NCBI GenBank assembly: GCA_016703425.1
Contig: JADJCA010000011.1
Location: 58,050 to 122,049 of the forward strand
Reading direction: 5' to 3'
Length of the DNA stretch: 64,000 nucleotides
Origin: Myxococcales bacterium
GTDB taxonomy: Bacteria; Myxococcota_A; Polyangia; Polyangiales; Polyangiaceae
The notes beneath the pieces were generated by a model. It worked only from the letters and a program-made list of their open reading frames with translations, made no database searches and was not told the DNA's origin. This document shows positions 1 to 64,000 of the stretch, piece after piece. Numbering within the stretch: position 1 is the first letter of the stretch; each line of letters begins with the position of its first letter. The position numbers were made by a program, and so were the translations under genes.

Positions 1-11
1 GCATCTCGATC

Positions 12-359
12 GTGGCGGACCCCAACTATGACGCGAGGCGCTGCCTCTACGCGCCACCGCCGGGCGGCCGAGCCGAAGTCGTCATCACCTTCAAGAACGT
101 GAAGTTCGGCGACGTGCTCCACGGCCACCACGGGCTCTACGTCGAGGCGGAGCACACGCCCGACGGCGCTCCCGTCACGCTCAACTTCAAGGCCGGAGAG
201 CGCCACGTCGGCAAGCTCATCCACCGTGACGGAGAAGGCTGGAAGGGCTTCGATCTGCCGACCAGCGAGCTGAAAGGTCAAGAGGGCGATCTGACCGCCG
301 AAGTGAGCGCGCCGAACGGCAACCGACGGATGTACTGCTTTGAAGGGATCACGCGATGA
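12..359 (+). CDS. hypothetical protein, probably 5'-partial (frame open to window start)
   Basis: GTG at 12 but no in-frame stop upstream to position 1. High GC3. Stop overlaps the next gene's ATG (ATGA at 356-359), suggesting an operon. No recognisable motifs. Confidence 0.4.
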   Translation: MADPNYDARRCLYAPPPGGRAEVVITFKNVKFGDVLHGHHGLYVEAEHTPDGAPVTLNFKAGERHVGKLIHRDGEGWKGFDLPTSELKGQEGDLTAEVSAPNGNRRMYCFEGITR

Positions 360-2215
360 GCGACGATCCGAAAGACGCGGCGTCTGTGGACGAGCCGAAG
401 AGCGAACAGACGGAGGGCGCCGCACCCGAGGCTGCGACCTCGGGCTCCGAAGAAGCCCCAGTCACCGCGACCTCGACCTCGACCTCGACCTCGACCTCGA
501 CCTCGACCTCGACCTCGACCTCGACCTCCGCCTCCTCGTGGTGGGTTCTCCCGCCCGCCATCGGTTGGCGCGATCACGTCATCGGGGCGACTTTCGCCGT
601 CGTGCTCGTGGCGTGGCTCTTGTCGACGGCGCGGGGTCTCGGGTTTGCGCGTGACGAGGGGTTCTACTTCTACTCGGCGTCGAGTTACGCGGGCTGGTTC
701 GAGGAGCTCTTCAAGAACGGCAAGAGCGCCATGGAGCAGGGCGTCGTCGATCGGTATTGGTCGGCGAACCACGAACACCCGTCGCTCATGAAGAGCCTCT
801 TCGCGCTCTCGTGGATGTTCCTCCACAAGAAGCACGCGATCTTCGCCGACGCGAGCACGGCCTTTCGCTTCCCGGGCATGGCCATGGCGGGCTTCGCTTT
901 GTGGATCACCTACATCTTCGGCGCGCGGCTGTTCTCACGGCCCGCCGGTGCCGTCGCGGCGGCGCTCTTGGCGCTGATGCCCCACCTCTTCTACAACGCG
1001 CACCTCGCGTGTTTCGACGTGCCCATCGTCACGATGTGGCTGCTCTCCGTCTACGTGTTCTATCGGAGCAGCCAGACGGGAACGTTCGCCTGGGCCATCG
1101 CCGCCGGCGTCGTCTACGGGCTCACCCTCGAGACGAAGCACAACGCATGGATCTTGCCGGCGGTCTTCGTGCCGCACGTGCTCTTCACCTACGCGCGCGG
1201 CTTTATGGGCGGCCCAAAGCCCGCCGCGAAGGTGCCCTGGAACCTCATCGCGATGGCCACCGTGGGGCCGCTGGTCTTTCGCGCGCTCTGGCCGTGGATC
1301 TGGTTCGACACGGAGGCGCGCGTCACCGAGTACGTGAACTTCCACGTCAACCACGAGTATTACAACATCGAGTTTTTGGGCCGGAACTACTTCGGACCGC
1401 CGTCGCCGCCGCTCTACGCGCCGCTGCTCATCTTGGCGTCGGTGCCCACCGTCACGATCCTCCTCTTCCTCTTGGGCGCCGCCGACCGCACGAGAGACAG
1501 CATCACCGCGCTCAAGGCCTTCTTTGCGTCGAAGGAAGGCCGCAAGGACGCGGGACCGCACGACGCGGCCGCCGACCTCCTGCTCGCGCTCGCGTTCTCC
1601 GCGCCGCTCGCCGTGTTCTTCCTGCCCAAGACCCCGATCTTCGGCGGCACCAAGCACTGGATGCCGGCCTACCCATTCCTCGCGCTCTTCGCGGGCCGGG
1701 GCTTCGCCCTCGCTTGTGGCGCCGTCCGCCAGCTCATGGCCGAGAGGCCTCGGTGGGAGCCCCACGCCAAGGTCGCGCCGTGGGCGCTCGCCCTCGCGGC
1801 CATCTCGGGTCCATTCTTCATCACGCGCCACTCGCATCCCTTCGGCCTGTCGACGTACGTGCCCCTCGTCGGTGGCACGGCGGGCGGGGCTGACCTGGGC
1901 CTCAATCGCCAGTTTTGGGGCTACACGACGGAGAGCTTGGGGCCGTGGCTCCAAGCCAACGCGCCGAAACACGCCGCCATCTTCATCCACGACACGGCGT
2001 GGCAATCCTGGGAGCGCCTCCTCGCCGAGAAGCGCCTGAGGCCCGATCTGCGCGGCGTTGGCAGCCCCACCGAGGCGCTCTTCTCGATCGTTCACCATGA
2101 GCTCCACATGAACGAGGTCGACTACTCGATCTGGGCAGCGTACGAGACCGTGAGCCCGGTCTACATCCTCGCCCACGACGGGGTCCCCATCATCAGCCTC
2201 TATCGGCGCAAGTAG
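356..2215 (+). CDS. GT-C family membrane glycosyltransferase (PMT/ArnT-like, dolichyl-phosphate-mannose-protein mannosyltransferase family)
   Basis: 619 aa with many predicted TM helices. N-terminal loop with a DEGFYFYSA-type acidic motif typical of GT39/GT83 enzymes. An N-terminal (Thr-Ser)10 linker is encoded by a hexanucleotide repeat. High GC3 throughout. Confidence 0.7.
   Translation: MSDDPKDAASVDEPKSEQTEGAAPEAATSGSEEAPVTATSTSTSTSTSTSTSTSTSTSASSWWVLPPAIGWRDHVIGATFAVVLVAWLLSTARGLGFARDEGFYFYSASSYAGWFEELFKNGKSAMEQGVVDRYWSANHEHPSLMKSLFALSWMFLHKKHAIFADASTAFRFPGMAMAGFALWITYIFGARLFSRPAGAVAAALLALMPHLFYNAHLACFDVPIVTMWLLSVYVFYRSSQTGTFAWAIAAGVVYGLTLETKHNAWILPAVFVPHVLFTYARGFMGGPKPAAKVPWNLIAMATVGPLVFRALWPWIWFDTEARVTEYVNFHVNHEYYNIEFLGRNYFGPPSPPLYAPLLILASVPTVTILLFLLGAADRTRDSITALKAFFASKEGRKDAGPHDAAADLLLALAFSAPLAVFFLPKTPIFGGTKHWMPAYPFLALFAGRGFALACGAVRQLMAERPRWEPHAKVAPWALALAAISGPFFITRHSHPFGLSTYVPLVGGTAGGADLGLNRQFWGYTTESLGPWLQANAPKHAAIFIHDTAWQSWERLLAEKRLRPDLRGVGSPTEALFSIVHHELHMNEVDYSIWAAYETVSPVYILAHDGVPIISLYRRK
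469..528 (+). repeat. perfect (GACCTC)10 hexanucleotide tandem repeat inside the glycosyltransferase CDS, encoding (TS)10
   Basis: Read directly: ten head-to-tail gacctc units. Flanking near-copies (gacctcgg upstream, cgcctcctcg downstream). Confidence 0.95.
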
Positions 2216-3118
2216 ATGCGCCGCCGCACCGCCGCACGGCTCGTTCTCTTTGGCGCTCTGACGGTCGCGACCGGTTGCGTGGCCCTCGGGCGAACGCCGC
2301 CGCCGCACCGGGGCGAGTCTTGGGCACAGGAACGAACCGACGAAGGGGCGCGCGCGCTCTTCGCGGAGGCCGGTGTCGAAGGTGCGTTCGTCGTGCTCGA
2401 CGAACGTCGCGCCGTGCGCACGGTCGTCAACGGCGAGGAGGCCGCAACGAGGCACGTGCCCGCGTCGACCTTCAAGATCGCCAGCACGCTCATCGGCCTC
2501 GAGACCGGCGTCATTGCCGGCGAACACTTTTCGCTGCCCTGGGACGGCCGCGAGCACGCCATCGCCGCGTGGAACGGAAACCACGATCTCAGAAGCGCCA
2601 TCCGGCACTCGGTCGTGTGGTTCTATCAAGAGGTGGCTCGGCGCGTCGGCGCGGCGCGCATGAGGCACTGGCTCAACGCCTTTGACTACGGCGACAAGAA
2701 CATGGGCGGCGCCGTCGATACGTTCTGGCTCGATGACACCCTTCACATCTCGCCGCGCGAACAGGTCGAGTTCCTACGCCGCCTCCACGCCCGCGAGCTT
2801 CCCGTCAAGGACGAGCACGCGGCCTTGACGGTGAAGCTCCTCGTCTCCGAAGAGTGGCCGACGCCCGACGGTCCGGCGAGCATTCGCGCAAAGACCGGCT
2901 GGTCCACCGAGGGCGACCGCGCCGTCCTTTGGCTCGTAGGCTTCGTCGAACGCGGCATGGATCGCTACACCTTCGCGACGCTGCTGCTCTGCCCGAAGGC
3001 CGCTGCCGACGAGAAGGCGGCGCTCAGGTGGTCTCTCTCGAAGCGCCTCTTGGTGCGCGCCGGCGCGCTCCCCGTCTTGCCGAAGCGTGACGGATGCGAA
3101 CTTCCATGCGAGAAATAG
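2216..3118 (+). CDS. class D (OXA-type) beta-lactamase / BlaR1-sensor-like penicillin-binding lipoprotein
   Basis: All class D signature motifs present: STFK (S-x-x-K), YGD (YGN position), KTGWS (K-T-G) and FWL. Signal peptide with lipobox LTVATGC. Confidence 0.8.
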   Translation: MRRRTAARLVLFGALTVATGCVALGRTPPPHRGESWAQERTDEGARALFAEAGVEGAFVVLDERRAVRTVVNGEEAATRHVPASTFKIASTLIGLETGVIAGEHFSLPWDGREHAIAAWNGNHDLRSAIRHSVVWFYQEVARRVGAARMRHWLNAFDYGDKNMGGAVDTFWLDDTLHISPREQVEFLRRLHARELPVKDEHAALTVKLLVSEEWPTPDGPASIRAKTGWSTEGDRAVLWLVGFVERGMDRYTFATLLLCPKAAADEKAALRWSLSKRLLVRAGALPVLPKRDGCELPCEK

Positions 3119-3930
3119 CCACCGTGCGAATCATCCCGAGCCTCGCCGCCGCGTCTGCCCTCTCGCTGTCCGCAGGGCTTGCGTCCGCGGCGCCGCCGTT
3201 GGTCGAACGGCGGCAGACCGTTCCCGCCAAGGAGGTCGACGTCGACGCGGCCCTCGGCGTCGCGCGTTTCGACTTGGGCCCTGGCACGAGCGGCACCGGA
3301 GCCGGCGGCAACTTCGACATCGGCATCGGCCTGAAGCAACACCTCGAGCTCGGCGTGTCGCTCGGCATGCGCTTCGGCACCGATGGGAAATTTTCCTCCG
3401 CCGACAACTACGCGAAGCTCGCCGACTACCGCACGTTCGGCGCCGACGGCAACGCGACCTTCACGCCGGAGGTCCGCCTGAAGAGCCAGGTCGTCGACCT
3501 CTCCGCCTTTGAGTTCTCCCTCGAACTGCGCGGGGGCTTGTCGGTCGGCGACAGCCCGCCGCAAGCGCTCGGCGAGGGGACCACCCGTCCGTCACTTCGA
3601 GGCGGCGCGCCCATCGCCCTCCACGTCGGCTCCATCCTGCGCCTCGACTCGGGCGTCTTCGCGCGCGTCGTCTTCGCGAACCAAGTGCGCACCGGCGTCC
3701 TCTTGCCGGCCGAGCTTTGGATCCAACCGACGAGCAAGTTCTGGGTGGGGCCTCGCACCGGCCTCTTAATCTCGAGCCCCGGCGGCGGCACCGACGTGCA
3801 GGCGGGCCTCGGCGTGGGCTACCAGGTGACGAGCGCCATCGACCTCAAGGCGGGCTTCCTCTTGCCCGCCGTCGACAAAACGACCGAGAACTGGGGCGTC
3901 GGCGTCGGCGCTCAATTCCGCGTGGAGTGA
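3106..3930 (+). CDS. hypothetical secreted protein
   Basis: Signal peptide (IPSLAAASALSLSAGLASA) and high GC3. Start could be ATG 3094, ATG 3106 or GTG 3124. 3094 would overlap the upstream gene. Confidence 0.45.
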   Translation: MREIATVRIIPSLAAASALSLSAGLASAAPPLVERRQTVPAKEVDVDAALGVARFDLGPGTSGTGAGGNFDIGIGLKQHLELGVSLGMRFGTDGKFSSADNYAKLADYRTFGADGNATFTPEVRLKSQVVDLSAFEFSLELRGGLSVGDSPPQALGEGTTRPSLRGGAPIALHVGSILRLDSGVFARVVFANQVRTGVLLPAELWIQPTSKFWVGPRTGLLISSPGGGTDVQAGLGVGYQVTSAIDLKAGFLLPAVDKTTENWGVGVGAQFRVE

Positions 3931-3976
3931 GCGGGCCGCCGGGCGCCCCGTCGGTGATCGAGGTCGCGGTGCCCGT

Positions 3977-5464
3977 CTACCCCTCGAGGCGTTGCTCGAG
4001 CGCCTGAACGATGGTCTTCAAGATCTTGATTCGGGCGAAGTACTTGTCGTTCGCCTCCACCACGGTCCAGGGCGACGAAGCCGTGCTCGTTCGATCGATC
4101 ATGTCGCAGACGGCGACCTCGTAGTCGTCCCAGCGCTTGCGGTTGCGCCAATCCTCCGCGGTAATCTTGTGCCGCTTGAAGGCCGTGCGTTCGCGGGCCT
4201 TGAAGCGCCTCTGTTGTTCGTCCTTGCCGATGGCGAGCCAAAATTTGGCGACCACCATGCCGTGGCGCACAAGATCTGACTCGAAATCGTTGATCTCCGA
4301 ATAGGCTCGCATCCAATCGGCTTCGGCGCAGAAGCCTTCGACGCGCTCCACAAGGACGCGGCCGTACCAAGAGCGGTCGAAGATCACGAAACGCCGCCGG
4401 CGCGGCATGTGACGCCAGAAGCGCCACAAGTAGGGCTGCGCCCGCTCTTCCTCTGTGGGCGCCGCCACCGGCACCGTCGAGTAGAGGCGCGCGTCGAGGG
4501 CGCCCGTGACGCGACGAATGGCCCCGCCTTTCCCGGCTGCGTCGTTGCCTTCGAAGACGAGGACGACGCTCGTCTCCTTGAAGCGCTTGTGACGCGTCAA
4601 GAGCGCGAGCTTGCCTTGCCACTGGGAGAGCTCGTTTTCGTACTTCTTCTTGGAAACGGCTCGCGTGAGGTCGAGGGCGCGAATGACGTTCAGGTGATCG
4701 ACCGGCGGCACCAGCGGAGGGTTGCGGTCGGGGAGGCGCTTGACGGGCTTCTCGTCGAGGCGCTCGCGAAGCGCGGCGAGCAACGTCTTGCCGACCATGA
4801 GCGAGCGGTAACGGGCGTCGGCGCCCGCGACCACGATCCACGGGCACTCGCCGGTGCTCGTGTGCCGCGTGAAGTTCTCGGCGACACGCGCGAAGCGATC
4901 GTAGCGACGGAAGTACTTCCAGTCGGTCTCCGTGACGCGCCAGCGCGTCTCGGGATCTTTCGCGAGCGTCGTCAGGCGTTTTCGTTGCTGCTCCTTGGTC
5001 AGATGAAACCAAAACTTGAGAAGCAGCGTGCCTTCGTCGCTGAGCATGCGCTCGAAGCGGAGGATCTCAGCGATGCGCTGGTCGATGTCGGCGCGGCCGA
5101 TGCGTCCCATGACGCGATCGACGATGGGCGCCGAGTGCCACGCTCCGAAGTGGATGCCCACGCGTCCCTTCGGTGGCAACGTGCGCCAATAGCGCCACAT
5201 GACGGGACGCTCCGCCTCTTCGTCGGAAGGCTCGGAGAAGGCCGTCGTCGAGAGCAGCCGCGGATCCATCCACTCGTTGAGCAAGTTCACCGTCTCGCTC
5301 TTGCCGGCGCCTTCGACGCCGCCGATGACGATGAGCAGAGGGAAGCGTGCTGCATCGGCGAGATCGTATTGAGCTTGGAGGAGCGCCGCGCGGAGCTTGG
5401 GCGCTTCCTTTTCAAAGGTCGCCTTGTCGACGGAGTGCTCGAGGTTGGCTGAGTTGAACATCAA
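3977..5464 (-). CDS. ppk2: two-domain polyphosphate kinase 2 (polyphosphate:AMP phosphotransferase-type PPK2)
   Basis: 495 aa with two tandem PPK2 domains, each with a Walker A-like P-loop (GVEGAGKSE and GNDAAGKGG) and PPK2 lid motifs (WYxR). Confidence 0.85.
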   Translation of the reverse strand: MMFNSANLEHSVDKATFEKEAPKLRAALLQAQYDLADAARFPLLIVIGGVEGAGKSETVNLLNEWMDPRLLSTTAFSEPSDEEAERPVMWRYWRTLPPKGRVGIHFGAWHSAPIVDRVMGRIGRADIDQRIAEILRFERMLSDEGTLLLKFWFHLTKEQQRKRLTTLAKDPETRWRVTETDWKYFRRYDRFARVAENFTRHTSTGECPWIVVAGADARYRSLMVGKTLLAALRERLDEKPVKRLPDRNPPLVPPVDHLNVIRALDLTRAVSKKKYENELSQWQGKLALLTRHKRFKETSVVLVFEGNDAAGKGGAIRRVTGALDARLYSTVPVAAPTEEERAQPYLWRFWRHMPRRRRFVIFDRSWYGRVLVERVEGFCAEADWMRAYSEINDFESDLVRHGMVVAKFWLAIGKDEQQRRFKARERTAFKRHKITAEDWRNRKRWDDYEVAVCDMIDRTSTASSPWTVVEANDKYFARIKILKTIVQALEQRLEG

Positions 5465-5560
5465 GCCATGGTAGACCGTTCAGGCGGCGTGGCGTGGGCG
5501 CGCTCACGCCGCCCGCGATGAATCTTTTGCCGCAAACTGCGCGAAAAGTGCGCGGTAGCT

Positions 5561-6520
5561 TCACCAGCCGGTGCACACATGGCGCGACGCTGCGCTGGGC
5601 GCGTGGTTGTCGTCCATCAGCTGGTAGAGGGCGCCGCCTCGGTCGATGGCGATGGCCTCGTTCGTCACGTGACCGGGGACGTCGATGCGAGCGAGCTCGC
5701 CGCTCGCCTCGTCGACGACGTAGCTCTTCGAACCTCCGTGGACGTTCGTCGTGACGACGAGGGTCCGCTCGGCCGCTCCGCCAGCGGCGCCGAAGGCGCA
5801 GTCCGAGAGCGCCTTGTCGGGAAGCGCGAGGGCGAGCGCCGGCTTCAGCGGATCGATGCGCAGGTGGCCACCTTCCTCGACGACGCAGTGGAGCGCACCG
5901 TCTGTCTTGCTCGCCGCGTAGCCGGCGCAACGCGCGGTGATGGACTCGGCGCGGAGGCAGAGGCCTTCCCAATTCTTGCCGCAGTTCGCGTCGTTGAGTC
6001 GCGGGCACGAGTGGGGCGGTGGTCCGATCACGTACGGAGCCCCCGTCGCCACGAGCGCCTCGCCGTGGAAGGCGAAGCGGCGTACGACGCCGGACGACGT
6101 GAGCGTGTAGAGCGCGCCGCCACGCGCAGCCACGCCTTCAACGTCGTCGCTTCGAAGGTCCCCGAGGGGCAGCTTGCCCGCCTCGAGCTTCCGCTCGTCG
6201 GCGACTCCCGAGAGCGGCACACGCAGCAGAGCTCCGTCATTGCCCGAATCGGAGACGACGAAGAGCACCTCGGCGTCCCGAGCACCTGCAGGCAGCAGCG
6301 CCGCGCCCGAGGCTTCGGCGATGGGCAGCTCTCGCGGGAAGGCGCCGTCGGCCTGGCACCGCACCTTGGCAATGACCTCGGCGGCGACGGCTGGAAGGGG
6401 CACTGCGACCGAAGGCTGCCGACGCGAAGGCGCGCCGTCGCAGCAGCACCCGACGCCGACGAAGAGGAGCACCGGAAGAAGGAACGAGCACCGGGCGGAC
6501 GGGCCTGTCTTCGGTACCAT
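5561..6520 (-). CDS. hypothetical lipoprotein (beta-propeller-like secreted protein)
   Basis: Track ORF runs to 6928, but the first 136 aa are low-GC3 junk. I trimmed to the ATG at 6520, giving MVPKTGPSARCSFLLPVLLFVGVGC (signal peptide plus lipobox). Confidence 0.5.
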   Translation of the reverse strand: MVPKTGPSARCSFLLPVLLFVGVGCCCDGAPSRRQPSVAVPLPAVAAEVIAKVRCQADGAFPRELPIAEASGAALLPAGARDAEVLFVVSDSGNDGALLRVPLSGVADERKLEAGKLPLGDLRSDDVEGVAARGGALYTLTSSGVVRRFAFHGEALVATGAPYVIGPPPHSCPRLNDANCGKNWEGLCLRAESITARCAGYAASKTDGALHCVVEEGGHLRIDPLKPALALALPDKALSDCAFGAAGGAAERTLVVTTNVHGGSKSYVVDEASGELARIDVPGHVTNEAIAIDRGGALYQLMDDNHAPSAASRHVCTGW

Positions 6521-6887
6521 CGCGGGGTGCGCCAAAGTACGACAGGCCTCGCCGGTGGGCACGCGCGATCTTGCTTCGAGCCGCGGCGCTTCCGGCGGCC
6601 GGCGCGAGCCGCAGACCCCGCCGCCTTCTTCCTCCTTCGGTCGCCACCCTCGTTGCCGACAATTCGACCGTAGGCGTCGTGGAGCGCTCTTCGGCTCGAA
6701 CCAATGCTTGTGCAGCTTGTGGTCCTCAGATAGAAACGAGGCTCCCGTCGGACCAAGTCGCTCGTCTCCTCCCCTCACGTGGAGAGCGGGCCACGCACGA
6801 CGAGACGTTTGAAACGAACACTCGGCGGCGGGAGTCGCGCGAGGATAGGCCGGCGGGGCGAGGAGACCGCGCGGCGGAGGCTCGAAG

Positions 6888-7367
6888 ATGGTCAACCCCC
6901 AGATGGTGATGTACGAGGAGGAGTTCAATCAGATCCAGGCGGTCGTCGACCGACTGGTTCGCGACGCGAACGCCAAGGTCGTCTTCATCGTCGACAAGAA
7001 TGGGCAACTCATCGCTGCTGGCGGTGACATCGATCACGTGGACACCACGAGCCTCGCGTCACTGACGGCAGGCAACGTGGCGGCAACGGGAGGCATGGCG
7101 AAGCTCCTGAAGGAGAACGAGTTCGCCACCCAGTTCCACGAGGGCGAGAAGGCCAACATCCACATCCAGCTCGTCGGCAACCGGGTCATCCTCGTCGTCA
7201 TCTTCGACTCCCGCTCGAGCTTGGGCCTGGTCCGGCTCCGCGTGAAGAAGTCCAGCGAGGAGCTCAACCGAATCTTCGAGGAGCTGCTCAAGAAGGCCCA
7301 AGAACCCGCCGATTCTCCCTTCGCGGAGATCAGCGACGAGGACATCGACAACCTCTTCAGCGACTGA
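6888..7367 (+). CDS. mglB: MglB, Roadblock/LC7-domain GTPase-activating protein of MglA
   Basis: 159 aa Roadblock/LC7 fold sequence with an acidic C-terminal tail, immediately upstream of mglA. GGAGG RBS 7 nt upstream of the ATG. Confidence 0.9.
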   Translation: MVNPQMVMYEEEFNQIQAVVDRLVRDANAKVVFIVDKNGQLIAAGGDIDHVDTTSLASLTAGNVAATGGMAKLLKENEFATQFHEGEKANIHIQLVGNRVILVVIFDSRSSLGLVRLRVKKSSEELNRIFEELLKKAQEPADSPFAEISDEDIDNLFSD

Positions 7368-7483
7368 TCCAAGCCCGCCGGTTCGGCCTCCACCGCGAAA
7401 GCGAGGAGGCTTAGTGGGCCGGTGCGCTGGGCAAGCTTTTTGGAGGTCCAGGCGGGAGCCGGTTAGACTGGGGAACGAATGGA

Positions 7484-8077
7484 ATGAGTTTCATCAACTA
7501 CATGGCCAGGGAGATCAACTGCAAGTTGGTCTACTACGGGCCCGGTCTTTGCGGAAAGACCACCAATCTCCAGTACATCTACGAACGCACCAATCCGGAT
7601 GCGAAGGGGAAGATGATCAGCCTCGCGACGGAAACGGAGCGAACGCTGTTCTTCGACTTCCTGCCGCTGTCGCTCGGTGAAATCCGCGGGTTCAAGACGC
7701 GCTTTCACCTCTACACGGTGCCCGGGCAAGTCTTCTACGACGCCTCGCGGAAGCTGATCCTGAAGGGCGTCGACGGCGTCGTCTTCGTCGCCGACTCCCA
7801 AGTCGAGCGCACCGAGGCAAACCTCGAGTCGGTCGAGAACTTGCGCACGAACCTCGCGGAGCAGGGCTACTCGCTCGACAAGATTCCGTACTGCGTGCAG
7901 TACAACAAGCGCGACCTCCCGAACGCCGTGACCGTCGAAGAGCTCCGCCAGATGCTGAACACGACCAACGTGCCCGACTTCGAGGCCGTTGCGCGCACCG
8001 GCGTAGGCGTCTTCGACACGCTCAAGGCCATCGCGAAGCTCGTCCTCACGGAGCTCAAAAAGGGCGGCGGCGGCTGA
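7484..8077 (+). CDS. mglA: MglA, Ras-like small GTPase controlling motility polarity
   Basis: 197 aa, near-identical over long stretches to M. xanthus MglA from memory ([97 protein letters not shown]). Confidence 0.97.
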
Positions 8078-8112
8078 GGCTGCTTGCGATAGGGCTTCGA
8101 AGCCAAAACGAC

Positions 8113-8150
8113 GAAGAGCCGGCTCCGCGAGGGACCGGCTCTTTTCGTTT
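8113..8150 (+). terminator. rho-independent terminator after mglA (possibly bidirectional)
   Basis: gaagagccgg-(12 nt loop)-ccggctcttt stem followed by tttcgtttgtctg, 35 nt after the mglA stop. Confidence 0.55.
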
Positions 8151-8197
8151 GTCTGCTCGGCCCTCGACGTCGCGCGAGGAGCGCGGACTGGAGCGCT

Positions 8198-8320
8198 CTA
8201 GCTCTTCCAGGCGAACAGGCGCGCACGGCGAGCCTTGTTCTTCGCCTTCTCCTTGGCGCGGAAGCGCTTGGTCTTGGAGCGGTTCGTCTTCCGGGGCTTC
8301 TTCGAGAGCATGAGGAACAT
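8198..8320 (-). CDS. small highly basic protein (about 40 aa, MFLMLSKKPRKTNRSKTKRFRAKEKAKNKARRARLFAWKS), possibly ribosomal-protein-like
   Basis: Not in the track (<60 aa). GC3 about 37/39. GAAGGA RBS 7 nt upstream of ATG 8320 (alternative ATG 8311). Lys/Arg-rich, resembling C-terminal tails of small ribosomal proteins. Confidence 0.45.
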   Translation of the reverse strand: MFLMLSKKPRKTNRSKTKRFRAKEKAKNKARRARLFAWKS

Positions 8321-8456
8321 GGCGCGTCCTTCTGATTGCGGCTCCGAGGAGCGCGGTGCGTGGAGGTTACTCGAGCGGCCCCGGACGGGGCCCTAAAAAG
8401 CGGGGGCGAACTATTACCGGAGCCTCGCTTTTTGTGCAACTGTGGCCGCTCAATCG

Positions 8457-8819
8457 ATGAACGTCAGGCTCGTCCACGAGTTCCGCTTCGAATCCGCCCA
8501 CTACCTCCCCAAGGTTCCGCCGGGGCACAAGTGCATGCGGCTTCATGGCCATTCCTTCAAAGTTGAGCTGTCGGTCGACGGCCCCGTGAACCCGGAGACC
8601 GGCTGGTTTCTCGACTTTGGCGAGCTCTACAAGCTCTGGAGCCCGCTCCACGACGTGCTCGACCACAACTACTTGAACGACGTTCCCGGCCTGGAGAACC
8701 CGACGAGCGAGAACCTCGCCAAGTGGATTTGGGACAAGCTCTTGCCGAGTCTGCCGTCGCTCGCCCAGGTCACCGTCTTCGAGACGTGCGACGCGCGGTG
8801 CGAGTACCGCGGAGGCTGA
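8457..8819 (+). CDS. queD: 6-carboxy-5,6,7,8-tetrahydropterin synthase (QueD/PTPS family)
   Basis: CMRLHGHSF motif (C-x3-HGH zinc and catalytic site) and a 120-aa PTPS fold. GTG 8442 is an alternative start. Confidence 0.85.
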   Translation: MNVRLVHEFRFESAHYLPKVPPGHKCMRLHGHSFKVELSVDGPVNPETGWFLDFGELYKLWSPLHDVLDHNYLNDVPGLENPTSENLAKWIWDKLLPSLPSLAQVTVFETCDARCEYRGG

Positions 8820-8822
8820 GCC

Positions 8823-9119
8823 GTGGGAAAAACGCTGGTTTGTCGCTGCGAGGACGTGACGCTTCACGAGCTCGAAGAGGCCATCGCGCGCGGCCACGAC
8901 GATCTCGAGTCCCTCAAGCGCTACACGGGTTTCGGGACCGGCTGGTGCCAGGGCAAGTCCTGCGTCGCTCTGTGCGCTGGGCTCCTCGCAGCGCGCGGTG
9001 GCTCCGCTGGCCTGCCCATCACGCCGAGGCCGCCGTTCCATCCGGTGTGCCTCGCGGATCTCGCAGGCCTCGCAGCCGTGGCCGACGACGACGCCACCAA
9101 GGGTCGCGAGCCGGTTTAG
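8823..9119 (+). CDS. BFD-like (2Fe-2S)-binding domain protein
   Basis: CRCEDVT...GTGWCQGKSC cysteine pattern of bacterioferritin-associated ferredoxin-like domains. GGAGG RBS before the GTG. Confidence 0.7.
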   Translation: MGKTLVCRCEDVTLHELEEAIARGHDDLESLKRYTGFGTGWCQGKSCVALCAGLLAARGGSAGLPITPRPPFHPVCLADLAGLAAVADDDATKGREPV

Positions 9120-9279
9120 CCGCTCGCCCCCCCCCGGCTCGCTGGCCTGAACGGATCGTCAGCCCCGGGTACGTCAGTTCGTGGACGCGGGGTCCCAGAT
9201 TTCCATACGCTACGGGTTCTGCGGCAGTGGGCGCCGCGACAACCGTTCGCCGGCGGCGAAGAGGAAGAACCTAGGGGCG

Positions 9280-12200
9280 ATGGCACGCGGCATCGGAGCT
9301 CGTCCGGAACGACGCGAGAAGGTCTTGATCGTGGTGGGCAACGTGACCCACGCGATGGACCTTACGCTCGCCTTCGAGACCGCGGGCTTCGTGGTCACGA
9401 GCTGCGGCACCGTCGGCGCCGGGTGCGAAGCCGTCTCCGAGAATCGCTTCGATGTCCTCGTGATGGAGCACGAGCTCCCCGACGGCTACAGCGCGCTCTT
9501 GTTGCGCCTCGTGCGCGCGATGCCGGGAACGGCGAAGCTGCCCATCATCGCGCTCTGCCGCGAGGACGAGCTCAAGGGCAGCTCCGTCGGCGTATCGCTG
9601 TCGCCGATCGCATTTCTCGAGCCTTCGCTCTCGAGTGGTGACGTCGTCGAGGCCGCTGAGCGCTTGCTGCGACCGAGACCGGCGCAGCCGGTTATCGTCC
9701 CGAAGCGCGGCACGACAGCGCCGCAAGCCCGCCCCAGTCTGCCGCCCTTGGCGCGAAGTCCCGCGCCCGCACCGGTACCCTCGATGCCGCCGGCCTCGGC
9801 CGCGGGCCCTTCGTCGGTGCGCGCGCAGCAGCAAGTCGCATCGGAGCGACCGGCCAAGGGCGCCAACAAGGCCGCGCGGATCCTGTGCGTCGACGACAGC
9901 GCGACGTACCGGTACTCGCTGAAGAAGCTCCTCACGGCGGAAGGTTACGACGTGCTCATGGCGTCGTCCGGCGAGGACGCGCTCGAGCGCCTGGGCCGCG
10001 AGCTCGTCGATTGCGTCTTGCTCGACCGCATGATGCCCGGGCTCGGTGGTCTCGAGACCTGCAAGATCATCAAGCAGACACCCGAGTGGCGAAACGTCCC
10101 CGTCGTCATGCTGACGGCGACGGAGAAGCGGGAAGCCATCATCGAGGGCCTGAACGCGGGCGCCGACGACTACATCGCGAAGTCCAGCGACGCGGAGGTC
10201 CTTCGCGGTCGCGTGCGCGCGCAGGTGCGGCGTCGTCACTTCGAAGACGAGAACCGCGCGATTCGCGAGGAGCTGCACAAGAAGGACATCGAGACCGCGC
10301 GCGAGCAGGCCGCCAACCGGGCCAAGAGCGTCTTCCTCGCCGTCATGAGCCACGAGATCCGCACGCCGATGAACAGCATCATCGGCATGACAGAACTCGT
10401 CTTGAAGACCGACCTCTCGGACGAACAGCGAGACCTTCTGAGCTCGGTCATGACGTCGGCTGAGTCCTTGCTCTACCTGCTCAACGACATCCTCGATTTC
10501 TCGAAGATCGAGGCGGGCAAGCTCGAGCTCGATCCCATCGACTATCGCCTGCGCTACGCCCTCGGCGATGTCATGAACGCGCTGGCGATCCAGGCTTCGA
10601 CGAAGGGCCTCGAGCTCGGCGCCCACGTGGCCCCCAACGTCCCCGACGGCCTCATCGGCGATCCGGGGCGCCTCCGGCAGATCATCGTCAACCTCATCGG
10701 CAACGCCATCAAGTTCACCGACAAGGGCGAAGTCGTTGTCTCGGTCGTCGTCGAGGAGCAGCGTCAAGATTCGGTGCTCCTCCATTTTGCCGTACGCGAT
10801 ACCGGCATCGGCATCGACCCGATGAAGCAGAAGGTCATCTTCCAGCCCTTCGAACAGGCCGACGGAACCACGACGCGGCGCTACGGCGGAACAGGCCTCG
10901 GTCTCGCCATTTCGGCGAAGCTCGTCGAGATGATGCAGGGCCGCATCTGGGTCGAGAGCACGCCCACCAAGGCGAGCACCTTCCACTTCACGGCGCACTT
11001 TGGCCTCCAGGCCAACACCGGCGTCGGTGATGCGCCATCCCTCGCGGAGCGGGTCCGCGGCACGCGCGTCCTCGTCGTCGACGACAGCGCCACGCAACGC
11101 ACCATCCTCCAGGACATGTTGACGCAGTTTGCGTCGCGCGTCTTTGTCGTCGAAGACGGCGCCACGGCGCTCACGCACATGGAGCGTGCGTTGTCGGAGG
11201 GCGAGCCCTTCGAGATTGTGCTCATCGACAGCGACATGCCGGGCATGTCAGGCATCGAGCTCACCGAGCAGATCCGGATTCGGCCAGCCCACGCGCGCAC
11301 ATCGCTCATCCTCCTCAACCAGTCAGGCATGCGCGGTGACGCCTCGAAGTGGCGCGAGCTCGGCATCGCTTCGTCGCTGCGAAAGCCGGTGAAACACTCG
11401 GACCTGCTCGACGCGATCCTCCTCGCGCTCGACGCGAACGTACGAACAGCGCCGCGGGCGCACCCCACGGCAGCGCCCTCGACCTCGTCTCAGCCCCCGA
11501 GCTTGCCGGCCGCGGCGGCGGCCCCGAAGCCGTCGACGCCACCGCGGCTCACCCGATCGCTGCGGCTCCTCTTGGCCGAAGACAACGCCGTCAACCGCAA
11601 GTTCGCGACGCTGCTCCTCGAGAAGATGGGCCACCGGCTAACGGTCGCCGTCAACGGTCGCGAGGCCGTCGAGATGATGAAGGCCCAGAGCTTCGACGTC
11701 ATCTTGATGGACGTGCAGATGCCCGAGATGGACGGCCTCGAGGCTACCGGCGCCATCCGTGCCCTGGAGAAGACGACGGGCGATCATATTCCCATCATCG
11801 CCATGACCGCAGAGGCGCTGAAGGGCGACCGCGAGCGTTGCCTCGACGCCGGCTGCGACGACTACCTCACCAAGCCCATTCGGTCCGAGGAGCTCGCCGG
11901 GGCCCTTGAGCGGTGGGGCAAGGGACGCGGCGAGTCGCTGGCGGACGGACCCGAGTCCGCCACGCCAGCCTCGGTGCCGACGAAGAGTCATGGCGGCGTG
12001 CCAGCGATCAAGGGCCTGCCGCCCCCGCGCCTCCCGTCACTCCGGCCGGCGAGCTTCACGCCGGCGCCGCCGCCGTCAGCGCCCTCCTTGGGGCATCAGG
12101 CACCGCCGTCGGTGCAGCCGCGCACCTCCCCCGTGAGCGCATCGGCGGCCCCGCGTCCGGCGACTCCGGCGCCGCCGCACGTGTCGCCACGCAGCGCTCC

Positions 12201-12630
12201 CCAACCCGTGCCTCCCGCGCCAGCGTCCTCGCAGTCGCTGCCCCCGGTTGTACGGACCTCCCACGACGAGCCTCGCTCCTCGAAGCCGCAGCCGCCGCGC
12301 CCCGGGCCGCCACCACCTCCGGTGCCCAGCGCGCCGAGGCTCGGTCCGCCGCCGCTACCGGCGGCGGCGCGCAAGGCCGAGCCGCCCAAGGTTTGCGGCC
12401 CCCAGACCGCCGGCGCCGCCGGCTCCGGCCCGACCGCAAGCGCCGCGGCCCGCAGCGCCCGAGCCGACCGTCGAGTCGACGCTTCACGACTACAAGATCG
12501 CCGACACACCCCCTCCCCCTCCCCAAACGCCGCCCGCGCCCGCGCCAGCGCCAGCGCCGGAGGTCGTGGACTACAGCAAGCCCGCGTTCATTCTCCACGA
12601 AGCGTTGACGCGCGCCGCCGGCGACGCTGA
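9280..12630 (+). CDS. hybrid sensor histidine kinase: pseudo-receiver, Pro-rich linker, REC, coiled coil, HisKA, HATPase_c, REC, REC, long Pro/Ala-rich linker. Frame-1 tail after about 12400 looks non-coding.
   Basis: H-box [19 protein letters not shown] plus N/G-box (HATPase). Three canonical receivers with DD...D...K. The N-terminal receiver-like domain has Glu at the phospho-Asp position. The C-terminal frame-1 stretch (about 12400-12630) has low GC3, while frame +1 is coding there. Confidence 0.75.
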
Positions 12631-12919
12631 CCTCTTGAAGGAGGCCATTGGCATTCTCCTCGAAGATGCGCCGCTACAGCTTCGCACGCTGCGCGACGCC
12701 TACGGCGCGCACGACCTGCAGACCGTGCAGCGCCTCGCCCACGGCCTCCAGGGCGCCGTGGCGAACCTCGGCGCCAGCTCCATGGCCGCTGGCCTTCGCG
12801 ATCTCTCACACGCGGCCCGCGACAAGCGTGAGGACGCCATCGACCCGCTGCTCGATCGCGCACACCGCGACTGGACCGCTCTTGAACGAGAGCTTCGCAC
12901 CTGGGTGGCGAGTCCATGA
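12566..12919 (+). CDS. Hpt (histidine phosphotransfer) domain, either the true C-terminus of the hybrid HK via a +1 frame change near 12380-12440, or a stand-alone Hpt protein from an internal GTG
   Basis: Frame-2 ORF 12248-12919 is coding (high GC3) from about 12420. The Pro-rich linker continues in this frame and ends in an Hpt-like four-helix region ([34 protein letters not shown]). The GGAGG before GTG 12566 is only 2 nt away, a poor RBS, which favours the frameshift reading. Confidence 0.5.
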
Positions 12920-13860
12920 AGGTGCTTGTCGTCGAGGACGACGTCACCACACGCCTCCTGCTCAGCGGCACGCTGCGGAAGTGGGGCTACGAGGTGACGA
13001 CGTGCGCCGACGGCGAAGACGCTTGGGAGGAGGTGAAGAAGCGAGAGACTCGCCTCGTCATCACCGACTGGGAGATGCCTCGCCTCGACGGCGCAGGACT
13101 CTGCAAACGGATTCGTACGCAGCTCGGCTCGACCTACGTCTACGTGCTTCTTTTGACGAACTACAAAGACGCCGATCACATCGTGCAAGGGCTGAGCGCC
13201 GGCGCCGACGATTTCATCTCCAAGCCCTTCAATCCGCTCGAACTGCAAGCGCGGATGGCGGTCGGTCAGCGCATCCTGCTCTTGCAGGATGACTTGGTGG
13301 AGAAGCACCGCGAGCTCGAACGCCTCAATCAACAACTGGCGCGCATCGCGGCGACCGACGCGCTCACGCAACTCGGCAACCGCCGAAGCTTCGATGAAGC
13401 GCTCGCGCGAGCCCACTCGCTCGCGCTTCGTCACGGCCGCGCCTACGGCGTCCTGATGGCCGACCTCGATCACTTCAAGAGCATCAACGATCGCTTCGGC
13501 CACGCCATCGGCGACAAGGTCCTCGCAGAAGTGTCGGCCGCCTTTCGCAACGCCACGCGGAGCGAAGACGAGCTCTTTCGCTACGGTGGCGAGGAGATCG
13601 TCATCCTCACGCGGGAGCAGACGACGGCGGGCCTCACCTCCTTATGCGATCGGCTGACGACGGCGGCCGCGGCCGTGAGGATCACGGCGGCGGACCACGT
13701 GCCGGTCGCGATCACGGTGAGCGTGGGCGCTGCGCTCTACGACGGCCGAGAGCGCGTAGAAGGCGTCGCGCTGGTGGGCCGCGCCGACGACGCGCTCTAT
13801 CAAGCCAAACACGCGGGGCGAAACCGCTTCGTCCTCTGGGACGAGACGCCCGCGACTTAG
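12916..13860 (+). CDS. response regulator with receiver and GGDEF domains (PleD-like diguanylate cyclase)
   Basis: REC (VLVVEDD..D..MP..DG..KPF) followed by GGDEF with an RYGGEEI active-site motif. Its ATG overlaps the Hpt stop (ATGA at 12916-12919). Confidence 0.85.
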   Translation: MKVLVVEDDVTTRLLLSGTLRKWGYEVTTCADGEDAWEEVKKRETRLVITDWEMPRLDGAGLCKRIRTQLGSTYVYVLLLTNYKDADHIVQGLSAGADDFISKPFNPLELQARMAVGQRILLLQDDLVEKHRELERLNQQLARIAATDALTQLGNRRSFDEALARAHSLALRHGRAYGVLMADLDHFKSINDRFGHAIGDKVLAEVSAAFRNATRSEDELFRYGGEEIVILTREQTTAGLTSLCDRLTTAAAAVRITAADHVPVAITVSVGAALYDGRERVEGVALVGRADDALYQAKHAGRNRFVLWDETPAT

Positions 13861-13916
13861 ATTGCCGTTTGGAATCCGCCTCCGGCCGGCGGCGCCCGCG
13901 CGAGGCGCGTTTCGCC

Positions 13917-15161
13917 TTAACTGCCGAGCTTCGCCTGGAGACTGCGGAGTCGGTCGATCAGGAGATCGTAGGTCGCGGGGCGCTTGCCGGCCTCTTGGTC
14001 GAGCATCCAGCGCACGACGTCGACGAACTCGTGCGCGTAGCCCGGGATCGTGTCGGGAATGGTGACCGGCTCGTAGCGCGCCTTGCGGCCCGTGGTGCGG
14101 TCGCGCTCCGTCGAGAAGGGAGGCTTGCCGGTGGCGCCGTGCAGCATCGTGACGCCCAACGCGTAGACGTCGACCCGGAAGTCGACCTTGTCAGGCTGGG
14201 AGACGGCTTCCGGCGCCATGTAGCCGCGCGTGCCGACGACGGTGCGGCGCACGCGATCGAGGGAGCTCGGATCGATCGTCGTCGGAGTGGCGAGACCGAG
14301 GTCGACGATCTTGGTCATGCCGTCTTTGGCGAGCATGATGTTCGCGGGCTTGATGTCCCGGTGGATGAGGCCTTGCGCCAGGCCCGCCTTGAGCCCCACG
14401 GCCACGTCGAGCGCGACGCGCAGGAGCGCTGCGGGAGGCAGCGGACCGTCGCTGGAGATCGCCTTCGAGAGCGTTCGGCCCTCGATGTATTCCATGACGA
14501 CGTAGGTGATGTTCTTCGTGTGCGTGACATCGAAGACGCGAACGACGTTGGGGTGATTGATCTTCGCCGCGAAGCGAGCCTCTTCGCAGAGGCGGTCGGC
14601 CAGCTCGGGGTTCTTTCGCACGACCTTCGAGCGAAGAAGCTTCAAGGCCACAGGCATGTGCAAGAGCAGGTGGGTCGCGCGGAAGACTGCGGCGAAGCCC
14701 CCGGTCCCGAGGAGCTCTTCGATGCGGTACTTGTCGATGATCGCGCCGACGCCGGGGAGGTCCGTCTCGACGGGCGCGACCGCGGTCCGGGGGCGCGTCT
14801 TGTCGGTTGCCTTCTTCTTTCGACGCGCCAGCGATGCGATGCTCTTGGGCCGCATCTCCGGCGTAACCGGCGGCGCTGCCGTGAGCACCTCCGCCGGCGA
14901 GTAGGTCGACGCGGGCAGCACGAAGGCATCGGTCGGCAGGACAGGGTCGATGGGCAGGAGCGCCGCGAGCGTCACCTCACGCGGGCGGACAATGTCCGAA
15001 CGAAAGAGACCGTGCAGGCTCCCCTCGATCCGTTGCGACTCGTCGACGGACTCGCCGAGCGACTCCACCGAGTCTTGGCCGCCGGACTCTTGCTCCGTGC
15101 CCAGCGGCTGCGAGACGCGTTCGATGGCTGCCCGGGCGCCGCCTTGAATGTTCGGATCCAT
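13917..15161 (-). CDS. Hanks-type Ser/Thr protein kinase (last gene of the che operon)
   Basis: Track ORF trimmed to the ATG at 15161 with a GGAGGAGCGAGG RBS. Kinase subdomains present: GxGxxAxV (GTGGFAAV), VALK, HRDIKPAN, DLG, GTRGYMAPE. Confidence 0.8.
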   Translation of the reverse strand: MDPNIQGGARAAIERVSQPLGTEQESGGQDSVESLGESVDESQRIEGSLHGLFRSDIVRPREVTLAALLPIDPVLPTDAFVLPASTYSPAEVLTAAPPVTPEMRPKSIASLARRKKKATDKTRPRTAVAPVETDLPGVGAIIDKYRIEELLGTGGFAAVFRATHLLLHMPVALKLLRSKVVRKNPELADRLCEEARFAAKINHPNVVRVFDVTHTKNITYVVMEYIEGRTLSKAISSDGPLPPAALLRVALDVAVGLKAGLAQGLIHRDIKPANIMLAKDGMTKIVDLGLATPTTIDPSSLDRVRRTVVGTRGYMAPEAVSQPDKVDFRVDVYALGVTMLHGATGKPPFSTERDRTTGRKARYEPVTIPDTIPGYAHEFVDVVRWMLDQEAGKRPATYDLLIDRLRSLQAKLGS

Positions 15162-15220
15162 GCCTCGCTCCTCCGGCCTGGCAGGCGGCACCCCGCCCGC
15201 GCCATTTCCGCCTTGCTGAC

Positions 15221-16711
15221 TCACGTCTTCGCTCCGCTCGCGCCGCGACCCCAGAGCTTGATGCCGTCGACCAGCAGGTTGCGAAGCTCGGCGTGGCCGA
15301 CGCCAAGCTCCCCTTGCACCACGCGCACGGCGGAGCCGCCGTCCTGGATGGCCGACAGCTCGCTCACGTTGCCCTCGAGCGCCGCATTGCCAACCCACAG
15401 CGTCGACGGCGGGATGAAGTGGCGGAGCCAGCCTTCAAGGTCGACGCGCGCCTTGGTGCCCACGGCGAGGAAGTCACCGTCGGGCGGCGCGATGAGCACG
15501 AACGAAGGGACGCGGTGGAGGTGCGCCCGAAACGCGTTGGGGTTGCGCACGTCGACGAGCACGATGTCGACGAGGCGTTCGTGACGCAGGAAGAAGGAGA
15601 GGCCGAAGGCCTTGCTCTTCTCGGACAAGCTCCCCAAGACCCACTTCTCCGTCGGCGGCGCTGCGATCGAGAGCATCGCGGAGACACCGGCGGCAAGATC
15701 GGCGAGAAAGAGCACGTGCAGTCGGTCGCGTCCGCCTTCGACGCGAGTCCACTTGGCGAGCTCTTCGTAGGTGAAGAGGCGCAGCTCACCGAGGGTGAAG
15801 CCATCGCCGACGCCGAGCTCGAACTGCGCCGCAACGAGGCGCGTTGGCGTGAGCGGTGACACGAGCTCGGCGTCGCCGCCAAGCGAGGGGCGCGGCGGTC
15901 GATGCGTCGTGCGCACGGGAGCGCCGGTGAGCTGTTGCGAGTGACGTTCCGTGTCGAGGAGGCGAGCGCCCTCCATGATGAGGCCCGTGACGGACTCCTC
16001 GATGGTGAAGGAGTCGACGGTCACTTCGCAGGGCCCGGGCAAGAACTCGAACTGTCCTTGGCCCTCGGCCATGAGCTTGAAGAACGCCTCGGAGCCCACG
16101 AGATTTCCGTAGACCGCGTGAACGACGCGGCCTTCGTTGAAGAAGACTTCGCCGACGGCGCGGCGGGTGCCAACGGCGAGCGTGCCGGTTCGTCGCCCCA
16201 TCTCGAGGATAACGACGAGGTCAGGGAACGCGATGGCGGAGAAGTCGCCGGCGAGGTTGTAGGCGCGGCGTCGCCATGCGTCGCGGACGCGCCGCTGGCG
16301 CCCAATTTGCGCGTCGACGCGGGCCACGAGCTCCGCCTGATCGCAGGGCTTGACGAGGAAGTCGTCGGCGCCGGCACGCAGTGCGAGCACCTTCGTGGTC
16401 ACGCGACTGTCGGCGGAGAGGAAGACGACAGGGATGTTCCGGAGGCGGCTCTCTTGCGCCAAGCGGCGCACGAGCTGAACCCCGTTCATATCGCGGAGGT
16501 CGGTCTCGGTGATGATGAGGTCGACGAGCTGATTGCGGAGGATATCGATGGCGCCGGCGGCGTCTTCGACAGTCTCAACGGCAAAATTTCCCGCCTTCGA
16601 AAGGGCGCCTTCGACGAAACGTCTTGAGACACCGTCAGGATCCACGACGAGGACGGTCGCCGGGCCATCCTCAGGCACCGGCGAATTGTCAGGGGCTGAC
16701 GACCTCGTCAT
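15221..16711 (-). CDS. response regulator with N-terminal receiver, PATAN/DUF4388 domain, and a C-terminal domain of unknown function
   Basis: REC with a phospho-Asp context (VDLIITETDLRDMNG) then a DUF4388-like segment (DLVVILEMGRRTGTLAVGTRRAVGEVFFNEGRVVHAVYG...GSEAFFKLM). Confidence 0.65.
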   Translation of the reverse strand: MTRSSAPDNSPVPEDGPATVLVVDPDGVSRRFVEGALSKAGNFAVETVEDAAGAIDILRNQLVDLIITETDLRDMNGVQLVRRLAQESRLRNIPVVFLSADSRVTTKVLALRAGADDFLVKPCDQAELVARVDAQIGRQRRVRDAWRRRAYNLAGDFSAIAFPDLVVILEMGRRTGTLAVGTRRAVGEVFFNEGRVVHAVYGNLVGSEAFFKLMAEGQGQFEFLPGPCEVTVDSFTIEESVTGLIMEGARLLDTERHSQQLTGAPVRTTHRPPRPSLGGDAELVSPLTPTRLVAAQFELGVGDGFTLGELRLFTYEELAKWTRVEGGRDRLHVLFLADLAAGVSAMLSIAAPPTEKWVLGSLSEKSKAFGLSFFLRHERLVDIVLVDVRNPNAFRAHLHRVPSFVLIAPPDGDFLAVGTKARVDLEGWLRHFIPPSTLWVGNAALEGNVSELSAIQDGGSAVRVVQGELGVGHAELRNLLVDGIKLWGRGASGAKT

Positions 16712-16718
16712 CGTTCAA

Positions 16719-17309
16719 TTATCTCTCTTTTCCCTTCTGGCGTGCTCCGGAGAGAATCGCGGCCGAGGCGCTAAGCTCGCTCGTCGTCCAAAGACGACTG
16801 GGGTCGAGGACCAAGCCGACGGCAGACTGAGTTCCCGGCCCTGCTCGATCGCCGAGCTGGGAGGACGGGAAGCCGTGGCTTAGCGCTTGGGGCCGAATAC
16901 GGAACACACCAGGGGGCAGCGGAATCGTCGCACCGAGCGGAGCTACGAACAAGCATTCTCCGGTGCCGACAGCCATGGGCACCTCTGAGCCGAGGTGGGG
17001 TACACGGAGGAGAACCCAGGCGATTTGCGGGATATCCAGCTCCAGCAGCGCGCCGAGCTGCCACGACGCGTAACGTTGACCAGCGACCTCAAGGAGGCCC
17101 GGAGACAGCTCTTCTGCATCAGCCTCGGCCGGAACGATGAGCGTCTGCGTTTGGATCGGCAAAACGAGGCGATCAATCCACTGGGCGGGCAGCGCGCCGA
17201 CAAAGTCCCCACACTGGAGGAAGACGCACAGCTCAGCCTTATCCGCGTCGGGTTGGGCGCCGCCCCAAGTCGAGAGGCTTGCGCCACCGCTGGAGGTCGA
17301 CGCCGTCAT
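16719..17309 (-). CDS. CheW-like coupling protein (divergent)
   Basis: About 190 aa, CheW-like core by position and weak motif similarity. ATG overlaps the cheA stop (ATGA). Confidence 0.55.
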   Translation of the reverse strand: MTASTSSGGASLSTWGGAQPDADKAELCVFLQCGDFVGALPAQWIDRLVLPIQTQTLIVPAEADAEELSPGLLEVAGQRYASWQLGALLELDIPQIAWVLLRVPHLGSEVPMAVGTGECLFVAPLGATIPLPPGVFRIRPQALSHGFPSSQLGDRAGPGTQSAVGLVLDPSRLWTTSELSASAAILSGARQKGKER

Positions 17310-20300
17310 TGCGAGTCACCCGAGTCTTGCGAGTGCGACTGCGAGTCATCACCAGCGCCCTGAGCGCCGACGGGCTTCTTCTTCGGTCCGTACTTCTCGA
17401 GAGCGCCCTCGAGCTGTCGGGCGTTGAAGGGCTTGGTCAGGTAGTCGGTGCACCCGAGCGCGCGCGCCTGATCTTGGTGCTTCTGCCCCGAGCGGCTCGA
17501 CACGACGATGATCGGGAGGTCTTGGTACGCCGGCAGGAACCGGAGCTCACGAATGAGATCGTAGCCGTGCATGCGCGGCATCTCGAGGTCCGTGAAGATG
17601 AGGTCGTAGTGACCTTCGCGAAGCTTCGACATGGCGTCGAGACCGTCGACGGCGGTGGTGACATCGGTGCCGAGGTTCGTGAGCTCCTTCTCGGCGATCT
17701 TGCGGACCGAGAGCGAGTCGTCGACGAAGAGGACGCGCACCTTGCGTTGGACCGCGGGCATCCGAAGCTGGGTGGCCTTCTTCGGGCGCTCGAGGCTCGT
17801 CGTCGTCGGCTGGAAGCGCGGACCGCCACCCGAGAGTGCGCGGCCTGCGTGGGCTTCGACGACGCCGGGGATGTCGAGGATGAGCGAGAGCTCGCCGGTA
17901 CCGCGAATCGTGACGCCGGCGAGCACCGGGTGACCCGTGAGCAGGTCGCCGAGGCTCTTTACGACGATCTCCTCTTGGCCGATCACGGCATCGACCTGGA
18001 GCATCAATCGCTGGTCACCGACGCGAAGCACGATGACAGGCCCGCGCTTCTCGGCGCTGGAGCGATCCGTGACGCCGAAGAGCTCGTCCATCGTGAGCAC
18101 CGAGACGTAGGTCTCGTCGAGCTTCACGCGACGAATGCCCGCCGACTCGACGATCACGCCTTCCTCCGCATCGAGGATGTGCTGCGCGAAGTAGAGCGGG
18201 ATGGCGTACGAGCGACCGCGACTCGACACCAAGAGGGCCTTGGTGATGGCGAGCGTGAGCGGCAAGGTGACCAAGAACGCGGTGCCCTTACCCGGCATGG
18301 TGTCGACGCGAATCGAACCGTTGAGACGGTCGACGGCGCGACGAACCACGTTGCCGCCGACACCGCGGCCGGCGACGTTACCAACGGTCGCCTTGGTGCT
18401 GAGGCCCGCGGCGAACACGAGGTCCTTGACGACTTGGTCGTTGACCGAGGTCTCGGCGGGAATGACGCCCATCTGCACGCCCTTGGCATGCAGCGCGGCG
18501 AGGTCGAGGCCGTTGCCGTCGTCGCGAACTTCAAGGACGATCTGCCCCGACTCTTGCCGTGCGGCGAGGGTGAGCGTTCCCGTCTCCTTCTTGCCGGTGG
18601 CCTGACGCGCGTTGGGCGCTTCGATGCCGTGCACCACGGCGTTGCGCACCAGGTGCAGCATCGGACCGAAGAGCGCGTCGGCGATGGTCTTGTCGATGTT
18701 GACGTCTTCACCGGAGGTGACGACGCGAACCTCTTTGCCTTCGCGGGCCGCGGCGTCGCGGACCGGGAGGCGGAGGCGCTGGAAGAGGAACTCGAGGGGA
18801 ACCATGCGAGCGCGGGTGACCTCGCTCTGGATGCCCGTCACGATGCTGCCGTGCGCTTCCGAGTCGGCCGCGAAGGCGGAGAGCTCGCGATAGAGCTGGC
18901 CGTACATTTCGTTGAAGTCGTTGCTCATCTCCGCGAGGCTTCGCGCGAGGACGTTGACGTCGTCGTAGCGGTCGAGCTCGGCGTCGCTGAAGGCGCCCAT
19001 CTGATCTTCCGAGGTGAGCTTCGCGAGCGCTGTGGCAGCGCCCTCCGCAGGCCGGTTCGCCAGTTGGGCGACCGTCTGCTGGTAGGCCGCGTGCATCTCG
19101 CCGGGGCGGCGATAGGTGAACTCGTGTTCCTCTCGGAACGACTCGACCGTATCCATGAGGCGACGACGGCTGCGTCCGAGCTCGAGTTGCAGTTGCTTCA
19201 AGACGTCGATGCGGCTCATGAGCCGCGAACGGCTGACGACGAGCTCGCCGGCGAGGTTCATGAGGGCGTCGAGGCGCTCTGTTGAAACGCGGATGAAGCG
19301 ACGATCGGCCGCGTCGGCTGGCGCGCCCGGCGCGAGCGACTCGGCGTCGCCGCTGCCCCCACCGGTGTCGACGTTGATGATGCTGACGCTGGAACCACCG
19401 GTGTGGCTGACGGGCTCGTAGGCCGCCTTGCTGCCGGCGAGGACGTTCCCGATGCGCGACTCGACGCGCGCGATGGAGGTCTCGACATAACCGTCGGCGG
19501 CCTGCCGGAGGTTGCGGCGAACGTCCTGCTGCACCTCCAAGAGGAAGGTCGCGACGGCCTTCATCGACGGAAGGATCGTCGCCTCGATGAGGCCTTCGAG
19601 GAAGGTCTCGACGCGGTGCAGGATCGCTCCCGTGGGACCGAGACCGATGGTGTTCACGGCGCCCTTGAGCGTGTGCGTAAGGCGCATCAAGGTCTCGATG
19701 GCGGCCTTAGGCTGGTTCGTCTCCTCGAGGGCGAGGATGGCGCGATCGAGCTGATCGAGCAGCTCCGAACACTCCTGGTTGAAGGCGTCGACGAGGTCCG
19801 GCTCGGCGGGTAGCTGAACGCGCTCGCGCACGACGGCTTCCTTCACGCGAGGCGCCTTGGCGGGCTTCTTCGCCGCGGCGCTGGAGAACGACGGCTCCTC
19901 GGCACGCTCCGACTGGAGCAGCTGGGTCACGCGAGCGAGGCCGCGCTGCAGAACGGCGGCCGAGGTCTTGTCGGCGCTCGCGAGCGACTGAAGGCGGGCC
20001 GCCTCCGTCGCGATGGCGTCCTCGGCGACGACGAGCGCCGAACCCTTGAGCCGGTGGAACAACTTGCCCAACTCACCGCGAACTTCGCGCGCGCGAGGGT
20101 CGGCGGCCTTGGCGAGCTCGTCCAAGTATTGGCCCGCTCGCTCGCAGAGCTCCTTGGCCTCTTCCATGAAGAACTTCTTCGCGTCACCGACTTCGCTCGG
20201 CGGCTCAGCGGCCGACGCGGGCTCCTTCGGGGACTTCGCGACGTCGAGCTCGGGGAGGTTGGCGAGCTTGAGCAAGCGACGCGTGTCGCCGAGGAGGTTC

Positions 20301-22318
20301 TTGAGGAATTGCTCGTCGACGTCGGTGCCCGATTCGAGGACCTCCTCCATGCGCTTCTGGAGGCTCTCGGCGATCTTGCTGACTTCCTTCAGGCCGACCG
20401 TCGCGGCCGCGCCCTTGAGCGTGTGATAGATGCGCTCGACGTGGTCGGCGCTGGCCACGTTGGTCGGGTCTGCGAGGAGCGCTTGCAAGTGCCCCTGGAG
20501 CGCGACGACGAGCTCGCGGGCTTCCTCTTGGAAGATCGCCTGAAGCTCCTTGTCGATCTCTGCCGACTCTTCGCCGCTCGGCGACTCCTCGGCGAAGGAG
20601 AACTCCGCGCCTTCCTCGCCGCTCGGGCTGTCACCTGACATCGGCGGCGGCGAAAGCGTGATGGGCTTGAGGTCGACCTTGCGAAGGAGGCTGTTGGACT
20701 CGAGGGCGAAGGCCGCCAGCGTGTCTTCCCCGGCATCGAGGCGCCCGTCGGCGACGTCCTTCATCATCTTCGAGCAATCGGCGGCGGCGCTCGCGTATTG
20801 CGGGAGGTCGTTCTTCTGCGCGAGGACGTTGAGCTCGCCAAACATGCGCTCCAGCTTGCGCGCCGCCGAAAGGTCCGTGGCATCGACCGAGAGCGCGCTC
20901 ACGCACTCCTGCACGCCGTAGAGGATCCCTTTGGCTTGCTCCAAGAATTCGCGATGCTGCACGGCGTGAATCGGCTCCGGCCCCGTCGCGCGCGACGGCG
21001 GCGGCCCCGGCTCTTCTTCGGCGAACGAGAACTCTTCGCCGCGGCTCGTGGCGACGGCGATCTCCGGCAGGTTCACCTGACGCAAGATTCGGTTCGTGTC
21101 GCGGGCAACTTGCTCGAGGAACCCGTGTGTCACGGGCGTCGTGTGCTCGACGACCCCCATCATGCGCGCCTGGAGCTCGGAGGCGGCTTCGCTCACGTTG
21201 CTGAGACCGGCAAACGAGGCGCTCCCCTTGAGGGTGTGAAAAATGCGCTCGACGCTCTTCGACGACGACTCGTCCTTGGGGTTCTCGAGCAACTTCTGCA
21301 GGTAGCCCTGCAGCGGCACCAACAGGTCGCGAGCCTCGTCGTGGAACATCGTGTCGAGCTCGCCCTCCGGGACGACCTCGAGCTCTTCGCTCGGGAGGTC
21401 GGTCACTTCTTCGGCGGGCGCTGCCACGTACATGACGCCGAGGCGCGGCGCGCCGGCCATGTGGAGCATGCGCTCGAGGTCGCGGATCTGCTGTTCGATG
21501 AACGCCGGCGTGATGCTCGTCGAACCGATGATGACACCCTCGAAGTTGCGGCGAAGCTGCTCCGAGAGCTTGTGAACCTCAGGGAAGCCGGCGGCGCCAG
21601 CGCCACCCTTGATGCCGTGGAGGATGCGCTCGATGTGACCCGCGGCGACCATTTTGTCGGCATCATCGATGAACGCTTGCACGTGGCGAGCGAGCGCTTC
21701 GCCGGACTCGCGGACCTCTTCACGGAAGATGACCTGAAGCTCTTCGTCGAAGACGGGCGCCTGCGACGGCGGGGCGCTGACGTCGTTCGGGTCGACGGTC
21801 GAGGCGGGGGCCGACGCGGCGAGGCTCGCGCGAACCTCGGCGTCGTAGGCGGGCCCTTCGACCTTCTCGGCGAACGGTGCGCCGACGACGTCGGCGAGCT
21901 TGTCGCGAAACGCGAGGAGGAGCCACTCGGCCTCGTCGCTGTCGTGCTTCAGCTCGAGGTCGAGCATGGCGCGCATCTCGGTGGCGCCTTCCGCGCAATG
22001 TTGCGCGATGCGCCGCGCCTCCTTCGCGTGAGCCTCGATGGCGCGGACCTCTTCAAGGCCCTTGCCGGCCAGATGCTCGAGCATCCGGGCGCTCTCGGCC
22101 AGCGAGTTCGCCTGAACGAGGCTCGAGGTGCCGCTGACGGCATGCGCGAAGTCGCCGACCTTCTCAAAGAGCGGCGCGCCGTTGATGTCCTTCAGCGACG
22201 TCTGGTCGAGCGACGGGGAGGCGAGAAGCGCTCGTGCCGCTTCTTCGATTCGACCCAGGAAGTTCGTGATGTCCGTCGTGAACGTCTCGCGGACATCGTC
22301 GATTGAGAATCCTGACAT
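17306..22318 (-). CDS. ChpA-like multi-Hpt CheA histidine kinase with a C-terminal receiver (5 Hpt, dimerisation, HATPase, CheW-like, REC)
   Basis: 1670 aa. Five Hpt boxes (LHGIKGGAG, FHTLKGSASFAG, YHTLKGAAATVG, FHRLKGSALVV, THTLKGAVNTIG). CheA ATPase N, G1 and G2 boxes (HLVRNAVVHGIE, RDDGNGLD, GRGVGG). CheW-like domain. C-terminal REC (RVLFVDDS...DLIFTDLEMPRMHGYDL...KPF). Confidence 0.9.
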   Translation of the reverse strand: MSGFSIDDVRETFTTDITNFLGRIEEAARALLASPSLDQTSLKDINGAPLFEKVGDFAHAVSGTSSLVQANSLAESARMLEHLAGKGLEEVRAIEAHAKEARRIAQHCAEGATEMRAMLDLELKHDSDEAEWLLLAFRDKLADVVGAPFAEKVEGPAYDAEVRASLAASAPASTVDPNDVSAPPSQAPVFDEELQVIFREEVRESGEALARHVQAFIDDADKMVAAGHIERILHGIKGGAGAAGFPEVHKLSEQLRRNFEGVIIGSTSITPAFIEQQIRDLERMLHMAGAPRLGVMYVAAPAEEVTDLPSEELEVVPEGELDTMFHDEARDLLVPLQGYLQKLLENPKDESSSKSVERIFHTLKGSASFAGLSNVSEAASELQARMMGVVEHTTPVTHGFLEQVARDTNRILRQVNLPEIAVATSRGEEFSFAEEEPGPPPSRATGPEPIHAVQHREFLEQAKGILYGVQECVSALSVDATDLSAARKLERMFGELNVLAQKNDLPQYASAAADCSKMMKDVADGRLDAGEDTLAAFALESNSLLRKVDLKPITLSPPPMSGDSPSGEEGAEFSFAEESPSGEESAEIDKELQAIFQEEARELVVALQGHLQALLADPTNVASADHVERIYHTLKGAAATVGLKEVSKIAESLQKRMEEVLESGTDVDEQFLKNLLGDTRRLLKLANLPELDVAKSPKEPASAAEPPSEVGDAKKFFMEEAKELCERAGQYLDELAKAADPRAREVRGELGKLFHRLKGSALVVAEDAIATEAARLQSLASADKTSAAVLQRGLARVTQLLQSERAEEPSFSSAAAKKPAKAPRVKEAVVRERVQLPAEPDLVDAFNQECSELLDQLDRAILALEETNQPKAAIETLMRLTHTLKGAVNTIGLGPTGAILHRVETFLEGLIEATILPSMKAVATFLLEVQQDVRRNLRQAADGYVETSIARVESRIGNVLAGSKAAYEPVSHTGGSSVSIINVDTGGGSGDAESLAPGAPADAADRRFIRVSTERLDALMNLAGELVVSRSRLMSRIDVLKQLQLELGRSRRRLMDTVESFREEHEFTYRRPGEMHAAYQQTVAQLANRPAEGAATALAKLTSEDQMGAFSDAELDRYDDVNVLARSLAEMSNDFNEMYGQLYRELSAFAADSEAHGSIVTGIQSEVTRARMVPLEFLFQRLRLPVRDAAAREGKEVRVVTSGEDVNIDKTIADALFGPMLHLVRNAVVHGIEAPNARQATGKKETGTLTLAARQESGQIVLEVRDDGNGLDLAALHAKGVQMGVIPAETSVNDQVVKDLVFAAGLSTKATVGNVAGRGVGGNVVRRAVDRLNGSIRVDTMPGKGTAFLVTLPLTLAITKALLVSSRGRSYAIPLYFAQHILDAEEGVIVESAGIRRVKLDETYVSVLTMDELFGVTDRSSAEKRGPVIVLRVGDQRLMLQVDAVIGQEEIVVKSLGDLLTGHPVLAGVTIRGTGELSLILDIPGVVEAHAGRALSGGGPRFQPTTTSLERPKKATQLRMPAVQRKVRVLFVDDSLSVRKIAEKELTNLGTDVTTAVDGLDAMSKLREGHYDLIFTDLEMPRMHGYDLIRELRFLPAYQDLPIIVVSSRSGQKHQDQARALGCTDYLTKPFNARQLEGALEKYGPKKKPVGAQGAGDDSQSHSQDSGDSQ

Positions 22319-22388
22319 ACCAGCCCCTCACGCTCGGCCAGGCCGAGAAAAACCGGGAAGCAAAAAGTGTCGAAAACCGTGGGCGGCC

Positions 22389-24665
22389 TCAGGCCACCTT
22401 GAACTGACGGATGTTCTGCGTGATTTGCTCGGTGAGCGAGATGAGCTCGCCGACCGTGGCCACGGTTCCGTCAGCGCCCTTCTGCGTCTGCTGGGCGATG
22501 GCGGTGACCTCTTCCATCGTGCGCACCATGGTCTGCGTGCCCTCGACCTGCGCCTTCGCGACGGTAGCGATGTGAGCGACGAGGCCGGCCGACTCGGTGG
22601 ACACCTGGCGAATCTTGCCAAGCGACACGCCGGCTTCGGCGACCAGCTGCGACTCCTGCTCAACGACCTGCGTCTGCCGCTCGATGGCTTCGGCGGTTTC
22701 CTTCGTCTCGGCGTGGATGGCCTTGACGAGCTTGTCGATTTCCTTGGTGGCGGCGGCCGTTCGTTCGGCGAGCTTGCGCACCTCTTCGGCAACGACGTGG
22801 AAGCCGCGGCCGTGTTCGCCGGCGAGCGCGGCTTCGATGGCGGCGTTCAGCGCGAGGAGGTTGGTCTTCTCGCTGATGCGGCTGATGGTGGCGACGATGC
22901 CCGTGATCTCGAGGGACCGATCGCCGAGAATCTTCATGCGCTTGGCACCGGCCTGAACGCTTGCGCGAAGCTCGTTCATCGTCGAGATGACGTTCTCGAC
23001 GCGCTCGGCGCCTTCGATGGCTGACGCCTCGGTGCGCTGTGCGGCGGTCGCCGCCGTGAGGGCGTCCTGGCTGACGCGAGAGTTCTCTTCGCTCATCTGC
23101 ATGACGAGCTGGCGAGCGGTGAGGATGTCCTTCGCTTGGTTGGTGGCGCCGTTGGCCATGCCCTTCGCGAGGCTCGAGATCTCGACGACGGCGCGGTTGG
23201 AACGCTCCAGCTGTTGCTGGATGCGACCGATAAGGTTCTGCATGCTCTCGAGGAGGTTGTTGAAGCCGTCGGCCACGTTACCGAGGGCTCCTTCCGTCAC
23301 GCGGGCGCGGACCGTGAGGTTTCCGTCGGCGGCGTCCGAGACGACCTGCAGCAAGTCGAAGATGTTCTCTTGGAGCTGGCGGTTCTCGTCTTCAACGCGG
23401 TTCTTGAGCGTACGAGCTTCGACGAGGGCGTCGTTGATCTGGCCGTATTGCGTGCCGATCTGACCGAGCTCGTCTTGCGCGTCGAGGCGGAGTTGCTCTT
23501 CCATGGTGCCGGCGATCATGCGGCCCGTCGCGGAGCCGAGGACGGCGATGGAGCGCTGAACCGAGAGGAAGAAGCCTACGAACAAGTACGCGAGCGCGAG
23601 GGCCGCGAAGACGGCGATGCCGAGGGCGAGGTTTCGGTCGAAGGTATAGCCGTCGACGCGGTCTTCGATGAGGGCGTCGAGCTGGGGACCGATGCGGCGC
23701 CAGAGCTCAACGGTCTGCAGCGCGTTCTCAAGCGTCGCCGTGACGATGGGGCGGAGCGCGTCCTGGTTCGGCTTTTCTTTCGCCGTGAGGAACTTGGTGC
23801 GGACCATCTCGGCGTGCTGGTTGAGCTTGTCGAGGGACTTCTCGGCGAGCTTCAACGTCTGCGCGACGTTTTGACCGCGCTTCTTGGCGGCTTCGCGGAA
23901 GCCGGCAAAGTTGGTCTTGTCGAGCTCCGTCGTTTGATTGAGGAACTGCTTGTAGATACCGGCGAGTTCGACGTTTCGTTCCGCTTCGGCCTGCTCGTCG
24001 GGCTGCGGCCTCATGCCGAGCGTCGCCGAGCGCGCGATGCTGTCGACGAGCGACGGCATCTTGCGGAGGTAGGCGTCCATCAAGAAGTAGCTCTCGAGCT
24101 CTTGGTCGAGGACGAGGTTGGAGTTCGAGCCGGCTTGGTTGAGTACCAGGTCGATCATCAAAGAGGCGATGTCGGCGTGGTACTTGTCGGCCTCGTCGGC
24201 CGTGGCGAGCTTCTGCTTCTGGAGCCCCTCCCAGAGGGTCTTCGCCTGCTTCCACTTCTTCGTGGTGCGAAGCTCGTCGCCGACCTCGGCATCCTGCTCG
24301 TCGACCTTCTTGACGGCCTTGTTGGCCTCTTCCGTGGCCGCCGTGACGTCGCCGCTAAAGCCCGTCAAGCCCAACGCCACGCCGACCGAGGCCACGCGCC
24401 GTCGCTCGATTTGGTAGAGGAACTCGCGCGCCGGCTCGACCCAGCGAACGCCGCTTCGCTCCTTCTCGTTGAACTCGATGCGCTCTTGCGAGATGGCGTT
24501 CTGGAGGAAGAGGACGTAGCCGAGCGGGACCGCTACGAGCACGCCGATGATCAAGAATTTCCAGACGTATTTCAGTCTGTTCATCAAGGCCATGGAAGGC
24601 TGAAAGAGGAACGAGACCATCCCCCACACCTGTCCGAACCCGCTCGGCGTCCCGCCAGCATTCAT
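22389..24665 (-). CDS. methyl-accepting chemotaxis protein, PilJ-like (TM1, about 290-aa periplasmic region, TM2, HAMP, MCP signalling domain)
   Basis: Highly conserved MCP signalling hairpin ([36 protein letters not shown]). Two TM segments flank a large periplasmic domain. Strong AGGAGAAG RBS before ATG 24665. Confidence 0.85.
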
Positions 24666-24820
24666 GGTCGTCTTCTCCTAAAACTCGAAACTCTCAAATC
24701 GCACCGGCAGCGCGGGAAGCGCGTGGCTGAGTGGCCGCTCCGCCGGTGAAAAACTCTTTGTCGCCCCGCCAGAACCCCCGGAGGTCTCTGGCCCCATCCC
24801 CTAAGCCGCTATCTTCCTCG

Positions 24821-25438
24821 CTACTGATATTTCAGTTGCTCCAGTCGCTGCAAAAGAGCGGCTGTGTCGAGCACCGTGACGAAGAGGCCTCCACGGTTGT
24901 CGGCCTCCAAGAATCCCTGGACGAGCGGGTTGTCGCCGCCGGCTTTCGGCCGGCTGAGGACGCCCGGTCCGATCTCGAGGACGATCTCCATCCGGTCGAT
25001 GAGGACGCCCGCCATGAGGTTGCTCGCTCGAATCACGAGGACCGGGTACGGCTTTCCGTCACCGACCGTGATTTCCGAGCGTTTGCTGGCAGGGATCTCG
25101 AGAATTTCAGCCAGGTCGATCAGCGCCAGCGGTGTTCCGCGGAAGTTGAACAGGCCGAGCATGGCCGACTTGGACAGCGGCACGGGAGCCAATTGGTCGA
25201 CTGTCACCAGCTCGCCAACGAGGCCGATGTCGAGGGCGAAGCAGTCGCCGCAGAGCCAGAACGCGCACACGCGCTGGACCCCGCCGCCCTTGTTGGCAGC
25301 GCCTTGTGATCCCCCCGACCCGCCGGACCCCTTGCCGCTGCTCTGACCGCTGCCGGAACGGCCGGAGGAGCCCGAGCCGCTTCCGCCTTTCGAGGAGCCG
25401 CGCGAGCGGGAGGAACCTTTGGAAGACTCAGTTGCCAT
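24821..25438 (-). CDS. CheW-like protein with a 50-aa Gly/Ser-rich N-terminal extension
   Basis: CheW core (LVTVDQLAPVPLS...GLFNFRGTPLALIDLAEIL...VLVIRASNLMAGVLIDRMEIV). GAAGGGA RBS. Confidence 0.8.
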   Translation of the reverse strand: MATESSKGSSRSRGSSKGGSGSGSSGRSGSGQSSGKGSGGSGGSQGAANKGGGVQRVCAFWLCGDCFALDIGLVGELVTVDQLAPVPLSKSAMLGLFNFRGTPLALIDLAEILEIPASKRSEITVGDGKPYPVLVIRASNLMAGVLIDRMEIVLEIGPGVLSRPKAGGDNPLVQGFLEADNRGGLFVTVLDTAALLQRLEQLKYQ

Positions 25439-25457
25439 GGTTTCCCTTCAGCTGACT

Positions 25458-25820
25458 TCAGCCGACGTAACGCTTGATGATTGCTTGGAGCGTGTCGGGG
25501 GTGAACGGCTTCGCGACGTGGTCGTCGGCGCCTTGTTTCTGGCCCCAGAAGCGGTCGCTGTCGCCGCCCTTGGACGTCACGAGGACGACCGGAATCTTGG
25601 AGGTGTCGGGGTCGGTCTTGAGCTTGCGGCAGGCGTGAAAGCCGTTCATCGACGGCATCACGACGTCGAGGAAGATGAGCTGCGGCTTCACCTCTTTGGC
25701 CCGGGCGAGCGCCTCGCTGCCGTCGGTGGCGTATTCAGGCTTGTGACCGGACGACGTCACGACGCGGCCGATGAGCTCGCGGTCGGTCTGTACGTCGTCA
25801 ACGATGAGAATGGTTCCCAT
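25458..25820 (-). CDS. single-domain CheY-like response regulator (PilG/PilH-like)
   Basis: 120 aa REC: ILIVDD, D at LIFLDVVMPSMNG, T, KPF. Confidence 0.85.
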   Translation of the reverse strand: MGTILIVDDVQTDRELIGRVVTSSGHKPEYATDGSEALARAKEVKPQLIFLDVVMPSMNGFHACRKLKTDPDTSKIPVVLVTSKGGDSDRFWGQKQGADDHVAKPFTPDTLQAIIKRYVG

Positions 25821-25848
25821 GGAGTCCTCGGAATTGGGCAGGCGGCGT

Positions 25849-27624
25849 TCAGGCGACGAGCAAGCGCTCTAGGTCAACATACGTAATGGGCTTTGTCAGT
25901 ACGGAATCAAAACCGGCGGCCGAGAGCTCGTCGACCTTCTCGCGAGAAGGCGTGTCGAGCACCGCGACGACCGCCAGATGGGAGAGATCGTCGGCCTTTC
26001 GGACCTGGGCCACGGCGCGTACCGCAGCGTCGCCGGCGGCGTCCGCGTTGAGGATGACCATCCGCGGCCTCTCCCTGAGGATCGCGGCGAAGATGTCTTT
26101 GTCGGAGTCGAAGGCCACGAGCGACAGGGGCTCGGCGCGGTTCTGAAGCAGCTTGGTGAGCGGCGCCTGGAACCCTTCGACGTCGGGCTCGAGGATCATG
26201 ACGGCGCTGGGTCGCTTGGTCTCGGCGGCGACCGCTGCGACGTGCCGCTCGCGGATGAGCCCCACGTGGAGGAGCCTCGCGACGATGTGGGCGGCCTCGC
26301 GCGCCGGTAGGCCGCTGCGGTTCGTCAGCGTCTGAACGCTGTTGCCACCACCCACGAGGCTGAGAATGCGGCGCTCCTCGGCGGAGAGCTCGAAGTCGCG
26401 AAGGCGGCGGCTGAAGTTCTCGGCGCGCTCGAAGACCGCCTCGGTCTTGGGCAGACGCGCCTCGACGGTCGCGCGGCCAGAAGGCCGACGGAACAGCTCG
26501 AGCTCGAGCTGGTCGACCGAGATGCGAAGGCCGTAGGCGTCGACGTAAGAAGGGTGCGTCGGCCGCTCGCGCCAGAAAAAGCGCACCGAGCTCGCCTCGA
26601 TGATGTCGAGGAGCGAGCGCTTTCCCTGCCTTTGAAGCAACGGCGCGAGATCGGTCGTCGGCAGGTAGCCGCGCTCGGCGAGGGTCACGAAGAACGGCTT
26701 GCCGCTCGAGCGCTGGTCGGCTTCTGCGCGCTCGCGCACGTCGGCGGCGAGGGCCGGCAGCGCGACCTTCGCGTCGCGGCAGTAGTCGATGGGATCGTGG
26801 CTCGTGGCGAGGAGGACTTCGCCGCGGCGAAGGTACGCGACGACCTTGCGGCTGCCGGCGGCGAGCCAAAGCTCGCCCGTTTGACCCGAGGCACGGATCA
26901 TCTTCACGATGTCCGTGGGGGACCAGCCGGTGGCCTTGCCGGAGAGCGACCCCTCGCCCTCTTCGACCGGCTCCGCGGGGCCAGCGCCGCCGAGCACTTC
27001 TTTGAAGACCGGCACGAGGGCGTCGAGCACTTGTCCGACGAGCTCGGGCGTCAAAAACTTTCGCGCAAAGTAGGGCGCCGGTTGGTTGGCGCCGAGCTGC
27101 GCCATCCAGTCGGGGATGCGCGCAAACTGCGGCCGCAGCGACGCGAAGAGCGACTTCGCCGCCGTCTCCTTCTGGCGAAAGGAGAAGAGCGAGACGCTGG
27201 CCGGCGCCGGCGGACGCGACGGCCTCAGCGACGCCGTCGCCGCTTGCGCCTTCTTGTCGAGCACCGCTTGCACACGCGTGACGATGTCGTCGGGCGAAAA
27301 CGGCTTCGAGACGTAGTCGACCTGCGCGCGCATCCCCTTGAAGAGCTCGCGGACGTTCTCGTCCTTCGCCGTCATCAAGATGATCGGTACGTTGGCCGTG
27401 CGCGCATCCTGACTAAGCCGCTGCGCGACATCGATGCCACGCATGTCGGGGAGGACGAAGTCGAGGAGAATGAGCTCGGGGATGCCGTGGTGATGCGTCG
27501 CCTTGAGCAGGCCCTCATGGCCCGTCGTGGCGTAGTCGATGGTGGCATCGATGTTCTTGAGCGCCAGGCCGACGGCCTTGCGAACGGTGAGGCTGTCGTC
27601 GATGACGAGGAGACGCGACGTCAT
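25849..27624 (-). CDS. multidomain response regulator: receiver, PATAN/DUF4388-like, middle domain, C-terminal pseudo-receiver
   Basis: Trimmed to ATG 27624, which overlaps the upstream stop (ATGA). N-terminal REC (LLVIDDSLTV...ELILLDFVLPDMRG...SKPF). DUF4388-like segment (GQTGELWLAAGSRKVVAYLRRGEVLLATSHD). C-terminal REC-like fold without a clear acid pocket. Confidence 0.6.
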   Translation of the reverse strand: MTSRLLVIDDSLTVRKAVGLALKNIDATIDYATTGHEGLLKATHHHGIPELILLDFVLPDMRGIDVAQRLSQDARTANVPIILMTAKDENVRELFKGMRAQVDYVSKPFSPDDIVTRVQAVLDKKAQAATASLRPSRPPAPASVSLFSFRQKETAAKSLFASLRPQFARIPDWMAQLGANQPAPYFARKFLTPELVGQVLDALVPVFKEVLGGAGPAEPVEEGEGSLSGKATGWSPTDIVKMIRASGQTGELWLAAGSRKVVAYLRRGEVLLATSHDPIDYCRDAKVALPALAADVRERAEADQRSSGKPFFVTLAERGYLPTTDLAPLLQRQGKRSLLDIIEASSVRFFWRERPTHPSYVDAYGLRISVDQLELELFRRPSGRATVEARLPKTEAVFERAENFSRRLRDFELSAEERRILSLVGGGNSVQTLTNRSGLPAREAAHIVARLLHVGLIRERHVAAVAAETKRPSAVMILEPDVEGFQAPLTKLLQNRAEPLSLVAFDSDKDIFAAILRERPRMVILNADAAGDAAVRAVAQVRKADDLSHLAVVAVLDTPSREKVDELSAAGFDSVLTKPITYVDLERLLVA

Positions 27625-28676
27625 CAGCGCACCTCCGCGACAATGCCAGAGACCTTGCGCGGGCCTTGGCGAAGGCGCCCGGTAAGCAAATCGAGGACCG
27701 CCGGCCCACCTTCGGCGACGGCCTTGGCGATATCGTCTTCCGCGCCCGACGCGCCCGTCAGCGCGACGACAACGTCGCCGCTCGCGGCTCCAAAACGCAT
27801 CATGAGGGAACCCGTCTTTCCGAAAGCGTTGGAGAGGTTGTACGCGTTGGGCAGTCGCATCGGCGAAAGGATGCGAAGCGGCACTTCGGGCCCCGCCGGC
27901 CAATAGACGATCCAGTCTTCACCGTCGGGCGCGAGGTGCAGCGCGGCGTAGCTGCCGCCGAGCATGTCACGGAGCTTGCGCTCCTTCTCGTCGTCGGGCT
28001 CTTCGCGGCGCATGGCGTCGGCCACGCGGGCCGCTTCCGCGTCGACGAGCAACGGTGCGCCCGGGTCAACGCGAAGGAGAGCCGTGAGCCCCTCGGTCGT
28101 GCCTTGCACAACGAGCGGCAACGAATCGCTGGGGGTGTCACCGCCACACGTCATGGCGCCGACCCAACCGTTGGCGTGTTGACGCTCGCTCGTGCGGACG
28201 GGACCGTGGCGGGCGTCGGCGGGCCCGGCACCGAGGAGGCTCCCGGTGGCGCTCACAGTGTTGGCGGTGAGGGCTCGAATGCGCGCGGCGATGCGCCCCG
28301 CAGACAGCGGCGGAGAGAGCAGCGTCACGCGGCCGCTCTGAATCGTCACCGTCGGTCGCACGAGCGGCTCTTCGCAGAGGAGCAAGAGCGAGATCGTCGG
28401 CATGCTGCGCGTCATGAGCTCGACGATGTCGTCGGGCACGCGACGCTCACCAGCGGCGAGCCACGCGACGAGCAGCGCCGGCGGCGGAGCACCGGTGGCC
28501 GCGAGCCACGAGACGAGCTGCGTGGCCGGTGCAGCGGTTGCGTCGCCAGTCCAAAGGAAACGGCGGACGCCCGCTGCTTCACACGCGCCGACGATGTCGC
28601 CGAGCAACGACTCGGGCATGCGGTGCGATGCCACCACGACGGTGGACTTGCTCTCTTCGGGCGATTGATTGGTCAC
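27624..28676 (-). CDS. hypothetical protein in che operon
   Basis: High GC3. GTG 28676 lies 2 nt after the CheW stop. Alternative ATG 28619. No recognised motifs. Confidence 0.4.
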   Translation of the reverse strand: MTNQSPEESKSTVVVASHRMPESLLGDIVGACEAAGVRRFLWTGDATAAPATQLVSWLAATGAPPPALLVAWLAAGERRVPDDIVELMTRSMPTISLLLLCEEPLVRPTVTIQSGRVTLLSPPLSAGRIAARIRALTANTVSATGSLLGAGPADARHGPVRTSERQHANGWVGAMTCGGDTPSDSLPLVVQGTTEGLTALLRVDPGAPLLVDAEAARVADAMRREEPDDEKERKLRDMLGGSYAALHLAPDGEDWIVYWPAGPEVPLRILSPMRLPNAYNLSNAFGKTGSLMMRFGAASGDVVVALTGASGAEDDIAKAVAEGGPAVLDLLTGRLRQGPRKVSGIVAEVR

Positions 28677-28677
28677 G

Positions 28678-29145
28678 TCAGACCCCCACGAAATCGCTTG
28701 AACCGACGAGGTCCTTGAGGAGCGTCGGAACGTCGAGCCAACCGATGGAACGGTTGTCGATGGTTCGAGCCGCCGAGATCCACGGCGGCAACTTGTCACT
28801 GCCCGGTTGGTCGCGCTTCGCGCGCACGGTCGCTTGAACCATTCCAACGACGCTCAAGACTTCGAGCGCCCATCCGATGTCGGACTCGTCGGCGCTGACG
28901 ACGATGCCCTCTGTCTCCTTGCGACGTGGAGCGTCGGGAGCGCGATCACCGATGAGCGCAACGGAGATGATGATGCGCCCCTGATAGACGGCGAGACCAC
29001 CGACCCAACGACGCGCCAACTGCAGCGGCGTCGTTTCGTACTGGATGATTTGATAGACGGAGTCGACGGGAACAGCGACGCGAGCTCTCCCGATGGAGAA
29101 CTCGAGACCCGTCTGGATCGGCGCCTCGGTCGACGTGTCGCTCAT
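28678..29145 (-). CDS. CheW-like coupling protein (first gene of che operon)
   Basis: 155 aa CheW fold (EFSIGRARVAVPVDSVYQIIQ...GLAVYQGRIIISVAL). AAGGAG about 18 nt upstream. Confidence 0.7.
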   Translation of the reverse strand: MSDTSTEAPIQTGLEFSIGRARVAVPVDSVYQIIQYETTPLQLARRWVGGLAVYQGRIIISVALIGDRAPDAPRRKETEGIVVSADESDIGWALEVLSVVGMVQATVRAKRDQPGSDKLPPWISAARTIDNRSIGWLDVPTLLKDLVGSSDFVGV

Positions 29146-29385
29146 AATGGCGGCACAACGTACTCCTTAGTTTCTTCCGCGATCAAGCCTGCGGCATGTG
29201 TTTCTTTGGAGCGCAAGCGCGAGCGATGAAGGCGCAAATGTGGGTGGAGGAAGGCGTGTCACGCGACACCCGCGCAGGACAAAACGCAAAGCGCCCCGAC
29301 CGCGAGGTCGAGGCGCTTGCAGAATGCAGCGGTCCGAACGGCTTAGCTGGCAGAGCGGGACCGCGTGGGTGCCTCGCGCGCCGCG

Positions 29386-30753
29386 CTACCCCTTCTTCGG
29401 GGCCGCCGGCGCCGCCGCCGCGGGTTTGGCCTGCGCGCCCTGGAAGAACGCCTTCAGATCGTTGACGGGAACCCAGGAGCCGTCTTTGGCCCCCGTGATC
29501 CAGACCTTGTCGAGGCCCTGATTGTCGGCAGCGCCGAAGGTGACCGGCGCGCCGAGACCCGGGTCCCAGTCACGAATCGAGGCGAGCGAGGTCTGGAACT
29601 TCGCTCGCGTGAGATCTTTGCCCGAGCGCTTGAGGGCTTCGACCAAGACCTTCGCGTTCACGAAACCCTCAAGGGCCCCGAAGCTGTAGCGCAGCGAGCG
29701 ATAGTTGGGGTCCTGGAGGTCCGCCGGCGGCGTCGGGTTGCGCTTGTCGACGAGGTTTCGGTACTCGGCGACGACGGGGACTTCAACGGCCTCCCACGAC
29801 GGAACCACCTGGGTGTTGATGAGGTTGGTCGTGACCTTCTTGCCCGAGTCCTTCTCGTACTGGTTGAGCATGCGGATCAGCGTGTCGGCGCCGACGAAGC
29901 TCACGTTCGAGATGGGAGCCTGGTAGCCGGCGTTGCGAGCGTCACGAACGAAGCCGGCGCACGCCTGGTACGCGCCCACGGAGACAATCGCGTCGACGCC
30001 CTTGGCCTTGAGCTCTTCGACCTGCTTCGCGTTCGAGACGTCGAACTTCTGCCCACGCTCGTACCGCGTGACGACGACCTCCGGCAACTTGAGGGTGGGG
30101 TCCTTTTCGTTGAGCTGCCGAACCGCCAACTTCGTGCCCGAAAGGCCGGCCTCGCCGTAGGCGTCGTTTTGGATGAAGACGCCGATCTTTCGATGGCCGA
30201 GCTTGATGTAGTTCTCGACGCTCTCGCGGGTCTCCTGGTTGTACCCAGCGCGGACGTTGTAAACCTGCTCGAGGAAGGGCGCCTCGCGCTGCTTCTGACC
30301 GCCCGTGAAATTTCCGAGGAGCACGAGCTTCTGCTCCTTCGTCTTCTCGAGCTCCGGCAAGACTGCGTAGAGCGTCGGCGTGCCGACGGAGTTGAAGAGC
30401 GCGAAGACCTTGTCTTCGCCCATCAGCTTCTTGAAGGCCTCGACGGCGGGCTCGGGGTTGTAGGTGTCGTCGCGAGAGATGAGCTCGATCTTGCGGTCGT
30501 GAACGCCACCGTTTGCGTTGACCTCTGCGATGTACGCTGTCGCGCCGCGCCACACCTCGGTCCCGAGGCCTGCCGACGGGCCACGGAAGACGGCGAACTG
30601 GCCGATGATGACCTTGTCGTCGAAGACGCCGACGTCGGTTTGCTTCTTTTCTTGCGAGGGATCGGGATCCATCTCGACGGCACGCCTCTTCTTGCCGCAA
30701 CCCGCCAAGAGAACGACCGTCGAGGCAACAAGGAGCCAGCCGAGTTTTCGCAT
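29386..30753 (-). CDS. ABC transporter substrate-binding lipoprotein, periplasmic-binding-protein type I (branched-chain amino acid / LivJ-like)
   Basis: Lipobox LLAGC. Type I PBP fold with a LivJ-family-like sequence. 455 aa. Confidence 0.75.
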   Translation of the reverse strand: MRKLGWLLVASTVVLLAGCGKKRRAVEMDPDPSQEKKQTDVGVFDDKVIIGQFAVFRGPSAGLGTEVWRGATAYIAEVNANGGVHDRKIELISRDDTYNPEPAVEAFKKLMGEDKVFALFNSVGTPTLYAVLPELEKTKEQKLVLLGNFTGGQKQREAPFLEQVYNVRAGYNQETRESVENYIKLGHRKIGVFIQNDAYGEAGLSGTKLAVRQLNEKDPTLKLPEVVVTRYERGQKFDVSNAKQVEELKAKGVDAIVSVGAYQACAGFVRDARNAGYQAPISNVSFVGADTLIRMLNQYEKDSGKKVTTNLINTQVVPSWEAVEVPVVAEYRNLVDKRNPTPPADLQDPNYRSLRYSFGALEGFVNAKVLVEALKRSGKDLTRAKFQTSLASIRDWDPGLGAPVTFGAADNQGLDKVWITGAKDGSWVPVNDLKAFFQGAQAKPAAAAPAAPKKG

Positions 30754-31478
30754 GAGAATCCCTTTCCGGTGGTGCGCGCTCTTGGCTCAAAGCCGGGCGC
30801 GCGATTTCGCCTGCAACAGACAAAGCGGCGACCATGCAACTTTACACGGGCACCCAGGAAGGCCGTCAAGATTCGGGCGCGTGGGCCCGCACGATTTATC
30901 GCTCCTTGTGAAGCGTTCGGCGGCGCCGACCTACAGCGAAACCGACGAGCTCCTCGTCGACGGTCGGCCCTCTCCCCGTTGAACGTGAACGTGCCCGCTC
31001 CCGGTCCGATCTCGGCCAGCCGGCTCAACCGCAAGGGCGCGCAGACCTCTTGCACACTGCACCTTTTCAAACTGGGCACGAGGTCGCATGAAGTGCGTAT
31101 GCACAATCGCTTCGCCGAAGCGTTGACACTTGGAAAGCTCCGTTGTTAGCGTCGCGGCTGCGCTGGTCAAAAGCCGGCGCAGTTGCGGCAGCGCCTTCGC
31201 AGGCCGCACACGCATCGACCGCGAGCGTTGTCCCGAGTCCCGCACTCGAACTCACGGTGAAGCGAGCAACGAGCTGCGAACCCCGGTTCGCTCCCCTGCG
31301 TAAGCTCTCACTCGATGCGCGAACGTTTCACAGAAGTTTGTCCATAAACATCGAACTGGGTTATCCGTTACGCCAGCCTGCTTTGGTGCTTTCGCCGAAA
31401 GCGGTCAGGCACTCTTCGGAACCAAAAGCGCAGCTGTAGGCCACAAAAGCTGCGTTTCACTGTGCGAAAGGTGGAGAC

Positions 31479-33173
31479 ATGTTTGAGCGCTTCGGATCGC
31501 CGTGTGTGATCGCCGCCGCTTCTGTCATTGTGCTGGCTGCGACCCCTGCCGCGGCGCAGGGAACGCCTCCTGCGCCTCCCGGCGGGGATGCGCCGCCTGC
31601 TGCTGCCCCGGCCCCTGCGCCGGCGGCGGGAGCTTCGGCGGGTGGGTCGCTTTCAACGGGGGGCTTGACGCTCGGCGGTAGCGCCGACGTTCCGCCGCCT
31701 CCACCGGCCGGCGGCAGCGCCGACGGGAAGCCAGAGGAAAAGTGGGAAGCCCCCACCGCCGGGTACAACGGCGCGTTCTACGTCAAGAGCAAGAACGACT
31801 GGTTTCATCTGTATTTCAACGGACGCCTGCAGTTCGACTTCACGGCGCCGTTCGCCGCGGGTGCCTACCAGGCGAACCTCTTCCCCGGGTTTCTCGTGCG
31901 CCGCATGCGCATCGAGAACAGCGGCTGCTTCGGCGACAACTTCTGTTACTCGATGCAGCCGGACTTCGGCCCGACCTCAGTGACGGGCACGAACCAAGCG
32001 GCCGCGCCGCGCACGTCGAGCATCATGGCGACGGCCTTCGTGAACTACAAGGCGCATGACCTCCTGCAGGTCATGATGGGTATCGTTCAGACGCCCTTCG
32101 GCCTCGAGGCTCGCACGACGTCGAAGTACAAGGATTTCCTCGAAGACGGCATCTCGACCAAGTTCGCCGTCCCGAACGCCACCGAGCAAGGCGTCACGCT
32201 CTGGGGCGCTACCGACAAGAACATGTTCAACTACGAAGTTGGCGTGTTCGGCGGCGATGGCGCTGCGCGCACCAACGCCGACGGTCGCTTCGACTTCATC
32301 GGTCGCGTCTTCGCGATCCCGATGGCCGGGTCGAAGGGCCCGGTGGAGAACCTTCAGATCGGCGTCTCCGGCAAGTACGGGTCGCGCGACACGAAGAAGG
32401 TCAACTACGACATGCACAGCATCACGACCGGCAACGGCGTGGCGCTCTGGAGCCCGACCTACGCGGCGGGCGCTGCTGGAACGACCCGCATTCTCCCCGC
32501 TGGCGGCCAGATGGCCTTCGGTGGTGAGCTCCGCGTTCCCGTCGAGAACTTCGACCTCACCGGTGAGTTCCACTACGTGAGCAACAAGACCCGCGAAGAG
32601 CTCGACAGCCGCCTCGGCTCGGGCAACTTCGAACGTTACGGCGAGCTCTCGGGCATCGCCTACTACGCGCAAGCCAGCTACTGGTTCGGCAAGCGCGACA
32701 TCAACGGCCAGCCGGGCTACTTCCGCATCGCGAAGATGAAGTTCAAGAAGCCCGAGGCTCCGAAGGCTGGCGACAAGCCGAAGGGTCCCGACACGGCGTG
32801 GCGCGTCCGCGTTCGCTACGACCAGGTCATGGCGAAGTACGAAGGCGCGAAGGACAACGGCGCTGTCACGCAACGCGCCGTGAACGGCGTCCAGGTTCCC
32901 TTCTACGACGGCGACATCAACATCCGGTCGCTCCAGGCGGGCGTCGACTACTTCTTCACGAAGCACGTCGGCATGCGCCTGAACTACGGCCTCTACGTTA
33001 CGCCGGACTCGGCACCGGCGACGCCGGAGCCGGGCTCCATCGCCCCGGTTGCCACGGAGAAGCAGCGCGCTGCCGTTCCCGGTAACCGTCTCGCTGCGGG
33101 CCTCAACGACGACGCTCGTCGCGGAGCCCACTCGATCCACGAGCTCATCCTGCGCGCCCAGGTTGCCTTCTGA
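31479..33173 (+). CDS. outer-membrane porin, probably OprO/OprP-like phosphate-selective porin family, with a Pro/Ala/Gly-rich N-terminal extension
   Basis: Signal peptide. About 100 aa low-complexity region (PPAPPGGDAPPAAAPAPAPAAG). Long beta-rich body. C-terminal aromatic residue (..RAQVAF). GGTGGAG RBS. Family call made from overall pattern only. Confidence 0.5.
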   Translation: MFERFGSPCVIAAASVIVLAATPAAAQGTPPAPPGGDAPPAAAPAPAPAAGASAGGSLSTGGLTLGGSADVPPPPPAGGSADGKPEEKWEAPTAGYNGAFYVKSKNDWFHLYFNGRLQFDFTAPFAAGAYQANLFPGFLVRRMRIENSGCFGDNFCYSMQPDFGPTSVTGTNQAAAPRTSSIMATAFVNYKAHDLLQVMMGIVQTPFGLEARTTSKYKDFLEDGISTKFAVPNATEQGVTLWGATDKNMFNYEVGVFGGDGAARTNADGRFDFIGRVFAIPMAGSKGPVENLQIGVSGKYGSRDTKKVNYDMHSITTGNGVALWSPTYAAGAAGTTRILPAGGQMAFGGELRVPVENFDLTGEFHYVSNKTREELDSRLGSGNFERYGELSGIAYYAQASYWFGKRDINGQPGYFRIAKMKFKKPEAPKAGDKPKGPDTAWRVRVRYDQVMAKYEGAKDNGAVTQRAVNGVQVPFYDGDINIRSLQAGVDYFFTKHVGMRLNYGLYVTPDSAPATPEPGSIAPVATEKQRAAVPGNRLAAGLNDDARRGAHSIHELILRAQVAF

Positions 33174-33178
33174 GGAGA

Positions 33179-33463
33179 ATGGCCAACATGACCACCAAGA
33201 AGACTCTGATTGCACTTACCGCGAGCTTGGGCCTCGGCGTTCTCAGCGTCGTCGCGCTCACCGCCTGCGGCGACAACCCGACGGACATCAATCCCTTCGA
33301 CGCCGGCAGCGATGCGCGGCCCGACACCGGGACCGATGCCGGCTCCGATGCCGCCAAGACGGACGGCGGCGGTGACGGTGGCGGCGCCGGTGACGGCGGC
33401 GGCAAGTCCGACAGCGGCGGCGGCGGCTCCGATGCCTCCAGCGACGCGCCGACGGGCGGCTGA
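33179..33463 (+). CDS. small Gly/Asp-rich lipoprotein
   Basis: Signal peptide plus lipobox (ALTAC). Mature part is D/G/S-rich low complexity. High GC3. Confidence 0.4.
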   Translation: MANMTTKKTLIALTASLGLGVLSVVALTACGDNPTDINPFDAGSDARPDTGTDAGSDAAKTDGGGDGGGAGDGGGKSDSGGGGSDASSDAPTGG

Positions 33464-33515
33464 CAAGTAGCTGACGCGACCACAAGTCCCGATTCGTCGG
33501 GACCGACCCGAAGAA

Positions 33516-33545
33516 GGGAGCCTCCGAAACGAGGCTCCCTTTTTC
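33516..33545 (+). terminator. rho-independent terminator
   Basis: gggagcctc-cgaaac-gaggctccc perfect 9-bp stem followed by ttttt. Confidence 0.75.
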
Positions 33546-33634
33546 CATTTCGGCGCGTGGTGGAGGTTCGTTTTGGACAGCGATCCGTGCGAGACTTGGG
33601 AGGGTCGCTCTCGGCGCGAGCGCCCCCTTCATTC

Positions 33635-34537
33635 ATGGCTCCCGACGACGACGAGGTTACAAAGGTCGGTGTTACCGCCGACATCATCCCGGGCGCGCGC
33701 AGCCGCGACAAGGCGTACCTCGTAGCGCTCTCCGGCGAGACCATCGGCCAGCTCTACCCCCTTCCCGCCGGCGAGACGGTCGTCGGGCGCGGCACGCAGG
33801 CGACCGTGAAGCTCAACGACGACGGCATCTCGCGCAAGCATGCGCGGCTCCTTCGGCGCGGCGGCGAGGTGCTCGTCGAAGACATGCAGAGCGCCAACGG
33901 AACCTACGTCAACGACGAAGAGGTCCGCGGCCAACGGCTCCTCCGCGATGGCGACAAGATTCGCCTCGGTGCGACGACGGTGCTCAAGTTCACCTACCAC
34001 GACGAGGTCGAGGAGAACTACCGGCAGCGGATGTACGACGCGGCGCTCCGTGACGGCCTCACCAACGCCTTCAACAAGAAGTTCTTCCTCGACCGCTTGA
34101 ACACCGAGCTGTCCTATGCGCGAAGGCACAACAGTCCGCTCTCGCTCGTGATGTTCGACGTCGACTTCTTCAAGCGACTGAACGACTCCTTCGGCCACCT
34201 CGCCGGCGACGACGTCCTCGTGAAGCTCGCGGCCATCGGACACCAGTCCGTCCGCACGGAGGACGTCTTCGCGCGCTACGGCGGCGAGGAGTTCGCCGTC
34301 CTCTGCCGCGCTTGCCCTCTGCACCACGCCGGCGCCTTCGCCGAACGGCTGCGCGCGCTCGTCGCCACCACGTCCTTCGAGTGGAACGGGACGCGGCTGC
34401 CGGTGACCATTAGCTGCGGCGTCGCCGGGTATCCCGAGTGCGGCGCCCAGGCGCCCGAGCAGCTCATCATGGCGGCCGACGCGGCGCTCTACGAAGCGAA
34501 GCGCGCCGGCCGCGACCGCGTCATCGTCCGCTCGTAG
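33635..34537 (+). CDS. FHA domain and GGDEF domain protein (diguanylate cyclase)
   Basis: FHA (VVGRG..ATVKLNDDGISRKHARL...GEVLVEDMQSANGTYVNDE) followed by GGDEF with RYGGEEF. ATG 33635 preferred over GTG 33557, which sits 12 nt after the terminator. Confidence 0.8.
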   Translation: MAPDDDEVTKVGVTADIIPGARSRDKAYLVALSGETIGQLYPLPAGETVVGRGTQATVKLNDDGISRKHARLLRRGGEVLVEDMQSANGTYVNDEEVRGQRLLRDGDKIRLGATTVLKFTYHDEVEENYRQRMYDAALRDGLTNAFNKKFFLDRLNTELSYARRHNSPLSLVMFDVDFFKRLNDSFGHLAGDDVLVKLAAIGHQSVRTEDVFARYGGEEFAVLCRACPLHHAGAFAERLRALVATTSFEWNGTRLPVTISCGVAGYPECGAQAPEQLIMAADAALYEAKRAGRDRVIVRS

Positions 34538-35498
34538 CGAGCTCGACGCCCGCGTCCGCCGACGCTCGAGCCGGAGCGCGAGGAGCTTGTGTGCGCGCTT
34601 CCGCCCAGAGGAAGACGAACGCGAGCCACAATCCGTCGGCGACGAAGAGATGCACGAGCTGGAGCCACACGGGGGCCAAGAGCGCGACATTCACGAGGCC
34701 GAGAGCGAACTGCACGACGACGAGGGCGGTGACGGCGCGCGACCAAAAGACAGCTACCGGCGAAGCGGAGCTGCCGCGCATGAGCGCCGCGAGCGCCAGC
34801 GCCGCGAGGCTCACCGCCGAGGCGAAGAGCGGATGGAGAATGCGCAAGCGGAGCAGGACGTGCGCGCTCGACTGGAGCTCGGCGGCGAGACCTTCAGAGA
34901 AGCTCGTGGCGGGAAACAAGGTGTCGCCGAGGGCAGCGATGCCGCCGCTCATACCGACGACCATGAGGCCCGCCGCAACAAGCGGGAGCAGCGCGCGTTG
35001 GAGCAGCGGCAACCGTGAAGGCGACACCTCGCGAGACGCATCCGGTGGGACGCGACCGCCATGAATCGCCAGCGCAATGGCCGCCAGCAAGAGGAACGTG
35101 TTGCCCAGGTGCAGCACCATCGAGAGGGCGCGCTTGAGCGACGCGTTTTGGGCTACCAGCTCGAAGAGCACCAGGAAGCGACCGATGAGCGCCTCCACGA
35201 TCGTCAACAAGAGGACCGCTACCGACGCGATGCGAGGCAGCGCGCCGCGGGGAAACGAGCGAAAGGCCTGCACCATCAGCGCGAGCGCGAAGAAGAGAAC
35301 CAGGCCACTGGTCACGCGATGCGACAACTCGATTACGGTCTTTTGGGCGGGCGCCACCGGCAAGGCGACGCCATTGCAGAGCGGCCAGTGTGCGCCGCAG
35401 CCCGCGCCGGAGCCGCTCGCGCGAACGTAGGCGCCCCAGACGATGACCAAGAGCGTGTACCCGAGGGTCGCCCACGCGAGCTTTTGGAAGCGGCTCAT
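34521..35498 (-). CDS. ctaA: heme A synthase (CtaA/COX15 family)
   Basis: N-terminal LVIVWGAYVRASGSGAGCGAHWPLCNG motif and eight predicted TM helices, typical of CtaA. Trimmed to ATG 35498. Confidence 0.8.
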   Translation of the reverse strand: MSRFQKLAWATLGYTLLVIVWGAYVRASGSGAGCGAHWPLCNGVALPVAPAQKTVIELSHRVTSGLVLFFALALMVQAFRSFPRGALPRIASVAVLLLTIVEALIGRFLVLFELVAQNASLKRALSMVLHLGNTFLLLAAIALAIHGGRVPPDASREVSPSRLPLLQRALLPLVAAGLMVVGMSGGIAALGDTLFPATSFSEGLAAELQSSAHVLLRLRILHPLFASAVSLAALALAALMRGSSASPVAVFWSRAVTALVVVQFALGLVNVALLAPVWLQLVHLFVADGLWLAFVFLWAEARTQAPRAPARASADAGVELATSGR

Positions 35499-35562
35499 CG
35501 GGGCCTGCTCTACTACGCCTGCGCGGTGACGCAAGCCGGGCCCCGGGCCCCGAGCGAGCGTC

Positions 35563-35787
35563 TCACGGACGCAAGGAGCGCCGCTCCGCGCGCGCGAAGA
35601 GCGCTTCGCGGACGACCACGACGAGGAACATGAGAAACGACAGCGTTCCGAGCCCTTGCCCGAGCGAGAGCGCGAGCAAGATGGGCCACACGGTTGGATT
35701 GAAGACCGACCACACCATGAGCGGCAAGGCGACGATGGCCAACACGGCGGCGGCGCGAATGAGTCGCTCGTTCGAGGGTATTTTCAC
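35563..35787 (-). CDS. small hydrophobic membrane protein (about 74 aa), tentative
   Basis: GTG overlapping the upstream stop (GTGA). Two hydrophobic helices (AAVLAIVALPLMVWSV, PILLALSLGQGLGTLSFLMFLVVVV). High GC3. Confidence 0.3.
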   Translation of the reverse strand: MKIPSNERLIRAAAVLAIVALPLMVWSVFNPTVWPILLALSLGQGLGTLSFLMFLVVVVREALFARAERRSLRP

Positions 35788-36479
35788 GGGTGGCCCCCAT
35801 CGGCGGCGGGCGCCGGCATGGCATCGCGCGGAAGCCCGCCGTCTTCGAGGAGCTCTTTGCCGAGTTTGGTGACGGGATGGGCGAAGCCATGGCAGCCCGG
35901 GCTCGCGCAAGAGACCTGACCGCTTCGAAGGTCCGCTAGGGAGGACGCGTGGTCGGCCTTCTGAAGCCACCGGGGAGCTGTCATCGTGTGGCAACTGACG
36001 CAGTTGGCGTTGGGCAAGGGCCGAAGAATGCGGATCTCGTGCTTCGCCCGCTCAAGCGGCACGTTGCGAAAATCTTTCAGGTAGAGGGCCACGTGCCTCA
36101 TGCCGCCGAGTTTCGTGACGACGAAGCCATACATGCCGTAGTCCTGGTGGCAGTTGTAGCAATTGCTCGCGCCGAAGGAGCGGCTTCTCGCGTGAATGCC
36201 CGCGAGCGATGTAGTGTTCGGGTCGCTTGAATCGTTGGCGTGGGGCTCCATCACGTGGCACGAGCCGCAGAACGCGCGGGACTGGGTCGCCTGAAAACCA
36301 CTGACGTTGGCAAAGAGCGCGGTAGCGATGGGAAACACGAAGAGGCCGAAGAGCAGCCAGAGCTTCGTGGCCAGCGTAAACGCGGGCCGCCGCACGAGGT
36401 ATGTGACCAAGATTGCGATGGCGATCGACGCGCAGGCGAGCGCCAGCCATTCGATCCATGTGGCGCCGTGGTGTTGCAT
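35784..36479 (-). CDS. membrane-anchored tetraheme c-type cytochrome, NapC/NirT/NrfH-like (3 CxxCH plus 1 Cx4CH)
   Basis: Trimmed to ATG 36479. Two N-terminal hydrophobic helices, then CGSCH, CYNCH, CVSCH and CASPGCH. Confidence 0.7.
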   Translation of the reverse strand: MQHHGATWIEWLALACASIAIAILVTYLVRRPAFTLATKLWLLFGLFVFPIATALFANVSGFQATQSRAFCGSCHVMEPHANDSSDPNTTSLAGIHARSRSFGASNCYNCHQDYGMYGFVVTKLGGMRHVALYLKDFRNVPLERAKHEIRILRPLPNANCVSCHTMTAPRWLQKADHASSLADLRSGQVSCASPGCHGFAHPVTKLGKELLEDGGLPRDAMPAPAADGGHP

Positions 36480-36497
36480 CGTCGTCGGGGTGTGGCC

Positions 36498-37760
36498 ATG
36501 AAAGCGGGCCCGCAGCGCCAATGCAAGGTGCGTGAGCGAAGTCGCGTGTCGCCCCGTGACGTCCTCGCCCTCTCTGCACTCGCCGCGTCCACCCTCGTCG
36601 CGGGCGTCGCCGGGGCCGATCCGCTCCGATTGCGCGGCGACGCGCTGGTGCAAACTCGCTCCCCCGCCCCGACGGGGCTCTTGGTCCTCCGCGGCGAAGA
36701 CGGAAAGAGATTCGGCAAGACCATCGTCGACGCGGAGACCGTCGCGTGGCTCGGCGCCTTCAGTGGTGACGACGCCTCCGTAGGAGACGTCCTGACGCTC
36801 TCGGTGCGAGCGCGTCACGCGCCGACCGGTTCTGAGCTGCGCGCGGGCCGCATGGTCGTCACCATGGGAGCCATTCGCCCGACCCACGTGGACGGCGCGC
36901 GCGGGCTCGTGCGGGCCTTCGGCGGTACGACGCTCGAGGCCTTCGCCGGCGCCCCGGTGGCGCGGCGCTTCGACTACCGCACCTTCGATTTTGCGACCGG
37001 CGGTCGACTTGGTCAGTCGGTCGGTGACGCCGCGGCCGTCGGGGTGTCCTACGCGCAGCGGCACAATGGCGCGAGCCTCGCCGACGAGGAGGTTGGCGCG
37101 GACGTGGCGGTCGCGCCAGTTCCCTGGTTGTCGCTAGCGGGCCGCAGCGCCATGGATCTCGTGAGCCGCGGCGTAACCGACGCGCTTGGCTCGCTCTCGC
37201 TCACGGGCCAGCGAACGAAGGCGGAGCTCTTCGCCACGCACCGTTCGCCAGGACGGCTCCTGCCGGCCACGTCGCTCTTCTCCGTGCTGGGCGACTACGC
37301 CGCGACGAGTGCCGGCACCACGCTTCGCCTCCGCGCGTTCCCGCGCCTCGACTTGATCGCGAGCGGCGTGGTGCAAACGCAGGCAAAGGACGTCGGGGGG
37401 CAGGGCTCGGGGCGCGTGGTGCTCGCCCTCGACGACGATTGGAATGGTTCCATCTTGCTCGAAGGTCGGCGCGTCACGTTGGGACAGGCGCGTTGGAGCG
37501 GAGTCCGAACGGCGGCCGTCATTCCCCTCAGTCGCGCCTACCGACTCGGCACCGAGATCGAACTGGTGCGGCCCGACGATCCGCGCGGTCGTGGCTCGCT
37601 GTGGCCTTGGGCCTTCGTCAGCATGAGCCGTCGCTCCGCGTCGGGTCTCGAATTTGGCGTCGGCGTCGAGGCCTCAAGCGGCCCCGATCGCCGTGAAGAG
37701 GTCGTGGCGCTCGGGCGCGTATCGGTCGAGTGGGACTCGCTGCGGGGCGCGACGCGATGA
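36498..37760 (+). CDS. secreted beta-strand-rich protein, candidate outer-membrane porin-like partner of the downstream cytochromes
   Basis: Trimmed to ATG 36498 (signal peptide LALSALAASTLVAGVAGA). Many short amphipathic alternating segments. Stop overlaps the next ATG (ATGA). The start is only 18 bp from the divergent NrfH-like start, so one of the two starts may be wrong. Confidence 0.5.
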   Translation: MKAGPQRQCKVRERSRVSPRDVLALSALAASTLVAGVAGADPLRLRGDALVQTRSPAPTGLLVLRGEDGKRFGKTIVDAETVAWLGAFSGDDASVGDVLTLSVRARHAPTGSELRAGRMVVTMGAIRPTHVDGARGLVRAFGGTTLEAFAGAPVARRFDYRTFDFATGGRLGQSVGDAAAVGVSYAQRHNGASLADEEVGADVAVAPVPWLSLAGRSAMDLVSRGVTDALGSLSLTGQRTKAELFATHRSPGRLLPATSLFSVLGDYAATSAGTTLRLRAFPRLDLIASGVVQTQAKDVGGQGSGRVVLALDDDWNGSILLEGRRVTLGQARWSGVRTAAVIPLSRAYRLGTEIELVRPDDPRGRGSLWPWAFVSMSRRSASGLEFGVGVEASSGPDRREEVVALGRVSVEWDSLRGATR

Positions 37761-38791
37761 GAACAGGGTGGCTCTTCGCGTGCCTCGGCCTCGCGTCTTG
37801 CGCGGGCCTTTTGGGCATCAAATCCAGCGACCGAGAGCGCAGCTTCGAGCACCGCGCTCACCTCGTGCGCGGCGTGTCTTGCACGAGCTGCCACCTCGGG
37901 ATGGGCCAAGCTGGCGACACTGGGCCCCTCCATCTTCCGAGCAAGACGCGCTGCCTCGAGTGCCACACCGCTGCCCACGACCCTGGCGACTGCGCGAGCT
38001 GCCACGGGCGATCAAGCGCTCGGCAGGGGGCGGAGCTCGCCAAGCGGCATCTCGTCTTCGATCATCGCTCGCACATCGCGCGTCAGGACGGCCAGTGCGT
38101 GCGCTGCCACACGGAGGCCGGCAGCAAAGACGCGCCTTCGCTGCGGCCCGCCATGGCTGTTTGCTTGTCGTGCCACGCGCACAAGGATCAATGGAAGACT
38201 CGCGAGTGTGACGCGTGCCACGTTGATCTTCCGGCGGAGCTGGCGAAGCCGTCGAGCCACGTGGTGCACGAAGGAGACTTTCTTCGTGAGCACGGCGTGC
38301 GAGCTGCGAGCAGTCGCGATCTCTGCGCGACGTGCCACGCGGAGCCCTTCTGCGCCGCTTGCCACGGCACCACGGCGCCCACGCTGCCGCATCGCCTCGA
38401 CTTCGGGAAGACCACGAGCCCGTCCTTGCATCGCGCCGGCTTCCGTCTCAGGCACGCCGACGAAGCGCGCGCGAACCCGGGCCTCTGCACGACCTGCCAC
38501 AGCGACGAGCGCACGTGCAGCGACTGCCACGCAGCGAGGCGCGTGGGCGCAGCGCCCGGCATCCGAACACCACACCCGCCCGGGTGGGTCCGCGCTCGCG
38601 GTGGCGAACACGGGCGCGCCGCACGCATGGAGCCGGGCTCCTGCGCCGCGTGTCACGGCGGCGCCGGTGAAGCCCTGTGCGTTGGCTGTCACAAGGTCGG
38701 AGGCCCCGGTGGCAACCCGCACGGTCCGGGCTTCGGTAGTGCGCTCGACAAGGGGCGCGATCAACCGTGCCGGCAGTGTCACGCGCCATGA
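37757..38791 (+). CDS. multiheme c-type cytochrome lipoprotein, 13 CxxCH motifs
   Basis: Lipobox FACLGLASC. 13 canonical CxxCH in about 340 aa. Translationally coupled on both sides (ATGA). Confidence 0.8.
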   Translation: MRTGWLFACLGLASCAGLLGIKSSDRERSFEHRAHLVRGVSCTSCHLGMGQAGDTGPLHLPSKTRCLECHTAAHDPGDCASCHGRSSARQGAELAKRHLVFDHRSHIARQDGQCVRCHTEAGSKDAPSLRPAMAVCLSCHAHKDQWKTRECDACHVDLPAELAKPSSHVVHEGDFLREHGVRAASSRDLCATCHAEPFCAACHGTTAPTLPHRLDFGKTTSPSLHRAGFRLRHADEARANPGLCTTCHSDERTCSDCHAARRVGAAPGIRTPHPPGWVRARGGEHGRAARMEPGSCAACHGGAGEALCVGCHKVGGPGGNPHGPGFGSALDKGRDQPCRQCHAP

Positions 38792-40587
38792 AGAAATGGC
38801 GCGTTCTTTTGCTCGTGATCCTGGTCGCGGCGCTCGCTCTGGCGTTCGCGTCTTTTCGCACCGTCGTGGAGCGTCCCGCGCCCGTCACGCCGACTCAGTT
38901 CATCCCGCCCACCTGGTCCGAGGCACGCAAGTCTCCGATGCACGAGGCTCACGTCGGCAAGCGAAAGATCGCCTGCGCCGAGTGCCACGGCGCGGGCTCC
39001 GAAGCGGGCTCTGAAGCGCGCTTCGACGCGCCACCCGACCTGGCCGCTTGCGCGCGCAGCGACTGCCACGCGGAGGCGAGCGCCCGGGCCCACGTGGGGA
39101 GCACGTCGCAGAAGACCACGTGCCTGACGTGCCACAGTTTTGCGGCGACGCCGACGACAACGCCGTGCGTCGGATGCCACGAGAAGAAGCCGCTCGATGG
39201 CGGCGCCGCCGGAGTGGCGGCAAACCTCGCGCATCATGCGACGCCGGACGCGAAGTGTGGCGCTTGCCACAAGGTGCATGCGGCCGCCGACGCCGGTCGA
39301 CGAAAGAACGGCGACTGCTCGGGCTGCCACGCCGACGCCGGCGACGGCCATGGGGCCCAGGCGCGCAAAGAGCCTGACGCGTCGCTCGATCCGGCGACGT
39401 GCGCCAGTTGCCACGGACCCCACGAGGGGAAGGCCGCCGCAACGCAGCGCTGCGTCTCGTGCCACGCGCCGACCGAAGCGCGCGGTCCGGCGTCCGCGCG
39501 CCACGGGCTCGCGGGCCAGAACGCTCCCCGCGTGCTCGTCGCGAACATCGGGCCGCGGAGCCACGAAGCGTGCACGAGCTGCCATGCGCCGCACGACACG
39601 AAGCTCGAGCACATAAAGCCGTGCGCCGGCTGTCACGAGCGCCAACGCGGCGCGCTTCGCCCGGGCCACGACCAGTGCGTCGGCTGCCACAAACCCCACG
39701 AGAACGTCGATGCGGCGCGCGCGGCTTGCGCTTCCTGCCACACGGCGAAGGTCGCGCTCGCTGCGGCCCGCGTGCCCGAGCATGCACGCTGCGAGAGCTG
39801 CCACTCGCCCCACGCGGCGACGCCGGCGAAAGACGCGTGCCGCCGGTGCCACGAGCCCGTCTCCCATGGCGTCTCTCACGGCAAGGCAGGCGAGTGCGTC
39901 CAGTGTCACGTGCCTCACACGGCGCCGCCGAATCAAGGGGCGGCGCGCGCATCGGCCTGCGTCACTTGCCACAAGAACGTGCCGGCGGCGGCCCACGCCG
40001 CGAAGGCCACGTGCGTCGGATGCCACAAGCCGCATGGGTTTGGCGGTCTCCAGGCCTCCACCACGTTCTGCAGCAGCTGCCACCAAGAGGCGGCGAAGGC
40101 CGTGCGGACAGGCCATGGCGACTGCGCCAAGTGTCACGCGTCCGTTCACACACCGAAGCAGACGCAGCCGTGCGGCTCCTGCCACAAGGAGGAAGCGAAG
40201 ACTTCACCCAAGGGCCATCAGCGTTGCGAAAGCTGCCATGCCCCGCACCAAGGGAGCTCGCCAAAGGTTGCGAGTTGCACCGGTTGCCATCAAAAAAATG
40301 GCACCGGTCCCCACAAGAACCTCGCCAAAGGGTGCGCCACGTGTCACCGGCCTCACGGTCCGAAGGGCGTCGCGACGCCTCCCGCGTGCAAGACATGTCA
40401 CGTTCAATCGACGCTGCCCGGGCTTCACCAGAAGCCATCCCACGGCGCGTCATGCGAACGTTGCCACTCTTCGCACGAGGCGCCGCGAGCCGATCGAGCG
40501 TCGTGCACCGGCGGATGTCACACGGATCGTCGCGGGCACCAGCCCGATGCAAAGGTCTGCAACGGGTGCCACATCTTCAGCGATTGA
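38788..40587 (+). CDS. giant multiheme c-type cytochrome, about 27 heme-binding motifs (25 CxxCH, 1 Cx4CH, 1 Cx3CH) in about 600 aa, N-terminal signal/anchor
   Basis: Counted motifs directly in the translation (CAECH ... CNGCH). N-terminal hydrophobic segment (LLLVILVAALALAFASF). Confidence 0.8.
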   Translation: MKKWRVLLLVILVAALALAFASFRTVVERPAPVTPTQFIPPTWSEARKSPMHEAHVGKRKIACAECHGAGSEAGSEARFDAPPDLAACARSDCHAEASARAHVGSTSQKTTCLTCHSFAATPTTTPCVGCHEKKPLDGGAAGVAANLAHHATPDAKCGACHKVHAAADAGRRKNGDCSGCHADAGDGHGAQARKEPDASLDPATCASCHGPHEGKAAATQRCVSCHAPTEARGPASARHGLAGQNAPRVLVANIGPRSHEACTSCHAPHDTKLEHIKPCAGCHERQRGALRPGHDQCVGCHKPHENVDAARAACASCHTAKVALAAARVPEHARCESCHSPHAATPAKDACRRCHEPVSHGVSHGKAGECVQCHVPHTAPPNQGAARASACVTCHKNVPAAAHAAKATCVGCHKPHGFGGLQASTTFCSSCHQEAAKAVRTGHGDCAKCHASVHTPKQTQPCGSCHKEEAKTSPKGHQRCESCHAPHQGSSPKVASCTGCHQKNGTGPHKNLAKGCATCHRPHGPKGVATPPACKTCHVQSTLPGLHQKPSHGASCERCHSSHEAPRADRASCTGGCHTDRRGHQPDAKVCNGCHIFSD

Positions 40588-42112
40588 CGCGACCGTCGAC
40601 GTGGTTCTTCGCGCCCGCCGGCGTCAGCGAGAGCGTTCCGACAAAACCGCTCGTGAGGCCGCTGTGGCAAATGCTCCCTCCGCACTGGGTCGCCGCGGCG
40701 TGAGGAGGAGGCGGCGGCGTGGCGTGGCACGCGCCGCAGGCCCGGGCCGCCGGCCCGCTGTTCCACGCCGGCGTCTGAAGCGAACCGCCGACGCCCGTAT
40801 GGCAAGCGGTCTCGGAGCATGTCTTGGTCGCCGCGTCGTAGCGGGCGCGGGCGCCACCGGCGAGCGCCGGGCCTGCGAGGCGAACGACGGCACCGGCACC
40901 GACCGGATGTTTGCCGACGGGGATCACGTGGCACGTCGCGCACGCGACGGGCCGCGACGATGACGGCTTTGCGTGCGCGGTGTGAGCCCCCGTCGTGGGC
41001 CACGGATCGTCGCCGCTACCGTGGCAAGCGCCGCACTGCCCCGAGCCGTCGCCCAGGTCGATGCGGCCGTTCAAGTGTAGGCGAACAGGCTGCGTGAGCG
41101 AGGCGCCGTCGGCCGCCACTTCATGGTGACACTGTCGACAGGGTCCATCGTAGTGAGACGCGGGCGGCGAGCGATGGCAGTCGTTGCACCCCACGCTGGC
41201 CTCGCCCCATGCCGGCGTCTCGCGGTTGCCGCCCCGCGCGTGGCAACTTCCAGCGCAGCGCTTGGACGCTGGGTCGAAGGTGGCGCCACGGCCGGCGAGC
41301 GTCTCGTCGAGCCAAACTTCAACGTGACCGTCGCCGTGCGCGCCGGCCAACTCGAAGGTCGGCGGAACAGGATGACACGTCTTGCACGCGCGACCCTCCG
41401 CCTGCGTCGCCCCGGCATTGACATGCGCGCGATGCGAGTCGCGCGGCGTGCTCGGCGCCGCGCCGCATGAATTCTTCGGCGGGCTCGCGCGGTCGCCGTC
41501 GCCGTGGCACGTGCCGCAGGCGAGCGGTCCGCCCTCGCGCGAGTGGCATGAGGTGCACGCCGTCGCACCGGGCGCTGCGACGCGGCCCGGCGCCCCGCTC
41601 AGCGCTCCGCTGTTGGGGGCGCCTTGATGGCACTTGCCACACGCGTCGACATCCGCAGCGTCAAGCATCGGTCGGTAACGCGAGGCACGAAGGGTAGACG
41701 CATGCCCCTCCGGCAGCCTCGGATCGCCGTAGCGCGGCGAGTGCACGCCTCCCGCCGTCCCCGGTGCGCCTTCGTCGAGCCAGCGCGTGAGCAGCGCCCG
41801 CTCCTCGGCCGAGAGGAGCGCCGCGTGATCGGAGCGCGCGAGCGCATCGACGATGGCCGGCGGTTGGCCGGCGGTCGCCGATCGGCCCGCGGCAGTGCAG
41901 GACATAACGCTCACGTAAGAGTCAGCCTTCCATCCCGCCGCCGGTGCAGGGCCTGCGTGACACGGCGCGCATCGTGCGCCCAGAAGGGCGCCGACGCCGT
42001 CGCGATAGGAGACCACGGCCGGCCGTTCAACACGTTCGCTCGTGCACGCGGAACTGGCGCCCAGGGAAAACAAGAGCGATAAGGAGACCCTCTTGAGGCC
42101 CGGTCGAAACAC
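40577..42112 (-). CDS. multiheme c-type cytochrome, about 13 heme motifs (10 CxxCH, 1 Cx3CH, 2 Cx4CH), secreted
   Basis: Trimmed to GTG 42112 giving MFRPGLKRVSLSLLFSLGASSAC. Motifs CAPCH...CGGSICH. Convergent with the 27-heme gene (11-bp 3' overlap). Confidence 0.7.
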   Translation of the reverse strand: MFRPGLKRVSLSLLFSLGASSACTSERVERPAVVSYRDGVGALLGARCAPCHAGPAPAAGWKADSYVSVMSCTAAGRSATAGQPPAIVDALARSDHAALLSAEERALLTRWLDEGAPGTAGGVHSPRYGDPRLPEGHASTLRASRYRPMLDAADVDACGKCHQGAPNSGALSGAPGRVAAPGATACTSCHSREGGPLACGTCHGDGDRASPPKNSCGAAPSTPRDSHRAHVNAGATQAEGRACKTCHPVPPTFELAGAHGDGHVEVWLDETLAGRGATFDPASKRCAGSCHARGGNRETPAWGEASVGCNDCHRSPPASHYDGPCRQCHHEVAADGASLTQPVRLHLNGRIDLGDGSGQCGACHGSGDDPWPTTGAHTAHAKPSSSRPVACATCHVIPVGKHPVGAGAVVRLAGPALAGGARARYDAATKTCSETACHTGVGGSLQTPAWNSGPAARACGACHATPPPPPHAAATQCGGSICHSGLTSGFVGTLSLTPAGAKNHVDGRVNR

Positions 42113-42182
42113 ACCGCGAGGGTGCTCGGTGGGAACGACAAATGCAAGGCCCGGGCGGCGATTGATGAAAGGGAGCGCGGTT

Positions 42183-43508
42183 ATGATTCTGTCTCGATCA
42201 ACGGGGATCCTCTTTGCAGTTTCACTCGTGGGTCTGAGCGGCCTGGTGGGCTTCGCGTGCAGCGGAAACGACGGCAAGGACGGAGCTGCTGGCGCCCTCG
42301 GCGCTGCCGGCGTCGCGGGCCCGCAAGGACCGTCTGGCGCCCCGGGCGCCGTGGGCCCCGCCGGCGACGGCGGCGCCGGCGCAGTCCTCTCCGGTGCCTG
42401 CACGACGCCGTGCCACACCTTCAACGGCGTGGTCGATCAGTGGCGCTTCAGCAATCACTCGCACCCGCAGGAGAACGAGATCGGCGGCGGGGTCTGCGGC
42501 AACTGCCACGGCGTCGATGGCATCGAGCAGCGCGTGGGGGGCAACTACGTGCTCAGCGCGGACGCCGGTGCGCTCCCCACCAACGTCGCGCAAGGTCACA
42601 TCAACTACAAGACCGTGTCCGGGTCCTCGACGGAGATCACGTACGCGGGCGCATCGACCATCGGTCGCATCCACTGCGCGACGTGCCACGAGTTCAACTC
42701 AACGACCGATCCGCACGTGACGGGCAAATACACGGAGCGACAGGCGCCCATTCGTGTCGCCGGTGGCGCCAACGACGTGGCCTACATCGAAAAGACGCTC
42801 GCCGACGCGGGCGGCGCTGTCGTGGGTCAGTCGGTCGGATACAAGACCGCGAACGTCTGCATCTTCTGCCACAAGTCCCGCAAGGACATCTCGGTCTACA
42901 TCACCGCCAACAACAACCTGTCGCGCAACTGGGGACCGCACGAAGGTCCGCAAGCCGACATCTTCACGGGCAAGGGCGGCTACGAGTTCGCGGGCAAGAG
43001 CTACGGCACGGCCGTCCACACCACCATCGCGAACGGCTGCGTCGACTGCCACATGCAGGCGGTGGCCGGCAACAGCAACGTGCCGGACCACACGATGAAG
43101 CCCAAGGTGGCCTACTGCAAGACGTGCCACACGACGTACACCGGCACGGACTTCAACATCGATTCGGGCCGGACCATCGTGAAGGGGCTTCTCACGGAGC
43201 TTCAGCAACTCCTCGACGAGCGCGGCTTGCTCACGCGCACGCCCGCAGCGCCGTACCAAAACCTCACGGACGAGGAGAAGGCCGACGGGCAGTTCCACCT
43301 CGACAAAGCGAGGAAGCCGGCCGGCACCGTCGACGCGGATTTGGCGGGTGCACTCTACAACTACCTGCTCGCGGCGCGCGGCAAGGACCTCGGTGTCCAC
43401 AACCCGCGCTACACCAAGCAGTTGCTCTTCGACTCGATCGTGAAGCTCGGAACGCCGGGCGACGGCGGAACGTACACGCCGAAGACGCTCACCATCCGGC
43501 CGAACTGA
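42183..43508 (+). CDS. lipoprotein with collagen-like (Gly-X-Y)12 repeat fused to a hexaheme c-type cytochrome domain
   Basis: Lipobox LVGFAC. GKD-GAA-GAL-GAA-GVA-GPQ-GPS-GAP-GAV-GPA-GDG-GAG triplets. CTTPCH (Cx3CH) plus CGNCH, CATCH, CIFCH, CVDCH, CKTCH. AAAGGGAG RBS before ATG 42183 (ATG 42165 is an alternative). Confidence 0.75.
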   Translation: MILSRSTGILFAVSLVGLSGLVGFACSGNDGKDGAAGALGAAGVAGPQGPSGAPGAVGPAGDGGAGAVLSGACTTPCHTFNGVVDQWRFSNHSHPQENEIGGGVCGNCHGVDGIEQRVGGNYVLSADAGALPTNVAQGHINYKTVSGSSTEITYAGASTIGRIHCATCHEFNSTTDPHVTGKYTERQAPIRVAGGANDVAYIEKTLADAGGAVVGQSVGYKTANVCIFCHKSRKDISVYITANNNLSRNWGPHEGPQADIFTGKGGYEFAGKSYGTAVHTTIANGCVDCHMQAVAGNSNVPDHTMKPKVAYCKTCHTTYTGTDFNIDSGRTIVKGLLTELQQLLDERGLLTRTPAAPYQNLTDEEKADGQFHLDKARKPAGTVDADLAGALYNYLLAARGKDLGVHNPRYTKQLLFDSIVKLGTPGDGGTYTPKTLTIRPN

Positions 43509-43631
43509 GAGCGGCGTGACCGGCGGCCCGTGACCGGGACCGTGACCTCGCCGCGACGGCCGTTCGATCTGCGTGATTTCGAGGAGTTAGGGGCCGCTAT
43601 GTGTCGGCGCAGCGCTTGCTGACTCGAGCGC

Positions 43632-45404
43632 ATGCTCCGAACGTCAGCGGTCCCCTTCGTTCTCCTCGCGCATCTCGTTACCGCTTGCAGCACCGACATC
43701 CCGACTGACGCCGCCGCCGCGGGCGACGCGGACGAGGGTCCCGGCGGCGCCGTCGCGGTCGGCGACGTCGCGCCCCGGCCCATTGCGCCGCCGGAGGAAT
43801 CGCCGGTGGCCTGCGGCGGTGTGGACTGCACGAAGCTGCCTCACGTCGACCCGTCACGGGTCACCTGCCAACAAGGCCAGTGTCAGGTGGCAAGGGCCTG
43901 CGCTCCAGGCTGGGGCCACTGTGGCAACGATCCGACAACCGGCTGCGAGACCGACCTCACGGCGACCGCCAGCTGCGGCGCTTGCTCAGTCCAGTGCGGT
44001 GGCCCGACCCCTCTGTGCGTGCCCGAGGAGGGCGGCGCGGCGCGCTGCGTCTCCTCCTGCGAGGGCACCCGAACGCCCACGGCCTGCGGCAACACGTGCG
44101 TGGACACCCAGAACGACCCCCTTCACTGCGGGGGGTGCGCGCCCTGCGGCGTTACCCTGAACGGTTCGGCCACTTGCAGTGGAGGCCTCTGTGGGCTTGC
44201 TTGCAATCCCGGGTTTCACCGCTGCGGGTCGACCTGTCGCGAAGACACGAGCGTCACCGCCTGTGGCCCTTCGTGCGCGACCTGCGCCGCGCCGCCACAC
44301 AACGGTGTCGCCGCGTGTGTTGCGGGAGCGTGCACCGTCGCTTGCGACGCCGGCTTCTACGCCGATGGCGGCACGTGCAAGCCGACTTACACGGTGAGCG
44401 GCGCTGCCGCCAACGTCGTCGCCTTCGACGTCGACAGCGCGGGCGGTATGCTCGCCGTCGCGCGCGGCACGGGAGAGCTGCGCTTCCAATGCTTCAGCCC
44501 CAACGGCATCCCGATGGGACCCGACCAACAGCTGACCTCGTTCGATGCAGCAACGACGGCGCCCGGGCGGGTGATGGTGGCGCGCTCCCGGGTCACCAAG
44601 CAGTCGCTTGTGCTCTGGCACGTCAGCGGACCGTCGGCCCACGAGGCGCATTACGCGTACGTGAGTGCGTCATGTCAGATTCAGAAGTCCGCGCCCCTCG
44701 CCACGACCGGCGGCAACATCTACCTCCAAGGTGTGGCCATCGACGATCAAGGCTTAGGCGCCGCCCTCTTGAACCTCGCGGGGCCCAAGGTCCGAGAGTT
44801 GGTTCAGTTCGACAAGAGCGGTGCCCCCCTCTCGGTCAACGACTTCGAAGCGTTCGGCGCCTACGACAGCCACTTGGCCATGCGACGCACGACCGGCGAG
44901 ACGATCATCGTAACGTCCACCTACGTGGCGCCGAAGTTTGAGCGTCACTACCGCCGCTTCAGCGGCGCCGGCGCCGCCATCGACCCGGAGTTCATCGCGA
45001 TCAACGGCCTCCTCGGCTCCGGTAGCTACGTGCGCGTCGGCATGGACGACGACGGTGCCTTCGTCGTCCTCGGCGAGATGACACGAATCCCCAACGCATG
45101 GGGGGCGACGTTCCACAACGCGACGGGCGCCGTCGTCGCCACGCTACCGGCCGCTGGCATGGCGGGCTATGCCGACACATTCGTGCCCGTGACGAGCAGC
45201 GGCGACTTCGTTTGGCCCATTCGTACCGCCATCACTTCGGCGCGCGAGCGCCGTTCCCCGGCGGGAGTCTTGGCCGGCGCGTCACCGTGGGGGTCGCCCT
45301 ACGCCAACACGCTCGAGCTGCGCCTCGATGCGAACGACTCGACGTACATGATCCTCAGCGGTGGCACTGGACGCACCGTCAAGAAGGACCCCTTCGCGCT
45401 CTGA
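43632..45404 (+). CDS. Cys-rich repeat lipoprotein (myxobacterial cysteine-rich repeat-like N-terminus, beta-propeller-like C-terminus)
   Basis: Lipobox LVTAC. About 200 aa with regularly spaced Cys (CGxC/CxxC... repeats about 35-40 aa apart). High GC3. Confidence 0.65.
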   Translation: MLRTSAVPFVLLAHLVTACSTDIPTDAAAAGDADEGPGGAVAVGDVAPRPIAPPEESPVACGGVDCTKLPHVDPSRVTCQQGQCQVARACAPGWGHCGNDPTTGCETDLTATASCGACSVQCGGPTPLCVPEEGGAARCVSSCEGTRTPTACGNTCVDTQNDPLHCGGCAPCGVTLNGSATCSGGLCGLACNPGFHRCGSTCREDTSVTACGPSCATCAAPPHNGVAACVAGACTVACDAGFYADGGTCKPTYTVSGAAANVVAFDVDSAGGMLAVARGTGELRFQCFSPNGIPMGPDQQLTSFDAATTAPGRVMVARSRVTKQSLVLWHVSGPSAHEAHYAYVSASCQIQKSAPLATTGGNIYLQGVAIDDQGLGAALLNLAGPKVRELVQFDKSGAPLSVNDFEAFGAYDSHLAMRRTTGETIIVTSTYVAPKFERHYRRFSGAGAAIDPEFIAINGLLGSGSYVRVGMDDDGAFVVLGEMTRIPNAWGATFHNATGAVVATLPAAGMAGYADTFVPVTSSGDFVWPIRTAITSARERRSPAGVLAGASPWGSPYANTLELRLDANDSTYMILSGGTGRTVKKDPFAL

Positions 45405-45443
45405 GCACGCTGAAAGGCTCTCCGCCGCAGACCCCAGCTCTGC

Positions 45444-46409
45444 CTACTTCACCTTAAACTTCTTGCAAGCTGCATCGAACACGCCGAGCGCGTTTTCGAG
45501 CGGCTTGACGAGGTCGCCGAGGCAGATGTTCCCAAGGACAGCGTTCTGGCCTGTCTTCGCGACGAAGTCCTTGAGGCGCGTGGCCTCCCCGGCCTGCCCA
45601 AAGCCCGATGAACAGTTCGTCGGGCCGGCGATGACGGCCGCAGCCCAGCGCTCGCGGCCGCCCTTCACCGCGTCGAGGGCGCTCACGTAATCGTCGACCG
45701 CTGCGTAACCCGGCGTGCCGGGCGGGCACGTGTCGTCTTTGATCGTGAAGTCGTTGTCGGTTCGCGAGCAGTCATCTTCATCGGTCAGGATCATGACGCC
45801 GAGCAGCGCGTCGTCGCGCAAGAAGCCCGCGTTGGCGCTGTCTCCCATGCGCGTCGTTACAGCGAGCCGAAGCGACTCGAGGGGCATCTCGAGCGCCGGC
45901 CCGCCGGCCCCGACGTTGGCGACGCAAGAGAAGTTCGATGACAGATCGGGCTCCCCGCGCTCGAGCCACGTGTGGCTCATCGAACAAGCGCGACGGAAGC
46001 GGCCGTCGTCGCCTTTGTCGTTCACATCGAGCGTCGGCAAGGGAGGCATGCCGGGCAGCTCGGGGGTCATCTTGTAGCGCGCGCTCCGGCCCGTGGTGGT
46101 GACGGCGATGCGGTAGTCGAGCTGGGCGCCCGACGCCGTCGTGTATTGGTCGAGGCGTTGCGTCAGGACGGCGAAGTTGGCGGCGAGGTTCGCCTGCTCC
46201 TCCTTCATGGACCCGGAGTTGTCGACGACGAGGAGGATGTCCATCTTGGAGCACGCGTCGTCGGGTAAGACGGAAGCGCTCGGCGAAACGACGACGGGCG
46301 CCGCTCCTCCGGCGTCAGGGGAGGCCGGGAGTGCGTCGCGCTGGTCGGCGCCGCAGGCGAATGCGAAGGCCGCGAGGAGCGGAGCCGCGAGGGCAGGACT
46401 TCGAGACAT
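45444..46409 (-). CDS. von Willebrand factor A (VWA) domain lipoprotein
   Basis: Trimmed to ATG 46409 (signal peptide plus AFAFAC lipobox). MIDAS motif ILLVVDNSGSM. Confidence 0.7.
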   Translation of the reverse strand: MSRSPALAAPLLAAFAFACGADQRDALPASPDAGGAAPVVVSPSASVLPDDACSKMDILLVVDNSGSMKEEQANLAANFAVLTQRLDQYTTASGAQLDYRIAVTTTGRSARYKMTPELPGMPPLPTLDVNDKGDDGRFRRACSMSHTWLERGEPDLSSNFSCVANVGAGGPALEMPLESLRLAVTTRMGDSANAGFLRDDALLGVMILTDEDDCSRTDNDFTIKDDTCPPGTPGYAAVDDYVSALDAVKGGRERWAAAVIAGPTNCSSGFGQAGEATRLKDFVAKTGQNAVLGNICLGDLVKPLENALGVFDAACKKFKVK

Positions 46410-46521
46410 GGTGGGCGCGGCGTAGCAAAGGCCCCGGCAGACGCCAACGGACCATTGGGTCTCACGCCGCGCTTGGGAGGAGACACGCCGCAAAGTGGCG
46501 TAAAACCCGCGCCAGTTGCCG

Positions 46522-47265
46522 CTAGCGCGGGGCCACCGGCGGCGGCTTGCTCGACGTCTGGCGTCGCTCCGCGCGCGAGCGCGGATGCCGGATGTCCTTG
46601 CCGCGCGCCATGAAGACCACGAGCTCGGCGAGGTTGGTCGTGTGGTCGGCGATCCGCTCCAGGTATTTGGCGATCGATTGGGCCCGCGTGCATCGGTAGA
46701 TGTTGCGCGGGTTCTCCATCATGTAGGTCAATAGCTCGCGGAAAATCTGGGCGTAATAGGCATCGACCGTCGAGTCCCGTTCGATGACCTCTTGGGCCCG
46801 GTCGGCGTCGCCCTCCACGAACGCGTCGAGCGCCTCGCGAAGCATGGCCTGCGTGGCCTCCGCCATGTCGGAGAGGTTCGTGTACGGCTGGAGCGGCGGC
46901 TCTTCGTTGAGCTCGCGGACGCGTTCGCAGATGTTGACCGTCGAGTCGCCGATGCGTTCGATGTCGGTCGTGAGCTTGAGCGCCGTGGTGATGAAGCGGA
47001 GGTCTGACGCGACCGGCTGGCGACGCGCGAGGATGCGAAGGCATCGCTCGTCGATCTCCACCTCGAGCCGATTGATCTCTCGATCGCGCTCCATCGTTCG
47101 TTCGGCGAGCTCGCTGTCGCGATCAATGAGGGCCTTCATGGCCGAGACCAACATCTCTTCGACCTTGGAGCCCATGAGGATGAGGCGCTCTCGAAGGGTT
47201 CGGAGCTCGGCTTCGTATTGGAGGTCGGTATGGCTCTTCACGACGTGGTCCTCATCATCACCCAA
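46522..47265 (-). CDS. phoU: phosphate signalling complex protein PhoU
   Basis: Two PhoU repeats (..[20 protein letters not shown].. and ..[17 protein letters not shown]..). Directly downstream of pstB. Confidence 0.85.
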
Positions 47266-48106
47266 ATCGGCCGGTGATGTACTCCTCGGTTCGCTGATTC
47301 GACGGCTTGGTGAAGAGGGTGTCGGTCGTGTCGTATTCGACGAGCTCGCCCATGTAGAAGAACGCCGTGAAGTCGCTCACGCGAGCCGCCTGCTGCATGC
47401 TGTGGGTCACGATGACGATCGTGTAGGTCGCCTTGAGCTCGTAGATGAGCTCCTCGATCTTCGTTGTCGCGATGGGATCGAGCGCCGAACACGGCTCGTC
47501 CATCAAGAGGACCTCGGGCTCGAGGGCGAGGGCGCGAGCGATGCACAGGCGCTGCTGCTGGCCGCCGGAGAGGCTCGTCCCGGACCTGTCGAGGCGGTCT
47601 TTGACCTCGTCCCAGAGCGCCGCTTGCCGGAGCGCCTTTTCGACGCGCGGCTTGGCGTCTGTGACTTTCATGCCGTTCAGCCGGAGGCCCGCCAGCACGT
47701 TGTCGGCGATCGACATGGTCGGGAACGGGTTCGGCTTCTGAAACACCATGCCGACGCGGCGCCGCACCTGTACCGGATCGGTGCCGCGCTCGTAGATGTC
47801 CTTGCCGTCGAGCAAGACGCGCCCTTTGGTGTGCGCGCCGTCGGTGACCTCATGCATCCGATTCAAGCACCGCACGAAGGTCGACTTGCCGCAGCCTGAG
47901 GGACCGATGACCGCGGTGACGCGCCGTTCTCGAATGCTGAGGCTCACGCGCTTGAGAGCCTCCGTTGGCCCGAAGAACGCCGAGAGGTGCTCCGAGCTCA
48001 TCTTCTCGGGGAACTCATCGGCGGCGGCCAGAGGCGGAATCGGCGTGAGGTAGGTCGCCACGCGCGACGACGACGGAACGGAGGACTCGGACGCTTCTTC
48101 TTGCAT
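47258..48106 (-). CDS. pstB: phosphate ABC transporter ATP-binding protein PstB
   Basis: Walker [13 protein letters not shown] signature LSGGQQQRL, Walker B LLMDEP. Track ORF trimmed. Start ATG sits 2 nt after the pstA stop. Confidence 0.9.
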
Positions 48107-48108
48107 GA

Positions 48109-48948
48109 TCAACGGCTCACACGGTGTCGAACGAGGAGGCGCGAGAGTATGTTCAAGCCAAGCACGAACGCGATGAGGACCAGGGCCGCGGCCCACGCTT
48201 GCTGGTGCCAGTCGTCGTAGGGCGCGACGGAATACTGGAATATTTGCACCGTGAGCGTCGACGTCGGCTGGTCGATGCCTTCGGGCCAGTTGCGGTTGTT
48301 CGCCGAGGTGAAGAGCAGCGGCGCCGTCTCGCCGGTGCCGCGCGCCACGGCCAACATGATGCCCGTCACAATGCCTGGTAGCGCCGTCCGCACGACGACA
48401 CGCAAGACGGTGCGCCAACGCGGCACGCCCAGCGCTAGGGCCGCCTCTCGGAGCGCGTTGGGGACGAGCTTCATGAGCTCTTCCGTCGTTCGGGCGATGG
48501 TCGGCAACATCAAGATCGCGATGGCGATGGAGCCGGCGATGGCCGACTGCCGCTTCATGGGAATGACGACGACGGCGTAGACGAACATGCCGACGACGAT
48601 GGACGGCACACCGGAGAGGACGTCGGCGGTGAAGCGAACGGCGTAGCCGAGGCGACTCTTGCCGTACTCCGCGAGGTAGACCCCCGCCAAGATCCCGGCG
48701 GGGATCGCCATCGCGCACGCCATGGCGACGATGGTGACGGTGCCGACGATGGCGTTTGCGACGCCGCCGCCGAGCTCGCCGACGGGCTTGGGCAAGTGCG
48801 TGAGGAAGTCGAGGCTGAGCCCCTTGATGCCTTCGCGGCCGACGAAGAGCAGGATGCTGATGAGCGGGATCATGGCGCACAGCGTCGCCACCAGGCACGC
48901 CCAGCGGAGCACGACGTCGAGCGTCTTGCGGGTGCGGTAGCTCGCCAC
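48109..48948 (-). CDS. pstA: phosphate ABC transporter permease PstA
   Basis: Six TM helices, a PstA-family sequence, and its position between pstC and pstB. Confidence 0.85.
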
Positions 48949-48949
48949 G

Positions 48950-49924
48950 CTAGCTCCTCGCCCCTTCCGGCAAGCGCCCCACGCGCCAGACGAGGAGGCG
49001 AGCCACCACGTTGAGCACGAAGGTCACGGCAAAGAGCAAGAGCCCGATCGTCGTGAGCGCCGTGAGATGAGCCCCCGAGGCGGCTTCTGCGTACTCGTTC
49101 GCGATGACGCTCGCCATCGTGTAGCTGGGCGCAAAGAGCGACGCGGAGATGTCGGCGCGGTTGCCGATGATCATCGTGACGGCCATGGTCTCGCCGAGGG
49201 CTCGGCCGAGGCCGAGCATCGTGGCGCCGACCATGCCGGAGCGCGCAAACGGCAAGACGACCTGCGATATCGCCTCGACGCGTGTGGCGCCGAGGGCCAA
49301 CGCGTTCTCTTTCAAGATCCCCGGCACCGCTACGAGGACTTCGCGCATGACCGACGAGATGGTCGGCAGGATCATGATGGCGAGGATGACGCCCGCCGTG
49401 AGCATGCCGTAGCCGAGGTGCGGGCCTTGAAAGAGCGGAAGGAAGCCCAGCGTGCTCTCGAGCTTCGGCTGCACCGTCTCACGCATCCACGGCGCGAGAA
49501 TGAAGATGCCCCACAGGCCGTAGACGACGCTGGGAACGGCCGCGAGCAGCTCGACGACGAAGCCCAAGGGACGTCGGATGCGGGGCGGCGCGAGCTCCGT
49601 CAGGTAGACCGCGATGCCGAGCGCCACGGGAACGGCCAAGAGGAGCGCCAAGAACGACGAGACCAAGGTCCCGAAGACGAACGGCGCCGCGCCGAAGCTC
49701 TCGCGCACCGGGTCCCAGTCGGTGCGCCAGAGGAACGCGATGCCGAAGCGGCTGAAGCCGCTCCGTGCGTCCGACGCCAAGGAGAGGATGATCCACGCGA
49801 TGAGTACGATGAGCAAAATGCCGAAGGCCGCGGTGACTCGTCGGAAGATCGAGTCGCCGCGGCTCGGGCGCGGGCCGCTCTCCGCAGGGGGAGCGGCCGC
49901 GTGAGCGGTGCTGGTCGTGTTCAC
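48950..49924 (-). CDS. pstC: phosphate ABC transporter permease PstC
   Basis: Six TM helices with an EAA-like loop. Sits between pstS and pstA. Confidence 0.85.
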   Translation of the reverse strand: MNTTSTAHAAAPPAESGPRPSRGDSIFRRVTAAFGILLIVLIAWIILSLASDARSGFSRFGIAFLWRTDWDPVRESFGAAPFVFGTLVSSFLALLLAVPVALGIAVYLTELAPPRIRRPLGFVVELLAAVPSVVYGLWGIFILAPWMRETVQPKLESTLGFLPLFQGPHLGYGMLTAGVILAIMILPTISSVMREVLVAVPGILKENALALGATRVEAISQVVLPFARSGMVGATMLGLGRALGETMAVTMIIGNRADISASLFAPSYTMASVIANEYAEAASGAHLTALTTIGLLLFAVTFVLNVVARLLVWRVGRLPEGARS

Positions 49925-49940
49925 GGTCGGGCTGCGCCGG

Positions 49941-51050
49941 TCACTTGCCGACGAGGAGCGCCTTTCCTTCGGCCTTAAGTAGCTTCACCTTGGCCTCGGC
50001 TTTGGCGACGACGGGAGCCGGGAGCTTGCCGTAGTGGAGCGCTTCGGCGTGCTCTTGCCCTTCGTGGAGACCCCACCAGAGGTAGTTGGCGAGCGCTTGG
50101 CCCTTCTGCGCGTTCGCGTTTTCTTCGTAGACGAGGACATAGGAAAACGCGGCGATGGGGTACGCCGCCTCGCCGGGTGCGTTGGTGATGGAGACGCGAA
50201 GGTCGTCCGGCATCTTGTCGGCGACGCTGGCAGCGGCGGCGGTGACCGATGCGAGGGCCGCGTCGGTGAACTTGCCTGCCTGGTTCTTGAGTGACGCCGT
50301 GGCGAGGTTATTTTGCTTGGCGTAGGCGAGCTCGACGTAGCCGATGGAGCCGGGCGTCGACTTCACGCTTCCCGTCACGCCTTCGTTGCCCTTGCTCGAG
50401 ATTCCGGCGGGCCACTTGACGCTCTTGCCAGCGCCGACCTTGTCTTTCCACGCGGGGCTGACCTTCGCGAGGTAGTCGGTGAACACCGCCGTCGTGCCGC
50501 TTCCGTCGGAGCGGGCCACCACCGTGATGTTGGTGGCGGGAAGCTTCGCGTCGGGGTTGTCCGCCACGAGCTTCGGGTCGTTCCACTTCTTGATCTCCCC
50601 CATGAAGACGCCCGTGAGCGCCTCGGGCGTTAGCTTGATGGCGGCCTTGGCATCGGGGACGTTGTACGTCACGACGACGGCGCCGAGGGTCATCGGCACG
50701 TGGTGCAGCTTGCCCTTCGCCTTGGCGAGTTCTTCGTCGCTCATGGGCGCGTCGCTGGCGCCGAAGTCGACGGTCTGGTCGGTGATCTGCTTGATGCCGG
50801 CGCCGGAGCCCACCGACTGGTAGTTGACCTTCACCTGGGGGTTCGCCTTGCCGAACTCGGAGATCCACTTCGAGTAGAGCGGGAACGGGAAGGTGGCGCC
50901 TGCGCCGTTTAGGCTGACGGTGTCGCTCTTGGGGGCGACGGCGACGGTCGTCGACGCGCTGCTGGAGGGGGTCGCGGAGCTCGAGTCGCTGCCTTTGCAG
51001 CCCATCACGAGGAGGCCAGCAGCAACGAGGACGGTGGAGGCGTTTCGCAT
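49941..51050 (-). CDS. pstS: phosphate-binding lipoprotein PstS
   Basis: Lipobox LVMGC. A PstS-family sequence (..GAGATFPFPLY.KW...SGSG..) with a Ser/Thr-rich tether. Confidence 0.9.
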   Translation of the reverse strand: MRNASTVLVAAGLLVMGCKGSDSSSATPSSSASTTVAVAPKSDTVSLNGAGATFPFPLYSKWISEFGKANPQVKVNYQSVGSGAGIKQITDQTVDFGASDAPMSDEELAKAKGKLHHVPMTLGAVVVTYNVPDAKAAIKLTPEALTGVFMGEIKKWNDPKLVADNPDAKLPATNITVVARSDGSGTTAVFTDYLAKVSPAWKDKVGAGKSVKWPAGISSKGNEGVTGSVKSTPGSIGYVELAYAKQNNLATASLKNQAGKFTDAALASVTAAAASVADKMPDDLRVSITNAPGEAAYPIAAFSYVLVYEENANAQKGQALANYLWWGLHEGQEHAEALHYGKLPAPVVAKAEAKVKLLKAEGKALLVGK

Positions 51051-51071
51051 GCGCGCACAAGTACGCGGCGA

Positions 51072-51092
51072 ATGTGACGATTGGGTGACAGC
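51072..51092 (-). promoter_or_regulatory. candidate Pho box upstream of pstS
   Basis: On the pstS strand: cTGTCACccaatcGTCACA, two TGTCA-like 7-mers with 11-bp periodicity, 25-45 nt upstream of the pstS ATG. Coordinates approximate to within a few nt. Confidence 0.35.
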
Positions 51093-51223
51093 AGCGTGAA
51101 ATGGCGGCGATTGAAGGGGTCGAGGGCTTCGTGAGTCGTCCCGCCTGGCAGGGCTGCCTCGGTCCCCTCTCCCCCGCGGCCTTCCCCAACCGATCTTTTT
51201 CCGCGTGCCTGGCTTTCGCTACA

Positions 51224-51517
51224 TTGGCGCCGGTGTCCGGCCAGCTTCTCCACCACGGCGACGACGCGCCGGAGCGGTGCGCCTTTTGCGGAAAGGAGGC
51301 GGCGGGCCCGTGCGCCACGTGTCAGCGCTCTGTGTGCGGCGATTGCTGCACCTTGACCGAAGGGGGCGTTCGGACGTGGGCCATCTGCCTCGAGTGCGAT
51401 CGCACGAAAGGGCGGTCCCTCAGCCGCGGATGGGCCGGACTCCTCCGGTTCATCGGCGCGATCTTGGCCGGGCTCTTCGCCGTCGTTGTCTTGCTCGCGT
51501 GGCTCTCGGGGCGCTGA
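51224..51517 (+). CDS. small Cys-rich (zinc-ribbon-like) protein with a C-terminal TM helix
   Basis: CAFCG...CATCQRSVCGDCC...CLEC cysteine pairs followed by a hydrophobic helix (FIGAILAGLFAVVVLLAWL). High GC3. Start TTG 51224, GTG 51233 or ATG 51101 is uncertain. Confidence 0.4.
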   Translation: MAPVSGQLLHHGDDAPERCAFCGKEAAGPCATCQRSVCGDCCTLTEGGVRTWAICLECDRTKGRSLSRGWAGLLRFIGAILAGLFAVVVLLAWLSGR

Positions 51518-51640
51518 AAGCCGCCGGCTGCACGGCGACGCCGCTTGTGGGCGCCCGCGCAACTCGCGAACCTGAGCGCGTGGCGAAATCGCGGGCCAGA
51601 AGGCGCTTGACGGAGCGAGTGAGACGCGAGGCGCCGGCAC

Positions 51641-53041
51641 CTACGGCTCGACGCCCGCGATGACCCAGATGCCGTTGTTCCCCTTGCCGTTCCCTGCCGC
51701 GATGAAGAGATCGGCGGCGCTGGTTGGCGTGCGACGCGCGACGACGAGGTCTTGGGCCCCGGGCAGGTTGGCGAGCTTGGTGGCCACGCCGGTGCTTGGT
51801 ATGACCTCGAAGACGTCCCCTTCGATGTTCGTCACGTAGTGATGCGTGGCGCCCAACGCGATGCCCACGAGGGGGGTCCCGGGAGGGATGTTGTAGAGGG
51901 GCACCGCGGAGACGGAAAGGGTGGCGGCGAAGGTGACCTTGTGAACTGTGGCTCCCTCGGAGAAGTAGGCGACGCCGCTGTGATCCGACTCGAGGTAGCT
52001 GTTGGCGTTCGGCGTGGGGAACGGCGAAGGGCTTGCGCTAACGGGAACGTTCAGCCCCTTGTCCAAAGGATTCGCCAGGAAGGCGTTCGCCGCGATCCCG
52101 ACGAGCAATGGGACGCCCCCCGAACTATCCGCCACGTCGACCGAAAAGGCGCCACCACTTGCACAACCGCGAGTCCTGAGCGAGGCCCACGTGGGCGAGT
52201 AGACCGTCACGCAGGTCGGTCCATTCTGAACGTCCGCGACGAAAGTCTCGGCACCGAACACCGCGATGCCGCGAAAGGTGTCGGATGGCACCCGCCGCTG
52301 GAAGGACGACGCGGGACCGGCGGAGGCCAGCGCGCTCCACGACTCGCCAAAGGCCCCCTGGTCGGTCGTCCAATAGAGTCCGTCGCCGTCGGCGGCGACA
52401 CCAAAGGCGGGCGAAGGCGTGGTGACGAGGTGCTGCGGCAACGCGTAACGCGGCGGTGGGGGAACCGACGTCCGGTCCGGGGCTGCGTCCGCTGACGCTT
52501 CGGCGCCCGCGTCGACACCGGTGAGCAAGCGCGCGTCGCACTCTTGGGTGGTGCTGCAAAACGCTGGGTCGTCGACATCGGCGGTGACGCATCGCCCGTC
52601 GACGCACGTTCGGTCCTCCGCGCACTTGATGCCGATGCACGCCGACGACAAGCGAACCCGCAGCTCGAGCGGCTCGTGAGGCACGAAGCGCAGGCGGCGG
52701 CGGGCCACGATGCACCCGGCGAAATCGGCTGCGGCGCACGCGTTGAGAGGCGAGGTCGCGCCGGCCACGACGGAGATCGAGACCACGTCGTCGCGTTTGC
52801 CGCTGGGCGCGATGACCAAAGAGCCGATCGTCCGAAGGGGGCCAGCGCCGCTGCAGTCGCGCGTGATCGTCACGGGGTCGTCGGTCGGCGCCCCTCCGAT
52901 GATGGCGGTACCACCGTGGCCAACGAGCTTGTCGCAGTCGACGTCGGTGTCGACCTGGAGCGTGATCTGCGTGGGCTCGCGGCATGCGCTGGCGCCCGCG
53001 CCGAGCGCCGCCGCGATTAAGAGCAGGACCGGTGCGCGCAC
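51641..53041 (-). CDS. hypothetical lipoprotein with a Cys-rich segment and beta-propeller-like C-terminus
   Basis: Trimmed to GTG 53041 giving MRAPVLLLIAAALGAGASAC (lipobox). High GC3. Confidence 0.55.
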   Translation of the reverse strand: MRAPVLLLIAAALGAGASACREPTQITLQVDTDVDCDKLVGHGGTAIIGGAPTDDPVTITRDCSGAGPLRTIGSLVIAPSGKRDDVVSISVVAGATSPLNACAAADFAGCIVARRRLRFVPHEPLELRVRLSSACIGIKCAEDRTCVDGRCVTADVDDPAFCSTTQECDARLLTGVDAGAEASADAAPDRTSVPPPPRYALPQHLVTTPSPAFGVAADGDGLYWTTDQGAFGESWSALASAGPASSFQRRVPSDTFRGIAVFGAETFVADVQNGPTCVTVYSPTWASLRTRGCASGGAFSVDVADSSGGVPLLVGIAANAFLANPLDKGLNVPVSASPSPFPTPNANSYLESDHSGVAYFSEGATVHKVTFAATLSVSAVPLYNIPPGTPLVGIALGATHHYVTNIEGDVFEVIPSTGVATKLANLPGAQDLVVARRTPTSAADLFIAAGNGKGNNGIWVIAGVEP

Positions 53042-53108
53042 GAGCCAAGCGCGAGTTCCCTGCGAGCGGCGAGCCGGCACTTCGCGGATTGTACTGTATG
53101 CTGGAGCC

Positions 53109-53882
53109 GTGCGCCGCTCGCTCGTCGCCTTCGCAGTGGGTGCGCTCGCGGGCTGCGGCTTCCTCGTAGACACGGGCGGCCTCGCGGGCGAGGGCGCCGC
53201 GCAAGACGCAGGCGCCGAAGGGGCCCGGGTCGTCGAACCCGCGCTCGACGCATCCGCTCCGCTGGAGGCGTCGACACAGCGTTTTTGCGATCGGGCCCCA
53301 CACGCCTTCTGCGCCGATTTCGAGGGCGCCGTGTTTCGCGACGGGTGGACCTCTGACAGCCAGGAACTCGGCGGCGCCCTGTCGCTCGTGAATCCGACCC
53401 CGGCACACCCCACCCAGGCCCTGCTCGCGAAGATGCCCCGACGCGAGACGGCCAAGGGGTCCGCTGCGCTGCGAAAAACGTTCGACATGCCGTGGCGACG
53501 CGTCGTCATGAACTTCGACGTCTACGTGGAGCGGCCTCTATTCCTGACTGGCGACCGCAACGCCGGGCTTGTTTGTTTCGCCTTCTACGCGGGGAGCCAG
53601 CTCGGCGGACTGTGCGTGTCCGTTGCAGGCGACTACGTCGCGTTCGGCGTCGACAAGCCGCCACTTCGGTACGACACCTGGCTGCACGCGACCTTCGACG
53701 TGGATCCCATCGGCAAGCTCGCGCGGGCCGAGATCGACGGCGTCGTCTTCCAGAGTCACTTTTCACCGCCCGCTACTGGCGAAGCTCAGCGAATGGAGAT
53801 CGAACTGGGCGTGCTGGGCTACAACGTGCCGGCGCCGGCCTTCGCGGTCACCTACGACGACATCACCATCGACTTGCCGTAG
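53109..53882 (+). CDS. hypothetical lipoprotein
   Basis: GTG 53109 giving MRRSLVAFAVGALAGCG (lipobox). Divergent from the 51641-53041 gene. Confidence 0.5.
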   Translation: MRRSLVAFAVGALAGCGFLVDTGGLAGEGAAQDAGAEGARVVEPALDASAPLEASTQRFCDRAPHAFCADFEGAVFRDGWTSDSQELGGALSLVNPTPAHPTQALLAKMPRRETAKGSAALRKTFDMPWRRVVMNFDVYVERPLFLTGDRNAGLVCFAFYAGSQLGGLCVSVAGDYVAFGVDKPPLRYDTWLHATFDVDPIGKLARAEIDGVVFQSHFSPPATGEAQRMEIELGVLGYNVPAPAFAVTYDDITIDLP

Positions 53883-53931
53883 GCGCTCGAGCGGCGCCCA
53901 CGGCGGCCTTGCATGTGGCCGCCGCAACGTC

Positions 53932-55056
53932 TCAGTCGAACTGGCAAACCTGCTGCTTGCACACGAGACCGGCGGGGCAATCGCTCGGGTCGTCGCAAGG
54001 CCATTGGAACGCATTGGGGTAACAAGTGTTGCCCATGCAATGCGCACCCGCGCCGCAATCGACGTCGGCGCCGCACGCGGACCCGCAGAAGAGGATCACC
54101 AAGCCCGGTCGATCGGCCTCCCCTGCTGCGCGCGCCTGGCGCCGAGGCTCCCTGCGCGCGGCGATGTCGCCGTTCACGCTGGTCGACGTGCCACCGCTCA
54201 AGGCGCGCGCAAGGAACCCAGAGCCACCGCCTCCGCTCCCGCAGCCCGCGGCGCTGGCATAACTGGCACCGCCCCCGCCGCCGAACCAGCCGGCCCCGCC
54301 CCCGCCGCCGCCCGCGGGGTGCGCCGCTGCGCCGCCGCCCGGGCTCGGTCCGCCGCCACCAACCCCGCCGATGGATGGGCCGCCGGCGGACGCTGGCGTG
54401 CCGACGCCTTCACCGAGGCCCGGCGCGCCGCCGGCGCTCGGCCCCCCGGCCCCTCCCCCAGCGGCGCCGCTGTTGTTGCCGTCGCCGGCTCGTCCGCTCG
54501 AACCGCCGCCCGCGCCGCCTTGGGCCTTCGCGCACGCGCCGCCGCCACCGCCCGCGACGAACCACAGCCCCGCGTCGCCAAGACTCGCGATCGCGCTCAT
54601 GCCTCCGCCCGCCGCACCGGCGATCGAGCCAACGCCGCCGGCCCCTCCACCTCCGGGAGCGCCGACCGTCACGCGAACCGTGCGCTCGCCCAGCGCGAGG
54701 GTCCCATAGGTGTATCCTGCAACGCCGCCACGCCGATTCTGATCCACGCTGCCGCCGCCGGCGCCCCAGAGCTTGGCCGTCGCGTGCACGCACGTGGGGT
54801 CGAAGTTGACGTCGTAGGTGCCCGGCTCGAAGAGCTCCAGTTCGAGCCCGTTGGCCTTCACCTCGATGCTCGCGTCAACGCCTCCGTCGCCGGCACCGTC
54901 GGGGGGAAGGACCACTTCCGCGACGTCCGCGAGCACGGCCTCGGGCCCCGCGTCAACGGGCTCCGTGCGAACGCCATCCGAGACGCCGTCCCACCCGAAC
55001 ACGAGCGAACACGCCGAAGCGCCCAAGAGTGACGCGGCAAGCGCGAGCCGCCTCAT
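53932..55056 (-). CDS. glycine-rich secreted lipoprotein with a C-terminal Cys-rich module
   Basis: Lipobox LLGASAC. Central region of over 50% Gly (GGGGAGGVGSIAGAAGGG...). C-terminus with 8 Cys (CGSACGADVDCGAGAHCMGNTCYP...CPAGLVCKQQVCQFD). Confidence 0.7.
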   Translation of the reverse strand: MRRLALAASLLGASACSLVFGWDGVSDGVRTEPVDAGPEAVLADVAEVVLPPDGAGDGGVDASIEVKANGLELELFEPGTYDVNFDPTCVHATAKLWGAGGGSVDQNRRGGVAGYTYGTLALGERTVRVTVGAPGGGGAGGVGSIAGAAGGGMSAIASLGDAGLWFVAGGGGGACAKAQGGAGGGSSGRAGDGNNSGAAGGGAGGPSAGGAPGLGEGVGTPASAGGPSIGGVGGGGPSPGGGAAAHPAGGGGGGAGWFGGGGGASYASAAGCGSGGGGSGFLARALSGGTSTSVNGDIAARREPRRQARAAGEADRPGLVILFCGSACGADVDCGAGAHCMGNTCYPNAFQWPCDDPSDCPAGLVCKQQVCQFD

Positions 55057-55112
55057 TGGGAAGCGCTCATGGCGGAATCGTCCCTCATCCGTGCATAATA
55101 GCCCGACCCGCC

Positions 55113-56414
55113 ATGGCCGACTTCGACGCGATCACGGAGCAGATGCTCGTGGGAGCCGCGCACGCTCCCGTTCGAGGGCAAGGTGTGGAGCTCGCCTTCG
55201 TCGAGGGCCCCAACCGGGGGGCCGTCGTGCGCATCGCGGAGCTGGCGCATCGTCGCGCGCTCGTCGGCTCGAGCGCTGCCTGCGAGATTCGCCTCGACGA
55301 TCGGACGGTGTCGCGCCGGCACGCCTCGCTGGAGCTCGAGGAAGGCGGTCTTCGCGTCCTTGACCTCGGCTCGAGAAACGGCGTCTACGTCGGAGGCGTA
55401 CGGGTTCGCGACGCCCTGCTGATCTCGGGCAACGAGTTCGTCGTCGGCGCCACGCGGATTCGCGTCGCCATCGGCGGCGAAGAGCGCGACATCGCCGCGT
55501 GGCAAACGGGCAAGTTCGGCCGCGTGCTCGGCGCGAGCCCTGCCATGCGCCGGCTTTATCCGGTGCTCGAGCGCCTCGCCAGCCAGTCGACGCCCGCGCT
55601 CATCGAAGGCGAGGCGGGCACCGGCAAAGAGCTGCTCGCCGAGTCGATTCACGAGGCGAGCCCCACGCCCGACGCGCCCTTCGTCGTCTTCGAGCCCGCC
55701 AGCGTGGCGCCCGAAGCCATCGAGCAGGAGCTCTTCGGCCTTCGCGGCGACGTCCACGGCGCAGGCGGTCTCATCCAAGCGGCGCGCGGGGGAACCTTGT
55801 TCTTGGACGAGGTCTCCGATCTCCCGACGCCGAGCCAACTGAAGCTCCTGCGGGTCCTCGAGCACGACGCCCGCGGCTCGAACGCGGGCGGCACGCCGCG
55901 CGTTCGGATCATCGCCTCGACGCGCCGCGATCTCGACCGCGAGGTTCAAGATCGCCGCTTTCGCGAGGATCTGCTGACGGCGCTCGCCACCGTGCGCGTC
56001 GAGCTTCCTCCGTTGCGCAAGCGCACCGGCGACATCGCCTTGCTCACGCACCACTTCTGGGCCGCGCTCGGCGGCGCCCCCGGCGAGCTCCCCGCCAATC
56101 TCGTCCAGCGCTTCGAGCAACACGAGTGGCCCGGCAACGTCCGCGAGCTTCAAGCGGCCGTCGGACGCGCCATCGTCACGGGAGAGCGCGACGTGGGCGC
56201 CAAGAAACGCGGCGCCGGTGGTGGCGCCGACGCCATCGCCGAGCTCATCGACCGAGGCCTCCCGTTGCCGCGCGCGCGCCAAGAGATCGTGCTGGAGCTC
56301 GAGCGCCGCTACACGCAAGCGATGCTCGATCGCCACGGCGGGAGCGTCGGCAAGGCGGCGGCGGCGAGCGGCATCGGGCGGCGGTATTTCCAGGCGATCC
56401 GCGCCAAGAAGTGA
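55113..56414 (+). CDS. sigma-54-dependent transcriptional activator with N-terminal FHA domain (FHA, AAA+ sigma-54 activator, HTH)
   Basis: FHA (VGSSAACEIRLDDRTVSRRHASLE...LGSRNGVYV). AAA+ Walker A GEAGTGKE, ..GGTLFLDEV.., Walker B and R-finger. C-terminal Fis-type HTH. The GAFTGA position reads GDVHGA (degenerate). Confidence 0.8.
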   Translation: MADFDAITEQMLVGAAHAPVRGQGVELAFVEGPNRGAVVRIAELAHRRALVGSSAACEIRLDDRTVSRRHASLELEEGGLRVLDLGSRNGVYVGGVRVRDALLISGNEFVVGATRIRVAIGGEERDIAAWQTGKFGRVLGASPAMRRLYPVLERLASQSTPALIEGEAGTGKELLAESIHEASPTPDAPFVVFEPASVAPEAIEQELFGLRGDVHGAGGLIQAARGGTLFLDEVSDLPTPSQLKLLRVLEHDARGSNAGGTPRVRIIASTRRDLDREVQDRRFREDLLTALATVRVELPPLRKRTGDIALLTHHFWAALGGAPGELPANLVQRFEQHEWPGNVRELQAAVGRAIVTGERDVGAKKRGAGGGADAIAELIDRGLPLPRARQEIVLELERRYTQAMLDRHGGSVGKAAAASGIGRRYFQAIRAKK

Positions 56415-56437
56415 CGTACCGAGACGCGGGGCCCGCC

Positions 56438-57211
56438 TCACTCGCCGCGTCCCTGAGGTTGGTGGGCGGGCTGGGTCAGGTGAACGGCCAGCGCGCCGGC
56501 GAGGGCCAACGCGCCGACGACGAGCGAAACGTCGGCGACGATGAACTGCGTCCGAATCCTCGACTCTTCGCCGGGCGGACACGTCGGCGCGCAGCGTTCG
56601 CGCGCGTCGGCGCGGTCCACGAGGCCGTGGATACCGAAGCCGGCAAACGAGCCGAGCGCGAGGACGCCGACCCCTGCCAGCGGCCACGCCCACGAACGCG
56701 GCGACTGAAGCGACGTCGATGGCGCGGAGCTCGACTCCTCGAGCGTCAGGAGCACGGGCCGGTTTCGCTCTCCGACGCGGACGACGATGGACGTCGAGGC
56801 GGGCTGGTACCCGGGGCTCTCGATGTGGAGCTGGTGCACGCCGGGATCAAGCTCGAGCGCGGCGCCGGCGTTCGTCGCGACGGGCTTTCCGTCGATGCGA
56901 ATCGAGAGGGCCACGATGTCACTCCCGTCGAGGCGGCGGGCGCCTGGGACGATGCTCGGAAGCTCGCGAAGGACGGCGGCCTCGCTCTCGGTGCAATCGG
57001 CGCGAACCAGCGCGGGGCATGTGGAGCGCGAGCAGACTACGAACTGGCCGCGCGCTTCACGGAGCGCGCCGCGGTCTCTTAGATCTTGCCCCCGATGGAA
57101 CGCGTCGAGACACTGATCGGTCGTCTGCGCCGAGGCGGCGCGCGAGGCGAGGCCAACGGCCGACGCGACAACCGAAGCGACGACGATTCGCGCGGCGATT
57201 CGTTGGCGCAT
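56438..57211 (-). CDS. secreted/membrane-anchored protein with PEGA-like domain
   Basis: Trimmed to ATG 57211 (signal peptide). PEGA-like beta-sandwich motif (HQLHIESPGYQPASTSIVVRVGE). C-terminal TM helix. Confidence 0.5.
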   Translation of the reverse strand: MRQRIAARIVVASVVASAVGLASRAASAQTTDQCLDAFHRGQDLRDRGALREARGQFVVCSRSTCPALVRADCTESEAAVLRELPSIVPGARRLDGSDIVALSIRIDGKPVATNAGAALELDPGVHQLHIESPGYQPASTSIVVRVGERNRPVLLTLEESSSAPSTSLQSPRSWAWPLAGVGVLALGSFAGFGIHGLVDRADARERCAPTCPPGEESRIRTQFIVADVSLVVGALALAGALAVHLTQPAHQPQGRGE

Positions 57212-57348
57212 ACCCGCCGCGAAGCGTACCAGAGGGCCGGGCGCGAGCGCGCCCGCTCTCCGTGGCCACATCGGCACCGACGTGGGTGTGGGCGGGCGGG
57301 TGCGGGCTGGTTGTCACGCGCCCAGAGGGCGATACTTCGCTTCTCCCC

Positions 57349-58890
57349 ATGGACGCCGCTGGCACGCCCACCAAGTCTGAGCCGCCGTACCGGCGCCTTG
57401 GAAAGTACGAGGTGTTTGGAGCGTTCGCGCAGGGCGGCATGGCGTCGGTCCACGTCGCGCGCATACGAGGCCCCTCCGGCTTCGCGAAGCTCGTGGCCGT
57501 CAAGGAGGTGAACCGGGCCTTCGCCGCGAGCGCGCGGCACGCGAAGATGCTCCTCGCCGAAGCCCGCCTCGGCGCGCGGATTCGAAGCCCCTACGCGATT
57601 CCCATCCTCGACGTCGTGCAAGAGGGCGATCAGCTTTGCATCGTCATGGAGCTCGTGCGCGGCGTATCGCTGAACGAGCTCATCCTGGCGGCGTCGGCGC
57701 GCCGCACGCGGATCGCCCCGGCCATCGTGTCGGCGATGCTCTCGGACGCCCTCCGCGGCCTTCACGCGGCGCACGAAGCGACGGGCGAGAACGGCCGCCC
57801 GCTGCAGATCATCCACCGCGATGTATCGCCGCAGAACTTGCTCGTGGGCGCCGACGGCATGACGCGCGTGCTCGACTTCGGCGTGGCCAAGGGCCTCGGC
57901 TCCGAGGGTGTTTCTCAAGTCGGCGAGGTCAAAGGAAAGATCGGCTACATGCCGCCAGAGCAGCTCACCGGCCACGTGACGCGGCAGTCGGACATCTACG
58001 CGGCGGGCGTCGTCTTGTGGGAGGCGCTCGTGGCGGCTCGGCTGCGCAAGAAGGCTGAGAAGTCGGCCATCGCGGCGATCGTGCAGACGGAGGCGATCGC
58101 GCCGAGCGCTGCCGGCGCCGAGGTCTCTGTGGCCGTCGACGACGTCGTGATGACCGCGCTCTCGCAAGACCCGAAGCGGCGCTTCGGCACCGCCGAGGCG
58201 ATGGCCATCGCGCTCGAAGAGGCGTGTCCCCCCGCGTCCCGCGACGAGGTCGCCCGACTCGTCGAAGATTATGGCTTTGAGTCGCTCCAGAAGCTCGACG
58301 AGCTCACCCGCGCGTGCGAGTCCGCGTCGGTCGGTGACGCGGTGCGCGAAGCGGTCGCGGCGCCCAGCGCCGAGGCCGACGCCGCGGCCACGACGGCGGT
58401 GGTGCGGCGCTCGCCACCGTGGCTTTGGCCCGCCGTCCCCGTCGTGGCCCTCGCGTTCATCGGCAGCGCGCTTGTCGCGAAGTCGCAACGGGCAGCGCCA
58501 CCTCGCGCCACGGAGTCGCGGCCCACGGAATCGATGCCCGTCGTCACGGCGCTAGCTCTTCCGGTGGGCGACGCCGACGGTGCGGCCCCCGCCGCCCGCT
58601 CCTTCGTCACCGATGCGGGCACCGATGCCTTCGGCTTCCGCGACCACCCCTGCGAGCGCGTCGCCGCCAGCGACGCTCCCAACGGCGCCGCCCAGCAGGG
58701 GCGTCGTGCGCCCCGCTCCGGTGGTGAAGCCCAGCTGTTCGCCGCCCTTCGAGTACGACGCGAACGGACGCAAGCGGTACAAGCGCGAGTGCTTTCCGTA
58801 AGGCGCGGCCGCGCATGCGCGATTCCTGCCTCCGCAACGGCCGGTCGCGCGCCTGCGAACGAACCCTTCGCGAAGGGGCCAAGGCCTTGA
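57349..58890 (+). CDS. Ser/Thr protein kinase with a TM helix and extracytoplasmic C-terminal region. C-terminal frame uncertain.
   Basis: Trimmed to ATG 57349. Kinase motifs VAVK, HRDVSPQNLL, DFG, GYMPPE. TM helix WLWPAVPVVALAFIGSALV. An alternative frame (58580-58801) is also coding-like at the 3' end. Confidence 0.7.
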   Translation: MDAAGTPTKSEPPYRRLGKYEVFGAFAQGGMASVHVARIRGPSGFAKLVAVKEVNRAFAASARHAKMLLAEARLGARIRSPYAIPILDVVQEGDQLCIVMELVRGVSLNELILAASARRTRIAPAIVSAMLSDALRGLHAAHEATGENGRPLQIIHRDVSPQNLLVGADGMTRVLDFGVAKGLGSEGVSQVGEVKGKIGYMPPEQLTGHVTRQSDIYAAGVVLWEALVAARLRKKAEKSAIAAIVQTEAIAPSAAGAEVSVAVDDVVMTALSQDPKRRFGTAEAMAIALEEACPPASRDEVARLVEDYGFESLQKLDELTRACESASVGDAVREAVAAPSAEADAAATTAVVRRSPPWLWPAVPVVALAFIGSALVAKSQRAAPPRATESRPTESMPVVTALALPVGDADGAAPAARSFVTDAGTDAFGFRDHPCERVAASDAPNGAAQQGRRAPRSGGEAQLFAALRVRRERTQAVQARVLSVRRGRACAIPASATAGRAPANEPFAKGPRP

Positions 58891-58948
58891 TTGCCTTGGC
58901 AAGGGCCCGTGGCACGCCCCCTGCTCTATCGCTTGGCGGAGGTTCCGC

Positions 58949-59860
58949 ATGCCCCGCACTTCTCTCGCCGCGATCCGCAACACGCTCTCTCCCGCAACCC
59001 TCGACGCCGTGCACGGCGGGGACGAAGGCTTCGAATACGAAGACCCCAGCTACGGGTCCTACGCCGACTACCGCGACTACGGCCCGGTGGCCGAGCCGGT
59101 GATGGACGTCGCGCCGGCTGAGGTCCCCTACGAGTCCTACGAGCCTGTCGCTCTCGAGACGGCTTCCTTCGCCGAGGCAACGGAGCCCGCGCTCTCGCAT
59201 GAGGTGCACGACGCGTTGCCGATGCCGGCGCACGACACGCCCCTTTCGGACGCGGGCCTCGACCCGGCCCACTGGCGCAGCGATGCGTCGCACGGCGTGG
59301 ACCCGAGCCCGACGGAGGACGCGGTCCGCCGCGCCTACGAGCTGACCGGCGGGCACCTCCCGCAAAATGCGAGCGGCGAGCAAGTCGCGCAACTTCGCAC
59401 GTACCTCAAGTCGCTGGACGCGGACACGCGCCAGGCCGTCACGCAAGCCTTCGACGCACGACGAGGCGCGGAGGTGGATCAAGCGCTGAGCGAGGCTGCG
59501 AAGGACGTCAGCATCAAGGGCAACGTCGACATTGGGCCCGTCCGGTTCGAAGGATCCTTGCAACCCGCCGAGGGAAAGTTTGGCTACGCAGTGAAGGCGG
59601 TGCCGGTCACCCTCGCGAGCGCCAGCGTTGGCGGGTTGAGATTCGACCTGCGGGTCGACGGCGGCGCAAGCAGCAGCACGGGAGCCACCTACAACGTGAT
59701 CGGCGCCGCGCAGGCGGGCCCCATCAAGGCCGGAGGGCAGTTCACAGCAAGCGAAGCCGGCGCGAGCCTGAAGCCCTTCGTTCAAGCGAACGGCGACGTT
59801 CCCCTCGCATCGTTCGGTTGGGCCGGTTTCGCGGCGGGTGTGTCGGTCAAGTACAAGTGA
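58949..59860 (+). CDS. hypothetical protein (acidic Tyr-rich N-terminus, Gly/Ala-rich C-terminus)
   Basis: High GC3. No recognised motifs. Confidence 0.45.
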   Translation: MPRTSLAAIRNTLSPATLDAVHGGDEGFEYEDPSYGSYADYRDYGPVAEPVMDVAPAEVPYESYEPVALETASFAEATEPALSHEVHDALPMPAHDTPLSDAGLDPAHWRSDASHGVDPSPTEDAVRRAYELTGGHLPQNASGEQVAQLRTYLKSLDADTRQAVTQAFDARRGAEVDQALSEAAKDVSIKGNVDIGPVRFEGSLQPAEGKFGYAVKAVPVTLASASVGGLRFDLRVDGGASSSTGATYNVIGAAQAGPIKAGGQFTASEAGASLKPFVQANGDVPLASFGWAGFAAGVSVKYK

Positions 59861-59873
59861 GGCGGTGAAGTCG

Positions 59874-60883
59874 TCAGTCGAGCCCGACGGCGAGCTGACA
59901 GGCGCGCGTAACCGAGATGGTGATGCGACTCGGTGAGGTCGCCGGGTAGACGGATTGCCCCGGATAGTCGGGAAGTCCGGCGGGCGGCTCCGCGGATCCT
60001 GCCGTGGTGATCCGGTAGTCGCCGGCGTGACCCGTGAAGGGATAGACCGCGGGGATGTTGGCCGTCTGGTTCGCGACGAGACCGTACGGGAGCGAGATCG
60101 ACGCGCCACCGCTCCCTTGAGGAGACGCCAACGTCATCTTCATGCTCACGCCGCGCGACGAGAAGTTCTTCACCTGAGAATTGGTGTTGAACGTGCCCGC
60201 GCAACCGTTGGCGGTGGCGACGCTGGCCGAGAGGATCTTCACGACCGCATCCCCAGGCATCCCGGGGACCGAGCCGGCTCCCGGCGGGCTCGGCATGTTG
60301 AGCCCTGGCGCGATACCACCAGAGGAGGAGTTGGACGGCGGGGGTGGCGGCGGCGGGTCAGCGGCGGCCGCGACCTCGTGTTTCGCGACGGCGCTAAAAG
60401 AGCAGGACGGCACCGTCTTCGCGGTCTTCGTGGGACCGTTGGCGATGTGGAGCGAGAACCGAGTGGGTGAACATCCATCGACGAGGCCGTGAGCGTCACC
60501 ACGACGACCGTCCGCGTGCCGTTGGCCGGGAGGTCGACAGGAAACACACCGAGCGACTTCTCGCCGGAGGTACCCGGCATCCGCTTGACCGAGAGCTGAG
60601 TCGACACCTGCGTCGCCGACGGATTCGAGATGCGAACGGCGTAGTAGATGGGACCGGTGCTATAGGCTCCCGTTCCGTTCGTTCGCTCGAATGAGACGAA
60701 CTGAAGGAGCACGCTCGGGTCGACCGTCGGCTTCGTGACCGAAACCGGCTTGGGCCTCGCGCCGGCCGCTTGAGGCGCCGTCCCCGTCGTCGGCGCAGCG
60801 GTGGGGGCCGCGAGCGCAGGAGAGGCGAGAACGCCGACAGTCAAAGAGAGGACACCGGCGACGCAAACACGAAAAGGGTCCAA
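59874..60883 (-). pseudogene. secreted protein split across two frames (frame change near 60450-60475). Either a frameshifted pseudogene or a sequencing indel.
   Basis: Frame A (60883 to about 60430) has a good signal peptide (MDPFRVCVAGVLSLTVGVLASPALA) and then decays to low GC3. Frame B is coding-like from about 60470 down to the stop at 59874. Confidence 0.4.
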
Positions 60884-61039
60884 CGAAACCTCCGCAGTGC
60901 GAAGTCTTTGACGGACTTCAAGTCGGTTTGATTCAAAACAGGCAACACCAACGAGGATACGGCGCCGCCGAGGGCGCGCATCTTTCGCCCTCGCTCTCCT
61001 GTACCGCTTCGGGGCATCCCGTCGACCCGAAATCGGCGC

Positions 61040-63193
61040 TCACGACTTCTTCTGAGTCACGACGGCGTCGATCGCCTCTCGCAGCGCCAGCATCGTGAAG
61101 GGCTTGGGGATGAACACCATCGGCGCGCCCGTGCGCAACAGCGGAGGCGCGTCCACGTGGCCGCTGATCATGACCACCGGAAGCAGGAGGCCGCGCGCGT
61201 CCACGGCCCTGACCAGCTCAACGCCGCTGATCTCGGGCATGGCAACGTCGGTGACGAGCAATCCAAACGACTCTCTCGCGAGGAGGTCGAGCGCCTCCGC
61301 TCCGCTCGCCACGGCGACGACCTCGTGACCAAGACGCTCCAAGAGGCGGCTCACGGAAATACGCACCAGGTCGTGGTCGTCCGAGAGGAGCACGCGAAGC
61401 CGCTGCGCCTTGACGGTGACCGGCGAGGCCGTCGCCGGCTCCTTCGCCGAGGCCCCGTCGGAGATGGGCAACCGAACGGTGAGGGTCGTGCCGGCGCCTG
61501 GTGAGCTCTGGATCTCGGCTCGGCCTCCGAAGCGGTGCGCGATGTCCGAGACCGTCGCGAGGCCGAGTCCCGTTCCCTCGGGTTTGGTCGTGAAGAATGG
61601 ATCGAAGACCTTGCGGCACGTGGCGTCATCCATGCCCACACCGGTGTCTTGAACGCTAAAGCGCGCCTCGTTGCCCTGACGAGCCACGACGAGCACGATG
61701 CGCCCTCCTTCGGGCATCGCCTCTTGAGCGTTGACGACGAGGTTGAGGACGATCTGCTCAAAGCTGCCCCGGGCGATATCGACAAAGAGGGGCTCCTTCG
61801 GCAGCTCCGTCTCGAGCATGATGGCGTCGCCTACGAGTCGACGGAGCGACGGCGCGAAGGCTGCGATCAGCTCGACGAGGTCGAGGCGCTCGGGCTGCGC
61901 CACCTGCTTGCGACTAAAGGCGAGGAGCTGGCGCGTCAGCAGCGTCGCGCGCTCGCACGCGTGGTCAAGACCATCGAGCAACTCACCGTCGACGTGCCCC
62001 GCGTGCCGGTGACGCAGCTCCTCCGACGTCGCCATCATGACGGAGAGCAGGTTGTTGAAGTCATGCGCAACACCCGTGGCGAGACGCCCCACGACCTCGA
62101 GCTTTTGCGCGCGCTCGGCGCGCTCGTTGGCGGAATCGCGCTCAAGGACGCTGCCGACGATGCCGGCCGCCGTGACGAGGAGCTGGAGGTCCGCCCCGGA
62201 GAAGACCCGCGGCGCGTCCGTCAAGATGCCGATGGCAGCGCGGAGCCCCGAGCGCCCCTGGACGCCAAGGACGCCGCCGCCACGGCTCGCCGAGCCGAGC
62301 GAATCGAGGATCGCGCGGCCGAGCTCGTCCTCGGAGCCGAGGAGGCGACCCGGCTCGGCCATGATCGCGACGGCCCGCGCCGGGACCTCTAGGTTCGTGG
62401 GCGGCACGAAGCCGACGGCCTCGATGACGCGAGCCGCCCCTCCTTCGCCGATGGCGAGCAGAAACGCCGTGTCGGCGCCGAGCGTGTCCTTCAGCAAGGT
62501 CAGCGTTTCGCGGAAGAACACGTCGGTCCCCGTCGCCGAGAGGGCACGCTCGGCGACCTCCGTCAACGCGCCGGCGAAGTGCGCGCGCGTCTCGTTGTCC
62601 TGTTGCGTCGCACGGAGCCGGTGGAGCGCCTCCGTCGAACGACGCGCCTCCGCGTCGATGCTGCGAACGGCCATGTGGTGCAGCAGCGCCGCGAGGATGA
62701 GCGTGACGGTGATGGCTATCCACGCGTTGGTGACGGTCACGGGCGCGAGGCTTGGCGGGAGGCGCCCCGAAACCTCGGCCCATCCAGCCATGCCACACAC
62801 GGCCGCCGCGAGGCCTGCCACCCAGATGGCCACACGACCACCAAGGGACGTGCCCGCCACCATCACGACGAGAATGAAGGCAACGGCGTTGTTGCCCATG
62901 AGACCCCCGAACACGAACACGACGGTGCTCACGAGGACAAAGAGCGCCACGGTGAGGACCCACGCCGCGTGCCGCGCACGGCCCGAACGAATGAGGGCTT
63001 GGCAGACGCCGAGCGCCGCGAAGATCGGCAAGAAGGTGCCGAGCACCATCGAAGCCGGGTTCTCCGCTTGAGCGAAGGAGACCGCGCAGGCACCCGCGGC
63101 GCCAACGAACGTGACGCGCACAATGCGCGCCACGAGCGCGTCTCCGCCGCGCTGGTGCTCCGTGTCGACCACGCGAAACGCCTCCGTTGCCAC
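61040..63193 (-). CDS. hybrid sensor histidine kinase (multi-TM sensor, GAF-like, HisKA, HATPase_c, C-terminal receiver)
   Basis: H-box GVAHDFNNLL. HATPase N/G boxes (NLVVNAQEAM, DTGVGMD, GTGLGLA). C-terminal REC (VLLSDDHDL...LLVTDVAMPEISG...PKPF). Exact start uncertain. Confidence 0.8.
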   Translation of the reverse strand: MATEAFRVVDTEHQRGGDALVARIVRVTFVGAAGACAVSFAQAENPASMVLGTFLPIFAALGVCQALIRSGRARHAAWVLTVALFVLVSTVVFVFGGLMGNNAVAFILVVMVAGTSLGGRVAIWVAGLAAAVCGMAGWAEVSGRLPPSLAPVTVTNAWIAITVTLILAALLHHMAVRSIDAEARRSTEALHRLRATQQDNETRAHFAGALTEVAERALSATGTDVFFRETLTLLKDTLGADTAFLLAIGEGGAARVIEAVGFVPPTNLEVPARAVAIMAEPGRLLGSEDELGRAILDSLGSASRGGGVLGVQGRSGLRAAIGILTDAPRVFSGADLQLLVTAAGIVGSVLERDSANERAERAQKLEVVGRLATGVAHDFNNLLSVMMATSEELRHRHAGHVDGELLDGLDHACERATLLTRQLLAFSRKQVAQPERLDLVELIAAFAPSLRRLVGDAIMLETELPKEPLFVDIARGSFEQIVLNLVVNAQEAMPEGGRIVLVVARQGNEARFSVQDTGVGMDDATCRKVFDPFFTTKPEGTGLGLATVSDIAHRFGGRAEIQSSPGAGTTLTVRLPISDGASAKEPATASPVTVKAQRLRVLLSDDHDLVRISVSRLLERLGHEVVAVASGAEALDLLARESFGLLVTDVAMPEISGVELVRAVDARGLLLPVVMISGHVDAPPLLRTGAPMVFIPKPFTMLALREAIDAVVTQKKS

Positions 63194-63345
63194 GGCTAGA
63201 GCCCCCCTCGGTGATGAAACGGCCGTTCGGCGGCGCGAGCAAGACCTTCGACGCGCTCGCGGCCTTCGGACGCGCCGATCCTAACGGGCACCTTCGTAGA
63301 ATTTCGTGAAGAAAGCGCGTACGCTCCGCGGTGCCAACATGGCAC

Positions 63346-63432
63346 GGAGGGGTGTCCGAGTGGTCTAAGGAACCGGTTTTGAAAACCGGCGATGGGGTAA
63401 CCCATCCAAGAGTTCGAATCTCTTCCCCTCCG
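63346..63432 (+). tRNA. tRNA-Ser (anticodon UGA), type II with long variable arm
   Basis: GGAGGGG acceptor stem paired with CCCCTCC. D-arm TCCGAGTGGTCTAAGGAAC. Anticodon stem CCGGT/ACCGG with loop TTTGAAA (U33, UGA, A37). 18-nt variable arm. T-arm AAGAGTTCGAATCTCTT. Discriminator G. No encoded CCA. Confidence 0.9.
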
Positions 63433-63453
63433 CAAATCGCCTCCGCAAATCGC
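63428..63453 (+). repeat. perfect 13-bp tandem direct repeat (ctccgcaaatcgc x2). The first copy overlaps the last 5 nt of tRNA-Ser.
   Basis: Read directly from the sequence. Cross-checked against the frame of track ORF 63331-63585. Confidence 0.85.
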
Positions 63454-63616
63454 CGGTCGGCGGGGCCACCACACTTCGGTAGCGCCGCGACCGCAACCCC
63501 ACACAACGCAAGCACGCCGGCGGCGCCGCTCGGTCGACGCGTGCCCTCGTGGGCGGCAGGGCCAGAAGTCGGTGCCAGTCGATGACGCACAAGGCCGCAC
63601 CTGCTACGAGCGCTCC

Positions 63617-64000
63617 GTGGCACTCCTTCGCGGCTCGCTCACCTACGCTCGCTACTTCGTCGCCGGCGAACTGCCCGACGATTTTCGCGACCGCTTCATG
63701 CGCTCGATTCGCCATCGCGTCATGAAGCCGCTCGAGCCCGACGACCAAGATCTCGAACGCTCCGGCTGGTGCCAGGTCGGCGACGGCAACGGCCTCGAAC
63801 TCGCCTACAGCGACGTCTTCTGGAACGAGTACATCAACCTCGGCATGCGCACCGATCGCTGGGCCATCCCCGGCGCGATGCTCCGCGCGAAGCTCAAGGA
63901 AGCGGAAGCCGCCTTGCTCGAGAAGCAGGGCCGCGAGCGGCTCTCGCGAAAAGAGAAGAGCGAGCTCAAAGAGTTCGTGGCGCGGCGCCTCCGCCACAAG
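63617..64000 (+). CDS. rdgC: recombination-associated protein RdgC, 3'-partial (continues beyond window)
   Basis: N-terminal RdgC-like region. IPGAMLRAKLKEAEAALLEKQGRERLSRKEKSELKEFV parallels E. coli RdgC [38 protein letters not shown] as I recall it. Start GTG 63617 (alternative GTG 63572). No stop before the window end. Confidence 0.55.
   Translation, partial: MALLRGSLTYARYFVAGELPDDFRDRFMRSIRHRVMKPLEPDDQDLERSGWCQVGDGNGLELAYSDVFWNEYINLGMRTDRWAIPGAMLRAKLKEAEAALLEKQGRERLSRKEKSELKEFVARRLRHK

Follow-up and report, generated by a model that had tools for sequence, protein, structure and literature searches.

Little is known about how pilus-driven movement is steered in myxobacteria outside Myxococcus. 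In M. xanthus, the Frz system comprises a cytoplasmic MCP, FrzCD, a dual-receiver protein, FrzZ, and the methylation enzymes FrzF/FrzG; to our knowledge, no other sensory input to the MglA/MglB switch has been established there. The Pil-Chp system of P. aeruginosa (pilGHIJK-chpABC) is encoded in the order response regulator, CheY, CheW, MCP, CheA, and CheW-like protein, and its two response regulators act antagonistically on pilus polarity. Systems of the type-IV-pilus (Tfp) class typically carry two CheY-like regulators, and those of cyanobacteria lack methylation enzymes and begin with a PATAN regulator (PMC11181946); in Synechocystis, PATAN, which binds PilB1/PilC, suffices as output (bioRxiv 10.1101/2021.06.11.447907). 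According to PMC10782961, ~93% of multi-Hpt CheA proteins that also have a receiver fall into the ACF or Tfp class, and this architecture predominates in Tfp.

The stretch of DNA considered here (the window; 64,000 nt of a Myxococcales bacterium, assembly GCA_016703425.1, contig JADJCA010000011.1, forward strand, positions 58,050-122,049) carries on its minus strand a gene cluster that, by sequence comparison, is one copy of a putative che operon conserved across Polyangia. Features are listed in Table 1; all coordinates are window positions. The gene count is ten, one fewer than the 11-gene operon of the earlier note. Most junctions are overlaps or gaps of at most 28 nt, among them the ATGA overlap of CheA with the divergent CheW-like gene and the GTGA at which the GTG start of the Ser/Thr kinase overlaps the REC-PATAN-2 stop; two wider gaps, of 155 nt (CheW-2 to MCP) and 70 nt (MCP to CheA), depart from the spacing below 30 bp that had been described. 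A terminator-like hairpin, which ends the upstream Peripla_BP_6 gene, bounds the che transcription unit on its upstream side. A sigma-70 promoter scan returned no sites, and tRNA and Rfam scans of the region found nothing.

Table 1. Features of the mglBA-che region, in window positions.
Feature	Positions	Strand	Basis and remarks
mglB (Roadblock/LC7 GAP), 159 aa	6888..7367	+	Pfam Robl_LC7, E = 6e-19
mglA (Ras-like polarity GTPase), 197 aa	7484..8077	+	~87% identity to 5ymx
PTPS	8442..8819	+	Pfam; 73% aa identity to L120, collinear
Fer2_BFD	8823..9119	+	Pfam; 88% aa identity to L120, collinear
Lineage-specific block, ~25.4 kb	9181..34537	.	Gene tables; between Fer2_BFD and COX15
Hybrid histidine kinase (REC, HisKA, HATPase, RECs, Hpt)	9280..12936	+	Pfam; frameshifted in window
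REC-GGDEF diguanylate cyclase, 314 aa	12916..13860	+	Pfam; GGEEI motif, RxxD I-site
Putative che operon	29145 down to 13917	-	Gene start models; 10 genes; convergent to hybrid kinase/REC-GGDEF
Ser/Thr protein kinase	13917..15224	-	Pkinase, E = 3e-48; operon's last gene
Predicted Ras-like pseudo-GTPase domain	15224..15829	-	Residues ~295-496 of REC-PATAN-2
REC-PATAN-2, 496 aa	15221..16711	-	Pfam; receiver, PATAN, C-terminal G-like domain
Divergent CheW-like, 196 aa	16719..17309	-	Position of ChpC
CheA, 1670 aa	17306..22318	-	Pfam
MCP, 758 aa	22389..24665	-	Pfam MCPsignal
CheW-2, 205 aa	24821..25438	-	Pfam CheW, E = 6e-19
CheY, single-domain, 120 aa	25458..25820	-	Pfam; canonical acceptor Asp
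REC-PATAN-1, 591 aa	25849..27624	-	Pfam; receiver, PATAN, C-terminal extension
Conserved protein, no family assigned, 350 aa	27624..28676	-	100% identical to NCBI hypothetical IPG50_21045
CheW-1, 155 aa	28678..29145	-	Pfam CheW, E = 6e-14; operon's first gene
Terminator-like hairpin	29289..29318	-	13 bp stem, T-rich tail; ends upstream Peripla_BP_6 gene
COX15	34521..35534		

CheA is arranged as Hpt domains, H-kinase_dim, HATPase, CheW, and a C-terminal REC, with no P2. Five of the Hpt domains carry an HxxKG motif (residues 233, 361, 631, 755, and 881) and at least one further Hpt is degenerate; the ChpA-like kinase with five Hpt domains and a C-terminal receiver reported in the earlier note is thus confirmed. 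The MCP has two transmembrane segments, a helical periplasmic domain of ~290 aa, and a signalling hairpin of 40H length, for which reading of the sequence places the tip at E617 and gives a C-arm of 141 aa. Its cytoplasmic part aligns near-gaplessly to the equal-length Pseudomonas receptors CtpM and PcaY, a type that we take to be 40H. Its earlier description as PilJ-like holds for the presence of a transmembrane MCP but not for the sensor, for which the matches listed at E <= 5 do not include PilJ (PF13675). Likewise, two of the three CheW-like proteins are clear CheW proteins, and the third (16719-17309) is a weak case: it has no Pfam match itself, two of its 11 orthologs match CheW (E = 2.7e-4), and a full-length hhalign comparison with the CheW alignment is weak (E = 0.024, probability 2%). 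The single-domain CheY, the two REC-DUF4388 (PATAN) proteins, and the terminal Ser/Thr kinase were all recovered in domain scans. Neither CheR nor CheB is encoded among the operon's ten genes or in the orthologous loci.

Both PATAN proteins begin with an N-terminal REC domain that is followed by PATAN. The receiver of REC-PATAN-1 is canonical, with its acceptor D in LILLDFVLPDMRG; that of REC-PATAN-2 has Glu69 at the acceptor position, a column occupied by E in 48 of 80 orthologs and by D in 32. In the AF2 model of REC-PATAN-2 (pLDDT 88.9), structural comparison gives the C-terminal domain a G-domain fold of six-strand topology, with Arf, Rho, Rab, Ras, and MglA as best structural matches. As in the Ras superfamily, a P-loop and a G4 motif can be traced, as vestiges (G342 and S344, and a 'VGN' remnant, respectively); the motif equivalents are ADLAAGVS, DVRNP, and VGNAAL. 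A check of the G1, G3, and G4 motifs found no P-loop lysine, DxxG glycine, or NKxD, and in all 80 orthologs V, T, I, or A stands where the lysine would be. Because the nucleotide-binding motifs are degenerate, the domain is classed as pseudo-GTPase-like and not as a GTPase; a Ras fold that lacks the P-loop lysine is probably a non-hydrolysing interaction module. Unlike Ras GTPases, the domain is fused C-terminally to REC-PATAN, and its fold is missed by sequence profiles, a profile search against PDB giving chance matches only (arginase, E = 0.2). Pseudo-GTPases exist in eukaryotes, for example the pseudo-GTPase domains of p190RhoGAP. The Ras-like pseudo-GTPase domain predicted in this operon is previously unreported. 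The Ser/Thr kinase gene always follows REC-PATAN-2 in relatives, and the two are fused in P0025, P0058, and P0075.

The cluster resembles Pil-Chp in gene order, in a CheA with many Hpt domains, a C-terminal receiver, and no P2, in the length of the MCP hairpin, which is that of Pseudomonas receptors taken here to be 40H, and in its two response regulators; REC-PATAN-1 and CheY precede CheW-2, MCP, and CheA in the pilG/pilH pattern. The Pil-Chp-like type proposed earlier is upheld by these features. The cluster differs from Pil-Chp in lacking CheR (PilK) and CheB (ChpB), in the PATAN domain on the first regulator, in an MCP sensor that is not PilJ-type among the matches listed, and in the additional CheW-1, 350-aa protein, REC-PATAN-G-like protein, and Ser/Thr kinase; there are also no pil genes nearby, none of the scanned ORFs of the 64-kb window matching one. 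With the cyanobacterial Tax/Pix/Hmp systems (Synechocystis pixGHIJL) it shares a PATAN regulator followed by CheY, CheW, MCP, and CheA-receiver, and the absence of methylation enzymes; PATAN, common to both, is in the Tax systems the output domain that binds PilB1/PilC. REC precedes PATAN here but follows it in the cyanobacterial PatA-type proteins, and the MCP has a helical periplasmic sensor instead of photoreceptor GAF domains. We know of no cyanobacterial counterpart of the second REC-PATAN with its Ras-fold domain and kinase. Classed by architecture, the operon appears to be of the Tfp kind, and this explanation, taken as a whole, is judged fairly probable.

Assignment to the ACF class, in which the system would control c-di-GMP, exopolysaccharide, or development together with the GGDEF proteins encoded nearby, much as Wsp or Dif does, is unlikely. 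It would fit the REC-GGDEF gene convergent to the operon, an FHA-GGDEF gene 4.4 kb upstream that is retained in a near relative, and a CHASE3-PAS-GGDEF gene convergent to the operon in L091. According to PMC10782961, the ACF class also contains multi-Hpt CheAs with a receiver, and the Polyangia CheAs among the listed rows of its table, which do not include the Tfp rows, are all ACF. Against this assignment, in L092, L093, and L097 the ~9 kb that follow the kinase downstream encode no GGDEF, the operon itself encodes no GGDEF or other enzymatic output, and the order RR-CheY-CheW-MCP-CheA-CheW together with PATAN regulators is a hallmark of pilus-type systems. It is very improbable that the operon encodes ordinary flagellar chemotaxis or a reversal system of the Frz type, even though the host is a myxobacterium and the CheA is fused to a receiver, as is FrzE: Pfam scans and the sequence itself give a membrane-spanning MCP with a large domain in the periplasm, while FrzCD is cytoplasmic, counterparts of FrzF/FrzG (CheR/CheB) and of the dual-receiver FrzZ are missing, five to six Hpt domains are present in CheA, and flagellar genes are absent. 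The distinction from the Frz architecture that the earlier note drew is sound.

The mglB-mglA genes at 6888-8077 are, as had been proposed, a genuine polarity pair. MglA aligns over its full length (196 aa) to M. xanthus MglA 5ymx (E = 3e-111) and has intact P-loop and NKRD motifs; MglB, which matches Robl_LC7, is ~70% identical to M. xanthus MglB (6h5b) and 84-94% identical to Polyangia MglB. mglB lies directly upstream of mglA, with a 116-nt gap. Three genes separate mglA from the hybrid kinase: a 40-aa basic ORF, PTPS, and Fer2_BFD. The latter two are conserved right-hand neighbours of mglBA, and Fer2_BFD likewise follows mglBA in L122.

The synteny comparison draws on 12 contig look-ups and on a single metagenome scan that used the REC-PATAN-2 C-terminal domain (12 loci); a contig scan with the full-length REC-PATAN-2 alignment gave generic receiver patterns and only unrelated response regulators. 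Across Polyangia, the che operon is kept at ~45-55% identity, with the same gene order in L091, L092, L093, L095, L096, L097, L100, L104, L105, L106, and the P0228 contig. Its proximity to mglBA is not shared: the distance between mglBA and the kinase is 5.8-7.0 kb in the window, tblastn found no MglA/MglB in the 8.3-9.0 kb downstream of the kinase in seven che loci, and che genes are absent within 10 kb in 14 related mglBA contexts. Two relatives, L120 and L122, keep the mglBA-Fer2_BFD...COX15 frame without the ~25.4-kb block, which contains the hybrid kinase, REC-GGDEF, che operon, Peripla_BP_6, Porin_O_P, and FHA-GGDEF genes and has PTPS and Fer2_BFD at its left edge; by tblastx, L120 is collinear with the window at 6888-9044 and 34771-35508. 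Since the flanks are kept and the block is absent in these two relatives, the mglBA/che adjacency appears to stem from a lineage-specific indel of ~25 kb. Every same-species contig long enough to span the region shows it, and it may be conserved at the genus level; the contigs of the two closest operon relatives (85-87% identity) end right after the kinase, and in one of these, L096, the gene after the kinase is not REC-GGDEF.

As the product of an indel, the adjacency is no evidence that the che system feeds MglA/MglB, and it is unusable as functional evidence at this locus. The earlier note had read it as pointing to a sensory input into the polarity switch and had itself named a lack of conserved synteny as counting against that proposal; with the operon found elsewhere without mglBA, the proposal is not supported. 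A dedicated, Frz-independent input, through which, for example, the REC-PATAN or G-like proteins or the kinase could act on MglA, MglB, or RomR, is unlikely. Apart from the adjacency itself in the same-species contigs, it can draw on the occurrence of PATAN near mglA/mglB elsewhere, an occasional association already published (PMC4316618, citing Makarova 2006) and seen here in L122, on M. xanthus MasK, a kinase that is encoded beside mglBA and binds MglA (PMC3546991), and on the Ras-fold domain of REC-PATAN-2, which could engage Roadblock-type partners. The kinase travels with the che operon and not with mglBA, however, and it is not part of a masABK-like membrane complex. The locus recalls the M. 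xanthus Frz-MglA/MglB-RomR system and masABK in combining bona fide mglBA with a CheA-receiver chemosensory system and a nearby Ser/Thr kinase gene, but differs from it in architecture and in a linkage that is not conserved.

A direct link between the che system and MglA/MglB is speculative, the Ras-like domain giving a small independent hint of a link in trans. It is doubtful, too, that REC-PATAN-pseudo-GTPase and the kinase form an undescribed branch in which the former would serve as an MglA mimic or adaptor that docks MglB, MglC, RomR/RomX, or PilB and links the pilus-type pathway to polarity without Frz.

Most likely, the operon encodes a pilus-type chemosensory pathway that acts through its PATAN regulators; the pilus output, the phosphate flow, and the roles of the G-like domain and the kinase that we infer would be as follows. 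Control of the ChpA-like CheA would lie with the transmembrane 40H MCP together with two to three CheW-type adaptors, and CheA would pass phosphate via several Hpt domains to the phosphorylatable REC-PATAN regulator in the PilG/PixG position, to CheY in the PilH/PixH position, and to its own receiver. Methylation-based adaptation would be absent, as in the cyanobacterial Tax systems. By analogy with Synechocystis PixG/PixE, PATAN may bind the extension motor or platform of the pilus (PilB/PilC) and determine where pili form. REC-PATAN-2 and the Ser/Thr kinase, translationally coupled here and fused in some genomes, would form a second, lineage-typical branch, probably a kinase-regulated scaffold or localisation module. 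These comparisons define a conserved but uncharacterised Polyangia operon in which a pilus-type core is joined by PATAN regulators, a kinase of eukaryote-like type, and a cryptic Ras-like pseudo-GTPase domain. Should the G-like domain turn out to interact with polarity proteins or the pilus motor, it would open a testable path by which a chemosensory array could reach cell polarity, and would add a bacterial pseudo-GTPase to those of eukaryotes.

The 350-aa protein (27624-28676) has orthologs at the equivalent position in L091, L092, and L093. A receiver-like domain with a PP2C/SpoIIE-like phosphatase had been suggested for it by eye; this idea was dropped as unsupported because neither Pfam searches with each member nor a profile search against PDB yielded a match.

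The hybrid kinase with Hpt and the REC-GGDEF that had been described as following mglBA are both present, but the reading frame of the kinase is broken in the window: its ORF spans 9181-12630, with a stop at 12630, and a different frame (12248-12919) encodes the Hpt domain. L001, a 99%-identical MAG contig, encodes an intact HK-Hpt protein of 1218 aa, relative to which the window has indels at 12392, 12522, and 12525; in L001, the start of REC-GGDEF overlaps the stop of the kinase gene.

The chemosensory (che) operon consists of 10 minus-strand genes, one fewer than the earlier note had counted; domain scans and gene models otherwise bear out most of the gene content described there. Four gene junctions are overlaps or 1-7-nt gaps and two more are spaced by 19 and 28 nt, but two others measure 155 and 70 nt, so the tight spacing reported for the operon (overlaps or gaps under 30 bp) holds at most junctions only. 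A strong terminator-like hairpin (29289-29318) lies between the cluster and the upstream Peripla_BP_6 gene, in support of a che transcription unit beginning at 29145. The genes upstream of the operon (29386-34537) encode Peripla_BP_6, Porin_O_P, and FHA-GGDEF proteins; the JGI 3300045391 contig, from a near relative, has them in the same order, so within the clade these genes travel with the che operon.

Features of the mglBA and che region, in window coordinates
Feature	Position	Strand	Remarks
mglB	6888-7367	+	Roadblock/LC7; ~70% identity to M. xanthus MglB
mglA	7484-8077	+	~87% identity to M. xanthus MglA, full length; G motifs intact
Very basic ORF, 37-40 aa (MFLMLSKKPRKTNRSKTKRFRAKEKAKNKARRARLFAWKS)	~8198-8320	-	between mglA and histidine kinase
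PTPS gene	8442-8819	+	between mglA and histidine kinase
Fer2_BFD gene	8823-9119	+	between mglA and histidine kinase
REC-GGDEF	12916-13860	+	GGEEI active-site motif, RxxD I-site
Ser/Thr kinase	13917-15224	-
REC-PATAN-2	15221-16711	-
196-aa protein	16719-17309	-	ChpC position
CheA	17306-22318	-
MCP	22389-24665	-
CheW-2	24821-25438	-
CheY	25458-25820	-
REC-PATAN-1	25849-27624	-
350-aa protein	27624-28676	-	no known family
CheW-1	28678-29145	-
COX15	34521-35534		at the second stretch collinear with L120 (34771-35508)

As claimed, CheA carries a C-terminal receiver and five Hpt domains, each with its HxxKG histidine; at least one further Hpt is degenerate, and dimerisation, HATPase, and CheW domains precede the receiver. 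A 1-nt deletion at 17349-17357 relative to L001, a 99%-identical MAG contig, alters the C-terminal tail of CheA (1670 versus 1656 aa) and gives rise to its ATGA overlap with the following gene. The MCP has a helical periplasmic domain of ~290 aa between two membrane segments; among matches listed at E ≤ 5 this domain has none to the PilJ family, which corrects the earlier description of the receptor as PilJ-like. The tip of the MCP hairpin is E617 and the C-terminal arm spans 141 residues (20 heptads), aligning almost without gaps with Pseudomonas CtpM and PcaY and exceeding E. coli Tar and Tsr by ~4 heptads. We take CtpM and PcaY to be 40H receptors, and the agreement in length places the MCP in the same class. 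Two of the three proteins described as CheW-like are CheW-1 and CheW-2, but the third, the 196-aa protein, is at best a divergent CheW. Some orthologous operons contain an extra CheW gene beyond the kinase (L091, L104, L105), followed in L091 by a convergent CHASE3-PAS-GGDEF gene (region 12789-15318 of L091).

The che operon resembles Pil-Chp and the cyanobacterial Tax/Pix/Hmp systems in its order (regulator-CheY-CheW-MCP-CheA-CheW-like), its receiver-bearing multi-Hpt CheA, the two regulators ahead of the core, and the lack of both CheR and CheB. A PATAN domain likewise occurs in the first regulator of the cyanobacterial systems (PMC11181946). A survey of 13,673 CheA proteins assigns ~93% of multi-Hpt kinases to the type-IV-pilus (Tfp) and alternative cellular function (ACF) classes, with the combination of multiple Hpt domains and a receiver predominating in Tfp (PMC10782961). 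A simple assignment to this type is countered by the non-PilJ sensor, the reversed domain order of the PATAN regulators (REC-PATAN), and the lack of any pil match among the ORFs scanned in the 64-kb window. Its receptor is transmembrane and both FrzZ and methylation enzymes are missing, so the operon is clearly not Frz-like, as the earlier note held; the pilus-type label, judged on gene order and domain content, is reasonable but unproven. It represents a known kind of system in a form not yet characterised.

The proximity of this operon to mglBA had been read as evidence for a sensory input into the MglA/MglB polarity switch. Gene order within the operon is the same across Polyangia contigs at ~45-55% protein identity (85-87% in closer relatives), yet tblastn found neither MglA nor MglB in seven che loci whose sequence extends 8.3-9.0 kb past the kinase, whereas in the window only 5.8-7.0 kb separate the kinase from mglBA. 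Viewed from MglB, which is 84-94% identical across Polyangia, the picture is similar. Ten contexts of 87%-identical MglB have DUF3857/transglutaminase genes, then mglB and mglA, with recX next in 9 of the 10, and no che, HK, or GGDEF gene within 10 kb; the context of a 90%-identical MglB is much the same. Two relatives also have no che operon at this site: L120 (MglB 94%) continues from mglBA through three inserted genes, the basic ORF (39 aa), PTPS, Fer2_BFD, GtrA, and SDR to COX15, and L122 (MglB 91%) from mglB and mglA through one small gene and Fer2_BFD to COX15. By tblastx, window positions 6888-9044 and 34771-35508 are collinear with L120. The shared frame thus delimits a ~25.4-kb block (9.2-34.5 kb), comprising HK, REC-GGDEF, the che operon, Peripla_BP_6, porin, and FHA-GGDEF, that is not present at the site in L120 and L122. 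In a closer relative of the che operon, che is still joined on the right-hand side by Peripla_BP_6, porin, FHA-GGDEF, and COX15; in another the next gene beyond the kinase is not REC-GGDEF. Together these gene orders confine the adjacency to a narrow lineage and indicate that it arose by rearrangement. The earlier note had named such a result as refuting, and the inference from adjacency to an MglA/MglB input is not supported; a trans-acting connection of the che operon to the polarity module is possible but improbable. Genes for PATAN proteins occasionally lie near mglA/mglB, as already published (PMC4316618, citing Makarova et al. 2006). L122 adds a further case of this loose neighbourhood: its segment 801-3999, 6-9 kb upstream of mglB, encodes another, different REC-PATAN protein of 411 aa and a REC protein of 620 aa.

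The most interesting element of the che operon is a cryptic Ras-fold domain in REC-PATAN-2. The conserved C-terminal region of this protein (200 residues) has no Pfam or PDB sequence match. AlphaFold2 models the full-length protein at pLDDT 88.9 (80 sequences) and the domain alone with confidence (pLDDT 77, pTM 0.79); Foldseek matches the domain to Arf, EngB, K-Ras, Gtr1, Rho, and Rab (E = 1e-4 to 3e-3, TM 0.4-0.5), and its strand order is that of a G domain. Vestiges of the motifs include G342 and S344 of the P-loop, D387 at the end of β3, and 'VGN' in place of NKxD. Since all 80 orthologs lack the P-loop lysine, the DxxG glycine, and NKxD, we name it a pseudo-GTPase-like domain, not a GTPase. 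A profile search recovered a small family, 136 of 1.84 billion cluster representatives, in which the domain nearly always forms the C-terminal part of proteins 470-540 aa long or of kinase fusions 865-959 aa long. The kinase gene, which overlaps the REC-PATAN-2 stop (GTGA), always comes next after REC-PATAN-2, and the two are fused in three homologs (P0025, P0058, P0075); by the Rosetta-stone argument the two proteins would act together. REC-PATAN-1, CheY, and the CheA receiver are canonical, and the phospho-acceptor of the REC-PATAN-2 receiver (residue 69, codon 16505-16507) is Glu in the window. Of the 80 orthologs, 48 have Glu and 32 have Asp at this position, a pattern suggestive of repeated transitions between a phosphorylatable form and a phosphomimetic or inert one.

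The MCP array would control the ChpA-like kinase, from which phosphate would reach REC-PATAN-1 and CheY by way of the Hpt domains; these two would oppose each other, like their counterparts in Pil-Chp and Tax1. Once phosphorylated, the regulator may act through its PATAN domain on the pilus extension motor or platform, an effect demonstrated for Synechocystis PixG and PixE (bioRxiv 10.1101/2021.06.11.447907). Fusion to a T2SSE_N (GspE/PilB N-terminal) domain, seen in distant REC-PATAN relatives (P0091, P0093-P0095), is consistent with such a connection. REC-PATAN-2, with its G-like domain, and the kinase would form a second branch, probably a kinase-regulated scaffold, in which phosphate uptake at the canonical site is not expected in this genome. 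The C-terminal part of REC-PATAN-1 after PATAN (25849-26400) looks receiver-like by eye and has weak winged-helix matches below thresholds (HTH_47, E = 0.024; DUF742, E = 0.045). DUF742 is the family of CvnC, a member of the actinobacterial conservon that partners MglA-like and Roadblock proteins.

The hybrid HK-Hpt and REC-GGDEF genes reported after mglBA are present, but three small genes intervene and the kinase frame is broken in the window. In L001 the kinase is intact (1218 aa; REC, HisKA, HATPase, more RECs, Hpt) and its stop overlaps the REC-GGDEF start; the pair would form a seemingly self-contained phosphorelay ending in a diguanylate cyclase, and its association with the che operon is not conserved. 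Relative to L001, the window has +1, -1, and -5 nt indels (12392, 12522, and 12525) that truncate the ORF at a stop at 12630 and leave the Hpt out of frame (12248-12919), reflecting either true disruption/pseudogenisation or a homopolymer-type assembly error.

Contig CAXWNY010000014.1 (MAG GCA_964269505.1) is 99.1% identical to the window over 18 kb, and one window protein matches NCBI 'hypothetical protein IPG50_21045 [Myxococcales bacterium]' at 100%. Homologs of the cluster proteins are labelled Polyangiaceae, Polyangia, or Kofleriaceae; G+C is ~67%. The window thus comes from an uncultured Myxococcota bacterium of the class Polyangia. Elsewhere in the window are a multihaem c-type cytochrome cluster (35784-45404; NapC/NirT, c7/c3-type, and MtrC-like domains) and a phoU-pstA-pstC-pstS phosphate transporter operon (46522-51050), neither related to the mglBA/che finding. 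For the basic 37-40-aa ORF the precomputed gene tables list no Pfam domain, and tRNA and Rfam scans gave no match at its site; its sequence is kept 1-3 kb downstream of mglBA in at least eight Polyangia loci, and it may encode a small ribosome- or nucleic-acid-associated protein.

What the first reader, a model, noticed from the sequence alone, without database searches (positions are those of the whole stretch)
15221..27624. Two REC-PATAN(DUF4388) regulators embedded in the che operon, a predicted MglA-associated domain
Genes 15221-16711 and 25849-27624 both begin with a canonical receiver followed by a DUF4388/PATAN-like segment (GTLAVGTRRAVGEVFFNEGRVVHAVYG and GELWLAAGSRKVVAYLRRGEVLLATSHD). 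The larger one ends in a pseudo-receiver.

The PATAN domain was originally predicted, from genomic context in cyanobacteria and myxobacteria, to work with MglA-like GTPases and Roadblock/MglB proteins and with T4P-based motility. In cyanobacteria PATAN-REC proteins couple Tax chemosensory systems to the pilus motor.

Here the domain order is reversed (REC-PATAN). Both proteins sit inside a ChpA-type operon and next to the bona fide mglBA. They are strong candidates for the output adaptors connecting CheA/ChpA phosphorylation to MglA/MglB or the pilus machinery.
Basis: partly seen in the sequence, partly recalled or inferred. Interest (0 to 1): 0.65.

Follow-up and report, generated by a model that had tools for sequence, protein, structure and literature searches.

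The report
Two PATAN regulators in myxobacterial che operon
Both genes are real PATAN-domain regulators built into a conserved chemosensory operon of uncultured myxobacteria, but only one has a working phosphorylation site, the other is coupled to a serine/threonine kinase, and the proposed tie to the MglA polarity switch does not hold in related genomes.

Summary
The domain calls are correct. Gene 15221-16711 (RP1) has REC (E 6e-23) plus DUF4388/PATAN (E 1e-17). Gene 25849-27624 (RP2) has REC (E 4e-21) plus PATAN (E 3e-10).

Both sit in a 10-gene minus-strand operon: CheW, unknown, RP2, CheY, CheW, MCP, a CheA with five Hpt domains and a C-terminal REC, unknown, RP1, Ser/Thr kinase. This order persists in relatives at 41-55% identity.

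- **RP1's receiver is not canonical.** The phospho-acceptor position is Glu69. Across the family it is Glu in 50 and Asp in 34 of 84, with at least 8 switches.
- **RP1 is tied to the kinase.** The two genes overlap by 4 bp, and some relatives encode a single fused protein. RP1's C-terminal domain occurs only in this family.
- **The mglBA link is local.** MglA here is genuine, but it lies 7 kb away on the opposite strand and is absent from all 5 distant syntenic loci with enough flank.

RP2 has an invariant acceptor Asp (63/63) and occupies the PilG/PixG gene position. Its layout is REC, helical linker, PATAN with a helical insert, winged helix, pseudo-receiver.

Best reading: RP2 is the CheA-phosphorylated output regulator, and RP1 is a kinase-linked adaptor that does not depend on Asp phosphorylation. 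The downstream target is unknown. This is a new variant of a known kind, of moderate interest.

The parts
28678..29145 (-). CheW-like protein, first gene of the operon
   Evidence: Pfam CheW, E 5.8e-14. A CheW gene also precedes the cluster in L001.
27624..28676 (-). Conserved protein of unknown function, about 350 aa (start codon uncertain). Its stop overlaps the RP2 start (ATGA).
   Evidence: No Pfam or NCBIfam hit. A 310-326 aa gene sits in the same place in relatives, with 36% identity over 97% of its length in L001. Junction.
25849..27624 (-). RP2, 591 aa. Canonical REC (residues 1-132, Asp55 codon at 27460-27462), helical linker (149-211), PATAN with a helical insert (227-400), winged helix (404-459), pseudo-receiver (474-590, Asn526 codon at 26047-26049).
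   Evidence: Pfam. AlphaFold model, pLDDT 83. Family alignment. Site counts: D55 63/63, D10 63/63, K107 63/63, Asn 55/63. Weak winged-helix Pfam hits in 13 of 29 family members.
25458..25820 (-). Single-domain CheY with canonical acceptor residues
   Evidence: Pfam REC, E 9.5e-25. Alignment to E. coli CheY. 64-70% identical in distant loci.
24821..25438 (-). CheW
   Evidence: Pfam CheW, E 6e-19.
22389..24665 (-). Methyl-accepting chemotaxis protein with two predicted membrane segments flanking a roughly 285 aa external region
   Evidence: Pfam MCPsignal, E 9.5e-37. Hydropathy segments at residues 31-59 and 344-376.
17306..22318 (-). ChpA-like CheA, 1670 aa: five Hpt domains, dimerisation domain, HATPase, CheW, C-terminal canonical REC
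   Evidence: Pfam. Five H.LKG motifs. REC alignment.
16719..17309 (-). Conserved 196 aa protein of unknown function, always directly upstream of RP1. Its start overlaps the CheA stop by 4 bp.
   Evidence: Synteny. No Pfam or PDB hit. Only a non-significant CheW-like alignment (hhalign probability 2.6%).
15221..16711 (-). RP1, 496 aa. Atypical REC (residues 18-148, Glu69 codon at 16505-16507, Asp24-Pro25-Asp26), compact PATAN (153-260), disordered linker (263-280), family-specific alpha/beta domain (about 284-492).
   Evidence: Pfam. AlphaFold model, pLDDT 85. Site analysis. The C-terminal domain is found in only 140 of 1.84 billion representative proteins; all 9 of those scanned with Pfam that gave a hit (lengths 357-959 aa) carry PATAN, and 8 of the 9 also carry REC.
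13917..15224 (-). Hanks-type Ser/Thr kinase, 435 aa, no membrane segment. Its GTG start overlaps the RP1 stop (GTGA). Last gene of the operon.
   Evidence: Pfam Pkinase, E 3e-48. Junction. Catalytic motifs VALK, HRD, DLG and APE are present. It lies downstream of RP1 in nearly every locus with enough flank (16 loci; L107 alone gave no hit), and Pkinase-REC-PATAN-Cterm fusions exist.
6888..8077 (+). mglB (6888-7367) and mglA (7484-8077). These are neighbours in this lineage, not part of the conserved module.
   Evidence: Absent from the 5 distant syntenic loci.

Best explanation
The region encodes a conserved 10-gene chemosensory operon of an uncultured Myxococcota (Polyangia-like) bacterium. 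It has two different PATAN-domain components.

**RP2.** It occupies the gene position that PilG holds in Pseudomonas and that the PatA-type regulator PixG holds in cyanobacteria: first response regulator, followed by CheY, CheW, MCP and a multi-Hpt CheA. It has a fully intact, invariant phospho-acceptor pocket. It is most likely phosphorylated by the ChpA-like kinase. It would then act through its PATAN, winged-helix and pseudo-receiver module by binding a protein partner. This step is inferred by analogy with PixG, whose PATAN domain binds PilB1 and PilC.

**RP1.** Its receiver carries Glu, not Asp, at the acceptor site and has lost the second acidic pocket residue. It is therefore unlikely to be a normal phosphotransfer target. 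It is translationally coupled to a soluble Hanks Ser/Thr kinase, and in some relatives the two form one protein. It ends in a domain found nowhere else. It most likely acts as a kinase-associated adaptor or scaffold with a locked, phosphomimetic-like receiver. That would add a Ser/Thr-phosphorylation branch to the pathway (inferred).

**Shown versus inferred.** Domain content, site residues, operon structure, conservation and the fusions are shown. The phosphotransfer route, the binding partners and the cellular output are inferred. The nearby mglBA is not a conserved partner locus.
For: - **Domains:**
- **Operon junctions:** 4 bp overlaps and short gaps between genes.
- **Conserved synteny at 41-55% identity:**
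- **RP2 sites:** D55, D10 and K107 are invariant in 63 of 63 orthologues.
- **RP1 sites:** Glu69 and Pro25. Across the family the acceptor position is Glu 50 / Asp 34, never any other residue, with at least 8 switches on a neighbour-joining tree.
- **Kinase link:** fusions and intact catalytic motifs in the kinase.
- **C-terminal domain:** restricted to this family.
- **Cyanobacterial precedent:** PMC11181946 and bioRxiv 10.1101/2021.06.11.447907.
- **Constitutively active acceptor-Glu receiver:** PhoB D10A/D53E, PDB 2jb9, was among the closest Foldseek matches to RP1's receiver.
Against: - No biochemical data exist.
- No type IV pilus genes were found in the window or in the flanks of related loci.
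- The CheA class (Tfp versus ACF) was not determined. Multi-Hpt CheAs occur in both (PMC10782961).
- 40% of RP1 homologues keep Asp, so phosphorylation may matter in part of the family.
- Homology of RP2's C-terminal module to cyanobacterial PatA beyond the Pfam PATAN core could not be shown.
Confidence: 0.55

Rival explanations
1. Both REC-PATAN proteins are phosphorylation-dependent adaptors. They pass the ChpA signal to the MglA/MglB polarity switch, and so to motility.
For: - A genuine mglBA lies 7 kb from RP1.
- The literature reports that MglB or MglA homologues are sometimes encoded near PATAN proteins (Makarova 2006, cited in PMC4316618, which says 'occasionally').
- In M. xanthus, PATAN proteins co-occur with the MglA effector SgmX.
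Against: - mglBA is on the opposite strand, convergent to the operon and separated from RP1 by five genes.
- It is absent from all 5 distant syntenic loci with at least 8 kb of downstream flank.
- RP1 lacks the acceptor Asp.
- All myxobacteria have MglA, so co-occurrence in a genome tells nothing.
Confidence: 0.15
2. The operon is an ACF-type system (alternative cellular function) that controls something other than motility. Candidates are gene expression through RP2's winged helix, or c-di-GMP, polysaccharide or developmental pathways.
For: - Multi-Hpt CheA-REC proteins are split between the Tfp and ACF classes.
- RP2 has a winged-helix domain.
- There are no pil genes nearby.
- GGDEF proteins flank the operon here and in L001.
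- MshEN-REC-PATAN fusions exist among remote relatives.
Against: - The gene order matches Pil-Chp and Tax systems.
- The only experimentally defined PATAN outputs act on the pilus motor.
- The same authors considered DNA binding by PatA-type proteins unlikely.
- A faint FimL_C signal appears in the CheA of close relatives and of the 99%-identical contig L085.
Confidence: 0.25
3. RP1 is an ordinary phospho-accepting regulator. The Glu is tolerated, or another acidic residue such as Asp71 takes the phosphoryl group.
For: 40% of homologues have Asp at the site. Asp24, Ser99 and Lys121 are conserved.
Against: - Glu cannot form the acyl-phosphate used by receivers (established knowledge of the family).
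- Asp71 is not conserved in the family.
- The Asp13 position is never acidic in any of the 84 sequences.
- Repeated Asp/Glu switching is not seen in RP2, where the site is Asp in 63 of 63.
Confidence: 0.05

Closest known systems
Cyanobacterial PatA-type regulators of Tax systems (PixG, PilG of Synechocystis)
   Same: - PATAN plus a receiver domain.
- Encoded as the first response-regulator gene of an operon that continues with CheY, CheW, MCP and a multi-Hpt CheA-REC.
- No CheR or CheB in the cluster.
- The PATAN carries a helical insertion.
- A PATAN, helix-turn-helix, REC-like order exists inside RP2.
   Different: - RP2 has an extra, canonical N-terminal receiver, which is the one with the acceptor Asp.
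- Its C-terminal receiver is degenerate (Asn).
- The host is a heterotrophic myxobacterium.
- No link to pilus proteins was tested.
- Homology beyond the PATAN core was not demonstrated here.
Pseudomonas aeruginosa Pil-Chp system (PilG, PilH, PilI, PilJ, ChpA)
   Same: The gene order is regulator, CheY, CheW, MCP, CheA. The CheA has multiple Hpt domains and a C-terminal receiver. There are two response regulators.
   Different: - PilG is a single-domain receiver without PATAN.
- Pil-Chp includes PilK (CheR) and ChpB (CheB), which are absent here.
- Pil-Chp has no Ser/Thr kinase or RP1-like protein.
M. xanthus receiver-containing polarity adaptors (FrzS pseudo-receiver; RomR, which links Frz to MglA/MglB)
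   Different: Their outputs are coiled-coil or RomR-C domains, not PATAN. There is no kinase coupling. No orthology to RP1 or RP2 beyond the receiver fold.
M. xanthus PATAN proteins (SgnC; MXAN_3211 and MXAN_4965, which co-occur with SgmX)
   Same: They carry a PATAN domain in a myxobacterium. There is genetic or phylogenomic association with type IV pilus-dependent motility.
   Different: Their architectures and any orthology to RP1 or RP2 were not examined. None is reported inside a che operon in the papers read.
Phosphorylation-independent receivers with Glu at the acceptor site (for example the engineered PhoB D10A/D53E, PDB 2jb9)
   Same: There is a Glu at the acceptor position and an altered acidic pocket. 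In PhoB this yields a constitutively active receiver (entry title).
   Different: RP1's state is natural and alternates with Asp across the family. Its activity state is unknown.

Membership tests
PATAN / DUF4388 (Pfam PF14332, PatA_N) domain proteins | Match to the PF14332 model above the gathering score (25 bits) | tested here: met
   RP1 scores 64.6 bits and RP2 scores 40.8 bits. All 29 RP2-family members match. All listed RP1 homologues carry PF14332.
PatA-type response regulators (cyanobacterial PATAN-REC) | N-terminal PATAN followed by a C-terminal receiver that carries the phospho-acceptor Asp | tested here: not met
   RP1 is REC, PATAN, other domain. RP2 has a receiver-like fold after PATAN, but Asn526 replaces the Asp. 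Its functional receiver is N-terminal.
Canonical CheY-like receiver | Asp12/Asp13, Asp57, Thr/Ser87 and Lys109 equivalents all present | tested here: met
   This row covers RP2's N-terminal REC, the CheY, and the CheA's C-terminal REC. All five positions are conserved.
Canonical CheY-like receiver | The same five positions, assessed for RP1 | tested here: not met
   Asp57 is replaced by Glu69 and Asp13 by Pro25. Across the family the acceptor is Glu 50 / Asp 34, and the Asp13 position is never acidic.
Tfp-class (Pil-Chp / Tax) chemosensory system | CheA with multiple Hpt domains and a C-terminal receiver, in the gene order regulator, CheY, CheW, MCP, CheA | tested here: met
   The order is conserved in relatives.
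Tfp-class (Pil-Chp / Tax) chemosensory system | Assignment of the CheA kinase core to the Tfp class by class-specific models or phylogeny (as opposed to ACF) | not testable with these tools
   No class models were available. Multi-Hpt CheAs fall in both Tfp and ACF. There is only a faint FimL_C signal in relatives.
Tfp-class (Pil-Chp / Tax) chemosensory system | Genomic or functional link to type IV pilus genes | tested here: not met
   No pil genes among the window ORFs scanned or in the flanks of L001 and L002. A functional link is untested.
MglA/MglB-associated PATAN proteins (genome-context prediction) | Conserved neighbourhood with mglA or mglB homologues | tested here: not met
   mglBA is present only in the window and in the 99%-identical contig L085. 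It is absent from L001, L002, L094, L101 and L102.
MglA/MglB-associated PATAN proteins (genome-context prediction) | Physical interaction of PATAN with MglA, MglB or the pilus motor | not testable with these tools

The most novel reading that the evidence does not exclude
PATAN-bearing first regulators of multi-Hpt chemosensory operons are not a cyanobacterial speciality. They may be an older coupling device that myxobacteria share. This lineage would have added a second, previously undescribed output branch: a Hanks kinase, not the CheA, controls a PATAN adaptor (RP1) with a phosphomimetic receiver and a lineage-restricted effector domain. Asp-phosphorelay and Ser/Thr-kinase signals would then merge on one polarity or motility target, possibly MglA/MglB or the pilus motor.
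Probability: 0.2. Interest if true: 0.7.

Novelty: new variant of a known kind. Interest (0 to 1): 0.42.

Why it matters
The only mechanistic knowledge of PATAN comes from cyanobacteria. There, recent papers contrast PatA-type first regulators with the plain CheY-like regulators found in heterotrophs. A conserved myxobacterial operon with a PATAN regulator in the same position gives a second, distant system for testing what PATAN binds.

RP1's repeated Asp/Glu exchange, its private C-terminal domain and its kinase coupling define a small, unannotated protein family. Public records call these proteins only 'response regulator'. The family could show how Hanks kinases feed into chemosensory pathways.

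The result also warns against reading function from one genome's gene proximity. The mglBA adjacency does not hold outside this lineage.

Tried and rejected
- **Genome-collection scan with the RP1 alignment.** The patterns chosen were generic receiver motifs, so all 80 loci were unrelated response regulators.
- **afdb50 fold search.** The library was unavailable.
- **RP1 C-terminal domain profile.**
  - Against PDB sequences: nothing significant.
  - Against the window's MglA: nothing. I had suspected a degenerate P-loop GTPase from the motif HVLFLADLAAGVS, and this is not supported.
  - Against RP2's PATAN-HTH-pseudoREC profile: nothing.
- **Homology of RP2's C-terminal module to cyanobacterial PatA-type proteins.** tblastn against plasmids gave no match. 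A profile search of the protein collection returned only RP2 orthologues. Inconclusive.
- **The 196 aa protein as a CheW.** The hhalign alignment falls on the N-terminal half of the CheW region, but the probability is 2.6% and there is no PDB hit. Not claimed.
- **Sharma et al. 2018, on myxobacterial chemosensory systems.** The paper is not in the held library.


Full report
**What is there**

The window is about 67% G+C. A run of tightly packed minus-strand genes spans 29145 to 13917. In transcription order they are:
- CheW (28678-29145)
- a roughly 350 aa protein with no known domain (27624-28676)
- RP2 (25849-27624)
- a single-domain CheY (25458-25820)
- CheW (24821-25438)
- a membrane MCP (22389-24665)
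- a 1670 aa CheA (17306-22318)
- a 196 aa protein with no known domain (16719-17309)
- RP1 (15221-16711)
- a Hanks Ser/Thr kinase (13917-15224)

Gene junctions are 4 bp overlaps or short gaps of 7 to 155 bp, so this is one operon of ten genes. The CheA has five Pfam Hpt domains, each with the H.LKG histidine motif. It also has a dimerisation domain, HATPase, CheW and a canonical C-terminal receiver. No CheR, CheB or pilus genes were found among the larger ORFs of the window.

**Checking the observation**

Both proteins match Response_reg and then DUF4388 (now named PatA_N) far above the Pfam gathering score. The quoted peptides are present. AlphaFold models built on family alignments are confident, with mean pLDDT 85 and 83.
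- **RP1:** receiver 18-148, compact PATAN 153-260, disordered linker 263-280, then an alpha/beta domain to residue 489.
- **RP2:** receiver 1-132, helical region 149-211, PATAN 227-400 with a helical insertion at 278-342, a three-helix winged-helix unit 404-459, and a (beta-alpha)5 receiver-like fold 474-590.

Weak winged-helix Pfam matches in 13 of 29 family members agree with the model.

**The receivers differ**

I aligned the window's receivers to E. coli CheY, using a CheY sequence recalled from memory. RP2's N-terminal receiver, the CheY and the CheA receiver all keep Asp12/13, Asp57, Thr/Ser87 and Lys109. RP1 has Glu69 at the Asp57 position and Pro25 at the Asp13 position. RP2's C-terminal fold has Asn526 at the acceptor position.

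| Site | Family counts |
|---|---|
| RP1 acceptor position | Glu 50, Asp 34 of 84; never another residue |
| RP1 Asp13 position | never acidic |
| RP1 acceptor switches on a neighbour-joining tree | at least 8 |
| RP2 Asp55, Asp10, Lys107 | 63 of 63 each |
| RP2 pseudo-receiver acceptor position | Asn 55 of 63 |

So 'canonical receiver' holds for RP2 but not for RP1. A site that must be acidic but exchanges Asp and Glu freely is not behaving as an obligatory phospho-acceptor. PhoB D10A/D53E, a constitutively active receiver, was among the closest structural matches. That is a useful precedent for a locked, active-like state.

**Conservation and the kinase link**

RP1 has about 88 near-full-length homologues at 32-87% identity (all but one at 41% or more). 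RP2 has about 60. They come from soil and sediment metagenomes and from MAGs labelled Polyangiaceae, Polyangia, Kofleriaceae or Myxococcales. The window's own proteins are MBK6694665.1 and MBK6694671.1, annotated only as 'response regulator'.

Gene tables and tblastn mapping of 26 related loci show the same order, RP2, CheY, CheW, MCP, CheA, small protein, RP1, kinase, wherever the contig is long enough. The kinase start overlaps the RP1 stop (GTGA). Its catalytic motifs are intact. In several relatives a single protein reads Pkinase-REC-PATAN-Cterm.

A profile of RP1's C-terminal domain found only 140 representatives among 1.84 billion proteins. Apart from short fragments, most have the length and domain position of RP1. 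All 9 that were scanned with Pfam and gave a hit carry PATAN, and 8 of the 9 also carry REC, with or without the kinase. The domain has no detectable relative in the PDB by sequence.

**The MglA question**

MglA at 7484-8077 is unquestionably MglA (E 3e-111 to the M. xanthus protein). It is preceded by a Roadblock MglB.

Between mglA and the che operon lie a PTPS gene, a 2Fe-2S protein, a hybrid kinase with four receivers and a REC-GGDEF gene, all on the plus strand. The kinase that ends the che operon converges on them. The same arrangement is seen only in a 99.1%-identical MAG contig. In the five more distant loci with 8-10 kb of sequence downstream of RP1 there is no mglA or mglB (gene tables).

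Published surveys call the PATAN-MglA/MglB neighbourhood 'occasional'.

**How it most likely works**

RP2 sits where PilG sits in Pil-Chp and where the PatA-type PixG sits in cyanobacterial Tax operons. In Synechocystis the kinase PixL phosphorylates PixG. Only phosphorylated PixG reaches the leading pole, and PATAN alone binds PilB1 and PilC.

By analogy, I propose that the ChpA-like kinase phosphorylates RP2 at Asp55. That would release its PATAN, winged-helix and pseudo-receiver module to bind a partner. RP1, with its Glu receiver, private C-terminal domain and welded kinase, is better explained as a kinase-associated adaptor than as a phosphorelay target. These functional steps are inferences.

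Multi-Hpt CheA-REC proteins belong to either the Tfp or the ACF class, and I could not classify this one. A non-motility output therefore remains a serious rival.

**Comparison with known systems, and novelty**

REC-PATAN order is common outside cyanobacteria, so the 'reversal' is not special in itself. Three things are new relative to the papers read:
- a heterotrophic, myxobacterial operon whose first regulator carries PATAN
- RP2's five-part architecture, with a live N-terminal receiver and a dead C-terminal one
- the RP1 family, with its Asp/Glu-switching receiver, unique domain and Hanks-kinase coupling

This is a new variant of a known kind, of moderate interest. The mechanistic claim about MglA is not supported.

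Noticed in passing
window 9181-12919 (+): The hybrid histidine kinase with four receiver domains is broken by a frameshift near 12405-12467. In the 99%-identical contig L085 the gene is intact: 1218 aa with a C-terminal Hpt, ending at the REC-GGDEF start.
   Followed up: partly
window 35784-43508, both strands: There is a cluster of five multihaem cytochrome genes: NapC/NirT-like, cytochrome c7/c3, MtrC/MtrF-like domains and a Geobacter-type CxxxxCH motif. A CtaA/COX15 gene lies next to them. This is reminiscent of extracellular electron-transfer gene sets and is unusual context for a myxobacterial MAG.
   Followed up: no
window 33557-34537 (+) and 54810-56414 (+): Two FHA-domain signalling proteins, FHA-GGDEF and FHA-sigma54 activator, lie in the same window as the Hanks kinase. 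They are possible readers of Ser/Thr phosphorylation.
   Followed up: no
window 16719-17309 (-) and 27624-28676 (-): Two conserved proteins with no Pfam, NCBIfam or PDB match always accompany RP1 and RP2 respectively. The 196 aa protein aligns weakly to the N-terminal half of a CheW domain, but not significantly.
   Followed up: partly
remote homologues P0091, P0093-P0095: These are proteins of about 600 aa with an N-terminal MshEN domain followed by REC and PATAN (order shown by Pfam for P0091). MshEN is the c-di-GMP-binding N-terminus of MshE/PilB-type ATPases. They tie PATAN to pilus-ATPase-like modules.
   Followed up: partly
window 3977-5464 (-), 31479-33173 (+), 46522-51218 (-): Phosphate-related genes are scattered through the window: PPK2 polyphosphate kinase, a phosphate-selective porin, PhoU and Pst-type ABC transporter components.
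   Followed up: no
window 5561-6928 (-): An ORF with no family match is transcribed divergently from mglB. It is called as 319 aa in L085 and is conserved next to mglBA in 5 of the 8 contigs that carry the identical MglA; the other three end before this position.
   Followed up: no
JGI contig of P0023 and L002: Some relatives carry extra paralogues downstream of RP1: a Pkinase-REC-PATAN protein of 827-1041 aa followed by a second stand-alone kinase. The kinase-PATAN unit appears to have been duplicated.
   Followed up: partly

Follow-up and report, generated by a model that had tools for sequence, protein, structure and literature searches.

The M. xanthus kinase FrzE has a single Hpt domain, and its partners are FrzZ, FrzX, FrzCD, FrzF and FrzG. 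CheAs with at least two Hpt domains made up 18% of those in the survey of Berry, Andrianova and Zhulin (2023); more than 90% of these have a C-terminal receiver, over half have at least five Hpt copies (maximum 14), and some Hpt domains are known to lack the conserved His (PMC10782961). For P. aeruginosa ChpA, PMC12632253, PMC10782961 and PMC10519157 (all citing Silversmith 2016) describe Xpt domains that are His-less and unphosphorylated, and movement of phosphate among the Hpt domains and the receiver. The output of the cyanobacterial Tax1 system is the PATAN regulator PixG and the receiver of PixL is required, and in Synechocystis the pilus motor (PilB/PilC) is bound by a PATAN domain (PMC11181946).

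Here we analysed a locus in a 64,000-nt stretch of contig JADJCA010000011.1 (the window) from an uncultured soil myxobacterium that is Polyangiaceae-like. It holds a ten-gene chemosensory cluster whose central kinase is of the ChpA type. The reading we consider likely is that of a ChpA-type hybrid CheA, belonging to a conserved cluster, in which modules M2-M5 were amplified four-fold, M4 lost its His and phosphate would flow in a manner like that of Pix and ChpA. All features given with window coordinates lie on the minus strand.

Domain architecture of the kinase

A single ORF covers 17306-22318 and its 1670-aa product comprises seven Hpt-fold modules, P3, P4, P5 and a receiver (ORF list, translation and Pfam). 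The N-terminus, MSGFSIDDVR, agrees with the N-termini of homologues. Pfam placed Hpt in 6 stretches of the protein (147.7 bits summed), H-kinase_dim at 1007-1060, HATPase_c at 1221-1355, CheW at 1361-1488 and Response_reg at 1529-1640, and in a PDB search the core matched CheA structures from T. maritima (220 bits to its P3-P5) and E. coli. The P3 dimerisation hairpin (aa ~1005-1180; 18779..19306) contains an insertion of ~95 aa (aa 1061-1154), bounded by the end of Pfam H-kinase_dim at 1060 and by aa 1155, where the alignment with T. maritima CheA picks up again; this extended length is common to the clade and to gammaproteobacterial ChpA. The P4 HATPase_c domain (18254..18658) has N, G1 and G2 boxes that read HLVRNAVVHG, DDGNGLD and GRGVGG in the translation. 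It is followed by the CheW-like P5 domain (17855..18238; Pfam CheW 62.7 bits) and by the C-terminal receiver (17399..17734; Pfam Response_reg 83 bits, CheY-like by PDB search), whose phospho-acceptor pocket is intact, with D1533, D1534, D1577, S1607 and K1629 invariant among orthologues. No P2 or CheY-binding domain was found among the Pfam matches at E up to 1 in the 1670-aa protein. The protein thus has P3, P4 and P5 in CheA order together with Hpt modules bearing a phosphorylatable His, at least two of them N-terminal to one core, and it ends in a receiver. This makes it a multi-Hpt, ChpA-like hybrid kinase of the CheA family; the first-pass annotation had called it such, with a lone dimerisation/ATPase/CheW-like core and terminal REC, and Pfam bears this out.

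That annotation had also counted five Hpt boxes. Five canonical H-x-[LI]-K-G boxes are present (H234, H361, H632, H755 and H882; 20,000 shuffles gave a mean of 0.017 and a maximum of 2), but the count was too low. Module alignment, Pfam, an HMM from relatives and an AlphaFold2 model give seven Hpt-fold modules, all but one of them with His, the two overlooked being a conserved N-terminal variant (M1, H59) and a pseudo-Hpt (M4, Gly494). The longer signature H-x-[LI]-K-G-[SGA]-[AS] had been read in all five boxes and is found in four, H882 reading HTLKGAV, and the gaps between boxes measure 127, 271, 123 and 127 aa rather than 130-200 aa. Pfam Hpt annotation, one of the checks proposed there, supports six modules, and in an alignment of the His column six modules have the His and M4 does not.

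M1 (aa 8-107; 21998..22297) has H59 within HAVSGTS, where the HxxKG Lys is replaced. On its own it scored 23.7 bits against Pfam Hpt (E 5.8e-5; gathering score 24.6) and 72.9 bits against an HMM from distant relatives, and its His and GT[ST] motif are conserved clade-wide. The canonical modules are M2 (aa 186-288; 21455..21763; H234 in HGIKGGA; Pfam Hpt 35.1 bits), M3 (aa 314-416; 21071..21379; H361 in HTLKGSA; 38.3 bits), M5 (aa 584-687; 20258..20569; H632 in HTLKGAA; 45.7 bits), M6 (aa 708-803; 19910..20197; H755 in HRLKGSA; 27.9 bits) and the kinase-proximal M7 (aa 834-940; 19499..19819; H882; 41.3 bits). M4 (aa 447-548; 20675..20980) sits inside the 271-aa gap between H361 and H632, and its His column holds Gly494 (MFGELNVLA) here and Glu in orthologues. 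It had no match in Pfam and scored 17.8 bits (E 3e-5) against an HMM from the relatives' modules (best of 200 shuffles, 7.6). Its AlphaFold2 model has five helices (pLDDT 87.6), and the best natural structural matches of the model are CheA P1 domains (1tqg, TM 0.76/0.84, rmsd 1.7 Å; also 2ld6, 1i5n and 3kyi), all with Foldseek E-values > 0.001. The number of live phosphorylation sites would be somewhere between 1 and 6, because M1 is without the HxxKG Lys and, in P. aeruginosa ChpA, Hpt1 is unphosphorylated in vitro.

Origin of the repeated modules

Relatives carry 3-5 modules by Pfam and a custom HMM. The ground plan of the clade comprises an HA[IV]xGT[ST] module at the N-terminus, single modules of the HTLKGAA and HRLKGSA types, and a kinase-proximal HTLKGV/A module. 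M6 is the orthologue of the relatives' penultimate module, and M7 is 53-65% identical to their last. M2-M5 all share one best match, the single HTLKGAA-type module of distant relatives, to which M2 is 30-34%, M3 38-47% and M5 46-56% identical; M3 and M5 are 46% identical to each other, and M5 is the best-preserved copy of the amplified type. We infer that one ancestral module of this type was amplified four-fold to M2-M5, long ago and in this lineage only, after which M4 lost its His.

The first-pass annotation had taken near-duplicated linker peptides as a sign of recent internal duplication, and had named an assembly duplication as what would undo its reading. Both peptides exist in the translation, EEFSFAEEEPG at aa 428 and AEFSFAEESPSGEE at aa 571. 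Their shared motif occurs as EEFSFAEE (aa 428-435; 21014..21037), 12 aa upstream of M4, and as AEFSFAEE (aa 571-578; 20585..20608), upstream of M5, and the 11-codon stretches from each motif start are identical at 24/33 nt, with differences at synonymous sites. These look-alike peptides are the one observation in favour of an assembly artefact or very recent tandem duplication. The EFSFAE motif is also present in distant clade members and is a linker motif conserved clade-wide. Paralogous modules share 16-47% protein identity and 42-58% DNA identity; no long DNA repeats were found within the gene, the best being a 34-nt stretch of 65-79% identity around the His boxes, nor any meaningful tandem repeat. 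The identical architecture recurs across independent NCBI, ENA and Logan assemblies, with seven modules likewise in P0001 (99% identical) and P0002-P0004 (81-84%). Neither artefact nor recent duplication therefore survives, and the probability that either accounts for the modules is close to nil.

An older amplification could still have left redundant copies, with M2-M5 drifting and the kinase-proximal module the only one of importance. The dN/dS of the modules ranges over 0.04-0.38, with M7 (0.039) and M1 (0.054) most constrained and the highest values in M4 (0.38), M5 (0.31) and M2 (0.19); M4 has also lost the His, and 3-5 modules suffice in relatives that have the same partner set. Against drift, dN/dS is far under 1 throughout, four orthologues at dS ~0.6 retain every one of the seven modules as well as both linker motifs, M2, M3 and M5 have invariant His boxes among those orthologues, and M4 folds confidently in the model and has an almost invariant C-terminal half. 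We judge redundancy of this kind unlikely.

The gene cluster and a proposed phosphate flow

The ten-gene cluster is kept across Myxococcota relatives. It begins with CheW1 (155 aa; 28678..29145; Pfam CheW 52.3 bits), a protein of unknown family that is conserved in relatives (27624..28847 as the maximal ORF; orthologue ~348 aa; no match in Pfam or NCBIfam), REC-PATAN response regulator A (592 aa from Met93 of the ORF, the length of its orthologue; 25849..27627; Pfam Response_reg and DUF4388), a single-domain CheY (120 aa; 25458..25820; Pfam Response_reg 87.4 bits) that is 58-74% identical over most Myxococcota loci, CheW2 (205 aa, with a Gly/Ser-rich N-terminus; 24821..25438; Pfam CheW 68.5 bits) and an MCP (758 aa; 22389..24665; Pfam MCPsignal) for which hydropathy predicts two TM helices and a ~295-aa periplasmic domain ahead of the MCP signalling domain. 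After the ChpA-type kinase come a divergent CheW-like protein (196 aa; 16719..17309), which begins in a 4-nt overlap with the chpA stop, REC-PATAN response regulator B (496 aa; 15221..16711; Pfam Response_reg 20-132, DUF4388/PatA_N 154-255) and a Ser/Thr protein kinase that closes the cluster (13917..15434, start codon uncertain; Pfam Pkinase 164.7 bits). The 196-aa protein had no match in Pfam or NCBIfam; hhalign aligned its family with the CheW2 family (90.5% probability, E 1.3e-6, 137 columns), and the gene is conserved downstream of chpA in relatives. The cluster positions of regulator B and of the Ser/Thr kinase are conserved as well, the latter in Myxococcota relatives. Convergent with the cluster are a REC-GGDEF gene and a three-receiver hybrid kinase gene, both of which the closest relative retains.

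At least five receivers had been claimed for the operon. Pfam confirms four of them, in CheY, the two REC-PATAN regulators and the kinase. The remaining one, a candidate pseudo-receiver at the C-terminus of regulator A, reaches only a sub-threshold Response_reg score (15.9 bits) and has Asn at the phospho-Asp position.

No cheR or cheB was found in the cluster, in the other window ORFs scanned with Pfam (all but a few short ones) or in the relatives' clusters. Nor did the Pfam-scanned window ORFs, or the 10-kb flanks in three relatives, contain pil genes. Because no type IV pilus genes adjoin the cluster in the window or in these three relatives, context does not establish its output.

On the analogy of ChpA in P. 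aeruginosa and PixL in Synechocystis, P4 would be under the control of the transmembrane MCP and the CheW-like adaptors and would phosphorylate the kinase-proximal, most constrained Hpt, M7, and perhaps M6 and M5. The C-terminal receiver could serve as a phosphate sink or as a shuttle passing phosphoryl groups to the distal M2 and M3, and different Hpt modules might feed CheY and the two REC-PATAN regulators, with the PATAN domains as the likely output to motility or polarity machinery. M4, and possibly M1, would be non-phosphorylated scaffolds. These module-by-module roles are suggested by position and conservation only. A branched phosphorelay, also proposed in the first-pass annotation, is plausible on the same analogy; its argument that the Hpt sites match the receivers in number fails, since relatives with 3-5 modules have the same receiver set. 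The extra modules may add little functionally because no extra receivers match them.

Relation to known chemosensory systems

The kinase had initially been assigned to the Pil-Chp (twitching) class. A true orthologue of the Pseudomonas system (Tfp class) would act on twitching, possibly with cAMP, via a PilG/PilH-like pair. The name given to clade members in JGI annotation pipelines is "chemosensory pili system protein ChpA", the multi-Hpt plus receiver layout and the long dimerisation hairpin are common with gammaproteobacterial ChpA, and the Tfp or ACF classes hold most multi-Hpt CheAs (PMC10782961). However, identity between the core and gammaproteobacterial ChpA reaches only 30-33%, no better than with single-Hpt CheAs (39-42% over P4-P5); in core searches and BLAST, gamma/beta ChpA scored ~200-250 bits and single-Hpt CheAs ~228-246 bits. 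PF26379, typical of gamma/beta ChpA matches, is not recorded for the clade. The cluster has one single-domain CheY and two REC-PATAN regulators where Pil-Chp has PilG/PilH, and pil, pilK/cheR and chpB/cheB are absent from the window ORFs scanned and the relatives' neighbourhoods. We therefore regard the assignment as unsupported, and consider such orthology very doubtful.

The multi-Hpt CheA-REC layout is also common in the ACF class (PMC10782961), and an ACF-type pathway would exert non-motility control, e.g. of development, exopolysaccharide or c-di-GMP, with the Ser/Thr kinase, the REC-GGDEF protein and the hybrid kinase in the circuit. The conserved membership of the Ser/Thr kinase, the two convergent neighbours and the lack of adjacent pilus genes would fit. 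Those neighbours, however, are not conserved in distant relatives, where tblastn returned receiver-domain cross-matches only. Characterised PATAN regulators target pilus motors or cell polarity (PMC11181946, PMC10519157), and PATAN proteins are genomically associated with MglB/MglA (PMC4316618). An ACF role is possible but on balance rather unlikely, and we favour the ChpA-type kinase with Pix/ChpA-like phosphate flow.

The cluster resembles cyanobacterial Tax/Pix more than Pseudomonas Pil-Chp. It shares with Tax1/Pix (PixG-PixH-PixI-PixJ-PixL) the order of PATAN regulator, CheY, CheW, MCP and multi-Hpt CheA with C-terminal receiver (PMC11181946); it has the Tax/Pix gene set, with neither CheR nor CheB, and the extended dimerisation domain reported for cyanobacterial Tfp CheAs (PMC10782961). 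It differs in having two REC-PATAN regulators, which flank the cluster, seven Hpt-fold modules where PixL has two, and an MCP periplasmic domain in place of the photosensory GAF domains of Pix, and in the additional CheW-like, ~348-aa and Ser/Thr kinase proteins and the myxobacterial host. REC precedes PATAN here (REC 99-212 and PatA_N 325-473 in regulator A), whereas PatA-type cyanobacterial regulators have an N-terminal PATAN and a C-terminal REC.

With P. aeruginosa ChpA (PMC12632253, PMC10782961), the kinase shares a CheA hybrid layout with many N-terminal phosphotransfer modules, some without the phospho-His, no P2, a long dimerisation region, one P4-P5 core and a C-terminal CheY-like receiver. 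Both systems also have more than one CheW-like adaptor. The module number differs, seven here and eight or nine in ChpA, as does the residue in the His-less module, Gly/Glu here and Ser/Thr there; the cluster contains a Ser/Thr kinase and is without PilK/ChpB.

FrzE is likewise a myxobacterial CheA with a C-terminal receiver, and its system controls polarity and motility with MglA/MglB (PMC4316618, PMC11181946). By description, the present cluster is set apart from it by the use of REC-PATAN regulators and by being without CheR/CheB. Finally, the protein fits the pattern of Berry et al. (2023) with no categorical difference, and its own module types and the acidic F-x-F linker motif conserved in the Myxococcota clade are undescribed in that survey. 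The multi-Hpt CheA-REC layout is already well documented in bacteria there, making this kinase a fairly ordinary further example.

Seven Hpt-fold modules in ChpA

A single ORF of 1670 aa, lying in DNA of about 67% G+C, fills positions 17306-22318 on the minus strand, and its start, MSGFSIDDVR, agrees with the N-termini of homologues. Pfam matches to the product, ChpA, comprise Hpt in six stretches (147.7 bits in total), H-kinase_dim (aa 1007-1060), HATPase_c (P4, aa 1221-1355), CheW (P5, aa 1361-1488) and Response_reg (aa 1529-1640), with no P2 domain among them. The kinase core was aligned to solved CheA structures from T. maritima and E. coli with 220 bits, and the C-terminus to CheY. The translation shows the N, G1 and G2 boxes, and the receiver residues D1533, D1534, D1577, S1607 and K1629 are retained. 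Together the Pfam matches and structure alignments confirm that the gene is real and that the first-pass annotation, which described a ChpA-like CheA with one core and a terminal receiver, had the architecture right. The two helices of P3, the dimerisation hairpin (window 18779-19306, minus strand; aa 1005-1180), are separated by an insertion of about 95 residues (aa 1061-1154) that is common to the whole clade; extended hairpins have been reported for Tfp CheAs by Berry et al. (PMC10782961).

The motif H-x-[LI]-K-G was found five times in ChpA, compared with 0.017 expected from shuffles, so the Hpt boxes are real and far from chance. The number of Hpt-fold modules is seven, each a segment of about 100 aa that aligns in register with the others. 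Scored alone against Pfam Hpt, six of these run from M1 (aa 8-107; H59, in HAVSGTS; 23.7 bits, slightly below the 24.6 cut-off) through M2 (aa 186-288; H234; 35.1 bits), M3 (aa 314-416; H361; 38.3 bits), M5 (aa 584-687; H632; 45.7 bits) and M6 (aa 708-803; H755; 27.9 bits) to M7 (aa 834-940; H882; 41.3 bits). The seventh, M4 (aa 447-548), has Gly494 in the His column (MFGELNVLA) and gives no Pfam match. M1 represents a distinct N-terminal type across the clade in which the His is always kept and the Lys of HxxKG is replaced.

Five Hpt domains had been counted from the sequence alone, M1 and the His-less M4 being overlooked until alignment, Pfam, an HMM and a structural model were brought to bear. 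The strict signature then proposed, H-x-[LI]-K-G-[SGA]-[AS], fits just four boxes, H882 reading HTLKGAV, and the spacing of 130-200 aa between boxes becomes 127, 271, 123 and 127 aa, with M4 sitting inside the 271-aa gap. An HMM trained solely on the modules of distant relatives gave M4 17.8 bits (E 3e-5), compared with 7.6 for the best of 200 shuffles. A confident AlphaFold2 model from a four-sequence alignment (pLDDT 87.6, pTM 0.79) has five helices, and its best natural structural matches in Foldseek are CheA P1 domains, including 1tqg (TM 0.76/0.84, rmsd 1.7 Å over 99 columns), with 2ld6, 1i5n and 3kyi also matching. Every Foldseek E-value was weak, none being <=0.001, a common outcome with helical bundles this small, and the match of the predicted fold to CheA P1 is thus consistent, not decisive.

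Age and origin of the module amplification

Near-duplicated linker peptides had been taken in the first-pass annotation as a sign of recent internal duplication, with a duplication artefact of assembly as a possible alternative. Repeat and tandem-repeat searches of the chpA DNA detected neither long direct repeats nor a genuine tandem array, the sole signal being short 34-nt similarities at the His boxes, and on this basis both explanations were rejected. The modules are instead well diverged, with protein identities between paralogous modules of 10-46% and DNA identities among M2-M5 of 42-58%. All seven are retained in four close orthologues, one 99% identical (P0001) and three 81-84% identical (P0002-P0004), which come from independent NCBI, ENA and Logan assemblies and in which the M4 His column is likewise non-His.

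Module orthology was assigned by best match to the modules of relatives. M1 corresponds to the relatives' first module, M6 to their penultimate module and M7 to their last (53-65% identity), whereas M2, M3, M4 and M5 have a single HTLKGAA-type module as their common counterpart, to which M5 is 46-56%, M3 38-47%, M2 30-34% and M4 18-31% identical. Distant members of the clade (45-50% identical) have 4-5 modules by our own HMM and 3-5 by Pfam. Because M2-M5 share one counterpart and relatives have fewer modules, we infer that this lineage amplified one module type four-fold. The amplification predates the split of the four orthologues (dS about 0.6). Comparison with the 84% orthologue puts dN/dS under 0.4 in every module (M7 0.04, M1 0.05, M3 0.10, M6 0.11, M2 0.19, M5 0.31 and M4 0.38), so that by this estimate the constraint on M4 is relaxed, yet M4 is not free.

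The linker peptides themselves are better described as an acidic aromatic motif, E-F-[SD]-F-[AE]-[DE], positioned 12-35 aa upstream of the amplified Hpt type. The two copies, at window 21014-21037 (aa 428-435) and 20585-20608 (aa 571-578), both on the minus strand, read EFSFAE[ED], stand upstream of M4 and of M5, and are kept in 4/4 orthologues; their coding stretches are identical at 24/33 nt, with synonymous differences. Distant relatives have EFDFEE, EFSFEE, EIAFDD, SFRFEDD, AFSFS and others upstream of the same module type. A loose form, [FY][SDAR]F, lies within 50 aa upstream of the HTLKGAA-type module in 15 of 17 relatives, compared with 1 of 44 windows at other modules, a pattern picked after the data were seen, so that its p-value is optimistic. 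The strict form occurred in 0/99 gamma- and betaproteobacterial ChpA-like proteins. Being kept in orthologues and relatives, the peptides are a conserved linker motif of the clade that moved along with the amplified module, and do not mark a recent duplication.

The motif may be a candidate docking motif. A bolder reading, which we think rather improbable, is that motif and HTLKGAA-type Hpt form cassettes serving as dedicated docking and phosphotransfer stations. The peptide would then be an undescribed short linear motif recruiting a specific partner (a receiver or CheW-like protein) to the adjacent Hpt and functionally replacing the missing P2, and the motif-bearing, His-less M4 would be a non-catalytic decoy or scaffold that tunes how phosphate is shared out among CheY and the two REC-PATAN outputs.

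The chemosensory cluster and its neighbourhood

The ten genes of the cluster all lie on the minus strand. They begin with CheW1 (28678-29145), a conserved protein (27624-28847 as maximal ORF; about 348 aa in the orthologue) between CheW1 and REC-PATAN_A, REC-PATAN_A itself (25849-27627), CheY (25458-25820), CheW2 (24821-25438) and a transmembrane MCP (22389-24665). ChpA follows, then a 196-aa protein (16719-17309) with a 4-nt overlap between its start and the stop of chpA, REC-PATAN_B (15221-16711) and, as the last gene, a Ser/Thr kinase (13917-15434). Neither the roughly 348-aa protein, which almost every Myxococcota relative carries, nor the 196-aa protein matches a Pfam or NCBIfam family. 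Profile-profile comparison of the latter's family with the CheW2 family gave 90.5% probability, which identifies the 196-aa protein as a divergent CheW-like protein, the third stand-alone one in the cluster. In both PATAN response regulators the receiver precedes the PATAN domain, and REC-PATAN_B has D-P in place of the usual D-D acidic pair. A pseudo-receiver noted at first pass is probably the C-terminus of REC-PATAN_A, where a Response_reg match that stays below threshold at 15.9 bits has Asn in place of the phospho-Asp and follows a weak DUF742 or winged-helix match.

An exact-sequence look-up of window ChpA returned no record, and the 84% orthologue stands in for it in comparisons. The closest genome is the Polyangiaceae MAG GCA_044224815.1 (84% identity). 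The ten-gene order is kept in Polyangiaceae, Kofleriaceae, Haliangiales and other Myxococcota MAGs, and in genomes of Binatia and KSB3 the core is reduced. The receiver set is the same in relatives that carry fewer Hpt modules, so module number is uncoupled from receiver number. The Ser/Thr kinase also closes the cluster in Myxococcota relatives, a conserved placement suggesting that Ser/Thr signalling cross-talks with the His-Asp system.

On the plus strand, about 6 kb from the cluster, lie mglB (Roadblock/LC7; 6849-7367) and mglA (small GTPase; 7415-8077), a pair that appears genuine. MglA-like genes stand near the kinase only at loci L053 and L068, and since the proximity is missing in the closest relative and most loci, this linkage was dropped as evidence. 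A three-receiver hybrid histidine kinase and a REC-GGDEF gene (9151-13860, plus strand), convergent to the cluster, are present in the 84% relative and not in distant relatives. Neighbours unrelated to the cluster span 33464-63280 and include FHA-GGDEF (33464-34537), CtaA (34521-35783), several multihaem cytochromes (35784-43508), PhoU with PstS/C/A-like transporter genes (46522-51218), an FHA sigma-54 activator (54810-56414) and another hybrid kinase (61040-63280).

For a mechanism, these data supply a parts list and its conservation, and all phosphate flows are drawn by analogy. The MCP and CheW-like adaptors would control P4, which would phosphorylate the most constrained, kinase-proximal module or modules. 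The ChpA receiver would drain phosphoryl groups or pass them to distal modules, and the Hpt modules would serve CheY and the two REC-PATAN regulators, whose PATAN domains probably have proteins of polarity or motility as their targets. M4, and perhaps M1, would be scaffolds.

Comparison with known systems

Why P. aeruginosa ChpA has many modules is still an open question (PMC12632253), and the window gene offers a natural experiment of some value on the reason for so many phosphotransfer modules in ChpA-type kinases. In a single clade, modules went from 3-5 to 7 against a constant partner set, via a single module type with a conserved linker motif, and one amplified copy turned into a His-less fold with purifying selection persisting. 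The cluster is an uncharacterised, widely conserved Myxococcota chemosensory system with REC-PATAN regulators and a Ser/Thr kinase, and may interest students of myxobacterial polarity and motility.

The Pil-Chp (twitching) assignment first given to the system is not supported. No pilus, cheR or cheB genes were found in the scanned window ORFs or in the flanks of relatives. Gammaproteobacterial ChpA shares the hairpin length of window ChpA, and in full-length searches gamma- and betaproteobacterial ChpA rank directly after the clade with scores inflated by many Hpt and receiver matches, but core-only searches and BLAST showed no preference for ChpA over ordinary CheA, the two being equally distant by core sequence. 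The closest gene set is that of cyanobacterial Tax1, which has a PATAN regulator, CheY, CheW, MCP and CheA-REC with no CheR or CheB, and which has the PATAN regulator PixG as its output and depends on the receiver of PixL (PMC11181946). Unlike Tax1, the window cluster adds a second REC-PATAN regulator, a third CheW-like protein, the roughly 348-aa protein and the Ser/Thr kinase, and its regulators are REC-then-PATAN, the reverse of cyanobacterial PatA.

Of CheAs, 18% have two or more Hpt domains; more than 90% of these have a receiver, 93% belong to the Tfp or ACF class, and more than half contain at least five copies, the highest number being 14, and His-less Hpt domains are known from ChpA and CheA3 (PMC10782961). 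According to PMC12632253, PMC10782961 and PMC10519157, citing Silversmith 2016, only some Xpt domains of P. aeruginosa ChpA are phosphorylated, and its receiver is thought to be a sink or shuttle. Window ChpA is one more example of this already catalogued architecture, and only its conserved linker motif and lineage-specific amplification are mildly new.
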